Assembly: GCF_964355755.1 (NCBI RefSeq)
Contig: NC_092673.1
Coordinates: 18,163,648 to 18,227,647 of the forward strand
Origin: Antedon mediterranea
Lineage: Eukaryota > Animalia > Echinodermata
Length of the DNA stretch: 64,000 nt
Reading direction: 5' to 3'
The notes under the pieces were generated by a model. That model saw nothing but the letters and a program-made list of their open reading frames with translations. It was not told the DNA's origin and did no database searches. The position numbers and the translations under genes were made by a program. Shown piece after piece: positions 1-64,000 of this stretch (position 1 is the stretch's first letter; each line of letters opens with the position of its first letter).

Positions 1-394
1 ATTTTAATTTTACATTGTTCCATCCACACTGTAGATGGACTCCACAGAGTTTTCAGCCCTCTATATAATTTTTGCTCTTTTGACGTTCCATAGAAACAAA
101 AACATTGAACATGGCCCATGGGGTAGGCCTACTGTCCTGTAGGCTAGTCATTTTGTGTGCGAGAAAAACGTCTGTAAAATCATCAATTTAAAAATGTATT
201 TGTTACTTTTTATGTGATTCTTTTTCATGAAAGTGCCAATTCTAAGGTGTGGTATTCAGAATAAATGTTAGGAGTTAAAATACAAGGCAGGTGCGAAAGA
301 TAAATATTTGTAATCTTAGGTGTTGGGTCTTAGCTTTCGTGATCTTAGGTCTTAGGGGGTCTGAGCTTTCGTGGTCTGAGCTTTCGTGACACCC

Positions 395-1023
395 GGTATT
401 GTACTACCTTACTTTATGATCCATTTATTAATAGACTAAAATGTACTGCTTCCCCAGGGCTGTTAGTCAGGGTATTTGTGTGGGGTATTGTACTACCTTA
501 CTTTATGATCCATTTATTAATAGACTAAAATGCACTGCTTCCCCAGGGCTGTTAGTCAGGGTATTTGTGTGGAGTATTGTACTACCTTACTTTATGATCC
601 ATTTATTAATAGACTAAAATGCACTGCTTCCCCAGGGCTGTTAGTCAAGGGTATTTGTGTGGGGTATTGTACTACCTTACTTTATGATCCATTTATTAAT
701 AGACTAAAATGCACTGCTTCCCCTGGGCTGTTAGTCAGGGTATTTGTGTGGGGTATTGTACTACCTTACTTTATGATCCATTTATTAATAGACTAAAATG
801 CACTGCTTCCCCAGGGCTGTTCGTCAGGGTATTTGTGTGGGGTATTGTACTACCTTACTTTATGATCCATTTATTAATAGACTAAAATGCACTGCTTCCC
901 CAGGGCTGTTAGTCAGGGTATTTGTGTGGGGTATTGTACTACCTTACTTTATGATCCATTTATTAATAGACTAAAATGCACTGCTTCCCCAGGGCTGTTA
1001 GTCAAGGGTACTTGTGTGGGGTA
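395..1023. repeat. Minisatellite, ~89-bp unit x7
   Basis: ggtattgtactaccttactttatgatccatttattaatagactaaaatg... repeated in tandem. Confidence 0.95.
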
Positions 1024-3536
1024 TGCAGTAATACGATAGTTTAGTTTAGTTCTGTAGTTATAATGCTTTATATTTCACATGACAGAAGATTGTAAAAATC
1101 TGTTGAATCAGTAAGTTTGTCTAACCTGCATAACATAATGCCACACTCATTTTGGTAGAAATACACCAGGAGTAGATCCAGGATTTAGAGGGGACGGCTA
1201 ATAATAGACTGGGGAAAGAAGCCTAGTCCCCATGGTTCTAATCAAAATTTTAAAATTTTCTCTTTCGCCATGCTTTTATAAAGTCTCCCACCATTTAATT
1301 TTTATGATTTCGGACCTCCACATACTAAAATGGCAGTGCGAAATAACACTTTTGGTTTTTAATAATAAATGAACAATAAATGATATCATTATTGAATAAA
1401 GAATTGTTTATCTCATAATAAATATATTTTATTCAAAATAAAGTTCTGTTCTTATTGTAATATCCATTTTTTTTATCCATAATTGTTATTTTAAAATATT
1501 TTGTATAAAGCTGGTAGACTGCTCACAATAAAATACAGACAGTAGTTTTTGTTTGATTATGCAAAATATGATTTTTTTTAAATTAATAATTTATAATTAG
1601 GTGATACATTTAATATCTATAGCTTCTAGTGCATTCTCCATACAAAACCAATTTCTGATAAATAAAATGAATGTGATGTGAAGTAGGATTGGCTTTCCCA
1701 TGGATATCTTTTTTCCTTCTTGATATACCTGAGTACCAATAATTAACCAGTATATAGGCCAATAAATAATATTATCAATAATATTATCACAACATAAAAT
1801 GGCATAGTAGGCCTCTATTAACCAAACAGAGCCTCCTAATTAGCCTTAATATAAATTGTTTTTTATACCTACAGTAAACAATTCCTGGTAATCAAAATAC
1901 ATATTATTATCCTAAAGCACAAAATATTATTAACAAATATATCCACGACACTTTATTAATTTTATTTAATCAGCAAAGCATCTATTATGAATTAAAAATA
2001 TACATAGTTATGTGATGTTTTGTTCCAAAATCAATAATTCTTATAATGTACTAGCGCAAGCAAGTACTTCTGTACACTTTGCACATCAATAATTCACCGT
2101 CAAATATGCAATTACATTTTTTAAAGTATTTGTTGCTTCTAATCTATACTTTACATGGGTTAATGGAGATAATTTTGAAAAATGTTTGATCACATGACTT
2201 TTAAGTTTAACCCAATGTTGTAACTCTTTATATATATGGCTCTGGCTCCGCCCATAATTCGTTCGTTTACATTGGTTGAATATGAATTATGATATCTTCC
2301 TAACACTATCTTTGTTTATATTAAGTTTGCAAACGATAGATAGGTAAACAAGACTTATATTTTCTATTATAGGCTAGCATGCAAGACTGATTAGGAAGTC
2401 ATGTGACGCACAGAAGCAGTGACAATTATAAACACCTTATAGTCAAGTAGCGTCTGTTGATGTAGAGCTGTTCAGTCGGACTGATTTACCAGTGGGTGGA
2501 GGATTGTTTCCAGGGTAGGGTACCAACAATTCTGTTGTTCAGATTCAGTTGTAGTGTGAGTTTTTATATTATTTATTTAATATTTCATTTGACTTACAGA
2601 ATTGTGCTTTGTTTTATGACAATTACAGGAATAGCAATACTTTATTTGGAAATGTTGGTTTATGGCAACCAGTTGCATCCAGTGAAGTGTTTCTCAACTA
2701 TTTTATTTTTACAGCAAAAATTGCAATACAATAAAATTACAGATTTTAATTCGAAATTCAGAGGCTTAAAAGGTAATCTTGGTGAACACTACAAGGGTGA
2801 TCACTATCTTTTGCTCAAATTCTGCCTATGTTATCAGACTTTTCATTTAATAGCACATAAATTGTTCAATAAACTTGTGTTAAAATGTTAATATCAAACG
2901 TACTAATGTCTGTTGTTGGAGAGTACAAAGGTCACAGAAGTTAGGCTGCTGAATATCTTGTAGTACTAAGTATATATTGAACAAAACATGTCTGACATGA
3001 AAATAAAAAAAGGTGTATTAGCCTGATAGTACAGTGATACGCCCGTATTCTTAAACCGGACTTTAGTCGTAGTTTGAACTTTGACTTCAAAAAGTGTTAG
3101 TTCGAGCTACAGGCTCTAAAGGTCACTTCTTTTTAAAATTGAAAAAATGGATTGACACAGTTATTGCGCATCAGTTTTTTGCATGCAGTATTTTATTTAT
3201 GCATTATGAAAAATGGAAAAAGTGGCTACCCTAAATCTGATTAAAATTGCCTCAAATGACGCTAGAACGCGTTGCTACCGGGGGCCCATGGCGGCCCCTC
3301 CCTGACACCCAGCCTAGAGAGAGATTAACCAAATTATTAACCAAATAACTGATACGTTTTTCTGATACTCACAATTGCCTAGAGGGATGTTTTTGCTGTT
3401 TTTTTAGGGTGTAAAGTATAGCGGCCAAACTGAATGGCAGCCATTTGTTGTGTATTAATTAAAGAAAAGTCATAATTGCCGTTTGGGAAAATGAATCCAC
3501 AAAACAATGTTTCCAGTTATTATGAACAAAATAATA

Positions 3537-4131
3537 ATCTTCATGTAGTAACACCAGCATACAGGGTTATCTTCATTCAGTAACACCAGCATACAAGTCG
3601 TCTTCATTCAGTAACGCCAGCATACAGGTCATCTTCATTCAGTAACGCCAGCATACAGGTCATCTTCATCAGTAACACCAGCATACAGGTCATCTTCATT
3701 CAGTAACACCAGCATACATACAGGTCATCTTCATTCAGTAACACCAGCATACAGGTCATCTTCATTCAGTAACACCAGCATACAGGAGTCATCTGCATGC
3801 AGTAACACCAGCATACATCTCATCTTCATTCAGTAACACCAGCATTTATACAGGTCATCTTCATTCAGTAATATGCAGGCATACAGGTCATCTTCATTCA
3901 GTAACGCCAGCATACAGGTCATCTTCATTCAGTATCACAGTCATCTTCATTCAGTAACACCAGCATTTATACAGGTCATCTTCATTCAGTAATATGCAGG
4001 CATACAGCTCATCTTCATTCAGTAACGCCAGCATACAGGTCATCTTCATTCAGTATCACAGTCATCTTCATTCAGTAACACCAGCATACAGGAGTCATCT
4101 TCATGCAGTAACACCAGCATACAGGTCATCT
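3537..4131. repeat. Minisatellite, ~31-bp unit
   Basis: catcttcattcagtaacaccagcatacaggt repeated, with length variants. Confidence 0.95.
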
Positions 4132-4194
4132 TTCATTCATTTAATGCAAAGGTTTCTGTCTGATGGAATTATGTTTTACATTTCATATTTTCAG

Positions 4195-7100
4195 AAGAGA
4201 ATGTGTAGGCTTACTTTTACATTAGAAGCTATCAGTATTAATAATTGTTAAATGAACACGCTGTATTTTTTAAATGGAAAGGTACGTTTGTTTTTTATTT
4301 CAAATCCAACAAAAATAACCAGCTCCAATATGTAACTGTTAAAAACAAATTAAAATGTTTGAATAGTTAGCAATACTTTAAAACTTTCTTTAAAGATTAT
4401 GAAATCATAAATATTACAATTAAAGGGCTCATTCTCATCAAACATAATGATGATATTGATTATTTCCATCAATCATCATTTTCATAAAATAGTGTCATTA
4501 TTTCTTACATTTTAACAGGAAAAAATTTGAAGAAGCTTTGTGGTACGGGAGTGATTTGCAAACAATTAAACACATTTGTAAGACGCAACCAGATCTTGTG
4601 AAATCTATCAGTAAGGTATTTAAAACAAGATGTACATTATTTTTATAATATTATCAAAGAAGAAATTTAATTAAAGTTTAAAATTATAGAGATTGTAATT
4701 TTCTTTATTAGTTATTATAACATTTTTTTATATAATGAATTACAATTATTTTGCAATATCACACTAATGATGTTGGTATAACCTGCATGCACTGATTAAC
4801 AACATTAGGCTAAAAATAATAATATAAATACACACTGATGATGGAGGTATTACCTGCATGCACTGATTAACCACATTAGGCTAAAAATAATAATATAGAT
4901 ACACACTGATGATGGAGGTATAACATGCATGTACTGATTAACCACATTAGGCTAAAAATAATAATATAAATACACACTGATGATGGGGGTATAACCTGCA
5001 TGTACTGATTAACCACATTAGGCTAAAAATAATAATAAAATACACACTGATGATGGAGGTATAACCTGCATGTACTGATTAACAACATTAGGCTAAAAAT
5101 AATAATATAAATACACACTGATGATGGAGGTATAACCTGCATGTACTGATTAACAACATTAGGCTAAAAATAATAATATAAATACACACTGATGATGGGG
5201 GTATAACCTGCATGTACTGATTAACAACATTAGGCTAAAAATAATAATATAAATACACACTGATGATGGAGGTATAACCTGCATGTACTGATTAACCACA
5301 TTAGGCTAAAAATAATAATATAAATACACACTGATGATGGGGGTATAACCTGCATGTACTGATTAACCACATTAGGCTAAAAATAATAATATAAATACAC
5401 ACTGATGATGGAGGTATAACCTGCATGTACTGATTATCCACATTAGGCTAAAAATAATAATATAAATACACACTGCTGATGGCGGTATAACCTGCATGCA
5501 CTGATTAACAACATTAGGCTAAAAATAATAATATAAATACACACTTATTGAAGGGGATTCTTTTCGCATAGCCATCATGGTACCAATTGCTCCTTGCATT
5601 TCCTAATTTTGATAATAATACTGTAAAAAAGGGAGTGGGGAGGGGTTGCTAGAACCATAAAACCCTCCTGCTTACGAGTCTGTTATCCTTATTATAGGGA
5701 GTGGGGAGGGGTTGCTAGAACCATAAAACCCTCCTGCTTACGAGTCTGAATCCTTATTATAGGGAGTGGGGAGGGTTTGCTAGACCATAAAACCCTCCTT
5801 CTTACGAGTCTGTTATCCTTATTATAGGGAGTGGGGAGGGTTTGCTAGACCATAAAACCCTCCTTCTTACGAGTCTGTTATCCTTATTATAGGGAGTGGG
5901 GAGGGTTTGCTAGACCATAAAACCCTCCTTCTTACGAGTCTGTTATCCTTATTATAGGGAGTGGGGAGGGTTTGCTAGACCATAAAACCCTCCTGCTTAC
6001 GAGTCTGTTATCCTTATTATAGGAAGTGGGGAGGGTTTGCTAGAACCATACTTACTTACGAGTCTGTTATCCTTATTATAGGGAGTGGGGAGGGTTTACT
6101 AGAACCATACTTACTTACGAGTCTGTTATCCTTATTATAGGGAGTGGGGAGGGTTTGCTAGAACCATACTTACTTACGAGTCTGTTATCCTTATTATAGG
6201 GAGTGGGGAGGGTTTGCTAAAACTATAAAACCCTCCTGCTTATGAGTCTGTTATCTTTATTATAGTTTTACTAATGTGTACACATACATTTTTATTTTTA
6301 GCCAGAAAGAAAGCATACAGACATTTGTCAAAGGTAATTTCCTTAATCTTATGTTGGTGAGTTAAGGATCATAAATGAATTTACTTTTTATTTTATTTCA
6401 CCACCACACAAGTCAAGTCAGTTACAACGTTGAACAATAGAAAATGATCAATAGACATTTATTTAAACATATATAACTCAATCAAAATATCTTATGTCTT
6501 AAGCTGCTATTAGCTTTGATATCTTAATTCCTCTTACCAGTAGTAGTACTATCAGAATCATTATTGATAATCTATACATTGTTACAACATGCTGCTATTA
6601 GCTGTGATATCTTCATTCCTCTTACCAGTAGTAGTACTATCAGAATCATTATTGATAATCTATACATTGTTACAACATGCTGCTATTAACTGTGATATCT
6701 TTATTCCTCTTACCATTAGTAGTACTATCAGAATCATTATTGATAATCTATACATTGTTACAACATGCTGCTATTAACTGTGATATCTTTATTCCTCTTA
6801 GCAGTAGTAGTACTAGCAAAATCATTATTGATAATCTATACATTGTTACAACATGCTGCTATTAGCTGTGATATCTTCATTCCTCTTACCAGTAGTAGTA
6901 CTATCAGAATCATTATTGATTATCTATACATTGTTACAACATGCTGCTATTAGCTGTGATATCTTCATTCCTCTTACCAGTAGTAGTACTATCAGAATCA
7001 TTATTGATTATCTATACATTGTTACAACATGCTGCTATATTAGCTGTGATATCTTCATTCCTCTTACCAGTAGTAGTACTATCAGAATCATTATTGATAA

Positions 7101-10100
7101 TCTATACATTTTTACAACATGCTGTTATTAGCTGTGATATCTTCATTCCTCTTCCAGTAGTAGTACTAGTAAAATCATTATTGATAATCTATACATTGTT
7201 ACAACATGCTGCTATTTAGCTGTGATATCTTCATTCCTCTTCCAGTAGTAGTACTAGCAGAATCATTATTGATAATCTATACATTGTTACAACATGCTGC
7301 TATTTGTTACAACATGCTGCTATTAGCTGTGATATCTTCAATCCTCTAAACCAGTAGTAGTACTATCAGAATCATTATTGATAATCTATACATTGTTACA
7401 ACAAGCGGCTATTAGCTGTGATATTGTCAATCCTCTTACCAGTAGTAGTACTAGCAGAACCATTGATAATAGCTGTGACATCTTGTAAAGTGGATAAATA
7501 TTTTTTATTTTATTTGCAGACGAAAGTTGGCCAAAAGAAAGGAGAGGAAGAAAAACGGATCAAGGTAATTGATTGAAATATGTTGGTAAATAAGTAGGGA
7601 GAGAGAGAAAATAAAAACAAATTTAATATTTACAACATCTCAAACTGGTTTTGATTAGAATTGGGGGAAACATCTCTTGGTATCTTTATTTTATTTTAAT
7701 CCTTAACCATAAAACATACAAAACAAATAAAAATCCATAGCAGCCAAAAAAGCTGAATTGGGGATTTGTTACAAAGGCCAAATTTTTACAAATTATAAAT
7801 TTCACATATTTTTTTTCAAATAAATATTATAAATATTAAACAATTTAAAAATTACACATAAAAGCAAGCAAAAGGCACAAAGAAGCGTTTTGCTAAGAAA
7901 AAAAACATGTAAAGTCATTGTTATTTAAGAATTAAGCAGACAAGTGAGATATAGAAGAAGCGGTCATTTATTATATCTGGATAATGAGACACCAAATTGT
8001 CCATATGCATTTTATCATATTTTAACTTTTAATCGCTTTTTAAAGATTTTGTGCAATAATGTGTGTGTTCTATATTTTAATTTTTTGTTTATATTTTATA
8101 TATATATCGGTTTTTTATCGTACTAATATTTGCCAATCTTTAAGAAGAATTTCTATTGTTATTTTATTATGATAATGGACAAATAAAGCTTTTCAATATT
8201 TCATTAATTTTTCATTTGCAGGAATGGCAGATTCTGAAACTTTGAACAGTTTCCGAGACCTAAAAGGTGGTCTCAGTGGGTACTTTGATGGTGAAAGATA
8301 CCATTGGCTGAGGTTCCTACTATTTGATCAATTGGATGTCGGGGACCTTACAAATAAAGATTTCAATGGACATGACTTACTCAATACACTTGAAGACAAA
8401 GGTTTCATCTCAACAACCAATGTTAATTTGCTGTTAGAGATTACAAATACATCTGAAATCGCACAGGCCAAAGATCTTGTATCAAAGTATATGACAAACA
8501 ACAACATTCAGAATAGACATTCTGATAGAACCAAGTTGTCGTCTTACAGAAAGCGACTGTTTAAGGCCCTGAAACAAGTTGACCCAGATGCATTACGTAA
8601 TGTTACTGCTTACTATAAATTGACAAAATATAACTTCTCCAATGTATGGGATGCAGTTCTCTATCTGGAGAATGATAAACAATTAGTAGATGATTTTGAC
8701 AAAATACAGAGGTTTGCAGAACGTCTTGGTGGAATAGCAAGGAACATACTACTTGGTAATGGTATTTAATATTCTTACAAAACTATTCCAAAGTTAATTG
8801 TAATGTAACTATTCATATCTTTCATTTGTTTTAAAATTTTACATGATTTAATTTCAATCATTGTTTATATACTATACAAGTTGATAACGTATTGATTATT
8901 TTATTTATTAACTGATTATGTAGTCAGTCAATATTGGGAAGAAAGAGACTGAATAAGACAAGATAGTGATAATAAAGACATTGCAATACTAATATAGGAT
9001 AATGTCATAAACACAAAAATATGTTGATGAAGAATTTGGAATTTTGTAATTTGGAAAACTGATTATAGATATAGAAAATGTAACTCAAAATTGTGTTTGA
9101 AAATTGTAAATACTGGACTAACTAACAACAACAAACCCCCCCCCCCCCCCCCCCGCCCCACCTTTGGCTGGCTGACCCCTCCCCTGGGGGTAATCTATAA
9201 GAAATTTAGAAAAATGAAGCTGCTAGGTCTCCGGAAATTGCACTTATACATTGATATGATACAAAATTACCATGGTTGGGGTTGTTGGGGGTGAGCTAAG
9301 AAAATTTTGAAAACTAGAGCTGCAGCTCTACAAAAATTACACTCATACATTGAAAATGGTGGAGGGAAAATTTGAAAATGTGAAAAATTCATATTATTAA
9401 ATTATCTGTTTTAAAAACAAATTCACTGAAATAAATGTAAGTGTATATTAAATAATAAATGATTTATTGCCATCGGTCACAATTTAAATTCCCATGTTAT
9501 TAAAATAATACTAATGACAATGGCAGTAAAATAAGAAATAATTGATTATACTTACTTGGATAAAACATGCAAAATTGTATTATTTCACAAGATTCCAAAA
9601 AAAACCCTACCTTTTTTCACAGATGTGCAAGATGGTTCAGTGACCTCTGCATTACCACAGTCTGATATCCAAGGCAGTCAACAAGGTATGATCCACTGGT
9701 TAATTCCAGAGGTTAATCATCTAAGTGGTTACATTTTGAAATAAAACTTAAAAGACATATAATATAACTGTAGCACATTTTGAGTTATTCAAACTGTATA
9801 CATTTTAGATGAAAATGTATAGTTATGTTACTCTCCAAAATGAACATAAAATGTATAGTTATGTTACTCTCCAAAATGAACATAAAATGTATAGTTATGT
9901 TACTCTCCAAAATGAACATAAAATGTATAGTTATGTTACTCTCCAAAATGAACATAAAATGTATAGTTATGTTACTCTCCAAAATGAACATAAAATGTAT
10001 AGTTATGTTACTCTCCAAAATGAAAATGATGAACATAAACAGTCATTTATTTGTGTGTCACTCATACAAAATAAAAAGCTTTGTCATTAATGTGTAATGT

Positions 10101-13100
10101 ATAACTGTCTTTTTTGTATTTTTGTTGAACAGAATTAATAAAGCTATTAGCATCAGATTCACCAGTTACTGTTAATGAGGAATTAAAAACACAAATGAAG
10201 AAAGTGATGATTGCGGAACAGGAAAGAAAACTTGAAGCAGAGAGCGGTGAGTTAAGGATCATAAATTAATTTACTTTTTATTTCGTCACACTCAACAGTG
10301 ACACAAGTCAAGTCAATTGCAAAGTTCAACAATAGAAAATGATGAACATATTTAAACATAATTATATAAACAAAATCCAAAGCAGTCTTAAGCTGGCCTT
10401 TAATATACTGTTCAACATACACATAACTGTCTTTTCTGGATGTTTTTATTGACCAGAAGTGACAAAGCAATTACCATCGGATTCATCAGATACTCTTAGT
10501 GATGAATTTCAAACACAAGTTGTGGAACAGGAAACTAAACCTGAACCAGAGAGTGGTGAGTGTCATAAAATATTAGTTGTATTATTATGGTTAAACTAAC
10601 TTTAAATGTGATGTTATAGAATGGATTTTAGCTACATTTTTTTTTTATTTCAACATTTATAAAAAAAAGAATGTCTTTAAACAGAATTAGAAAAAAATAC
10701 TAAATTCATACATGTAAACGATTGATAAGGTAAATGACTTATTTAACTAATCTTTAAAACAACATGTCTTTTATTATTAGTGAAGAATAAAAGCTGATAC
10801 ACTGAACAATATCTGCATAAATACTGTCATGATATTTATATATAAGTTGCTGTGACACTTACAGGCCACCGTACTTTGATCACACAAACAAAACATATTC
10901 ATTATGGTCGGCAATATATTATCAGGGAAGAGTTAAATTACAATTTAACTCTATTGTAATTTAACTCTTCCCTGGTATTATCAACAAACTTAAAAATAAG
11001 AGATAGTTCTCTATCCATTGTAAATAGAACAGTTTATATTTCATCAAAGAACGTATTGTTAATCAATCTTATTTTGATATGCTTGCTCTATAAATTCAAC
11101 AACAGAATAATTATGATTGGTCAAAGCTCTCTGTGAAGCTGTCAACATCTTGAAATTAGCATGCAACATACAAATACATTGCAAAATAATAACAAATTGA
11201 TATTAATAATCAAATTAGGGTGTGGTACATTGTGTAGGTCTATGGTACAGGGCTCAGGTGGCAGGCCTTTTAGGGTGTGGTACATTGTATAGGTCCATGG
11301 TACAGGGCTCAGGTGGCAGGCGTTTACTTTACTTGCCAACTAATGTTTATTTTTTTCTTGTATCAATTTTCTAGTTTTTTATTGTAATATGGTCCCCTAA
11401 TGCTATTTTTTGTAATATATTTATAGACCATAAATAAATTTTTAAAAATGAGGTTCTGCACAGTGAATTTATGGTTTTGTGGTTGATTGTGTTGAGTAAT
11501 GAATAATCAAATGCTTGTGATATTTAATTCTTAATACTGATACTCATTTCAGATCTGCAGTCGCCAGAAAATGACAGGTAAGTAGTACTGTATAATGAGT
11601 GTATCACAGTATCTATACTGTTTATTATACTCTCCAATACCATAGAGTTAGACCAACACCCTGCTAGTTAATTGTATGCCCTGAGATGATAGTCTGGAAG
11701 GAATATTATTACTATCACTTGTGTGTCTATCAGTTCAGTTGTATATATTAATAACATAACCTGTTAATACAACCATAAAGTTTAACCATAAAAATAGTGT
11801 TGAAACAATTTTACACAAAATCAAGAATTATAACAAACATCAAAAGAACTTTTAAACCCAAATAATAATAATGAAACAATCCTGGTTTTATATAGAATTA
11901 CATTCTGCATAAACTTAACGGAGGATGGCGGACCTTTTGTCCTACCAATATTTTCAATTTCAGTAAGATATATGCCACACTTCCGTTTTTGCCGACAGAC
12001 TCCCATATTTATACTTGTCTCCTTATGCTCCTGGTTTTATATTCTCCCGTATTACAAAGATAACTGAACTTAATGTGTTGCTTTCTGCAATAAAATATAA
12101 AAAAAAGAAGCTCAAAACACATACAAATTTATGATATTTAAGTCATAATTTATTGATCCTCTTATTGAAGGGGATTCTTTTCACATAGCCATCATGGTAC
12201 CAATTGCTCCTTGCATTTCCTAATTTTGATAATAATACTGTAAAAAAGGGAGTGGGGAGGGGTTGCTAGAACCATAAAAACCCCTCCTGCTTACGAATCT
12301 GTTATCCTTATTATAGGGAGTGGGGAGGGGTTGCTAGAACCATAAAACCCTCCTGCTTACGAGTCTGTTATCTTTATTATAGGGAGTGGGGAGGGGTTGC
12401 TAGAACCATAAAACCCTCCTGCTTACGAGTCTGTTATCCTTATTATAGGGAGTGGGGAGGGGTTGCTAGAACCATAAAACCCTCCTGCTTACGAGTCTGT
12501 TATCTTTATTATAGTTTTACTAATGTGTACATATACATTTTTATTTTTAGCCTGAAAGAAAGCATACAGACATTTGTCAAAGGTAATTTCCTTAGTCTTA
12601 TGTTGGTGAGTTAAGGATCATTAAAATGAATTTACTTTTTATTTTATTTCACCACCACACAAGTCAAGTCAGTTACAACGTTGAACAATAGAAAATGATC
12701 AATAGACATTTATTTAAACATATATAACTCAATCCAAATATCTTATGTCTTAAGCTGCTATCAGCTCTGATATCTTAATTCCTCTTACCAGTAGTAGTAC
12801 TATCAGAAGCATTATTGATAACCTATACATTGTTACAACATGCTGCTATTAGCTGTGATATCTTCATTCCTCTTACCAGTAGTAGTACTATCAGAATCAT
12901 TATTGATAACCTATACATTGTTACAACATGCTGCTATTAGCTGTGATATCTTCATTCCTCTTCCAGTAGTAGTACTATCAGAATCATTATTGATAATCTA
13001 TACATTGTTACAACATGCTGCTATTAGCTGTGATATCTTCATTCCTCTTACCAGTAGTAGTACTATCAGAATCATTATTGATAATCTCTATATTGTTACA

Positions 13101-16100
13101 ACATGCTGCTATATTAGCTGTGATATCTTCATTCCTCTATACCAATAGTAGTACTCTCAGAATCATTATTGATAATCTATACATTGTTATAACATGCTGC
13201 TATTAGCTGTGATATCTTCATTCCTCTTACCAGTAGTAGTACTATCAGAATCATTATTGATAATCTATACATTGTTACAACATGCTGCTATTAGCTGTGA
13301 TATCTTCATTCCTCTTACCAGTAGTAGTACTATCAGAATCATTATTGATAATCTATACATTGTTACAACATGCTGCTATAATAGCTGTGATATCTTCATT
13401 CCTCTTACCAGTAGTAGTACTATCAGAATCATTATTGATAATCTATACATTGTTACAACATGCTGCTATTAGCTGTGATATCTTCATTCCTCTATACCAA
13501 TAGTAGTACTAGCAGAATCATTATTGATAATCTCGACATTGTTACAACATGCTGTTATTAGCTGTGATATCTTCATTCCTCTTACCAGTAGTAGTACTAT
13601 CAGAATCATTATTGATAATCTATACATTGTTACAACATGCTGCTATTAGCTGTGATATCTTCATTCCTCTTCCAGTAGCAGTACTATCAGAATCATTATT
13701 GATAATCTATACATTGTTACAACATGCTTCTATTAGCTGTGATATCTTCAATCCTCTTACCAGTAGTAGTACTAGCAGAACCATTAATAATAGCTGTGAC
13801 ATCTTGTAAAGTGGATAAATAATTTTTATTTTATTTGCAGACGAAAGTTGGCCAAAAGAAAGGAGAGGAAGAAAAACGGATCAAGGTAATTGATAGAAAT
13901 ATGTTGGTAAATAAGTAGAGAGAGAGAGAAAATAAAAACAAATTTAATATTTACAACATCTCAAACTGGTTTTGATTAGAATTGGGGGAAACATCTCTTG
14001 GTATCTTTATTTTATTTTAATCCTTAACCATAAAACATACAAAACAAATAAAAATCCATAGCAGCCAAAAAAGCTGAATTGGGGATTTGTTACAAAGGCC
14101 AAATTTTTACAAATTATAAATTTCACATATTTTTTTTCAAATAAATATTATAAATATTAAACAATTTAAAAATTACACATAAAAGCAAGCAAAAGGCACA
14201 AAGAAGCGTTTTGCTAAAAAAAAAAACATGTAAAGTCATTGTTATTTAAGAATTTAAGAAGCAGACAAGTGAGATATAGAAGAAGCGGTCATTTATTATA
14301 TCTGGATAATGAGACACCAAATTGTCCATATGCATTTTATCATATTTTAACTTTTAATCGCTTTTTAAAGATTTTGTGCAATAATGTGTGTGTTCTATAT
14401 TTAAATTTTTTGTTTATATTTTATATATATATCGGTTTTTTATCGTACTAATATTTGCCAATCTTTAAGAAGAATTTCTATTGTTATTTTATTATGATAA
14501 TGGACAAATAAAGCTTTTCAATATTTCATTAATTTTTCATTTGCAGGAAATACAATGGCAGATTCTGAAACTTTGAACAGTTTCCGAGACCTAAAAGGTG
14601 GTCTCAGTGGGTACTTTGATGGTGAAAGATACCATTGGCTGAGGTTCCTACTATTTGATCAATTGGATGTCGGGGACCTTACAAATAAAGATTTCAATGG
14701 ACATGACTTACTCAATACACTTGAAGACAAAGGTTTCATCTCACCAACCAATGTTAACTTGCTGTTAGAGATTACAAATACATCTGAAATCCAACAGGCC
14801 AAAGATCTTGTATCAAAGTATATGAGAGACAACAACATTCAGAATAGACATACTGGTAAAGCTAAGTTGTCACCTTACAGAAAGCGACTGTTCAAGGCCC
14901 TGAATCAAGTTGACCCAGATGCATTACATAATGTTACTGCTTACTATGACTTGACAAAATATAACTTCTCCAATGTATGGGATGCAGTTCTCTATCTGGA
15001 GAATGATAAACAATTAGTAGATGATTTTGACAAAATACAGAGGTTTGCAGATCTGCTCGGCACAATAGCAAGTAACACACTAATTGGTAAAGTACTATCC
15101 TGAAGTTAATTGTTGATGTTATGTCCAACAAAAAAGTTATGTAATGATAATTTAATTTAAAGCTGAGAATATATTAACTGAATTTTTATAGGCAACAGAT
15201 CCAGGATTTTGTGAAAGGGGGCGCAACTGTAGAGAGTCCTCACCAACTCAGCCCCACGATGGTTGGGGCTGAGTTGAAACGATTTTGAAAATTTGACGCC
15301 TCTAGATGGTCGGAAATGTAAAATGTATTAACAATTGATATTTTTAAATATGAAAACTGAGGTAGTTTAGCCTATTAAAAAGTGACATTTACCCCCATAT
15401 GCCCCATTTTGAGTAAAAGCGTCACAACAGGGCGCTTCGCGCAAGTCAGCGTTTGTACATGGCGGAAAAGAGTGCTTGTCCATTCATGATAAATGGCACC
15501 TATAATTTGCAGGAAAAGGCACTCTCTCATATGTAGCATGCTACCAATGAGCAAAACGCTCATACTTTTTTCCTCCGGTAAACACACGTGGCTAAATCAT
15601 TCACTCAGTATTTTGTTTTGATTGTGTTGCATTCAAGTTCAATGCAAACGTACATATAGGGGAAGACCCGAAAAAAGCGCAAAATTCAATGCTTATTATA
15701 GCTCAATACTTATTTACATCAATTTGTTGAAGAAATTAAAAATATAAATATAAATAGGTATTGGTACAATTGAGTACGACGTATCGGCGGGTGGCCTAGA
15801 AAAAAAATTGGTTGCTATAATGTAAACTACAGTACATGTTACCACGGTTATTTTGTGTACTATATTAATATTAACATATCCTCTACAATGATGATACACT
15901 ATACTTCATAGCCACACGTACTGTATGTAACTTTATGCTTGCTGACTGCCAGCAATTTAAACAATAAGTAGGCCTACGCGGTTGTCTGGTGGTGTCCTTT
16001 GTACGAATCGTTCGTGCCCCACCTCGCTGTATGAGTATGATACACGCGTCAATATCATGTTACATCCAGGGACCAAAATGCGTTTATTTTTCAGGTAAAA

Positions 16101-19100
16101 ATAGGCAATTCATTAGCAACTTCTGATCTGAAGTTAATCTGGCATTAATTGATCATGCATACTTGATTTTTTATTATCTGATTGTTTTAAAAAAAGTAAT
16201 CAACAATTTTGTTTATGTCTACGGAAATATGACCTGTCATTTAGTATCTTATCATAACCCAAAAATATTGATTATTATAAGAATAATATATAATGGTGTT
16301 AGTAGTTTACATTTATATTACTGTAGTTTGTTTCTAAAGCCGATTATGGATTTAGTTGTGTTTCATGAATTTATATTCAGAATCATTATCTTAATACTCA
16401 CTCGTACATGCCTTCTCCGTCATTGCCTTCAGTGAAACCTGATTAACCGAAAAAGATAGTATTAATCTATACCAGTTACCAGGCTACAGTTTGATTCACA
16501 ATGATAGGAAAGATAAGAGAGGTGGTGGGGTAGCGTTCTATGTTACCAACAAACTAACATATATTATTAGAAATGATCTGTCATCTTGTATGACTGAAGC
16601 AGAGACTATTTTTATTGAGATTGAGTTAGAATCAGGAAATAATGTTATTTGTGGTATAGTTTATAGACCACCCTCACGTTCCTTGCAAAAGTTTGATGAT
16701 GAATTAACATGTGTAATGCAAATGATTAATCTAGAAAAAAAGAAAGCTTACCTTGTGGGAGACTATAACATAAACTTACTCCAACAATCTACCGACAACA
16801 CTATCCAATCACACTTAGACACAATATTTTCTCAGTCATTTCAGCCAATCATAAAAAGTCCTACTAGAATTTCCGATAATTGTGCTTCAATAATTGATAA
16901 CATTTATTGCAACATCGATTCTTTTACTACGTCCCTTAAAAGTGGAATACTTATTACTGATATTTCTGATCACTTCCCAATATTCTGTGTAGATACTTTG
17001 GAAAAACATAATAAGCAATATCCTCGATTTGTATATAAACGACAATACTCTCCTCAACAAACGGAGTATTTTTTGCAAGAATTACAAAGCAATCAGTGGA
17101 ATGATGTGCTATCCTAAAAAAATGCGAATGTTGCTTATCAAAATTTTACAAACACTTTAAATAAAACAATTGATAATTGTTTCCCTTTAAAACGAATTAG
17201 AAATAAGGCGAACAAGTTAAAATCTCCTTGGATCACAGCTGAAATTGCCAGAGCTATCTCTCAAAAACATAAATTATATAAAAAGTACAATCAAAATAAC
17301 ACCACTACTAATAAAAGTACGTACATATATTTTAGAAACAAGTTAACCACTACTATTAGAAATCGGAAAAAAGAATATTATATGGTCCAGTTTGAACAAA
17401 ATAAACAAGATATTAAAAAAACGTGGACAATCCTAAATTATATAATGGGTAGGAAAAAGACTACCAATTTGCCTGCAAAAATAAAACTGGGTACTGAGAC
17501 TTTCTCTGATAATGATGAGAAAGCTGATGCATTCAACTCTTTTTTTATTAATATTGGAGAAAAACTAAATAATAAATTTAGGCATGAATGTCAAAATGAT
17601 CAAATCACCCACAGAACTTTCTTAAAGGGAAATTTTACCTCTTTAATGTTTTTTAAGCCTGTTACTGAACATGAACTTAACCACTATATTAAAAACACAA
17701 AGAATACTTCTCCTGGCCATGATGGTATAAGTGCCCAACTCATAAAATCTGCTTCCCCGTTTATTTTAAAACCTTTATTGCATATTATTAATATGTCATT
17801 ATCATCGGGCTGTGTCCCGGCTGATATAAAAATTGCTAAAGTTATCCCGGTATTTAAGAATGGTGACATCTCCGATATAAATAATTATTGGCCTATTTCC
17901 ATTTTACCATTTTTTTCCAAAATATTTGAGAGGATTGTGTATGATAAAACGATTTGTTACCTCTCAAAATATAACGTACTGAGTAAAACACAGTATGGAT
18001 TTAGACAACACCATTCAACTAGTCATGCTTTAATACAATTGATTGAAAAAATCACAAACGCTATTGAGAATAAAGAGTTCACACTAGGAGTTTTCCTTGA
18101 TTTATCAAAAGCGTTTGATACAATCGATCATGATATATTATTAGATAAGTTAAGATTTTATGGTATAAGAGGAGTTCCACTAAACTTGTTCTCAAACTAT
18201 CTTAAAAAAAGACTACAATACACATGTATTGTTAATACTGCATCTAGTAAAATGACAGTAAACACTGGAGTTCCTCAGGGATCCATATTGGGTCCATTAT
18301 TATTTCTTATATTCATTAATGATATTAGTCTACCATGTAACCATGTAGACATGATTATGTATGCAGACGACACAAATGTGTTTTATAGTCACAATGATAT
18401 TACTCAAGCTTTTGATACAATGAACCAGGAGTTATCTATACTTTCGGACTGGTTTATTGCTAACAAATTAACGCTAAATGTAAGCAAATCAAAATATGTT
18501 ATATTTAAGGCTAGAAATAAGTCAGCTGACACTACCTCACTAGAATTGAGGATGGGAAATGAATGTATAGTAAAAGCTACTGAAGTTAAATTTCTAGGTT
18601 TATTTCTGGATGAAACTTTATCGTTTAATTTTCATGTAAATGAGGTAGCAAACAGTGTTTCTAGAATAATTGGTGTCTTAAACAAAGTGAAGTCTATGTT
18701 ATCAAGTAAAATCTTGTTAACGGTATACAATGCCCTTATATTACCTAGAATAACGTATGCTATCACAGTATGGGGTGCTACTTCTGCTACAAACTTAAAC
18801 CGTATACATATTCTCCAGAAAAAAGCACTTAGAAATATTTGTCATGTTCATTTTATGCATCCTTCTCATCCACTTTTTATTTCGACCCAAACATTAAATA
18901 TTTTTGACCTTTATAAGTTGATTGCGCAATTTCAAATTGCGCAAAAAAATCCTTGCGCAATTTTAAATTGCGCAAGAATTCTTTGCGCAATTTCAAATTG
19001 CGCAAGGATTTTTTTGCGCAATTTCAAATTGCGCAAATCGTTCAAATCGCGCATAACATTTGTATTGTATTTAAAACAAGCCTGCCTAGACACCTTACCT

Positions 19101-22100
19101 TGCGAAGAATAATATACAGATAATTACTAATTAATGATTCCTTGGCAATAAAATATTCACTTAGGCCTAGGCCTAGGTCGTTTAAATTAACAGAAGAATT
19201 TCCATCAATAAGCCTATTAATAATAATATTATAATCAGGTAGGCCGAATAAACAATTCGTCTTCTCTCGATCTTCGAGGAGCCGAATCACCGGATGTTCA
19301 GCGCGTACTAGTTACTAGGTTACTACCATGAATTTGACCAATCACAAACGGTGTTTCATCACATTTAGGGTGGACTTATAACAAATGAGGGCGCTATGTA
19401 TGCATAGCTTAAATAGTTTAGAAGATTAATTTCTTCAAGCAAATTCCGTGGCCCAGCGGATGAAACGTTGTCTTGCGATGGAGTGACAATTCCACCCGAG
19501 TTCAAGATCGAGTAGATGACTTTTGTTTATTTATCGGCAAACTCGAGTGTTGCACACGAAAATTACACAGTCAATATCATCGTACTCGAGAATTTATATG
19601 ATTAATGACAGGGGACACGATTATTACGCGAAAATTACACAGTCAATATCATCGTTCTCGAGGATATATACGATTTACGATCCTCGCAGCGGTAGTCATG
19701 TGATGCAGTTTCAACCAATCACGTTCGCGTATTTACATAGGCTATGTAATATATATTATTATTTACACCTATTCTTCTTAATTTTAATAATAGAAAATTA
19801 TGATTTGTACTGTCAAGTGCACGTTTTAGATCAACGAAGCAACAAATATTCTACCCCTATATTTTTTAATTATGCTGTTAAGAATTAAAATATTATCTAA
19901 TGTGCGGAATCCCTTGCGAAAACCTGATTGTTCTTGTTAAATAATGTTATTGTTTTCAGTATGGTTAGTTATTCAAGTGTTAAGGATGTTTACAAATATT
20001 TTGCCAAGAATTGGAATTAGAGAAATGACCCTATATTAAATACTAGGCTAGACTTACCAAATATTTATTTTGTTTTCAAATTTAGCGCCAGCTGAACCGC
20101 TGCTTCAATAGGCTAAAATAGTCCTTGGCTGTACTGCTAATAACTAATTGTACTGTATATTCATTACATTGGTGGTGGGCGGGGGGCGGTGTTCTTCTAA
20201 ACACCAAGCCCTTCAAAGTATAACTAAGCTCGACCAAGTGTATAAAGTGTATATTTTACAAAATATTTGTATTATACAAACATTTAGAGTGTCAATTGCA
20301 TTTTAAGCAATAAATACATTTAGAGTAATTATGACACATTGTACATTCTAGGCTGATGTTTAAATTTTTTATTTTTTTACAATTAATATTTACAAAAGTG
20401 TAGCGTACACACATAATGGGGAACTAACGACTGGGGACAGTGGGCACGTTTTCTGAGCGTGCTTTAGTAGGACCACAAAAGCACCCTTATTGTAAGCAAA
20501 ATTGTTTGACATCAGCCTAAACCATGGTGGGGCTCGAGTTATCTTTATTGTGTTTTGACAAACAGGTATAAAAACAAAATTGGTTACTGGTCATAAAACA
20601 GAATATAAATAAAAACATTCAAAAAGTTCAAAGCATATTGAAAACTTACGATAGATGTTTTTAATCGCATTTCCTACTGCCTAATTCTGAATCATACCAG
20701 TTATTCATTTCAGGATTACTTTATTTTCACTTTACCCATTGAAACCATGCTAATCAACTGTATGTTGCTAGAATTTCAACGATTTAGATTCAGGGTCGCT
20801 GTCAAAAAATGTTGCATAACGTCTATATGTTTGGATGAGTTTGAGTTCCACAATTTTTTTTAGGACATAATTTAAATTAATAACTGTAGTTGTTAACTGT
20901 ATACATTGTAGTTAAAAATATACATTATTATTTATTATAGTATATTCAGAATGAATGATTGCTTGTACACAGTCACCCACAAGTGTTTGTAAGGCTTTGT
21001 ATCACACAGAGCCTTTATATATAACCTTATACCATTGAAAAAAAAAGACTTTTAATATAGTGTTTTTTATGAAAATATATAATATGTAATATTTTTGTTT
21101 TGTGCATTTTTTTAGATTTACCAAGTACTACTGTTGAGCAATTTCAAACACAATTTCAGAAACAGACAAGTGACAAACAGAAAACAAAACTTCTTAAGCC
21201 AGAGAGTGGTAAGTTTAAGAATAAGACCTGCTGTATGTTTTATGATTGTATCTATATATAATTTAACAGAATTGTGATTAAAATGGGATTTCAGTAAAGA
21301 GAGAATTAGACGCTAATGTTATTTAAAAAATCATTTCTGAGCGGTACTGTAAAAAGTCGAAAAAGTGTGCAACTGATAACAAATAACAAATGGAGAGATT
21401 TTATTTATCATAAATAAAACAAACAGTTGATTGTTTCCATTTAAAATACTGTAATAATGGAATGAAGCTAGTTTGCAGATTTATGTGGCATGCTTGCTTG
21501 ATTTTTGCTTGATTGTTGATTTTTAGGTTATATGCATTATCATGCGATCACGCGATGTACGCGCGATTTAACGAAATCACGTTTGTAATCATATCTTCAC
21601 AAGCATGAATCACTTTTAAACAAAATTTTAAAAATAATATAGATCGTCAGAATGCTCGGGAACACGTATTTTTTATTTCATTTTCTTGAAGTGTACAGTA
21701 TGTATAATATGTATGATTTGTTATGAAATTAAGAGAACAAAAGTTGATAAAGTCATCATTAATTGCATTTTAAATTTAAAAAAATTTATTTCGACAATCA
21801 AAAAATTATGACATTTTCTTAGGCCGAAATAACAAACTTTCTTCTTTCAAAATAAAAGTTCATATATTAAAGTTAAAACTATATAGTTTGACAGTGCATC
21901 GTTTTTTAACATTTTTAAAGATGTCATCATAGTAAAACATTATAATTCATTGCGGTATGTAATAATCTATCTGCGCCAAAGTGGTTACTGCATAGTAAAT
22001 ACATGAAGGAATCTTTCTACAACTTTTAGTCAGTTGTGTATGGCTCGGTGGTCTGTGCTCGTGTCTATGGCATTTAAGGTACCGAGATCGAGTCTCACAT

Positions 22101-25100
22101 TGGGAAAGGAAATAAGATTTTTTTTTATTATCCATATTGTTTGTTCAATTTTATTTTTTAGTGTATAGATTATACACATAATTTATAATGAAATCTAGAT
22201 AAAAAGTAAGTAATGTCTTTATTATTATGTAAAAATGTGGTTTATGACATTATACGCAGAGGGATCTTTGATCGGATTGTGATACCGGCTATTGTATTCG
22301 CGTTAGCAAGATCCTATATTATAAATAATTAAAGATTCTGAGAAAAAATCAATCAATCAATATATCTTTTAAAAATCAATTATCTTTATTTAAATCAATG
22401 CATATAACCTATAATTCGTCATAGTGACAAATTAAATTCTATTTTTTTTTTTACTTTATTTACTCCAGATGTTTAAAAAATCTTGTAAAAAATTGATTCA
22501 ATTTTCAGATATTGCTGCACGTGAATTAGATTTTCAGAAAGCATACAATGAAGCCTTGAAAGATGGATCCGTCCCAGTCAATCTTGGAATGCTTAAGGTT
22601 ATTGGACAGGAAGGAGTTGGTAAAACATGCCTCATAAATGCGTGTCTTGGAAAAGAGTAAGTAGTACAGTAGTAGTAGGACAGTGAAATGAACATTACAA
22701 AATATTTGTGAGTCAACTAAGAATTACAAACCAGCCAACTTTTATTGATTTGTTTTTGATAAACTACCACTTTTTAAATATTGCAGTGATAGATAACAAT
22801 AGTTGAATAAAAACGTCTATAAATATGTAAATTGGTTTCTACAATAATCATAACACCATCAAATTTTCTATTGATTATAGAATTTACTTTTAGGCTTGTA
22901 TTTAAAAAAAAGATCATACGAATGGTCGGATAACTTTACTTCCTAAATGTATAATTAATGAATATATTAAAATGGTTTTGAAGTAAAAGGAGAAAAGTGC
23001 ATGTTTTACAGTACCTGTACTTAAAGACCCCTTCCCTGCAATTTTGGACGTTTTTTGGAAAATAATACATATATATCACTTTAAAAACATTAAACCATGT
23101 CATTTCTTGTCTTAAATGTACGTTTTATGGTAAATTATGATCAAAAGTGAGAAACAATGCACTACCTAAGTAGCTCGCGGCGATCGACCTCTCGTGGACG
23201 GTCTTAGGCCTAGCCTAGCTAGGCTTAGTTTTGTAGGCCTAGCTGGTAAACATCGGTAACGTACGAACATCGTACGCGAGCTATATACCTAGCCTGACGT
23301 TGTATAGTTGCTGCATTAATTGTCTTTCTATTTTTGCCAGACTCCGTTGATACAAATTGGGGAAAACCCGGTATTTTCGCTGAAAAGTTAGGAGTCTTCC
23401 ATTTGTTTTGGCCTCACGATCGATCGAAAAGTGGGCGAATTACAGGTGAAAAACAAAAATATCAATCCGCGCGCAATGCATTTTGGGATTTATAGCGGGC
23501 CGCTATAATTATTAGAATCGACTTATTTTTCACATTTTTAACCGTTTAAAGACGAAAAAAGTTATCGCAATAGGACCATATAGTATTATTTTTACATTAA
23601 ATATAGTTTGTGATCTTAAATTAGATCTAAAAAACGTAGGGAATGGGGCTTTAAAATGACTGAAGTTCATTGTTGGTTTCAAATATTTTTGCCAGATTTG
23701 AGGAAAAGCATGTAGTTACAGATGGCATAGCGGTGATAAGAACAGCAAGCACAACATGGACAGAGGCTAAAGCTGATAGTGGTATTTCATGAATACAAAT
23801 TAGCATATTACTCTTCCCATCATCATACGTTATGTAACCATATTTATCAATAATTATTATCATAGACACAAACAAGTCCACAATGAAATGGAGACATAGA
23901 ATGGAATTCAATAAATGTATACAACCGTAGTATGGATTCAACAGTCATATTTTCACATACATTACAATTGTTACTCTATGATCCCTTTATAACGCACACA
24001 TTCTTTGATGATGTACTGTAATTGTAATTTTACTTCGACAGTAGTAAAATATCCAAAGTATAGTCACATATGAACGTATGTGCTGAAATAATATGTACAC
24101 ACTTTCTCTTTCTCTACAGGTAATCCTTCAAAACAGTATGCAAAAATCGTCACTGACAAATTGAGAGAAAAGAAAAATGTAAACGTATGTCAATAATAGT
24201 GTAATGAATAAAGTAGCACCTACAGGACTATTGCAAACCAGTCACTTAGGCTTTCTTTCTAAATGAATCAATGAGGCATTATGAGCAGCTATTTCATTTT
24301 TTTTGCTTCAATCCTTTTAAAATTTACTAAAAAAATTTATTTGGTTTTGCTTTTGAGAGTAAATAATATTAGTTTTCTCTTATATTAAATTTTAAACAAT
24401 ACTGTATTTAACTTTGAATAACATTTATTTCTTTTTTATATCCATTTATTGTTTTTGTTTTATGTGTCAGATTGACATGAGACCACCTATAGATGATAAT
24501 GATGACAACAATGATGATTACAAAACTGATGACAACAATGATGACAACAATGATGGTATGTAACTTTCCCTTAAATTTTAATTATAATTACACAAGACAA
24601 AAACATTTTAATTATTCTTACATTTTTGTAGTAAAAGCATTAATAAATAAGTTGCAATCATCAGTTTGCAATTTCTGTCATATTAAACATCTATTGTCCC
24701 CAAAAAACATGAAAAATAAAGATTATTAAAATCAGACTTTGAATAGATTATTTTTTAGTTCATCACTTCTGTAGAAATAAAAGGAAGCAATTAAAGTTTT
24801 CACTTATAAAATAACAAAATAAATGGTTAAATTCAACCAAATACCCATTGGATGGCAGTTAATTTGACTTTTTTTTTCAATCCAATTTTTTTATAGTGGA
24901 TAACTATTAGGTGACATTAAAATGGCATATTAAAAAAAAAATTTAAGACTTATTTTTTCAGGGGTTCATAGTTATTTAAAATAATAAGATTATTAGTTAG
25001 ATTTTCCAATGTAATGTAACTAAAGAAGTATAAAATTATGTTATCATATTTATAACTTAGAGGCAACCTATCTGTGTAACAATTATGGTGACGGTAATTT

Positions 25101-28100
25101 GGAGAAAACACGGCGGTGGCTATCCCACTCCTAGACATAGTCCACAGACACTGCACACGCAGGCTTGGTGGGCATGTTTCTTTGTTAGCAAAGTTAAAAA
25201 AAGATGAACTAAAACACCTAATTAAAACCTTAAAAGGGGCTTACAAAGATGCTTTTTTTTTATTGAATCTAGAAGAATTCACAGTCTACACCTACTATAT
25301 AATATACATATACTAGCTTATACAAAAGTGCAGATTAATATTTTGTATATATTACCGTATCCTTTCATATTTACCACCCCCTTTCGCTTACCATCCCGGT
25401 GCGAAAGCTCATTATGATGATAATGAAGACAACTATACTCATAGTAACTTTTTAACTGACTGATTAACTATGATGATTATAGGACTAAAACAATGAGGCT
25501 TGTTACGCCGTTATTGGAATGACCAAACAACTTGTTCCCACTACAGGTGCTTATACAGTTACTGAAGCTATCCCATTTGATACAGAGCAGCAATTAGATA
25601 AAGATGCAATCAAGAATGTTGTTGAGGAGAATAAGGAAGAGACTTTTGAAGAAACATTTAACATCTATGATCATGGGGGACAATTGATATACCATGGTAT
25701 TCATCGGGTAAGTTACAAAAGATGTATTTGCTTTGTATTAGTTGATACTTTTTTGACATTGTTTAAATACTTTCTACAAAAGTTTAAAGAGTTTTATTAC
25801 AATATATTTAAAGTGGGATTCCGGATTTGAAATTACTATTAAAAAATATAGTTGTATAATGTCTCTTGGACGGTAACAATTTCACTTATTATAAGAGCCC
25901 GTTGAAGCAGAACGAAGGCTGTGAAGTGCAGCTATGCTAATATGTTACAGAGTATGAAAATGATTTGTACTCACTAAATATATAAATTACTAAATTTCAA
26001 TTTTCTGTATTTTTAGTAATTCTTTCCATTCATCTATTCAAAAATTTATGAAAAAAATGTGTAAAATGAGATACGTTTGCAATTCTCGCACTTAGAGTAG
26101 CCTTCAGAATCAATGAAATGTAACGTATACAGACCTGCTGGGCGAGACTAACATGTGCTCTGCAAGCAATGTATCATAGAGGGAGCAGATAGAGTATATA
26201 TTACATAAAATATACCGCAAACTGATCTGGGCAAGCATGCTCATCCTTAATCGCAACATGCACAATGTATTTGATTTGAAGGTGGCTCCACCTAACGGAA
26301 TGGTATAGATAATATAGCTCAAGCGAGAGATTTGGAATAAGTTTGTAAATATGTACAGTATTGTGTGCTAATAGGGACTTTAGGGAAGAGGGTAAAATCA
26401 GAAACAGTCGACATAGCTGTTTTATTAGTTACGCACCCTTGCGCGAAGACGACGACCGGCAGTTTATCTCTGTCCCCTGCTGTCTCATGGCGCGGGGCGC
26501 TTCTGAATCGCTTGGCTCTGGTGATGCAGCATAGGCCTTTCTAGCCAGGGACCTTGCATTCAAACGCCGCTTTTAACACAGCCATTTTAACCCAATAAAA
26601 AAGTTATTTAGTAAACAATAACATTTGAGTGAAATTTGAACTGTATATTTGAGGTTATATATACATTATTTATAGTCGTTCTCCGGAAACGAGAAAATGG
26701 TTACTTGACTTTATCTTTAAAAAGTTAAGACGACGGAATTTCACGCTAAGCTCTGCCCACTTTGTTAAAGCTCATGCATAAATTATTCATGGCCATCGTC
26801 CTGTGGACGGTTGGGACACAACCATAGACGATTTCGACACGACCATAGATGTGCGGATGGTTGACGATCGGACCATGTTTTGCCTCGATCTATTTATGTA
26901 CATTTTTAGAGCGTTAGGTTATTAGATTATATAAAAAGAGTTGTTAGGATAGGCATAGGTAGGAAGCAAAATGGGCCAATTGTCTCGGCAGCTGGCTGGG
27001 TCCAACTAGTTTACGTTATGATAGCCATTGTAGCAGGCATGGAATTGCCCTTTTTTTTAAATGCAGTTAGGCTATTGAAGGAGTGGAATTGTGGCTTGGT
27101 GGTTATGATGGTTGGCTACCACTCCAAGGGTCCTGGGTTCAAGTCCCGTCACATGTCAGGATTTTTTCTAAGGACAAAATTACAACTCCACTCCCAAAGG
27201 CTTGTAATAAGACTTTGTTTATGTAGAGCATCTTATATATGTTTGTCTTGTGAACCTCTGAGGGTCCCTAATGATCAGCAATTGCTGGATGGATCACCCT
27301 CTTTAAATATGGTAAAAAAAAAAATTTTAAAAAAAGCCAAGGCTACAGTAATAAACTGTACAAAATTTTGTATTTCATTGAGTGCTAATAAATACATAGA
27401 CCTATTGTACTGTTACAAATTTATATGATAAAAAAATCTAATACAAAAACTGTATTTCACAATTATCTCACAACATTGGTAATCTCCGTTAACAACGTAC
27501 GCAACATGAGTTTGGAATCAACTTGATCTCATGAATATTAATGGTTAAAGCCAATGAGCTTCCCTAAGCTGCTAAAAAAAAATTTCCATGAATTTACCCT
27601 GAATTGTATATGAAATTGTATTTTTTTTTATTTCTAGTTATTACTTCATACATGTTTATATTATAGACAATAATAGTTTTTTTGTAGTAATTAAATGATA
27701 TTTAAAAGCAATTTAAAACCCAAAATCCCCCTTTTTAAATGCCGATCGTCAGCCAATCTAAAGGAAATGTTTCTGTATAAAATGTATACAACATGATTGC
27801 ATGGCCAAGGTCATAGGCAAAATTTTTCTGGTACTGATTATTATTATTAAAATGTGTTTGGAGGATTGTGGGGTCACATGATATTCAATAGACATTTACT
27901 ATTAAACTTTCAGATTGCATATTCTTATGTAATACTCAGTGAGGATAGGCTGTTAAATGTGATTCGAAAATCAACTGTTGTCACGCCGTCTTTAATTGCT
28001 GCCTTCTGAAATAGTTTAGGCCTTTATGTTTGTCATAATATATGAATATTTATGAGTGGAATGGTACAAATAATTACATGAGGTGAAAGATGAAGGACTA

Positions 28101-31100
28101 TATAAAAAAAAATAGAACAACATTTTGATCTTTCAACGAATTAAATTATTTGTTCTACTGCACGAATATAAAACTTTCATTGTTTGTTTGACTGCACACC
28201 TACTTTTAACAAGAGGCTATGCCATTGAAAAGGCAGAACTCGGACTATTTAAAGACCCATTCCCTACAATTGTTGACGTTTGGTAAAAATAATGCATATA
28301 TATTACTTTAAAAACATTAAACCAGGTTATTCCTTGTTAGATGTACATTTATGGTAATTTATAATAAAATGAGAGAAAAGTAGGTTGCAGTGAATGTCCT
28401 CTTGTGGATGGACTTTAGGCCTAGCCTAGCTAGACTTAGTTTTGTAGGCCTAGCTGGTAAACAGCAGTAACGTACGAACATTGTACGCTAGCTATATGCC
28501 TAGCCTGACGTTGTCTAGTTGTTGCTACGCACGTGTAGGCTAAAAAATTATGAAAATATGCCTATTTTTCAAATTAATTGCATATTCAATTTACAAAAAT
28601 TAATTTCGACAATTAAACAATGACATTTTCTTGGGCCGAAGCTACAAACTAAACATTAACATTCTTCTTTAAAATTTTCATATATTAAAGGTAAAATACA
28701 GTGCATCTATTTAAAAATATTTAAAGATGTCTTCACATTTTAAAAAAAATATTTTATTGCGATATGTAATAATCGATCTGCACCAAAGTGGGTCTGCATA
28801 GTAAATACACAAACAGAGGAATCTTTCTTCAAATTTTAGTGTAGTTGTGTATGGCTTGGTGGTCTGTGGTCGTGTCTAAAGCATTCACGGTACCGAGATC
28901 GAGTCTCACCTTTGAAAATGAAACCAAACAAGATTGTGTTGTTTTTTTCCGTATTATTTTGTTAATTTTATTTCTTAGTGCATAAATTATACACCTGATT
29001 TATAATGAAATCTATAGAAATTATGTCTTTATTATGTAACAAGGGAGATTTGTGACATATAGGCCTACGGATCTTTGTTTCTATGCAATGGGCTCGATGT
29101 GCAGTGATGATACCGGCTATTGTACTTGTGCAACCAATATCCCATCTTTCATATATTATAAATAGACCTAATTAAAGATCATGACAAAATCAATATATCT
29201 TTTAAAAATCAATTATTATTTAAATCAATGCATATAACTTATAATTCATCATAGTGATGAATTAAATCTAATCATATTTTTAACCATTTAAAGACAAAAA
29301 AAGTTATCGCATTCTATAGGATCATATAATATTTATTTTTACATTAAATGTAGTTTTACAATACACTTGTATTACAATATATCCACTGAAAAGGCATTTT
29401 CTTTGGTTTGGTGATTTTTATTTTCAAGTACACCTTTTGTCATAAAAAGACAAGAATACTCGTGAATTATGGCTGCAAAATTTATGTCGCTGACACAGTA
29501 TTCATGAACAAATTATTTTCAACTTCGTCTGACTGATGACATCACATACAGTCCTACAATCCTTGTGATTTGATTGGACAAATTGAAGCGAATTTGCAAG
29601 CGAAAGCGAAAAAGGTGCCCATGGAGCAACTCTAGCGAATTCACGCGCGGAGCCTTCGCTAGGTTGAGAATCGAACGACGCCTACAAGTTCAATTTGATA
29701 TTTACACTGAAATCGTCCGTCGCGACAAAATTACGGTTCGGTTTGACGCTTGTCGCGTGTCACTTCGCGTGTAAATTGTTCAGTGTGCACCGACCTTTAA
29801 TAAGATCTAAAAAACGTAGAGAATGGGACTTTAATCTTACTAAATCTTATTCTCATATAATACATTTACAATATAGAACAGAAGTTTTAAACTATTTCAA
29901 GTTCATCTACTTTGTGTGTATCAATCTATACAAAGTTGTTACACTGGAAAAAAAATCCAGTAACCTTTACTTTTCTTTTATTTATTTTCTGTTTTCAATC
30001 ATCACTGATTTTCAATATTATCAAAGAATTTTTATATGAAAGGTCAACGTATAATTTAAAATATTTTTCCAGAAGGCTTTAATATTAATCAGTCAATATT
30101 TGATTAACAAAATTATTTTTGCAGATCTTCATGACATCACGATCACTTTACATTGTTGTGTTTGATCTCAGTAAACCCTTGGATGATCTTGCTACTTTCA
30201 TTGATTCATCTGGAGTAAGTATTTCTATAACATGGCAGAAGTAAGGCATTGTGATTGAACAATTCTTCTAATTGATAAGAACATGCATTTTATGCATTAA
30301 AAACAGTTTGACTATTTTAAAAGATTTTATTTCATACCTTCCAAATAAGATGTAGTAATGAATGTTTTTAAAAACTAACCATTTCAAGTTTAACTTTGAT
30401 TAAGTGTTCTTATATAATTTACAGGAAAAGTGTAAACATCATTGGACCAATCTCCAGTTGATATTATCTTACATCCTGTCAGTTTATTCTCATAGTCGTA
30501 TTGTAGAAGAAGATAAAGGGAAGGGAGTTCACAAACCAACTATCCTTATTGTGGGTACACATAAGGGTAAGCTTGGTAAGACTGAAAAAAACCAGAAGTC
30601 TGAGGTAAATACTCAATGCAACCAAGAATACATTGCATGTCTATAATAAGCAAATGAGGAAATCTGTTGTAGTGTATCAATTAATTTGATTACTTAAGTC
30701 TAGTCAATTACTAGAGTAAGCCCATATCTATCATAAAGAATTTATTAATATTAATTTATACATTTTTTTATTATTAGGCAAAAAAGGTATTTAAAACGCT
30801 TCGAAATGCAATTAAAGAGAAACTGTATGAAGTACATGTGCATAATCATTATTTTGCCATCGAAAACAGTAAAAAAACAACAGATGAGAGCTTTAGTGAA
30901 CTAAAAAAGGTTATTGATGAGTTTATGTCAGATTTAGAAAAGGATGTTCCTTTAAAGTGGATGCGTTTTCGATGTGGCATACATAATCTAAGGAGAGAAA
31001 AACACTTTTCTTTGTGTCCTGTTGATGAGGTAAATTTATGTTTTTTCAGAATAAAAATGTATTTAAAATAATAATATCGAAAGTAGTATAAACAAAAGAA

Positions 31101-31650
31101 TCTTCCCATTATTAAAAACAATTATTGTTAGTAAATATTATAATGTTGATTGGTAATATGGCCCTAACGAATGAGCCAGACAACTTGACAACCTACAGTA
31201 GTAATATTACATGGAATATTCCGCAATGTTGCCATTCTGTAAGAACAATTGTATAAAAAAAAATTCTATTCCCCAGTGAGAGTAATGCTGTCCTTCAGAT
31301 CCTACATTTTTAAGTAAATGACAAAAGTAACAGTATTTACGCAAAACTTTTTTATATGGTAATTGTACCTCAAAAGATTTTAAAATTAATAATGTTATAA
31401 ATATATACCTACCAATGATTTCATATTTTATTTAAATTTGAATAGTAATAATATTTTTCTTTAGCTTAAAATGCTTGCAAGTGAGAATGGTATTGCAGAT
31501 GAATCAATCCTCCTTAACTTCCTGTATGATCTTGGTGAAATTATTTACATGCCTGACAAGGAATTATTAAGAGATAAAGCAGTGTTAGATCCAATGCAGC
31601 TGGTAGAAATTGTGACTGCTTTTGTAACAGTCATTCCACCAGAATCTCCA
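4195..31650 (+). CDS. Gene 1: multi-exon tDED-tDED-Roc-COR (ROCO family) gene, apparently truncated within COR
   Basis: GT-AG exons read by hand: 4195-4281 (ATG 4274), 4519-4615 (alternative donor after 4610), 6302-6333, 7520-7564, 8222-8755, 9623-9685, 10133-10246, 10457-10555, 11553-11577, 12551-12582, 13841-13885, 14547-15086, 21116-21208, 22509-22656, 23696-23781, 24120-24184, 24471-24555, 25547-25707, 30125-30214, 30425-30604, 30778-31029, 31465-31650. Phases are consistent from 7520 to 31650 with no stops. The 5' exons have a frame conflict (see findings). Confidence 0.85.
4274..4615 (+). CDS. Gene 1 first coding exons (MERKKFEEALWYGSDLQTIKHICKTQPDLVKSI), homologous to the ankyrin N-cap exons of gene 2
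   Basis: ATGGAAAG|gt at 4274-4283 and acceptor tttaacag at 4518. The peptide matches gene 2 MERNKLEEALHRNDLQTIKHICRTQPDLVKSINE at about 26/35 positions. Confidence 0.7.
4761..5543. repeat. Minisatellite, 71-bp unit x~11
   Basis: acacactgatgatggaggtataacctgcatgtactgattaaccacattaggctaaaaataataatataaat. Confidence 0.95.
5630..6263. repeat. Minisatellite, ~66-bp unit x~10 (4 copies in the duplicate at 12248-12512)
   Basis: gggagtggggagggtttgctagaccataaaaccctcc...tccttattata. Confidence 0.93.
6503..7470. repeat. Minisatellite, 88-bp unit x~11
   Basis: gctgctattagctgtgatatcttcattcctcttaccagtagtagtactatcagaatc... It is the source of the spurious MLLLAVISS ORFs. Confidence 0.95.
8222..8755 (+). 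CDS. Exon encoding tandem death effector domains (tDED cassette 1)
   Basis: Phase 1-1 exon (tttgcag| ... G|gtaat). DED-like pattern FRDL..LS....YHWLRFLLFD....DLLNTLEDKGFIS..NVNLLLEI. A second unit starts LSSYRKRLF, like the caspase-8/cFLIP DED2 start. Confidence 0.8.
9623..13885 (+). CDS. Six small linker exons between the two tDED cassettes
   Basis: 9623-9685 VQDGSVTSALPQSDIQGSQQ; 10133-10246 LIKLLASDSP..KLEAES; 10457-10555 VTKQLPSDSS..KPEPES; 11553-11577; 12551-12582 LKESIQTFVK; 13841-13885 ESWPKERRGRKTDQ. All have canonical splice sites and compatible phases. Confidence 0.7.
9809..10025. repeat. Minisatellite, 39-bp unit x~5.5
   Basis: aaaatgtatagttatgttactctccaaaatgaacat repeated. Confidence 0.95.
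12754..13790. repeat. Minisatellite, 88-bp unit (duplicate of 6503-7470)
   Basis: Same unit as 6503-7470. Confidence 0.95.
14547..15086 (+). CDS. Exon encoding tandem death effector domains (tDED cassette 2)
   Basis: Phase 1-1 exon, paralogue of 8222-8755, with about 18 amino-acid differences by eye. Confidence 0.8.
16390..18920 (+). mobile_element. CR1-group non-LTR retrotransposon ORF2 (APE endonuclease + RT), inactivated and 3'-truncated
   Basis: SET(W->stop)L, GGGVAFYV, VYRPP, GDYNI, SDHFPI, QYGFR, LDLSKAFDT, GVPQGSILGPLLFLIFIND, YADDT. In-frame stops at ~16440 and 17115. Confidence 0.92.
18921..19037. repeat. Palindromic array of 8 TTGCGCAA motifs
   Basis: ttgcgcaa-tttcaaa-ttgcgcaa units. 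The whole block is near self-complementary around gaattc at ~18976. Confidence 0.9.
22509..30604 (+). CDS. Gene 1 Roc GTPase domain exons
   Basis: P-loop GQEGVGKT (22509-22656), switch I TDGI (23696-23781), G3 region IYDHGGQLIYHGIHR (25547-25707), IFMTSRSLYIVVFDLSK (30125-30214), G4 region PTILIVGTHKG (30425-30604). This is the Roc motif order. Confidence 0.9.
23025..23650. mobile_element. Non-autonomous TTAA-targeting DNA transposon (Kolobok-like)
   Basis: TTAA|AGACCCCTTCCCT ... AGGGAATGGGGCT|TTAA. RR..YY termini with a TTAA duplication are the Kolobok signature. Confidence 0.75.
24690..24950. repeat. Dispersed repeat, with an inverted copy at ~47670-47965
   Basis: aaaaacatgaaaaat.aagatta.taaatcagactttgaatag matches the reverse complement of 47912-47960. 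Confidence 0.65.
27080..27325 (+). mobile_element. tRNA-derived SINE
   Basis: A box TGGCTTGGTGG, B box GGTTCAAGTCC and an A-rich tail. A second copy lies at 58261-58531. Confidence 0.85.
28253..29830. mobile_element. Second, longer copy of the Kolobok-like element with internal insertions
   Basis: TTAA|AGACCCATTCCCTAC ... GTAGAGAATGGGACT|TTAA. Its first ~270 bp and its 3' end match 23025-23650. Confidence 0.72.
30778..31650 (+). CDS. Gene 1 end of Roc and N-terminal COR exons
   Basis: FAIENSK...VPLKW and LNFLYDLGEIIY....VLDPMQLVE match the COR signatures P..W and L.FLH.LG.I....V.LDP..L. Exons 30778-31029 and 31465-31650. Confidence 0.88.
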
Positions 31651-32529
31651 GTAAGTAGGCTCATAAAAATGTTAATTCAGTGTTCCTTGAGAAATTAATA
31701 GGCACATGTGAATTCCTATAGGTACTGTAGTATGAAAAGCAATATCTGACATTACATTTTAGTTAGTAGGCATGTTAAGGTGCATATTTTAGGCAAATCC
31801 TTCAAATTGTGATAACATTTTGAAACTTTGCACAGTTATTCATTAGGGTGTCAAAAATATGAAATGGAAGGGTTGCACAAAATTTGGGTAGGGGAAAGCC
31901 GCCATTTTGGATTTCAAAATGGCGGACCTAAAATTTTCACTTGTCAGGTATATCTCTGCTAAAGAGGCACCTAGAGTTCTGATTTTAAATGCAAAATATA
32001 TGGTAGTGGGGCCACCAAACATATTGGTATAATTAACATTTGATTGCATGGCGGCCATGTTGGAATTCAAAATTACGGACTTCAAATTTTCACTTTTCAG
32101 GTATATCTCTGCTAAAAAGGCACCTAGAATTCTGATTTTAGGTGCAAATTATAATTATGGTAATGGGGTCACCAAACATATTGGTATAACTAACATTTTG
32201 ATTGCATGGCGGCCATGTTGGATTTCAAAATGGCGGACCCCAAATTTTCACTTTTCAGGTATATCTCTGCTAAAAAGGTACACAGTGCTCTCATTTTAGG
32301 TGCAAATTATATGGTAATGGGTCACCAAATATATTGGTATTTAACTAACATTTTGATTGCATGGCGGCCATTTTGAATTTCAAAATGGCGAGCTCAAAAT
32401 GTTTCAGTACGGTACCTACAGTTATAATTTTAGGTACAAAATATAATATGGTATTGAGGTCAACAAACATATTGGTATAACGTCTTTGATTGCATGGCAG
32501 CCATTTTGAATGTAGCTCAAACCTGGTAA

Positions 32530-33516
32530 CCACACAGCTCTGTACATCATAAATCACTCTTTCTGCATTTACAGCGTCCAAGATCACAGTCGGTGTGTCA
32601 CAGCGAATTAAAACCTAATTTGTGACATCTGAAAGTTCCGGCAATGAACTCCAAACTGGACTAAATTTGTTGCCGTCCTTCCTCCATCCCCAGTTTGCTG
32701 GGTCCTGTTCAACCCTGAATGCATCCAGTTGTACCACTTTCTGGCTTGTAGAACAGACCGTTTCACATGTTCTCTTAATGCCGCAGATGTTGGGAGATAT
32801 TTTCAATAGTCTGTAGTAAAAAGATATCGTCTTGCATCATTTACCTTCTTTCTACATAGTTACAACAAACTGTTCTAGATAATCTGTGTCACTAACATCC
32901 CCTACAGACAATGACATTGTCTCAAATTCCTTTCCTTGAACAGATGAAGTTGTATCACAACTGCTAAAGGAATGAAAGAACAAGTAAGCGGCTGATGCTT
33001 GTGATCCAAGAGAAGTAATCTTGTGTATTGAGATATACTTCAAGTGCTTCCCCACTCCAAACTCGATCCAAAGCTCGTGGATGCTAGGTATTCTGTGGAA
33101 AGTTGACAATGCAATAACAACCACATCACTGTCTAAAGTCTTGACAAGAATGCGCGGAAAAATGTTAATGTTTAACATGAACAAACATACGTTCATCTGC
33201 CTCTTCTATGTTACATGGCATCAGTGGTTGTATATTTACAGACTGGTTTGTTACAGCTCTGTCTCCAAAAGACCCTACAAACATTCCGTGATTTGTGTCA
33301 ATGTTCTCTACTACTTCAGTTACAATTAATGAAACAACTCTGATTTGTTGTCATCATATCCCGAATATGTGGTCCAATTGTTGGGCATGCTCCCACTGGC
33401 TTTGACGCCCCTCCTTACACCAGAGCCGTGGTTTGAACGCGCACTAGACTTTAAACCGTCGTTAAAGTATCTATCGAAAACCAAATCTGGTCATGTCACT
33501 GATCGAAGTTGATGGT
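32530..33516 (-). pseudogene. Mirror copy of the same degenerate protein, left arm
   Basis: Minus-strand ORFs 32852-33196 (LDSDVVVIAL, ELWIEFGVGKH, FHSFSSCD) and 32615-32806 (DPANWGW). Confidence 0.75.
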
Positions 33517-33529
33517 CTATATATGGTTG

Positions 33530-34698
33530 TACGACAAAATGAAGCACCATTAGTTGCTGCCAAGGTGTTAGATGGACCAGCAATAATCAATATGCTCAGG
33601 CCCAATGATTCGAAGACATTCATTGAGTATATACCAAGTGTCATACAACCATCAACTTCGATCAGTGACACGGCTAGATTTGTTTTTCGATAGATACTTT
33701 AACGACAGTTTAAAGCCTGGTATGCGTTCAAACCGCGTTTCTGGTGTAAGGAGGGTCGTTAAAGCCAGCGGGAGCATGCCCAACAATTGGACCACATTTT
33801 TTAGATTTGATGACAACAAATCAGAGTTGTTTTCATTTGTTGTAACTGAAGTAGTAGAGGACATTGGCACAAATCACGGAATGTTTGTAGGGTCTTTGGG
33901 AGACAGAGCTGTAACAAACCATTAAATATAGAATTGCTGATGTCATGTAACATAGAAGAGGCAGATGAACGTATGTTGGTTCACGTTAAACTTGCCGCTG
34001 AAATGTTCCACGCATTGTCAAGACTGTACACAGTGATGTTGCTGTCAGCTTTCCACAGAACACCTGGCATCCACGAGCTTCGGATCGAGTTTGGAGTGGG
34101 GAAGCACTTGAAGTACATCCCAATACACGAGATTGCTTCTTCTCTTGGATCACATGCATCAGCCGCTTACTTGTTCTTTCATACCATTAGCGGTTGTGAT
34201 AGAACTTCATCTGTTTAAGGAAAAGATAAAGCTACATTTAACGAGACTTTGAAAAAGATGCCATGTATGACTCCAGTTTTTGAGAGGATGTCATTGTCTG
34301 TAGGGCATGTTAGTGAAACAGACACAGATTATCTAGAACAGTTTGTTGTAACTATGTCTACTGCAGAACATTTAATGATGCAAGACGATATCTTTTTACA
34401 ACAAGAGAAAGACTATTGAAAATATCCCCCCAACATCTGCGGCATTAAGAGAACATGTGAAACGGAAGCCAGGAAGTGGTACGACTGTCTTGATGCATTC
34501 AGGGTTGAACAGGACCCAGCGAAGGACGGCAACAAATTTAGTTTAGCTTGGAGTTCATTGCCGGAACTTTCAGATGTCACAAAGCTTTTAATTCGCTGTG
34601 GACACACCGACTGTGATCTTGGATGCTGTAAATGCAGAAAGAGTGATTTACGATGTACAGAGCTGTGTGGTTGCCAGGGAAAATGTGACCTACAATAA
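33530..34698 (+). pseudogene. Frameshifted C-terminal part of an Academ-type protein (XPG-like nuclease + CXC), right arm
   Basis: ORFs 33493, 33605 and 33934 plus the Cys-rich end at 34577-34698 join through frameshifts. Confidence 0.75.
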
Positions 34699-35654
34699 GT
34701 GTCCTTGTTAAATGCATGTAATTATGAACATAAACAAATAGTGTAAAGCCAGTACGGGTTGAGCTACATTCAAAATGGCCGCCATGCAATCAAAGACATT
34801 ATTCTAATATGTTTGTTGACCTCAATACTATATTATACTTTGTACCTAAAATTATAACTGTAGGTACCGTACTGAAACATTTTGAGTTCGCCATTTTGAA
34901 ATTCAAAATTCCCGCCATGCAATAAAAATGTCAGTTAAATACCAATATGTTTGGTTACCCATTACCATATAATTGGCACCTAAAATCAGAACTCTGTGTA
35001 CCTTTTTAGCAGAGATACCTGAAAAGTGAAAATTTGAAGTCCGCCATTTTGAAATCCAAAATGGCCGCCATGTAATCAAAATGTTAGTTGTACCAATATG
35101 TTTGGTGACCCCATTAACATATAATTTGAACCTAAAATCATAACTCTAGGTGCCTTTTTAGCAGAGATATACTTGAAAATGAAAATTTGAAATCCGCCAT
35201 TTTGAAATCCAACATGGCCGCCATGGAATCAAAATGTTAATTATACCAGTATGTTTGGTGACCCCACTACCATATAATTTGCACCTAAAATCAGAACTGT
35301 AGGTGCCTCTTTAGCAGAGATATACCTAAAAAGTGAAAATTTTAAGTCCGCCATTTTGGAATCCAAAATGGCGGCCATGCAATTAAAATATTAGTTATAC
35401 CAATATGTTTGGTGACCCAATTACCATATAATTTTCACCTAAATTCAGAACTCTAGGTGCCTATTTAGCAGAGATATACCTGAAAAAGTGAACAATTTGG
35501 GTCCGCCATTTTGAAATCCAAAATGGCGGCTTTCCCCTGACCAAATTTTGTGCAACCCTTCTATTTCATGTTTTTGACACCCTAATGAATAACTGTGCAA
35601 AGTTTCAAAATGTTATCACAATTTGAAGGATTTGGTCACTTAACAGGCCTACTA

Positions 35655-36005
35655 TATTTATACTACAGGGATTGTAACAACACAATTTGTTGTGGATAAA
35701 TCTAAAAGCTGTAGGAATCACTGTATTTATATTACAGGGATTTTAACAACACAATTTGTTGTGGATAAATCCAAAAGCTGTAGGAATCCCTGTATTTATA
35801 GTACAGGGATTTAACAACACAATTTGTTGTGGCAAAAGCTGTAGGAATCACTGTATTTATAGTACAGGGATTTTAACAACACAATTTGTTGTGGCAAAAG
35901 CTGTAGGAATCACTGTATTTATAGTACAGGGATTTTAACAACACAATCTGTTGTGGATAAATCCAAAAGCTGTAGGAATCCCTGTATTTATAGTACAGGG
36001 ATTTT
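35655..36005. repeat. Minisatellite, ~60-bp unit x~6
   Basis: tatttatagtacagggattttaacaacacaatttgttgtgg...aaaagctgtaggaatc. Confidence 0.9.
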
Positions 36006-36170
36006 TACGAAAAATGACCAAAGTGGTGTTTGGCATGTTGTGCAGGTTGGAGAGGACAGACAATATTGTCACAAAATGTATTTATGAATTTGCTTTTCCT
36101 TCATCCAATCTACATGGTAGATGGATGAAGCTATTGTTCTAACCACGTGACTATGTGGCGTAGGTTTTTT

Positions 36171-36176
<6 letters not shown>

Positions 36177-36208
<32 letters not shown>
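36177..36208. repeat. (TA)n microsatellite
   Basis: Uninterrupted TA run. Confidence 0.95.
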
Positions 36209-36211
<3 letters not shown>

Positions 36212-37574
36212 TTTGTTATATTTATAATAATGTACACTAATTTGTTATTGAGCTATGGAGAATTTTTTTTTTTTCCCAAAATAAAAGATGAATGAATGAA
36301 TGAATGATAACTATTAATGATGTGCAATTGTCAGTCTGTGTTAACTGTCACCCTTTTTAATTCATATTTTGCGATATCAACGTTGTCATCCTTCATACTG
36401 CATTTTGGTTAAAGTGTGGCCTAACTGTACTTAATAAGCCTAACAATAAATAGAATAAGTCAATTCACATTAATATTTTGTTCTTTCTTTTCTAAGTTTG
36501 CAAAATTACAAAAACAAAACATGACAAACACATATGTGTTTGTTCTGTTTTGTTTTTGTAATTTTGAACATATTTACATTAATTATAAATAACTAACATG
36601 TGCATATTATGCAAATGAGACCAGGTAAACGGAAGTACAGAACAATGTTTGAATATAATGAATTGAATAAATTGTAAATTTTTTGTACGGAACTGAATTA
36701 TATTTTTTATATGAATGAATTTATAATACCTATTTGTTAAAAATGAAATATTTTATATTTTGATATTTTGATATTTTAATTCAATTTTGTAGGCCTAAAT
36801 TAAAACTCAATTAAGTATTTATGCTGCTGTGTTTTAATGTTTATATTCATATATTTTTAAATAAATAGGTGAATGAAAAGCTTTTGTTTGTTTGTAAGGA
36901 TTGTGTGTTTGTTTGGAAAGGGGAGATTTTAACATCGAGGATATCATTATACTGTATCAAAATGTACGTGGTTTGCTATTCATCGTATATTATACAAAAT
37001 ATCCATTCCACCAATCCAGAGAGTAATAAAGTTCTTCGATATATTACACATATAATGTTACGTAGACAAATAGTGGTTGCGCCCTCTATAAAAAATAAAA
37101 GTTTATTCACCCACCAACAAACCACTCACAACATGTCGAAGAATGTCAAACACAAGAAGTAAGTTTTTGTTTCATAATTTTATCATATACCATATCATAT
37201 ACGGTATACGGTATATACTGTATCCTAGGCCTGCCTACTTAGTACTATATTATATCAGCCTAGATAGGCCTAGCTAGGCTAGTTCTAAGTAGCTGGGGCA
37301 GGCCCTACCTCTAGCTATCAAAAAAGGCTTTTTAGTTGGCCTAGGAGTAGAAAGCTGAGGGAGTCTCCACGAATACCGTCTCCACAACATGTCGTTAGAG
37401 AACAGATATCAACTGCATTGTGATTGGTCCTAAGACGAACATAAACACATGGATGGATGAGGTTGTTTTAAAGGGGGATTCTGGGTTTAAAATTGCTTTT
37501 AAATATCGTTTTTTATTAAATAAAAAGTATTATAACTAGGCCTAGGCCCCGGGGGGGTCACTCTTAAATATTTC

Positions 37575-39650
37575 GGATCAGGTGCCGTTTTCGGCCACCT
37601 CGACTTATATGGACTATACCATTATTATGATAGGGGTGTGGTGTTTTATGTAGAGAAGGGTGTCTATCAAATGGGAAGACAATACAATTGTTCTGTTATG
37701 TAACCTACAGCAGTACAAACTACAAGGAACAATACAAAACATCAACAACTAGCAAGCATGTACTTTTTATAAGGCATGTTATTATTAGGGAATGCCAAGA
37801 TTTTGTAACAATATTACTATATTATTATTAAGTATACTTACTTATTATATATAAAAACCATGGAGTAATCTTTACTCCATGATAAAAACTAAACACTACA
37901 GTATAATCAAAATTAAAGCATATTAAATACTAGGCCTATGTTATGCCTATCTAGATTTAAACACATTAAATTTTAGTACAATCGGATTCAAAATTAGAAT
38001 TAATCTTAAATACTACAATACAATCGGTATTAAAACATGTTAAACTACAGTACAATCGGAATCAAAACATATTTAAAACTACAGTACAGAACAGAATTCA
38101 AACATCCTAAATACTACATTACAATCGGTTAAATTACCTAAACTCTATAATGTTGTGAAATATTTAAAAGAATGTTGGCAAATGCATTCTAATCGGCCCA
38201 ATCCTATCGGTATAGATAAACTATATTTTTTATTTGCAAGGGATAAATCCCAACAACATGAATTTGAACCCAAGAAATGGCATCAGTAAAACGAACATAA
38301 TTGAAGATTCATTGACAGAAACGTTTTCTTTTTTTGTTGTCATTGTTTGGTCAGTTTTGTGAAGTTGTGAAATTAATAAATTTAAAAAAAATAATAACAA
38401 ATTATAAAACAAATTCAGTTAAGTATGATGTTTGCACACCGAGAGACGCACCCCCTGGCGCATATACCCATGTGGTCCTTCGTCAGTATTCATCCAGATC
38501 CAGAAACGATTGTAGATACAGAAACAAAATGGTAACAGATTCATTGACGACATAATTATATGTATTTTTATTTTACAACGACTCGGCTATAGTTGGACTT
38601 ATAACAACAATTATTCTCTGTACCTTTCTGAGATTATTCGATTTACCGATTATGGCAACAATTTTCTTGAACTAAACATAAATAAAACAAAAGAAATAAG
38701 GATTGATTTTCGAAAACATAATTGGTCTGACAGTACATCAATTAAATGAAAGGAGACTGTTAACAAATATAAGTAAATGGGTGGACATGTTGGTCATAGT
38801 TAAGAACTTAAATACAATTAGACTGTACTGCTTTAAAGGAAACTTGGTTCTTTGGGGTAAAGTAGGATATTTGTACTATAGAATGTTTATGTTTTACTAA
38901 TCAGTGATGTTCTATTGGAATTTCGTTCTATTTGGGCATATTGTATATTGGGCTGGGAATATCAGTAAGGAAATGTAAGGGGATAAAGACCGAATTGAAA
39001 AGGTGTGCTACGTTGTTCAATTAGAACATGTATTTATACACACTACAGAAACGTTTAAAAACGTGTTTCAAACGTTTTAGAAAAACCAAACCTAAAAACA
39101 CGCAATGTCAAACGCTGTGTTTTCTGGGAACAAAATGGTACAGATTCAATGACAAAATTATAATGTTTATTTGTTTTACTAATTACCTAATAATCAGTAT
39201 GTTATAGATCTTGTTAAATGTACTACTGTCATCTTTATTAAATGTACTACTGTACTGTGTTATCGTTAGATAAATTATATTTTTTATTTGTAACTGGAAT
39301 AAAAACTAATTTCTTTATATACTATATCTATAAATCCGTAAAAATTATTCAATATCCACCTTAGGGAATCCACCTAATATATTAAGAAAGGATACCTAAA
39401 AATGATATAGAAATAATTAGAACCATAATATACTGTATTAACTTGAAAACTGAAATTAATTCTACAGCGTGCAGGGCGTAGTTGTTTTCCCTTTGTTGCT
39501 AAAACATAATGCACTAAACAAAAGAACAAAAGAAGCAGTATTTTAACACATTAACACACTCAATTAATAAATGTGACACCCCTATTTTCCCATCTTTTTA
39601 TAATGGTATAGTCCATACAAGTTGAGGTGGCCGAAAACGGCACCTGATCC
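37575..39650. mobile_element. Non-autonomous TIR element with GG..CC ends and an 8-bp TSD (Merlin-like)
   Basis: TIR ggatcaggtgccgttttcggccacctc.actt.tatggactataccatta and its reverse complement at 39601-39650. TSD AATATTTC at 37567-37574 and 39651-39658. Confidence 0.8.
38600..39330 (+). mobile_element. Highly degenerate 3' LINE fragment (Rex1/Babar-like)
   Basis: 38664-38716 translates as FLELNINKTKEIRIDFRK, matching the L.LN..KTKE..VDFR RT thumb motif. An AATAAA-containing tail lies near 39300. Confidence 0.55.
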
Positions 39651-41271
39651 AATATTTCCATACGGGAGGAGGTGCCGCATTTACGGGTATATTTTCGAGG
39701 GCCTGGTAGCACAAATATTGGGAGTTGGTAGCACAAGTGTGGGAAATGACAGGGTGAAATTAGTAGTTTAAGTCCCTGGCCCGCCCACCCGTGTCAAAAT
39801 TTCACGATTTATCGCTAAATTTTGCAGGAATTTTAGCTTACTGGATGCTATAAGCCCGGCTATATAAGCCCATCGCGGGGCCCATCGCTAAATACCTTTT
39901 AATAGAGTTTTCCCCGAGAGTTTTCGCATCATCAGTATAACACGAAACATAGCTGGCCTAGGACAAAATCATTCAACTGTGAACGCTCTTGATCATCGGT
40001 GGTGTGCACCACCGCAAACGCGTCAAAATTTGCCATGAACGGTGGAGGTCTCTTTGGCTATGCGCAGATCATGCTGGGAACCAGTACAAATATTGCGCCC
40101 TCTCTGGCGTGGCCTTGATTTTGGTAAATGGTAGTTCAAGTCCGTAGTATTTTTCAGTAAAACAGGTAGCGCAAGTGCCTCATGTCTTGAAGTGACTGCG
40201 GCACCCCCTTGTTTGGTTTATATACAAAACCCGGGGCCTAGGCCTATACTTACTATATATACAAACTAAACTAAACACTACAGTATATACATACAATCGG
40301 AATGAAAACATGTTAAACTACAAAACAACTAAACTAAATATCACAATCGGACGAGCATAATTGAAGATTTATTGACATAATTATGTTTTTTGTTTGTTTT
40401 ACTGATCACCTGATACATTTACATTAAATGTTAAGTGTAAATAAATGAAACGAATGTAGATACAGAAACAAAATCATAATGGTAACAGATTCATTGACGT
40501 AATTACCGGTATATGTTTATTTGTTTTACTGATTACCTGATACATTTACATTTAATGTTAAATGTAAATAAATGAAACGAATATAGTACCGTAGTTAAAC
40601 GAAATTGTAACAGATTCATTGACGTAATTATTATGTATGTTTGCTTTACTGATCATCTGATAGCCTACATTTACATTTAATGTTAAATGTAAATAAATGA
40701 AACGATTGTAGATACAGAAACAAAATGGTAACGGATTCATTGACGACATATTTATGTATTTTTGTTTTTTGTTTTACGACGACTCGGCTATACTAGTTGA
40801 ACCTATTTTCCCATCTTTTTATAATGGTATAGTCCATACAAGTCGAGGTGGCCGAAATTGTTTTGTTTTGATCCTATTGTTTTAATGGCAGGTCTTTCTT
40901 AAGAAGGGCCTAGACCTAGACTTTTTTTATTTAGCCATGCTAGGCCTAGGCCTAGCCTATACAGACAGCCAATACGGCGCTAGGCCTACGCCCATAATAC
41001 TAGTAACTAGGCCTAGCCTAGGCCTACTAGCTAGGCCTAGTAGTACTGTACGTAGAGAGGCATTAGGGCCAGGCCTAGCCTTCTACCTAGACCTACTATT
41101 CTCTTTTAGTCTAGACCCTTGTACTAGGCTAGCCTAGTAATAATGATGTAAGACGATCAGAGAAACTTAAACCAATAGACGATTTTCGTGCTACGGAAGC
41201 CATCTTGCAGAATATGTACAAAAAATAAAAAATATATTTAGATTATTAAGATAATAAATGTTTGCTGATGT

Positions 41272-41539
41272 CTTTAATATGACTGTATAGTCCCCTGGAC
41301 CAGTCCAGATCAAATGTGAGATAACAAATTACCTACAGTCTTTAATGACTGTGTATAGCCCCCTGGACCAGACCAGATTAAATGTGAGATAACAAATTAC
41401 CTACAGTCTTTAATATGACTGTCTATAGCCCCCTGGACCAGACCAGATCCAATGTGAGATAACAAATTACCTACAGTTTTTAATATGACTGTCTATAGCC
41501 CCCTGGACCAGACCAGATCAAATGTGAGATAACAAATTA
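41272..41539. repeat. Minisatellite, ~70-bp unit x4
   Basis: atgactgtctatagccccctggaccagaccagatcaaatgtgagataacaaatta. Confidence 0.9.
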
Positions 41540-41864
41540 GGCCTAAAGAGATCTGTGGAGCCCAAAAGTCTTTTTAGTATGACTTTGAAGCCCCCAAAAC
41601 ATTTTTTCATAGCTTTCACTCAATCACCATACTACTGTACTGTTATTGAGATTAAATAGTAAAGTTCATTAATAATGGATACAAAAGAAACATATTGTGG
41701 TTTTGGTTTACAAGTTGAAATAATTAATTAGGCCAAACAAAATATATTGTTAAGTTACCACTCTTCCCTGATTTTTTTAGCCTCTTCTCTTTTTCTTTTC
41801 TGAGGGACAACAAAATAACTAAACAATTACGATAAATCATTACATTTTATTTTACCAACAGGAA

Positions 41865-42006
41865 CGATTTTATTGCATTAAATAGTTTCTTAAAGTTGAA
41901 AATATATGTATAGTGATTCATTTGTTCATGTTTGAAGGAATTAGTATCACTTTATTTCAAGATGGTAGCATGAAACAATGTTGATGACCTATTAAAGCAT
42001 AGTACT
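41865..42006. repeat. Dispersed repeat, with a direct copy at ~45484-45635
   Basis: ttttattgcattaa...atagtgattcatttgtt...atggtagc...gatgacctattaaa...atagtac occurs in both places. Confidence 0.65.
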
Positions 42007-45000
42007 TTAGTAAAAAAAAAAAAACGCCCTTGATGCTTAACAATTTTGACCTTATAAAACAGGTATTCTAAAATGTGAAACCTCAATAATATATAGAGTA
42101 TGATTTAAACACTAGCATTCGTTTCCTTTCTTTTTGAATAATTGAAGTTGTGAATATGTTTTAACTTCCTGTTTTTGCAGTTAAATATTTTGCAAGATTG
42201 TTTGAGGAAGTCAGTATTGTATTTGGTGAATATTCATTTATTTATGGTCAAACACAGTAAAATATTGTACATTACATGGTTTGAAATTATTTTCGTTTAA
42301 AAAAAAATATAAAAATCAGTTAAAAAGGTTAAAATTTGGTAAATACAGATAAAGCATATATAAATTCAGATAAAATACATCATTTAAAATACAAAATACA
42401 AAAGATTGGTGTGTGTAGTAATGGAATAGCATAAAATGACTACTGTTTCCATGTTTCATTAAATTGCCTCATTGCAGTAGGGAGAAACAAGTTTCTCATC
42501 CTGTTGGTTTTCCATCTTGGGTACGGTACACTAAACGCCTTGACAATTGCTAAAAAATCACTCACTTGAACCGCATGAGCGCGCAGTAAGCTCTCTATTT
42601 GTTAGAGAAAGAAGGCAGGGTTTTTAGTCACAATAACGATTTAGATTTATCTGCCAATAGTGATATCGATGTTTCACAAATATGTAGTATATTATGCTAT
42701 TGAAATTAGTAAATTTTAGGTCATAATTTATTATTTCAAGCCCAGCTAGGCCTTCCTCTAGTAAGCCAGCCTTCAATTGGGCGAAAACATGCAGCCTGTC
42801 CACCAGGCTACGAACGAGATAGGCTAGTTTGTCTAGCCTAGGCCTAATATCGTCAAATGGTCATGATTAGCATGTCAAATGTCCACAAAATGATACTATT
42901 TATTTAGTATTCTTTCAAATAAATACAACTTGTAATGCAAACTTATGAACCAGAAAAAAAATGTTGTATTTTGTTTGTAATAGTCTCTGATTTCCTACAT
43001 ATTTAAATAACTGTACAGGAAGTAATATATAGAACATTACATTATTGTTTCAGGTGCTGAAGGGTTAAGGGGGTGATTTATTATTTATTATTTTATTAGC
43101 TGCCTTCACTATCCAATCAATGTATATGTCATCTACTATAGTGTAATTAATTGTATAAACAGCCCCTTTAATTTAATGATATATTCAGCTTTCATCATCT
43201 ATGCCATTTTCATCTATTCTATTTTCATCATCTATTCATCATTGATAGAAATTTCATTGATGCAATTTTCATCATAACCAATAACTTGCGTAAGCGACGT
43301 TTCATAGATTCTGGTTTCACCAAAATATGTTCCGCTTGATGTTAATGAAAAGTTTTCAGTTATGACATCGAAGAGAGCTTTGTTGTACAATCTTCATGGT
43401 AAATTCAAGCTAATTTACTACTGATGTTTATACTATGTACTGTATGCTGGTTTTGCATAAAATTGCATATAAGCAAGCTGCATCACTTTAATCGTCCCTA
43501 GATAATTATACTAATTTATCAAACTAAATGATATTAAAGCTTGTTAATATTTTATTTATTATATGTAGTAAAAATTATTTTCACAGCATAGGTTTATAGT
43601 ATTACTGTATGTTGACCAGGTTTATATAAGATGTTCTATCCACAAATTTTAGAGAATGGCAGGCACTAAATCAACAGAAACAAAAGTAACATTGATAAAA
43701 AAAAAAGATTCTTGACAATCACAACAGGTTCAATGCAGATCACTTAACCTTAAAGAAGGCAAGACTGATTGAGGAAGTAATGTAATTCACAAAGTAAAGA
43801 AATAGGGTGTTGGCCCTTGGTATAACAATAAGCATCTTATAATAGGCAGCTTCTATGATTGGACTGTGCAATTTTGAATGTAATGTTATTTTATCATGTA
43901 TGTTTCTTTAGATTCAGTGTGTAAATGTGAGTTGTAATAGTATAGTTATTTATTTCATTTTATAATACTGTATTTTTACTTGTTGTAATTGTACAATGAT
44001 CGTTTAGTATCAAACAGTATTTATACAAATAATTAATGTTTTATATTCTAATGGTACAAACAATCGCATCTAGTGTTAATATGTCAACAAATGACCAAAC
44101 AATCCTAGGCCTATGCTATATGCTAAAGCACCTATAGGCCTAGCTAGTAATAGCAATTGGCCTAGCAAGGTAGAAAAGCAGCAATTCTATTACGAAATTT
44201 CGACAGGCAACTGAAACTTATCTACTAATTCTAAAAACTAACTAAAGGATTGACTAATTCTGGTTTTTTTCCCCAAGATTTCATGTCTTGTAGAGATTCA
44301 ATTCAATTCAAATAAACATTTATTTCTTTCATTCATATTTGAGTAAAAACATTATAATTTCTGATATTTTATAAATAAATATTTTTTTTTTAGAGATATA
44401 ATACAGTAAATCATAATGTATAAAAAAAAAAGATGATTCAGTTATAATTATATACAAAATGAAAGAGGCAAAAAAACCCAAGAAAGTATCGATCAATTGG
44501 AAACAAAAATCCAATTGAAACTTGTATGTTGGGAAGCCATGTAAGAAGATTATACTTAAATATATAAATGTAAACATATAACTACACATACACATCATTG
44601 TTGTCATCATTATTGTAGTCAACAACAATACCATCATTCAATTCAATTTAAAGATTAAGAGATTAATTAAATTAAAATCATAAAAACAATCTAAAGCTAT
44701 AAATTGAATTGCTTTTTTTGTCTAATTTAATACATGTATCTCAAACCATAGAGATATTTCTATAATCTATGCTCAAACCTGCCAACTTTTTCAGTGGCCA
44801 ATGCATGAGACATTAAATTAAATTGTATATAGCGCCCTCTATGTTATAATAACTTGAAAAACGCCCTGAGCTGTATGTTAAATTTTTCGCCGAATTGAGT
44901 TTGGCTTTCCTGTACTACTATCAATTCCAGTTGATAAAGTAAGTGTTAATAATAACTAAATATGAATATCAATCAATATGTTATTACAAAATAGAAAAAA

Positions 45001-47195
45001 AAATCATTAGAAGAATGTTGTAAACATTTAAAAATAAATCACTTTGGGAATTGACAATTTAATGATTATCATTGTCAAATTGACCTTATAATATATTTTC
45101 ACATTTAATTTTTCCTTTTCTCTTCATGTCAAGCAATTTCTGTTATTTTCTTTATTACGTCTGTCTAATGAGTGAGTTCTCTCCTTTCAATTAGTTTAGT
45201 ATGTCAACTTCAGATATTTGGGTAGTCTACAGGTAGGTTCTAAAATATGTTTTGACATAATGTTAGTAAAAAGATAAATATATTGCCACATAAGGCGTTT
45301 CATACATATAATGCTAATTGATCGATCATCGGAAAAAAACGCAGTAGTTTCCAAACAAAAATTGAAACGCTATCCGGTGGACTAACATAAAAAAGAGAAT
45401 ATAAACTACAGACTTGGGGCAAGTCGTCTAATATTTGGGCAACTAATCTTTGTTATGGATGATTTTACCAATGTACAGAAACAATTTTATTGCATTAAGT
45501 ATTTTTTCCTATAGTTTAAAATATATGTACAGTATAGTGATTCATTTGTTGATGTTTGAAAAATGAAAGAGTTGGTGTCAGTTTATTTCAAAATGGTAGC
45601 TAAATCAATGTCGATGACCTATTAAATATAGTACACCCTTCCTCCCCTGAAATTGACGATTAACAAGTATATACTTATTTAAACTTTACAATCAGTTGTG
45701 TTAATAATTAATGCATTTTATGTTAAAGGCCAAAACCCGAATGGCGAAAGCTGATTTGTTTTGGTCTTTTTTGTCATAATTGTTAAAGTTTTTATATTAT
45801 ATTATGAGAGTGACAAATAAAGTATTTACACAAATATATATTTTGGCCTTATGTGTACAATATAAATGTTAAAAAAAGATATTCAAAGTTTACTTTCAAG
45901 TCGCTAACATTACAAAGAATCTACAATTTCTTTTTAAAGAATTGTAGCCAATTTTAAAAAAATGTCCTAAATAGGATAGTTTTTGCAGTTTAAAAATGTA
46001 ATGTTGTTTACTACACCAACATGAAGGAAATAAAAAAGATTACATTATTTATTTCCTCCATGATATCATAGTGTGCCTTGCTATTGTGTGTACATTCTTT
46101 TATTGACTTAACCTTGACTGGACAATATCCAGATGCCAATTGTGTAGTAAAATGGCATCATATGCTCTAGTTAACATGTTCTTTACAAAAGGTTGTTCTT
46201 TGTTAATATGAAGTATATAGAAACTACTTACTGTATAATAATATAAGGTTGTTCTTTGTTAATATGAAGTATATAGAAACTACTTATAATAATAATATAA
46301 GTTGACAACTTATATTTTCTGTTATTTTTTAGTATGCAAGACTGACTCTCAAAGTCATGTGATACACAGAACGCTGTAAACTAGGTGTTGGCACTTAGCA
46401 TAACAATAAACACCTTTGACGATGGACCAGGGAATGGAGGAATATTCAGACATGAACCTACAAGGGTAAGTTATGGTTACCAATACCACCAACTCTTTAT
46501 GAATTTATTGTTAGTGACTGTGTGTGTTTTTATTTCATTACAGTAATTTGACGTTTTAAGCTCTTTGTCATTTGAAGGTTACAAATAAACAGTACAGGTA
46601 AACAACACAAGACACATAAATTTTGCTTGATCTAATCCAGCAGAAGTATGTAGTGTGAGAACAAATTACAATTTTCATCTTCATTCAGTAACACCAGCAT
46701 ACAGATGCAAGTTAATTGTCGTAGCCTTTAATGTTTCTGTCTGATGGGATTATATTTTATACATGCTGTATGTATGAAACACACACAGTGATGTTGAAAT
46801 ATAAAATGTTTCTGCTGGAATAGCTTTCATTATGTATACATTTTCACCAGTTTTATGTTCAACAGTCTGATGATACTGAAGTTTCCATTCCATTTGTATA
46901 TCCAGTAAACAATTGATTATTATCAGTATTGCCTTTGTACCACACAGTTACTGTGACACAAACAATTGGTATTTTTTGCATTGCTAATGTTTTGAATACA
47001 ACACACATATTAGGAATTAATGATGATTCGCACTAGTTTCTTTTATTTCCTGAAAATTATTTGTAAAGCTCTGTCTACACCACCATATATGGACATGATG
47101 AGGTCATATCACTACCCTATTTGAGAACATAACAATTTCTTTGTCAAGTTTGATATTGTAGACAGAGCTGTGGTTTGTCTAACAAAAGCTATGTA

Positions 47196-47617
47196 TTTAA
47201 TAACCTCAGGCTACAGAGTTGGAGATATGAACATTTAATAACCTCAGGCTACAGAGTTGGAGATATGAACATTTAATAACCTCAGGCTACAGAGTTGGAG
47301 ATATGAACATTTAATAACCTCAGGCTACAGAGTTGGAGATATGAACATTTAATAACCTCAGGCTACAGAGTTGGAGATATGAACATTTAATAACCTCAGG
47401 CTACAGAGTTGGAGATATGAACATTTAATAACCTCAGGCTACAGAGTTGGAGATATGAACATTTAATAACCTCAGGCTACAGAGTTGGAGATATGAACAT
47501 TTAATAACCTCAGGCTACAGAGTTGGAGATATGAACATTTAATAACCTCAGGCTACAGAGTTGGAGATATGAACATTTAATAACCTCAGGCTACAGAGTT
47601 GGAGATATGAACATTTA
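47196..47617. repeat. Perfect minisatellite, 38-bp unit x11
   Basis: atttaataacctcaggctacagagttggagatatgaac. Confidence 0.95.
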
Positions 47618-48189
47618 AAATCAGACAAGATAGTATCAGACAATTTGATAGCTATAAAGATGTATTATTCCCCATTTAAAAATAATAATTAATTTTTTTT
47701 GTTGAATGCCATTTTAATGTCCCATAATAGGTATCCACTTTGACCAAAAGTTTAATTGAAAACATTTTTTTACCTGAAAAAATGGTAATTTAAAGCAAAA
47801 ATTAATCAATTTGGCTGCCAGCCAATGGTTTTTGTGTAAAGTGAAAACGTTATTTCTTTCTTTTTTTTTCTACAGAAGTGATTAACTTTATTAAAACTAC
47901 AAAATAACCCGCTATTCAAAGTCTGATTTAATTAATCTTCATTTTTCATGTTTTTGGGTGACAATCTTTAAACAAATATTTTAACAAAATGACATTGTTG
48001 TGAGTATCAGTAGCTGTATCTCAATGTACACATATAATAAGCAAAAGCTAAATCCAAACGACAAAGTAAAACAGCCAGCATCAGAAACATCTATATTATG
48101 GTATATTTATAAACTTCAATAGGAATTTATAGAGATACAGATAGTTTACATACCAGGAAATATTAAATGTTTACCTTTTATATTTTCAG

Positions 48190-51100
48190 AAGAGAATGTG
48201 TAGGCTTACTTTTATACTAGTTAGAAGCTATCGGCATTAATAAATGTTAAATGAAGACACTGTATTTTGAAAATGGAAAGGTAGGTTTCTTTAATTTTAT
48301 TATTTCAAATCAAAAAGATTAACCTTCAATTAATTTATAGTTTAAATGAAAAAGATAACAATTTAAGATATTATTTGTAGAAAAATTACTTTTCAAATGT
48401 TCTTAAAAGATTACGAAATCATAAATATTACAATTAAAGGGCCCATTTTCATCGAATTTAATGATGATATTATTTCCCATCAATCGTCATTTTCATAAAC
48501 TAATGTAACACTTCATTATAATCTTTTATAATCATTTTAACAGGAACAAATTAGAAGAAGCTTTGCATAGGAATGATTTGCAAACAATTAAACACATTTG
48601 TAGAACACAGCCAGATCTTGTGAAATCTATCAATGAGGTATTAAAAATATATATATATTTTCATAATATTAACAAAAAGAAATTCTTTTCATTGAAATTT
48701 AAAATTTAAAATTTTTTACTACATTATTTAGCTGTAATTTTTGCTGCTATTTATATTGACAGAAAACCAATTTCACATAATGTCTGTTGTCAGTATTTAT
48801 AAACTTTATTATTTTAATTCCTTTCCAGGATGGGGACACTCCATTACATGAATATCTAAGAACAGTAAATCCTACCTTAGATATAGTGACTTGTCTTATA
48901 CAGAATGACACATCTGCAGCAACATTGCAAAATAAGGTAATCCACAGGTATTTGCTAGTGTAGTAGGCAACCATTCTCTGCAGTAAACCATTCTATTTGT
49001 TTATCAATAATGACAAATAGGATTTTTTACTACATTATTTAGCTGTAATTTTTGCTGTTGTCAGTATTTATAAACTTTATTATTATGATTCCTTTCCAGG
49101 ACGGGGACACTCCATTACATGAATATCTGAGTAAAGTAAATCCTACCTTAGATATAGTGACTTGTCTTGTACAGAATGACACATCTGCAGCAACATTGAA
49201 AAATAAGGTAATCTACATGCTAGTGTAGTAGGCAACCATTCTCTGCAGTAAACCATTTTATTTGTTTATCAATAATGACAAATAGGATTTTATACTACAT
49301 TATTTAGCTGTAATTATTGCTGTTGTTTATATTTACAGATAAACAATTTCACATGATGTCTATTATTAATATTTATAAACTTCATGATTTTGATTCCTTT
49401 CCAGGATGTATATTGGAAATTGACTATAATATAGTTATGTGCTTAAACCATTTGAAACAAACTAATTTGCTCAGAAAGCCAATTGCCTCCAGCCAAAAGT
49501 AATCTTTGCTCCCCCTTTTGATTTATTTCTGGTTCCACTCCTGGGTACCCTGATTTCAGTTCCATTTTGAATTTGTCATCAAAAAGAGCAATTATATATA
49601 ATGTTTATTTCTGGTTCCACTCCTGGGTACCCTGATTTCAGTTCCATTTTGAATTTGACATCAAAAAGAGCAATTATATATAATGTTTATTTCTGGTTCC
49701 ACTCCTGGGTACCCTGATTTCAGTTCCATTTTGAATTTGTCATCAAAAAGAGCAATTATATATAATGTTTATTTCTGGTTCCACTCCTGGGTACCCTGAT
49801 TTCAGTTCCATTTTGAATTTGTCATCAAAAAGAGCAATTATATATAATGTTTATTTCTGGTTCCACTCCTGGGTACCCTGATTTCAGTTCCATTTTGAAT
49901 TTGTCATCAAAAAGAGCAATTATATATAATGTTTATTTCTGGTTCTACTCTGGGTACCCTGATTTCAATTCCATTTTGAATTTGTCATCAAAAATAGCAA
50001 TTATATATAATGTTTATTTCTGGTTCTGCTCCTGGGTACCCTGATTTCAGTTCCATTTTGAATTTGTCATCAAAAAGAGCAATTATATATAATGTTTATT
50101 TCTGGTTCTGCTCCTGGGTACCCTGATTTCAGTTCCATTTTGAATTTGTCATCAAAAAGAGCAATTATATATAATGTTTATTTCTGGTTCTGCTCCTGGG
50201 TACCCTGATTTCAGTTCCATTTTGAATTTGTCATCAAAAAGAGCAATTATATATAATGTTTATTTCTGGTTCCACTCCTGGGTACCCTGATTTCAGTTCC
50301 ATTTTGAATTTTTCATCAAAAAGAGCAATTATATATAATGTTTATTTCTGGTTCTGCTCCTGGGTACCCTGATTTCAGTTCCATTTTGAATTTGTCATCA
50401 AAAAGAGCAATTATATATAATGTTTATTTCTGGTTCCACTCTGGGTACCCTGATTTCAGTTCAATTTTGAATTTGTCATCAAAAAGAGCAATTATATATA
50501 ATGTTTATTTCTGGTTCTGCTCCTGGGTACCCTGATTTCAGTTCCATTTTGAATGTGTCATCAAAAAGAGCAATTATATATAATGCAAACTATAGATTGA
50601 TTATTAATTACTTTTATCTTGTTACAAAATGTGTTCATTAGCATCATACTCTTGTGTAGTAGGCTAACATTCTATATAATCTTTAAAAAAGATGGGGGTT
50701 TGCTCATATAGCCTTTCACCTTGACCGTTTGACCATTCACCACATTTTCAAAATGTGTATACCAAGCAAAAAATGATTGTTTGACCACCCTAAACCAATT
50801 TCTGAAGTCAAATTCTCTGGAACTCAAAGTGCATACAAAAGTTAATCTAGCTTCTACAGTATCATTAATTATGTCCATTTTATATCGGTTTTCTTTTTAG
50901 TAGAACAACCTATGGCACACATGATGTGTAATTAACCAATCAAATCAGATACACTAGTCAGGTGTGTTATAATATTGTATATGTAAATGTATGTATTTTA
51001 TAGGAGGGGAATACACCTGTGAATGTTTTAGAAAATAACATGCAGATGGTTTACCAGGAAAAAAACAAGATTTTAAAGTTCTTTGACAGTAAGTAAGTTT

Positions 51101-54100
51101 TCTAGTAAAGTAATCATCATAATATTAACAAAGGTTCAAGATTCACCTGCTCCATGGGTCTGGTAGAACGAGTCTTCTCGGATAAGGACTGTAAACCGTA
51201 ATTTCAGTGCACAAATGCCTGTGTTCACTTTGAAGAACCTAGTACATCTAAAGGATGAGTAGGAGTTACCCTGATATACTTGTTCACACACAGCCACTGT
51301 CTTAGAATTGGCAACACTGACTTGACATGACCCTTAGGGGAAAAGAACTAACATTATAGATTTATATTTATTTCTACTTTATAATTTCATATTAGAATTC
51401 TTAGTTCCTGCCGAAATATATGCCAAAGGTGCACATGCAATTAAGATATATAAAGATGAGTTAGAAAATGGTGAAATTGCAGTTGTAAATGCAAGGTGTA
51501 TGTTCCTTGGAAAAGAAGGTGCAGGCAAGACTAGTTGTGTAAAGGCCATGCTTGGAAAAAGGTAACAAGTAAAATTGATGTGTGTATATGTAGTAACTCA
51601 TATGTTTTTTTTTAATAAAAAACCCCAAAAAACATGTGTCTATTTCGTGAGATCCCTACCTGTATAGACTCTACATATGCCATTATTCCCAATATGGACA
51701 CCCCTCGAAAGGAAAATGGAATAGTCCAGGGGCCGTACAAACGTCTCTCACGCATGACATCGTCCTCATATTCCTTTTGCTTTCCATGGAAAGCGAACGT
51801 GTGACCTTGAAACCTTGAAGGAAAACTAATTAAAAGAACAATAACAAAGGACACCTGGCTAGCAACGCATACCTTTGTGGACTTTATTGTGTTTACAGTT
51901 TAGCAGCATTCTTGTGAAAAGAAGCTTCTATCAACAGTATCCTTATTGTTTGCAGCCATGTCTGCTCGTAAAGCCGCAGCCTGTTCTGTGTGTGGCGGGC
52001 CCCGCCCGTCCACGAAGCTGGACCGCCATTTGGCGTGCCCGCGCTGCCGCAAATGCAGCCAATCTGCGACCTGCGAGGTATGCATACGCTGGCCTGCGGC
52101 GAAGTTCAATTCCGCCGATGAGTGGGCCTTGGCGCACTCTAGCCCCCCTGGTAGAGCCATGTCTGTTAGCTCCGGGGTCGTACTCCCTGACCCGCTGCCT
52201 GTGCCTCAGGTGCTAAGCCTGGATATGCTGAAATTAATATCAGAGCAAGTGAGTAAGACCCTAGAGGAGAGGGAGCGCATTAAAACTGGATCGTCCAGGG
52301 CACCTCTTCCCGTCCCCTCGCTTAACAATCCAGGTATCGAGGTGCGTGTCTGTGGGGATTCCACTGACATAGATGATGGGTCGGAGCCTGAATTTGACGT
52401 TGATGATACGCCACTCCCGTCCGGACTTCACCAGCTCGTCTCTAGGGCGCTACCGGGTATTCTTTCCCACTTGGGAATCCCGTATGAAACACCTGATGCT
52501 TCTGGAGGTTCTCTGGGCGGTGGCCTTTGGGACTCGCTCTCCCAAACTGTGACGACCTCTAATGTGCCTGTTGTGGGGATCCACCCAGACTTGCTGAGAC
52601 GAATTAACCGTCAGGCCAAAATATTAAGGACCGCTAAGTTTAAATCAGTTTATAATCCCGGTAAGGTTCAGAATGGACACGCTGGTCACGGTCCTACATG
52701 GCCTGTGTCCCAGAGACTGGGCAGCATTCATTCAATCCCTGGCGTTCCCATCACAAGCTCGCATAGAGACCTGTCGGACAGCGATAAAACTCCTGTTGTC
52801 CCAACCATCATCTCCAGCCCTGATGTGGCTGAAAGTTCTGGGGTACCTTGCGAGTTTCGTAGATTTAGTTCCGAACTCCCGACTTCACATGCGTCCGATG
52901 CAACTCCACCTCCTTTACCATTTTTCCCCTTCCACCAGAAACATTCTGGCCCAGGTCCCGCTAAATACATTCGTAGCTTCTCACGTTCAGTGGTGGCTTC
53001 AACCAGGAGGGTTGGACGGGGGAAAACCTTTCTCCGATCCTATTCCGGCGGTGTGAGTCACCGTCGACGCCTCCCTCTCTGGGTGGGGCGGTCATGCGCC
53101 TTCCGAGCAGGTAGCGGGAACCTGGACCATGTTGCAATCAGCCCTCCACATAAATGTCCTAGAACTTCTAGCAGTCTCAAATACTCTACACAGTCTGCTC
53201 CACTTGTGTCACGGGGAGGCTGTTTTGGTGCTGTCCGACAGCGCCACGGTGGTATCTTACATCAACCGTCAGGGCGGGACGCACTCCCCAACCCTGTGTT
53301 GTTACACATGGCAGCTCCTGAACTGGTGCCACCAGCAGGGGATCCACCTAAAAGCAATTCACATTCCCGGCAAACTCAACACGATTGCCGATGCCCTCTC
53401 CCGTCGCAAGGGCTCTGTCTTTCCGACCGAGTGGATGTTATCGACAGCCGTCGTCCAACAGATCTTCAACACGTTCGGACGACCTCTCATCGACCTGTTT
53501 GTGACGAGCCGGAATGCTCAACTTCCAATTTTTTGCTCCCGGTACCCAGAAGCCACGGCCTGGGCCACCGACGCCCTGTCAATCTCATGGAACGGGATGT
53601 GGGCGTATGCCTTTCCGCCCTTCCTCTAGTCACAGCTCGCATTCGCCGCCATCAATGCAAAATCCTCCTGGTAGCTCCATGGTGGTCTCGCCAGACTTGG
53701 TTTCCAGCAATGCTGAGTCTGCTTTATTCACAACCCAGGACCCTGCCAATTCGGCCCGACCTCTTAGTTCAATCCCGGGCCCGGCTAGGCCTTCACAACC
53801 TGCAATCCCTGACGCTGACTGCCTGGCCCTTGTCAGGAATCGCCTCAGAAGTGCAGGAATTCCAGACGGGCCTGCCTTGTTGGCAGCCCAGTCTCGACGG
53901 GAGTCGACAAGAACACTATACAACAGCCGCCTTAAGCGTTTTACTCGATGGTGTGCCGGTTATGAAATCGATCCTCATTCCGCCTCTCTACGCAAAGTCT
54001 CCCGGTTTCTCCATGACCTATTTGAGTCGGGACTCCAGGTCAGAACCATAGCGGGGTACCGGTCAGCTATTGCAGTAGTAGTACCGAGGTTCCCCGACGG

Positions 54101-57100
54101 ATCGTCAGTATCCTCTTCTTCAGAACTACCGATGCTGATAAGAGGAATGTTTAATGCTCGACCTCCCGTGCGGTCTTTGCTTCCCCGGTGGGACTTAAAC
54201 TCGGTCCTTGAGGCCCTTACAAAACCGCCATACGAACCCCTTGGTTCAGCATCTCTGCTCGATGTTTCTATTAAGACTGCGTTTCTAGTAGCCGCAGCGT
54301 CATGTAAGCGTAAGGGTGAGATTCACGCACTTTCCTTAGACCCTGGCCATATTCGGTTTGAGAACAACGGTGTTCGTCTCACTTTCCGAGCAGGGTTCTT
54401 AGCAAAGACCCAAACCCTGAACCACTCTCCACCAACCATTTTTATTTCTAAAATTTCCTCGCACTCCTCTGTGCGAGAAGACAGGCTTTGGTGCCCAGTG
54501 CGTGCGATACAAATATATGTTAATCGCACGCAACATTTACGAAACGGAATGTCACATCTGTTTGTGACGACAATAAAACCCCATGGCCCCGCCTCTAAGG
54601 ATACGATAGCCTGTTGGGTCGTTTCCGCCATCAAGTCAGCGTATGCATCTTCACGCTTGCCGCCGCCAGCTCATATGCATGAGGTGCGCGGCTCAATGGC
54701 TTCGTGGGCGTTATTTCGGGGTGTGCCCGTTTCGGATATTTTAGCGGCGGCATGGTGGAGAGCTCAGACCACTTTTTCATCGTGCTACCTCCAGGACGTT
54801 GTCTCGTCCCAGGCGACCGTAGCGTCGGCAATTTGTCGGCCTTCTAAGTAGGGTAAGTTTGGTTTTAATCACAATCACGCCCTCCTCCTGATGCCGGTTC
54901 TACTCTGGCATATGTAGAGTCTATACAGGTAGGGATCTCACGAAATAGACTACCAACACCACTGTTGGTTTGTGTAGTTTATACCAATCCCCAAACTTTG
55001 GCTATTGTTTACTTGCTTTGTCCTATTGTAAACTAAAGCCTAGTTTGGCTTAGTTCTCATACTACCAGTCTATCTTGTGATGACCAATCATCTCAGACTA
55101 TGCTACTTTATATATTAGACACTGAAATATAAAACAAATATTATGTTAAAATTTGATTTTTGTAATCAAAGATGTATAAATATATGGGGTTTCAATCTTG
55201 AGATTTTGCTTTTTAAAATTATTGTCAAACTTATATATTAACTATATACAACTTATAAATATTGTTCAACTTTACTAATACATTGTTATAATAGATTTAA
55301 TCCCAGAGAACCATCTACTGATGGTATCGTTGCAACTACAGTGTTTCAGGCAACTAATAAGAGCAAATGGAAAAAGATGAAAGATGTAAGAGGTAAGAGT
55401 CAAGGAAATGCTAGAGGAAAATATTGATTAACGTCCGTATATAACACATTCAAAATGTTGCTATGAATTTAAACCAATTTTTTAAGTTCCATTATTAATC
55501 TTACTGTACATTGTATAACAGCAGTTTAATGACATTTTGAACAACGCTATTAAGTACTGTAGTTAAAAATATGTAGACTCATAAATCTGCTAGTAGGCCC
55601 TTAACCTTAAAATAAAAAATGTATGTCTTCCTTTAAATAAGATTCCATAACACAATTATCGTCATAATTGAATTTACGAAACAACCTCTTATTTTCAATA
55701 CCTTCAAAATGTATACCAAATTTGTAGGTATATTGATATACATTGTCTTGTCTTGGCACGACTGGACTATTGTAATTGTTAAAGAAGCCATCTTTGGATG
55801 TTGAGAAATTTGCAAGTTACAGACCCATTTCCAATCTTCCATTTCTTCGAAAAATTATTGAGAGGGTTGTGTCCAGTCAGCTGCAATCATATCTGAATAG
55901 TGTAATGATTTTGGGGTAGAAGGAAAAGATAGAGGGCAGCAGATGGAGGCAGAGTTAGGCAGGAAGAGTAGGAGAGAACGGACGTGAGAAAAAGAGCAGG
56001 GAGGGATTGGAGAAGGAAGGCAATGGAGGGTTACCTCGAGCTGCGTTAAAAAGGAGGGAGAGATTGGAGCTGGAAAAGCGGAGAAGCAGGGACATAAGTA
56101 GGGACATTAGAGAAATTGGAAAACAAAGTGTAGAGAGGATTAGAGAAAAGAAAGAGGAAATTAGAGCTGAATAATAAAAGGAGAGTTAAGACACAGCAAG
56201 TAAGTTAGCCGGAGGGTACAGCCTACCGCTTGTGCTGCTGTTGGAGACATAGTGAGCCGGAGGTTGCGCCTACTGTACTGGTTGTATCACTATTTGAGAC
56301 ATAGTGAGCCGGAGGTTGCGCCTACTGTACTGGTTGTATCACTATTTGAGATAGCTGAGCCGGTGGTTGCACCTACTGGTTGTGTTACTGCTTGAGATAT
56401 AGTTAGCCGTGGTACACCCTGTGGTTGTGATACTGGTGGGTACACCTAGTAGCCAGTGGTTAAGACCACTGGTGGTTACCCTGTTAGCCGGTACGTGGTT
56501 ACACCACAGTTGGAGGTTCCACCTTAGTTGGTGGTTACGTGCAGTTGGAGGTTACACCTTAGTTGGTGGTTACGTGCAGTTGGAGGTTACACCTTAGTTG
56601 GTGGTTACAGGCAGTTGGAGGTTACACCTTAGTTGGTGGTTACGTGCAGTTGGAGGTTACACCTTAGTTGGTGGTTACGTGCAGTTGGAGGTTACACCTT
56701 AGTTGGTGGTTACGTGCAGTTGGAGGTTACACCTTAGTTGGTGGTTACGTGCAGTTGGAGGTTACACCACAGTTGGTGGTTACGTGCAGTTGGAGGTTAC
56801 ACCTTAGTTGGTGGTTACGTGCAGTTGGAGGTTACACCTTAGTTGGTGGTTACGTGCAGTTGGAGGTTACACCATAGTTGGTGGTTACGTGCAGTTGGAG
56901 GTTACACCATTGTGTTGGTGTACGTTGCTGTGGAGGTTACACCATTGTGTTGGTGGTTACGTGCAGTTGGAGGTTACACCATTGTGTTGGTGGTTACGTG
57001 CCATGGAAGTTACACCATTGTGTTGCTGTGGAGGTTACGTGCGGGTGGTGGTTACGCTACTATTTTAAGTCCGGCGTAATAACAGAACTAATCAGATTAA

Positions 57101-60100
57101 TTATTATAATCACTTGTACACATAAATTAGAAATCAGAGAAGAATAAAGGAGGCTACTCCAAAGATTGTAATTGATTTGTGTGTTTAGTTCATTCGTGGT
57201 ACCGCAGACCTTTCCCCAAAAAGGGAACGAACCCGAGGACGGATTTTCGTTACAATAGAAATGGGTTATTTGCCACTAGACAATCCGCCTATCGTCCAAA
57301 CCATAGTGTAGAATCTGCACTTCTTCTTGTGCATAATGATATTAGCATTGCACTTGACAACCATAATGAGGTTCTTATGGTCCTTTTGGACTTCAGTGCT
57401 GCTTTTGACACCATCAACCATAAGCAGTTATTACATCGTCTATCATCACGTTACGGTATCTCTGGAATTGGTCATAATTGGTTTGCATCATATCTAAATG
57501 ATAGGTCCCAGTCCATTGTCATCAAGGATGTTTTGTCGAACCCGTCTCTGCTTACTGTTGGAGTTCCACAAGGGTCTGTGGTTGGTCCTCTTCTGTTTAT
57601 TTTATTTACCGCCCCACTACTTGACCTCATTGAATCTCACAATGTGAAGTGTATGGCGTATGCTGATGACACTCAGCTTTATGTCACTTTCAACCCTAAT
57701 CAGCGTGATTCTGCCGTCAGTAAACTTGAATCCTGTATTGCCGAAGTCAGAGCATGGTGTCAATCTAACAACCTGGTAACGAATGATGCTAAAACAGAAC
57801 TTATTCATTTTTCCTCTCGTTTTAAACCTGCGTGTAATTCTTTCATTCAACCTTCCTCATCCTGTAGAAACCTTGGAGTTGTCATGGATTCAACGCTTAG
57901 CATGTCCAATCAGGTACATAACATCTGCAAAGCTGGGCTTCACGCTATTCGTAAAATTGGAAGCATTCGGAAGTACCTGGATTCAAAATCAACTGAGATT
58001 CTTGTTCACGCCTTTGTTACATCAAGGCTAGACTGTTGTAACTCATTACTTTATAGCTTACCAGCAAAGGATATCGAGTCCAGAACACAGCTGCCCGATT
58101 GGTCGTTCAAAGCCCCATAAGGCAACATATCACACCTGTGCTGAGACAGCTTCATTGGCTTCCAGTAACACAAAGAATTACCTTCAAGATCCTGCTATTT
58201 GTTTTCAAAGCTCTTCATAATTCTTCATCTAAGTTCATTTCTGAACTTATTCAACCTTATTTTTTTATTTATTTTTATTTTATATATTTAGGCAAATTGC
58301 CAAGGATAACCATAAGCAAATTCAATCACTATCCTTCTTAAAGGTGGCAATCCGTTCACGAGACAAACATATACACACAATGCTCTACATAAACAAAGTC
58401 TTTATTACAAGTCTTTGGGAGTGGAGTTGTAAATTGTCATTAGAAAAAATCCTGACATATGACAGGACTTGAACCCAGGACCCTTGGATTGGCAGCCAAG
58501 CATCATAACCACCAGGCCACAACTCCACTCCAAGCGGTCCTGAGATCTAATTCAGATAATTCAGATAATATTTATTTAGATAATAATGAATGAATATATA
58601 CAAAATAGAAAAAAGATATTAAAGTGAACATAGATAAAGCAGTAATTGGGGTAGTCATTATTATCATGGATCCCTTCTAGAAGTTAAAAACTTGTCTCGT
58701 AGGGACCCACAACAAAACACATTACTAAAAAAATAAAAATAACCTAGAATATATAATTATATAATTTAGGATAAAAAATTACAGTATAATAACATAACTA
58801 ACATCTTCTATATAAAAATCATTTAAATTATATTTCAATAGTTTCATGATAATTATAAATGAAATAGTAATAGTAGTAGTAGATATTGGTAAATGAAATA
58901 TTATTAATAAGATCTAAAACGGCATGGGATGTAGAGTGATTTTTTCGAAAACCATATTGGCGTTTATTAAGTATATCAAATTTTGTGAGATAATCAGAAA
59001 GTTTAGAATACATGAGTTTTTCAATAATTTTGGAAAACACTGAAAATTAGATAATTGACTTCGTTCACCTTTCTTGAAAATGGGCACAACTTTAGCTAGT
59101 TTTAAGTGTGTTGGAAAAGTGCCAGATAAAAAAGATGAATTTATACAATGGGTAAGTTGGTGGATGATTAAGGGAGACACAGATTTTAAGACACGAGCAG
59201 TAATACCGTCAGATCCAGACCCTTTATTAGAATTTATATTGTATATTGTTAGGTTAACATCATCAATTGAAACTGGGCTAATATAAAATGAGTTGGCAAA
59301 CGTAGAATGAAGATAAGATAATGGATCAGTTATATTAGTTGGCATACTATTAATAAGATTAGGACCAATTGTAGAAAAATAGTTGTTAAACGATTCACAC
59401 ATCTCTTTTTGAGTTTTGTAAATATTATCACCGTCTTTAATTAGATTCGGGTGCTTGTTATTATTATTACCTTTATTTAAAACAGAATTTATTACAAGCC
59501 ATGTGTTCTTCAAATTACCTTTATATCTATCAAACTGGGAAGTATAATAATTCTTTTTAGCAGTGCGACAAAGATTAGTGAAAATATTATTATATTTTGT
59601 ATAGTTTAATTTGTCATTATTACTACGCGTGTGCATATATTTGTTATAAAGTTTATGTTTCCGAGAACTACATTTTAAGAGAGCAGATGACATCCATGGT
59701 TGTTTAAACGTTTTATTTGATTTTATATTACTTTTAACCAAGTGTCTGGAGTGGATATTTGTAAATTGAATCAATCGATAAGGCATTTAGGTCGTTTATA
59801 CGAAATGAATAGTTGGCGCTATTATCATCAAGGTTTTGATCATTAATTTCTTGATCAATGAACTGAAATATAGGAAGGTGGTCGGAGATATCATTAAGTA
59901 AAACACCAGCAACTATTTTATAGTTAGATTGTTTGGAATAAAAATGATCAATCAAGGTTGCCGAAGTTGAGGTAATCCTAGTTGGTTTTGAAATAGTTGG
60001 AAAAAAAGAATGGGAAATTAAGGTATTTAGGTAGGTGTTTGTTAATTTATGGTTATGGAATTTTAATAAATCAATATTGAAGTCTCCCATGAGATGACAA

Positions 60101-63100
60101 TTTTTGTTTTCATTGTTAATTTGGGTTAATACATTATCGACGGATTTAGTAAAAGAATCTAGCCCTCCACAGGGGGCTCTGTAAATAATGCCTATAATAT
60201 CATTTTTTGTCTTTGAATTTTCAATCTCAACAAAAAGTGATTCGGAAAGGTCGTCGAATTGTAATGCTAATATCATTACGTATAAAAAATGCAACTCCTC
60301 CGTCAATTTGATTATTGCTTCTATTACTTGCAAAGAAGGAGTAGTTATTAATGAAAGGAATAGGGGAGTTTTCATTAAGCCATGTTTCACTGATACCGAT
60401 TATGGAAAATTTGTTATTAATTGAATTCAAAAGGCATTCGAGATCATTAACTTTATGCGTAATACTTCTAATATTAAGATGCAGGAGAGATAGTTTAGTA
60501 TTAAAGGATGTATTAAACTTAGAATTAAATTGTGAATAATCATAAAAGCTGCATTCATCTAGGGTAACTGACTGTGAATTGAGATTATTAATTAGTTGAT
60601 CAAAAGATTCATCATATTTGTCATTTTCGTTGTAATTAACTGGATTAAAGGTTATGTTAGAAATATCATTGTTGTTAGTAAGTTCAGAATTCACATTAAA
60701 GTCATAAAAAGGAAGTAAGTGAAGATAATTAACATTCATTAACAATAGCTGCGTATAGCGTTATCTAAAAAAAAAATACAGCAATAAGCATGCATGAGAC
60801 TGTATACATTAATACATAATTAATGAGAAGCAAAATAAACAATTCTTGAAATAAAAATATATTATAGGTAATATTTCGGTTGACGGTAAGTAGAGTCAAA
60901 GTAAAGTTAAATTATTGCGACGACTAGAATTACTCAGTAGCTTCGGGGGCATGTGCTTCCTTGAGGTTCGGGTAGTATTTGGCAAGATGATCCATGTCGA
61001 TGAATGTGCGAACATAACCATTTGCATCTAGCCTATGTAACACAATTTGTCAAGGTGGAGCCAGGCCTTTACTTTGTTGGAATGCAGGTATTTCATCGAT
61101 GAGTATAATGCCTTTCTTCTACTTATCACTCTGCTGGTAAAATCATCATGTTATTATCTTTAAATTTAGGTCTCACTTTTGGAGCTGCCTTGCGTACTCT
61201 TTCTTTAGTGGAATATCTGAGAAAGTATGCAACAAGTGGTCTTGGTTTATCCCTGGTGGTATTACGTGGTCCAACTCGATGGGCTCGTTGTATATCATCA
61301 TTAGCGATTTTGATGCCGGTGGTATTGGAAATAAATGAGGAAAGGAAATTAACAGTACCTTTCACTATCCTCCGCTTGTTCGGGTATGCCAGTAAACCTC
61401 AGATTGTTACGGCATTGACGTCCTTCTAGGTTGTCGATTTTGTCGCGTATCTCTTCTATGCATTCCGTAGTGGATTGCTGCGTATCCTCGGCAATATCTT
61501 TCAGCTTAACATCCATGAAATCAGAATTTTCCTGCATATCGGCGTGCAAATTCCTCAGTTCTTTTTATAAACCGGTGATTTCAAGATTGAGGATGGTAAT
61601 GTCTTTTTCCAAGGAGACAATCTTGGTGACTGCGTCGCATAATGTTGATTTAATATCAGCAATGGTTTTGCAGCCCATGATTGACTTGATGAGAGTCGAC
61701 AGCCAGGTGTTCGGTTCAGCGGCGCTAATATTTACATTAGAAATATTTGGCTCATTGTTTTCCACGTTGGCCATTGTAGATGTTTAGTTAGAATAAATAA
61801 CAAAAGTGTACCTATATTTAATGCAACGGATACGTTTACTATCCAGGTAGGTATACAGGTCTCATGCAGTTAGTAGCTTATCCTTGCAACATGCTATCAC
61901 AGGTAAGCGAGTACTGTATCTAAAAAACGTATACGTGTGAGAGCTCCGCTCAAACACGTCTGCACTCGACAAAGGACAATACACTTCCTAGATCTGAGTC
62001 TCTTCTTGCCCATATATTTCATCCTTCCACTAAGTTTTATGGAAATCGTTCATTTTCTTCGGCATCCGTTTCTCTATGGAATGCGTTGCCTATTGAAATC
62101 AGTCAGGCTACTTCCACCAGTGTCTTCAAATCTCTCCTCAAAACCCACCTTTTTAATTTGTAATTTTTCTACATTTTCTGTCTTTGTAAAGCGCATTGAG
62201 GCTTTCAGCATAATGCCCTATATCAAGTACCAGTTATTATTATTATTATTAATTCTTTACTTCTTAGAACATCTAGCAAAGAAATCAAACGTCTTCAAGT
62301 TTTGCAAAATTGTGCAGCCAAGCTTTTTTTTAGTTTTTAACTAGTTTGATCATGTGTCTCATTTTTTTAAAGAACTCACTGGCTTAAAATTGAACAGTGT
62401 ATAATCTACAAAATATCCACACTAGTTTACTAATCAGTTTCTGGGTCTGCGCCAATTTATCTGCAGGATTTAATCTCATTTCATGTCACAACAGGAAAAG
62501 TTGTTCGCTGTGATAAAACACACCTTAACCGTCAGTGTAAGCAATTCAAGTCACTTCTAAAATCTCACCTTTTTCAATAATTCTTGTTGGTATTTTAGCG
62601 CTGTGAGACATCAGTAAATAGTGCTTTATAAAAATTGATTATTATTCTTAATAATAAATATCACTTAATATTGTTGATCTATAAATAATATATGTTTCAT
62701 TTTTCTTGCTTTGTAAAGGTGTTGAACTATCCAAGCAAATTCGTGCACATGCGTTAGAAAAGAAATTAGATGAAGGTAGGCACATTATTATGATTGTAGT
62801 ACACTGAAAGTATCTATTTTTATTTCATCGTTTTTATTTATTATTTTATGTAGTAAATTGTATTAGTTTAAATGTATGTGTATTGTTTCTGGGGTCTTTC
62901 TTGAGACAAGAAACTTGATTTCTTCTAGAGAAGACCCCAAATGATGGCTTATTACTAATGTTTTCATTTATGTACACATCTATATATTATACTGTATAAT
63001 GCCATTGTTGAACAAATAAATGTTTTTTGAACTTGAACATACTAAAACATCAAAATGTTATTTTTTATATCTGCAGATTTACAGTAGGTATATCAAGCAA

Positions 63101-63274
63101 TATTACAATAGTGATTTTTTTTTATTGTGTTTAAAAGGCAATGATAAAACCTGGGATAAAGTTGTGAATATTGCAAGGAAAAGTTTAACAATGGCAACAG
63201 GAAAGGTAGATGTGAGTGACAAAACTAGTATATGGGACTACGCTGGTCAACTAGACTACTATATAACACATAGG
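48190..63274 (+). CDS. Gene 2: ankyrin-repeat + Roc (ROCO family) gene, continuing beyond the window
   Basis: Exons 48190-48280 (ATG 48273), 48544-48637, 48829-48936, 49100-49207, 51004-51088, 51396-51561, 55295-55392, 62719-62775, 63138-63274. Open and phase-consistent throughout. Motifs DGDTPLH x2, EGNTP, GKEGAGKT, STDGI, WDYAGQLDYYITHR. Confidence 0.88.
48829..49207 (+). CDS. Two 108-nt phase 0-0 exons, each encoding one ankyrin repeat
   Basis: DGDTPLHEYLRTVNPTLDIVTCLIQNDTSAATLQNK and DGDTPLHEYLSKVNPTLDIVTCLVQNDTSAATLKNK. Both carry the G.TPLH ankyrin motif. Confidence 0.88.
49522..50585. repeat. Minisatellite, 82-bp unit x13
   Basis: tttatttctggttccactcctgggtaccctgatttcagttccattttgaatttgtcatcaaaaagagcaattatatataatg. 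Confidence 0.95.
51130..51345 (+). mobile_element. Degenerate SINE with a Deu/Nin-like core
   Basis: B-box-like ggttcaagattc, then gtcttctcggataaggactgtaaaccgta...gaagaacc, resembling the conserved DeuSINE central domain from memory. Confidence 0.4.
51396..51561 (+). CDS. Gene 2 Roc P-loop exon
   Basis: FLVPAEIYAKGAHAIKIYKDELENGEIAVVNARCMFLGKEGAGKTSCVKAMLGK. The P.EI...G...Y...L..G leader is typical just upstream of Roc. Confidence 0.9.
51958..52640 (+). CDS. DIRS gag-like ORF (N-terminal Cys/His finger)
   Basis: CSVC...DRHLACPRC...CEVC..W at the start of the 701-aa ORF. The rest of that ORF is the alternative frame of pol. Confidence 0.7.
52673..53850 (+). pseudogene. DIRS pol remnant: RT thumb, RNase H and adenine-methyltransferase-like domain
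   Basis: Stop at 53054 just before VTVDASLSGWGG and a frameshift near 53627. No YLDD RT core is visible. Confidence 0.8.
53514..54851 (+). CDS. DIRS tyrosine recombinase (open ORF)
   Basis: SRRESTRTLY..., TIAGYRSAI, RWDL, KTAFLVAAASCKRKGEIHAL, CPVRA, HEVRG..ASWA, W...TF..CY. This is the R..H..R..W..Y pattern. Confidence 0.88.
   Translation: MLNFQFFAPGTQKPRPGPPTPCQSHGTGCGRMPFRPSSSHSSHSPPSMQNPPGSSMVVSPDLVSSNAESALFTTQDPANSARPLSSIPGPARPSQPAIPDADCLALVRNRLRSAGIPDGPALLAAQSRRESTRTLYNSRLKRFTRWCAGYEIDPHSASLRKVSRFLHDLFESGLQVRTIAGYRSAIAVVVPRFPDGSSVSSSSELPMLIRGMFNARPPVRSLLPRWDLNSVLEALTKPPYEPLGSASLLDVSIKTAFLVAAASCKRKGEIHALSLDPGHIRFENNGVRLTFRAGFLAKTQTLNHSPPTIFISKISSHSSVREDRLWCPVRAIQIYVNRTQHLRNGMSHLFVTTIKPHGPASKDTIACWVVSAIKSAYASSRLPPPAHMHEVRGSMASWALFRGVPVSDILAAAWWRAQTTFSSCYLQDVVSSQATVASAICRPSK
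55901..57254 (+). mobile_element. Solo LTR (Gypsy-like)
   Basis: TGTAA...TTACA termini with a 4-bp TSD ATAG (55897-55900, 57255-57258) and AATAAA at ~57143. Removing it restores the L2 frame YLNRNGLF. Confidence 0.85.
56490..57056. repeat. 35-bp minisatellite inside the solo LTR
   Basis: gttggtggttacgtgcagttggaggttacacctta repeated. Confidence 0.93.
58261..58531 (-). mobile_element. tRNA-derived SINE (same head as 27080-27325)
   Basis: The reverse complement reads gagtggagttgtggcctggtgg...gggttcaagtcc..., with an A-rich tail at 58261-58290. Confidence 0.85.
58565..61975 (-). mobile_element. CR1-group LINE with ORF1 and endonuclease, RT core internally deleted
   Basis: ORF1 fragments DNLEGRQCRNNLRFTGIPE and IQRAHRVG..KPRPLV (L1-type RRM). 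ORF2 HLNIRS, ISETWL, GDFNI, SDHLP, AKVVPIFKKG, QYGFR, then a jump to the 3' UTR at ~58890. Several frameshifts. Confidence 0.9.
62270..62648 (+). mobile_element. Degenerate 3' fragment of a second L2 LINE
   Basis: KRLQVLQNCAAKL, HWL, SAPIYL, FKSLLKSHLF and a tail agcgctgtgagaca...gctttataaaa. Confidence 0.65.
63138..63274 (+). CDS. Gene 2 Roc G3 exon
   Basis: SIWDYAGQLDYYITHR|gtatg, with the same intron position as gene 1 (IHR|gtaagt). Confidence 0.9.
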
Positions 63275-63405
63275 GTATGTTTGTCTTAATTATGCTCGAG
63301 TTTTTTCTTGATAGTAAAATCATATTTAAAACAACATGTGATTCGTTTACTTTTTATCTGGATTTAGATACAAGTAATTGTATCGGTACCATCATAATAA
63401 AAATT

Positions 63406-64000
63406 ACAATAGAAGCTGTTGGGCAATAATAACCAACATAATACTGACAATAGAAGATGTAGGGCAATAATAACCAACATAATACTGACAATAGAAGATG
63501 TTGGGCAATAATAACCAACATAATACAGACAATAGAAGATGTTGGGCAATAATAACCAACATAATACAGACAATAGAAGATGTTGGGCAATAATAACCAA
63601 CATAATACTGACAATAGAAGATGTTGGGCAATAATAACCAACATAATACTGACAATAGAAGATGTTGGGCAATAATAACCAACATAATAATGACAATAGA
63701 AGATGTTGGGCAATAATAACCAACATAATAATGACAATAGAAGATGTTGGGCAATAATAACCAACATAATAATGACAATAGAAGATGTTGGGCAATAATA
63801 ACCAACATAATACTGACAATAGAAGATGTTGGGCAATAGTAGCCAACATAATACTGACAATAGAAGATGTTGGGCAATAGTAGCCAACATAATACTGACA
63901 ATAGAAGATGTTGGGCAATAGTAGCCAACATAATACTGACAATAGAAGATGTTGGGCAATAATAACCAACATAATACTGACAATAGAAGATGTTGGGCAA
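63406..64000. repeat. Minisatellite, 41-bp unit, running off the window
   Basis: aatagaagatgttgggcaataataaccaacataatactgac. It is the source of three spurious minus-strand ORFs. Confidence 0.95.

Follow-up and report, generated by a model that had tools for sequence, protein, structure and literature searches.

Shuffled Ankyrin, Tandem-DED, and Roc-COR Modules in a ROCO Gene Family of the Crinoid Antedon mediterranea

Structure of the Locus

The window, i.e. the whole stretch of 64,000 nucleotides that was analyzed (NC_092673.1, positions 18,163,648 to 18,227,647), harbors two genes of the ROCO type, both on the forward strand. In-silico splicing of gene 1 yields an open frame of 994 aa from 22 exons, free of stops and frameshifts and with GT-AG borders at 21/21 introns. 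The predicted order encompasses 5' exons of an ankyrin gene, two tandem-DED (tDED) cassettes, Roc, and a part of COR-A. A likely 5'UTR exon (2353-2515, end approximate), recognized by homology to the upstream exon of gene 2, precedes an intron that contains a degenerate tDED fragment with stops (2712-2945; matching the tDED of gene model P0019 at 43% over 60 aa, E 1.6e-7). The next exons (4195-4615) include the ATG (4274) and an orphan ankyrin-cap-like exon (4519-4615) ending in phase 0, which shows a net 3-nt indel relative to gene 2 with the frame kept, and a dN/dS of 0.35 on 8 changes. Where this 5' block of the ankyrin type meets the tDED block, the junction is occupied by a 71-bp minisatellite (4755-5545); homology to gene 2 stops at 4685, and the duplicated block begins at 5544.

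Copy 1 of the tDED block (5544-8761) consists of an adapter exon (6306-6333, phase 0-1) that requires the AG at 6304-6305, an exon at 7520-7564, and a tDED exon (8222-8761, 540 nt, phase 1-1). Low-complexity linker exons follow at 9623-11577 (9623-9685, 10133-10246, and 10457-10555, all phase 1-1, and 11553-11577), with linker identities of 96/100 to P0081 and 87/98 to P0001. Copy 2 (12161-15090) comprises exons 12551-12582 and 13841-13885 and the tDED exon 14547-15086 (540 nt, phase 1-1). A pre-Roc linker exon (21116-21208, phase 1-1) is common to P0009, P0014, and the ankyrin-RocA model P0079. Among the joints listed, the spliced joint 21207-22508 was seen in one contig of run X8; the contigs of four runs matched to 13790-31890 are fragmented, none spanning the locus.

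The clade-A Roc and the first part of COR-A extend over 22509-31650, with G1 at 22509-22656, G2 at 23696-23781, G3 at 25547-25707, G4 (THKG) at 30425-30604, and COR-A at 30778-31029 and 31465-31650 (Roc of P0012: E 2.3e-14, 54.1 bits against a cut-off of 27; COR-A start: E 1.6e-5 for one exon). Gene 1 ends inside COR-A at 31650, and 143 nt past its last exon lies a 3.8-kb foldback element (31794-35634), an imperfect palindrome whose arms are 77% identical over 1.7 kb, in parts 85-92%. Queries with the tails of five paralogues revealed no later Roc-COR or COR-B exons of gene 1 on either window strand, and a search within the gene detected no remains of ankyrin exons. Since its COR is incomplete, gene 1 is classed as a truncated derivative of a ROCO. 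The RefSeq model at this position, P0012 (404 aa; 100% identical to gene 1 over 391 aa), begins within the second tDED exon and terminates after the G4 exon, so the full fusion is not supported by the RefSeq model. Weak Pfam matches to TcdB_N, TcpF, T4_Rnl2_C, and DUF4712 were below cut-off or covered few residues, and were dismissed as noise.

Gene 2 starts with a likely 5'UTR exon and acceptor region (46308-46466, end approximate). The mis-joined model P0001 ends on a copy of this exon, i.e. on a UTR exon of another gene. The 5' part (48190-51088) holds the ATG (48273), a cap exon (48544-48637), two ankyrin exons (48829-48936 and 49100-49207; each 108 nt, phase 0-0, 102/108 identical to each other), and an adapter exon (51004-51088, phase 0-1). 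Clade-B Roc exons (51396-63274) lie at 51396-51561, 55295-55392, 62719-62775, and 63138-63274; this Roc part is open over 287 aa and 81% identical to unit 1 of P0015 (56/61 in the P-loop region). The gene leaves the window after the G3 exon, with G4 outside; a complete COR is present in the paralogue P0015.

Relationship between the Two Genes

The first-pass annotation had described the two genes as sharing one 5' end, and the alignment bears this out: 4175-4685 matches 48170-48706 at 78% over 552 nt (E 6e-111), in introns as well as exons, and 26/35 residues of the spliced N-terminal peptides are identical. The homology reaches further than had been noticed, into the likely 5'UTR exons (2353-2415 and 46308-46371; 80%, E 4e-9). 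The continuation of gene 1 into two tDED exons and of gene 2 into two ankyrin exons was likewise confirmed, as were the low match of the P-loop/switch-I regions (22/61 identical) and the conserved Roc introns (phase 2 after the P-loop exon, phase 1 after the switch-I exon, phase 0 after the G3 exon).

The interpretation of the divergent Roc as fast change had to be abandoned, however. The two Rocs represent old, deep clades (branch 2.17, support 100/100), each with near-identical paralogues, and the P-loop/switch-I region of gene 1 is identical to its own paralogues at 60-61 of 61 residues. Nor do gene 1 and gene 2 support a simple exchange of N-terminal parts on a common core; the comparable pair is gene 1 and P0079, which carries ankyrins followed by the linker and Roc type of gene 1.

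G1 and G3 are found in both window genes, and a G2 motif (TDG) is visible in the alignment. At G4, gene 1 and clade A show THKG (once THKA) and thus no Asp, clade B shows THxD, and distant ROCOs vary widely. Loss of the G4 Asp was rejected as a unique trait, many distant ROCOs being variable here; G4-G5 variation in ROCOs is noted in an earlier study (PMC6337361).

The tDED Cassette

The cassette is encoded by one phase 1-1 exon. Pfam DED matches on the window exons (E 1e-3 and 1.6e-4) are below the curated cut-off. A structural model based on an alignment of 30 rows reached pLDDT 93 and pTM 0.86 (single-sequence model: pLDDT 39), and the PDB matches listed for it are the tDEDs of caspase-8, cFLIP, and viral FLIP (best E 6e-4), headed by those of caspase-8 and cFLIP (TM 0.62-0.73 in ranks 1-10). 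The cassette is thus predicted to adopt a caspase-8-like tandem-DED fold.

The window blocks are about 95% identical overall, their introns 98-99%. Between the copies, 28/531 nt are changed in the tDED exon as against 4/657 in the intron next to it (Fisher p 6e-7), and the changes are restricted to the 3' two-thirds. With a dN/dS of 0.86 between the two exons, neither purifying nor positive selection is indicated; the ankyrin pair of gene 2 gives 0.61, and no signal of positive selection between window copies was obtained (dN/dS <1).

Related cassettes occur in different contexts. The same tDED clade starts the NACHT-LRR model P0189 (46%), the VLIG/URGCP GTPase P0168, and the RING-NHL protein P0095, and it heads the further Antedon NACHT-LRR models P0162 and P0143. 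The module pool can be called NLR-like, as proposed earlier, because this clade heads NACHT-LRR models. Scans of 22 window segments and of the close paralogues P0001-P0018 gave no match to NACHT or LRR, so the likeness of these genes to NLRs is a claim about how they might work only. P0070, at another locus, harbors the same clade four times ahead of another Roc, and P0081 is a stand-alone tDED-linker-TM model whose start Met also opens the first tDED exon. The DEDs had been regarded as typically N-terminal; in 29 of 32 ROCO-attached cassettes they are located after COR, reversing the NLR polarity.

Module Shuffling in the ROCO Family

Instead of one or two ROCO genes, 53 named A. mediterranea models harbor Roc or COR parts. 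Paralogue architectures are those of automatic gene models of tandem arrays, some visibly mis-joined. P0014, P0004, and P0015 are full ROCOs, the P0015 model comprising two whole Roc-COR units. Predicted joins between modules include RocB-COR to RocA in XP_071947615.1 and ankyrins to RocA in XP_071948802.1.

The modules of gene 1 have different nearest relatives: gene 2 (26/35) and P0015 (25/35) for the N-terminus, P0081 (168/177) and P0001 (163/177) for the tDEDs, P0009 (78/78) for the P-loop exons, and P0014 (142/144) for the COR-A part. P0014 is the Roc sister of gene 1, but its tDED belongs to the other clade (28-30% over 70 aa). In a set of 37 cassettes, RocA is combined with tDED-I in 11 and with tDED-II in 3, RocB with tDED-I in 7 and with tDED-II in 11, and 5 stand alone; the mixing is seen in many models on several contigs, RocB with tDED-II in two species. 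Separate domain trees are incongruent: AU tests, with groups chosen after inspection of the trees, reject both a clade of the RocA tDEDs (p 2e-53) and a grouping of the gene 1 Roc with that of P0001 (p 6e-8). COR-B and the attached tDED differ in identity within pairs (99 vs 69% in P0003/P0009, 95 vs 78% in P0001/P0004, 89 vs 20% in P0007/P0014). Compatibility of neighboring sites exceeds that of shuffled sites in 3/3 sets (p 0.0005-0.0025), although such clustering in protein alignments may also stem from uneven rates. Exon phases are symmetric, 1-1 for tDED and linker exons and 0-0 for ankyrin exons, and the entry into Roc is in phase 1.

Numerous paralogues, module exons of symmetric phase, and incongruent domain trees, as judged from automatic gene models, place the locus among exon-shuffled modular clusters, and module shuffling in the family is supported by these sequence comparisons. 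Of the earlier picture, a large modular family with recombination signatures remains; rapid divergence of its Roc domains does not.

Origin and Status of Gene 1

Gene 1 likely derives from a P0079-like ankyrin-RocA gene whose ankyrin exons were exchanged for a duplicated P0081-like tDED-linker block and whose 3' end was lost. The in-frame join rests on an AG unique to copy 1, copy 2 and P0081 retaining the other frame; 4 of 129 possible single changes could create such an acceptor. If expressed, the product would be a four-DED protein with a Roc unable to dimerize via COR-B. Lacking this dimerization part, gene 1 is not the complete receptor it had been taken for and would, if expressed, be an adaptor or decoy. 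It is a patchwork without its end and may not work.

It is quite possible that shuffling holds for the family while gene 1 amounts to debris of recombination or to a row of separate units (a 5' stub, a P0081-like short tDED-linker gene, and a truncated Roc fragment), the 994-aa protein never being made. The truncation beside the foldback element, the degenerate tDED upstream, and the 404 aa annotated by RefSeq would all fit, as would a second AG upstream (6300-6301) with a better pyrimidine tract, which puts a stop at codon 65, and the start of the stand-alone P0081 at the Met that opens the first tDED exon. Many Ectocarpus ROCOs are also predicted pseudogenes (PMC11378527). Against debris stand, on the other hand, the 994 open codons with GT-AG borders throughout, a frame-keeping indel in the cap-like exon, and a copy-specific in-frame acceptor, and P0070 provides a case of N-terminal tDED arrays on Roc at another locus.

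Putative Role of the Family

With some confidence, the window genes can be assigned to an enlarged ROCO family of crinoids whose members combine ankyrin exons, a tandem-DED cassette encoded by a single exon, and two old types of Roc-COR in varying ways. The mixing likely came about by gene conversion and unequal recombination within tandem arrays, and intact copies likely serve as GTP-switched scaffolds in immunity or cell death. Such a role as immune or cell-death switch is likely but putative. The N-terminal module, ankyrins or others, would sense or auto-inhibit; the nucleotide cycle of Roc-COR would alter the dimer state; and clustered tDEDs may seed DED assemblies by which caspase-8-like proteases are recruited or blocked.

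A bolder version appears rather doubtful. It envisages a crinoid GTPase-cored receptor system parallel to NLRs, with one mobile caspase-8-like tDED exon common to NLRs and VLIG GTPases and with Roc-COR blocks shuffled as well. Two-unit proteins (THxD plus Asp-less THKG) would be built-in asymmetric dimers, some with C-terminal membrane-helix anchors, and gene 1 would be a newly arisen fusion with an effector or decoy function, established through one new splice acceptor.

A modular family with a non-immune function in cell death or remodeling (development, autotomy, regeneration), a DAPK1/MFHAS1-like scaffold, or a largely neutral expansion is unlikely. The immune role is itself deduced from sequence, gene 2 has only two ankyrin repeats, which leaves little surface for diversified sensing, and the dN/dS of neither module pair is above 1; ROCO roles are moreover diverse, including cytoskeleton, autophagy, and stress (PMC11378527, PMC4104024). 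Against it stands that the same tDED clade recurs in NACHT-LRR models and in models of VLIG-type GTPases. Birth-and-death expansion with conversion, as is likely in this family, is typical of immune receptor clusters. That the mosaic is an artefact of assembly or annotation, through repeats collapsed or mis-joined at minisatellites and chimeric predictions among tandem paralogues, is improbable: the key junction does lie within an 800-bp minisatellite, the tDED blocks are nearly identical, no long record spans the locus, and some public models are mis-joined, but the Roc-by-tDED mixing recurs on several contigs, RocB with tDED-II occurs in two species, the 28 differing sites lie in patches, so the tDED exons are not one sequence assembled twice, and the 78% identity of the 5' blocks means that the block of gene 1 is no copy error of gene 2.

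Significance and Comparison with Known Systems

The locus displays exon-level shuffling in a deuterostome, and a donor can be named for every module. For work on the Roc-COR cycle, it supplies naturally occurring constructs (a protein lacking COR-B, a clade with an Asp-less G4, a double Roc-COR model), and it predicts a direct signaling link from ROCO GTPases to DED-caspase pathways. Neither an expansion of tandem-DED ROCOs in crinoids or other echinoderms nor two Roc-COR units in one protein came up among the listings of a search of openly available papers, although supplements such as those of PMC8195603 and PMC11378527 may contain such architectures.

About forty animal domain combinations are mentioned for ROCOs (PMC11378527), and in brown algae and bacteria a function of these proteins as immune switches has been put forward (PMC11378527, PMC8195603). 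Trichoplax adhaerens harbors at least 17 ROCO genes with CARD, death, TPR, and LRR domains (PMC4104024), likewise an animal lineage-specific expansion without kinase and with death-fold domains around Roc-COR. The crinoid differs in its tandem DEDs and ankyrins, in two old Roc clades that exchange cassettes, and in the visible exon-level mechanism; in the Trichoplax examples with a second G domain, Ras-like domains precede Roc, in contrast to the two whole Roc-COR units of P0015. The LRR-ROCOs of brown algae are candidate immune receptors, a role proposed and not proven, and resemble the crinoid genes in family expansion, a one-repeat-per-exon sensor region, exon shuffling, and many pseudogenes (PMC11378527). 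There, LRR exons are shuffled within one LRR-ROC-COR plan, whereas crinoids use ankyrins and transfer entire effector cassettes, placed before or after Roc-COR. The prokaryotic AP-GTPase (Roc-COR) conflict systems combine an N-terminal repeat sensor, a GTPase-COR switch, and a variable C-terminal effector (PMC8195603), the polarity of most crinoid members (Ank-Roc-COR-tDED); the crinoid genes are in contrast eukaryotic and intron-rich, with a caspase-8-like tDED as effector and the cassette also N-terminal.

Metazoan NLRs and caspase-8/cFLIP share the predicted tDED fold, and NACHT-LRR models of Antedon start with a cassette of the same clade, whereas the crinoid ROCO genes have no NACHT, LRR, or caspase domain, a GTPase core, and a usually C-terminal effector. 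Human DAPK1 places ankyrins ahead of Roc-COR, as crinoid members do. A death-fold domain after Roc-COR is a further likeness to DAPK1 and MFHAS1, and the TIR/death-ROCOs of Aplysia likewise join a ROCO to immune adaptor domains (PMC6337361, PMC9334734). Unlike these proteins, the crinoid family has no kinase, carries DED pairs in place of a death domain, and comprises dozens of copies rather than one or few.

Architecture of the two ROCO genes

Gene 1 is a truncated mosaic, with both its anatomy and its mosaic ancestry established. In-silico splicing yields 22 exons, all introns GT-AG, and 994 codons without a stop, arranged as start and cap exon, adapter, first tandem death-effector domain cassette (tDED1), linkers, tDED2, pre-Roc linker, Roc, and the start of COR-A. 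The gene ends at 31650 (a stop would follow 14 codons further on if read through), and no further COR exon was found on either strand of the window using the tails of five paralogues. RefSeq annotates the locus with P0012 (XP_071948775.1, 404 aa), a model that matches gene 1 residue for residue (100%) over 391 aa. Gene 2, probably an ordinary family member, has an open frame of 287 codons that runs through its cap, a pair of ankyrin exons, an adapter and Roc as far as G3 and then past the window edge. All matches in protein searches with the tDED2 exon (13/13) and a Roc/COR exon (8/8) belong to Antedon mediterranea, which places the window in this feather star, and a 36.2-Mb contig of this species carries most close paralogues.

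The 5' blocks of the two genes align with 78% nucleotide identity over 552 nt, introns included, the homology reaching a putative UTR exon about 2 kb upstream, and 26/35 residues of the spliced N-terminal peptides are identical. Three Roc introns agree in position and phase, and P-loop/switch-I is identical at 22/61 residues. The first-pass annotation is thereby confirmed in what it had read: alignable first exons and introns (peptides about 26/35), conserved Roc intron positions, and only about 22/60 alike in P-loop/switch-I. Because the shared cap exon falls inside the Pfam Ank_2 stretch (residues 9-96, E 3e-4) of the two-Roc paralogue model P0015, gene 1 likely retains a stranded part of a former ankyrin array; beyond the cap exon, no ankyrin remnants were found in gene 1.

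The upstream intron of gene 1 holds a decayed tDED exon (2712-2945), nearest to the cassette of the clade-B model P0019. A 30-bp stretch, single in a gene 2 intron (46675-46704), forms a 19-copy minisatellite at the matching gene 1 site (3537-4139), and 35-90-bp minisatellites occur in many introns of the window. By eye, 49340-49410 seems to repeat the acceptor region of the ankyrin exons a third time, with no ankyrin exon after it.

The splice join and transcript contigs

The cap exon of gene 1 ends in phase 0. The exon following it normally starts in phase 2, as in window copy 2 and in P0081 (a tDED-linkers-hydrophobic tail model), which in gene 1 would lead to a stop at codon 65; an AG four bases downstream, present in copy 1 only, restores the frame. 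Copies 1 and 2 are about 98% identical around the acceptor region, 4 of the 129 possible single changes near the copy 1 acceptor give such an AG, and the chance of an in-frame acceptor arising is, by a post-hoc estimate, roughly 1-2%. The fusion may thus have been selected for, though this is no proof, since the upstream AG could dominate.

One contig of X8, a sequencing run guessed to be RNA, skips 21207-22508 with GT..AG ends, in agreement with the modelled linker-to-Roc intron; the joints listed for the other three runs do not include it. It is not assignable to gene 1, because the paralogue models P0009 and P0014 share these exons. A second X8 contig begins at the tDED2 acceptor, preceded by 89 unaligned letters, and is compatible with splicing. 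Expression of the gene 1 fusion as modelled is possible but somewhat less likely than not.

Roc clades and family size

In a tree of 42 G3-to-COR-A segments, 12 rows including gene 1 form clade A (branch 2.17, 100/100), with a warning by the tool that long branches meet at the base of this clade. The remainder includes the first unit of P0015, the closest relative of gene 2, and Anneissia japonica proteins. Each Roc has near-identical paralogue P-loops: gene 1 matches P0014 at 60/61 and P0009 at 61/61 residues, gene 2 matches P0015 at 56/61. The divergence between the two Rocs (22/61) is, judged from these sequences, old paralogy and not rapid change. The G4 motif is THKG (one THKA) in clade A and THxD in clade B, a position variable across distant ROCOs; in gene 1 (30425-30604), as throughout clade A, it lacks Asp, and nucleotide preference is possibly altered.

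In all, 53 named Antedon models with Roc or COR parts (44 from searches, 9 from look-ups) were found on at least eight contigs, a tally of 90% clusters of automatic models, fragments and the gene 1 locus included, and no gene count. The G3-to-COR-A segment is more than 70% covered in 29 of them. Anneissia provides 20/50 matches in one family search. A search of 50% representatives gave 2285 matches at E <=0.001; among the 150 listed matches examined 139 were new, with names obtained for 27.

Two Roc/COR-A units also occur in P0146 and the Hondaea protein P0193; these, like the two-Roc chains P0015 (XP_071947615.1) and P0029, could be either genuine tandem ROCOs or predictions fused in error. 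Several clade-A models and the stand-alone tDED model (P0001, P0005, P0015-P0018, P0074, P0081) have one or two hydrophobic helices at their ends, which suggests tail-anchored membrane proteins; no such tail exon was found in the window. Other crinoid ROCO models (P0088, P0086, P0094) carry TAZ/KIX, ZU5, and Macro domains, possibly as integrated decoys or fused predictions.

Probable module shuffling

By the established principles of exon shuffling, the exon phases here allow modules to move without a frame break. Phase 1-1 is shared by the tDED exon (540 nt) and most linker exons, whereas ankyrin exons have phase 0-0; entry into either Roc is in phase 1. A tree of 37 tDED cassettes shows two deep clades (types I and II). 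Attached to RocA are type I (nine C-terminal plus the two window copies) and type II (two C-terminal, one N-terminal) cassettes, and to RocB seven of type I and 11 of type II, all C-terminal; five stand alone, and the tDED follows COR in 29/32 ROCO-attached cassettes. Separate domain trees, proposed earlier as a check for shuffling, are incongruent for Roc and tDED in AU tests (p 2e-53; p 6e-8) with groups picked after the trees were seen.

The nearest paralogue differs for every gene 1 module. The proposed exchange of DEDs for ankyrins is not supported for gene 1 versus gene 2; it is better seen against P0079, a paralogue in which gene-2-like ankyrins precede the gene 1 pre-Roc linker (25/31) and a clade-A Roc (68/78), and which, on these alignments, is the actual comparison for gene 1. 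P0081 is 168/177 and 96/100 identical to the gene 1 insert, P0070 places four tDEDs ahead of another Roc, P0015 reads RocB-COR-RocA-COR, and in P0029 a clade-B COR ends with a clade-A switch-I segment. The window tDED exons diverge about 9x more than the adjacent intron, in patches, and site compatibility falls with distance in 3/3 protein sets, which fits gene conversion among paralogues. Recombinational shuffling is very probably real.

A 3.8-kb foldback element (imperfect palindrome, 31794-35634), 143 nt after the last exon of gene 1, has 153-bp subterminal repeats and, by eye, degenerate transposase-like frames ending Cys-rich, with no Pfam match at cut-off. A GC-rich DIRS-like element with 45-bp inverted ends (51638-54950) lies in a gene 2 intron and gives weak RNase H and tyrosine-recombinase matches (E about 1e-3), with no RT among the frames scanned. 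LINE-type insertions are located at 16127-19112 (RT E 1.5e-33; one stop between endonuclease and RT) and 57176-58120 (RT E 9e-27), and a putative LINE, by appearance only, at 58914-61787 (minus-strand frames). Dispersed intronic repeats of very high contig depth (21758-22453 vs 28573-29282; 23018-23314 vs 28246-28525) are probably non-autonomous transposons.

Putative function and comparison with known systems

The tDED model from a 30-row alignment reaches pLDDT 93, and its listed PDB matches are caspase-8, cFLIP, and viral FLIP tDEDs (14-19% identity). The tDED clade of the window also heads Antedon models of other kinds: three with NACHT, of which P0189 is NACHT-LRR and P0143 and P0162 are shorter, one VLIG/URGCP GTPase (P0168), and one RING-NHL protein (P0095). 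Of the indirect evidence, this company speaks most strongly for a role of the family in immunity or cell death, which appears reasonably likely. In intact crinoid ROCOs, a sensor would be linked to the clustering of tDEDs and the recruitment of DED caspases; gene 1, if its protein is produced, would serve as a COR-B-less adaptor or decoy.

Published accounts describe N-terminal repeats paired with variable C-terminal effectors in bacterial AP-GTPase systems (PMC8195603). ROCO expansions are also described from brown algae, where LRR exons are shuffled (PMC11378527), from Trichoplax, where the proteins carry CARD and death domains (PMC4104024), and from Aplysia, where they carry TIR or death domains (PMC9334734). 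No crinoid ROCO-tDED genes were found in the searched, mainly open-access, literature.
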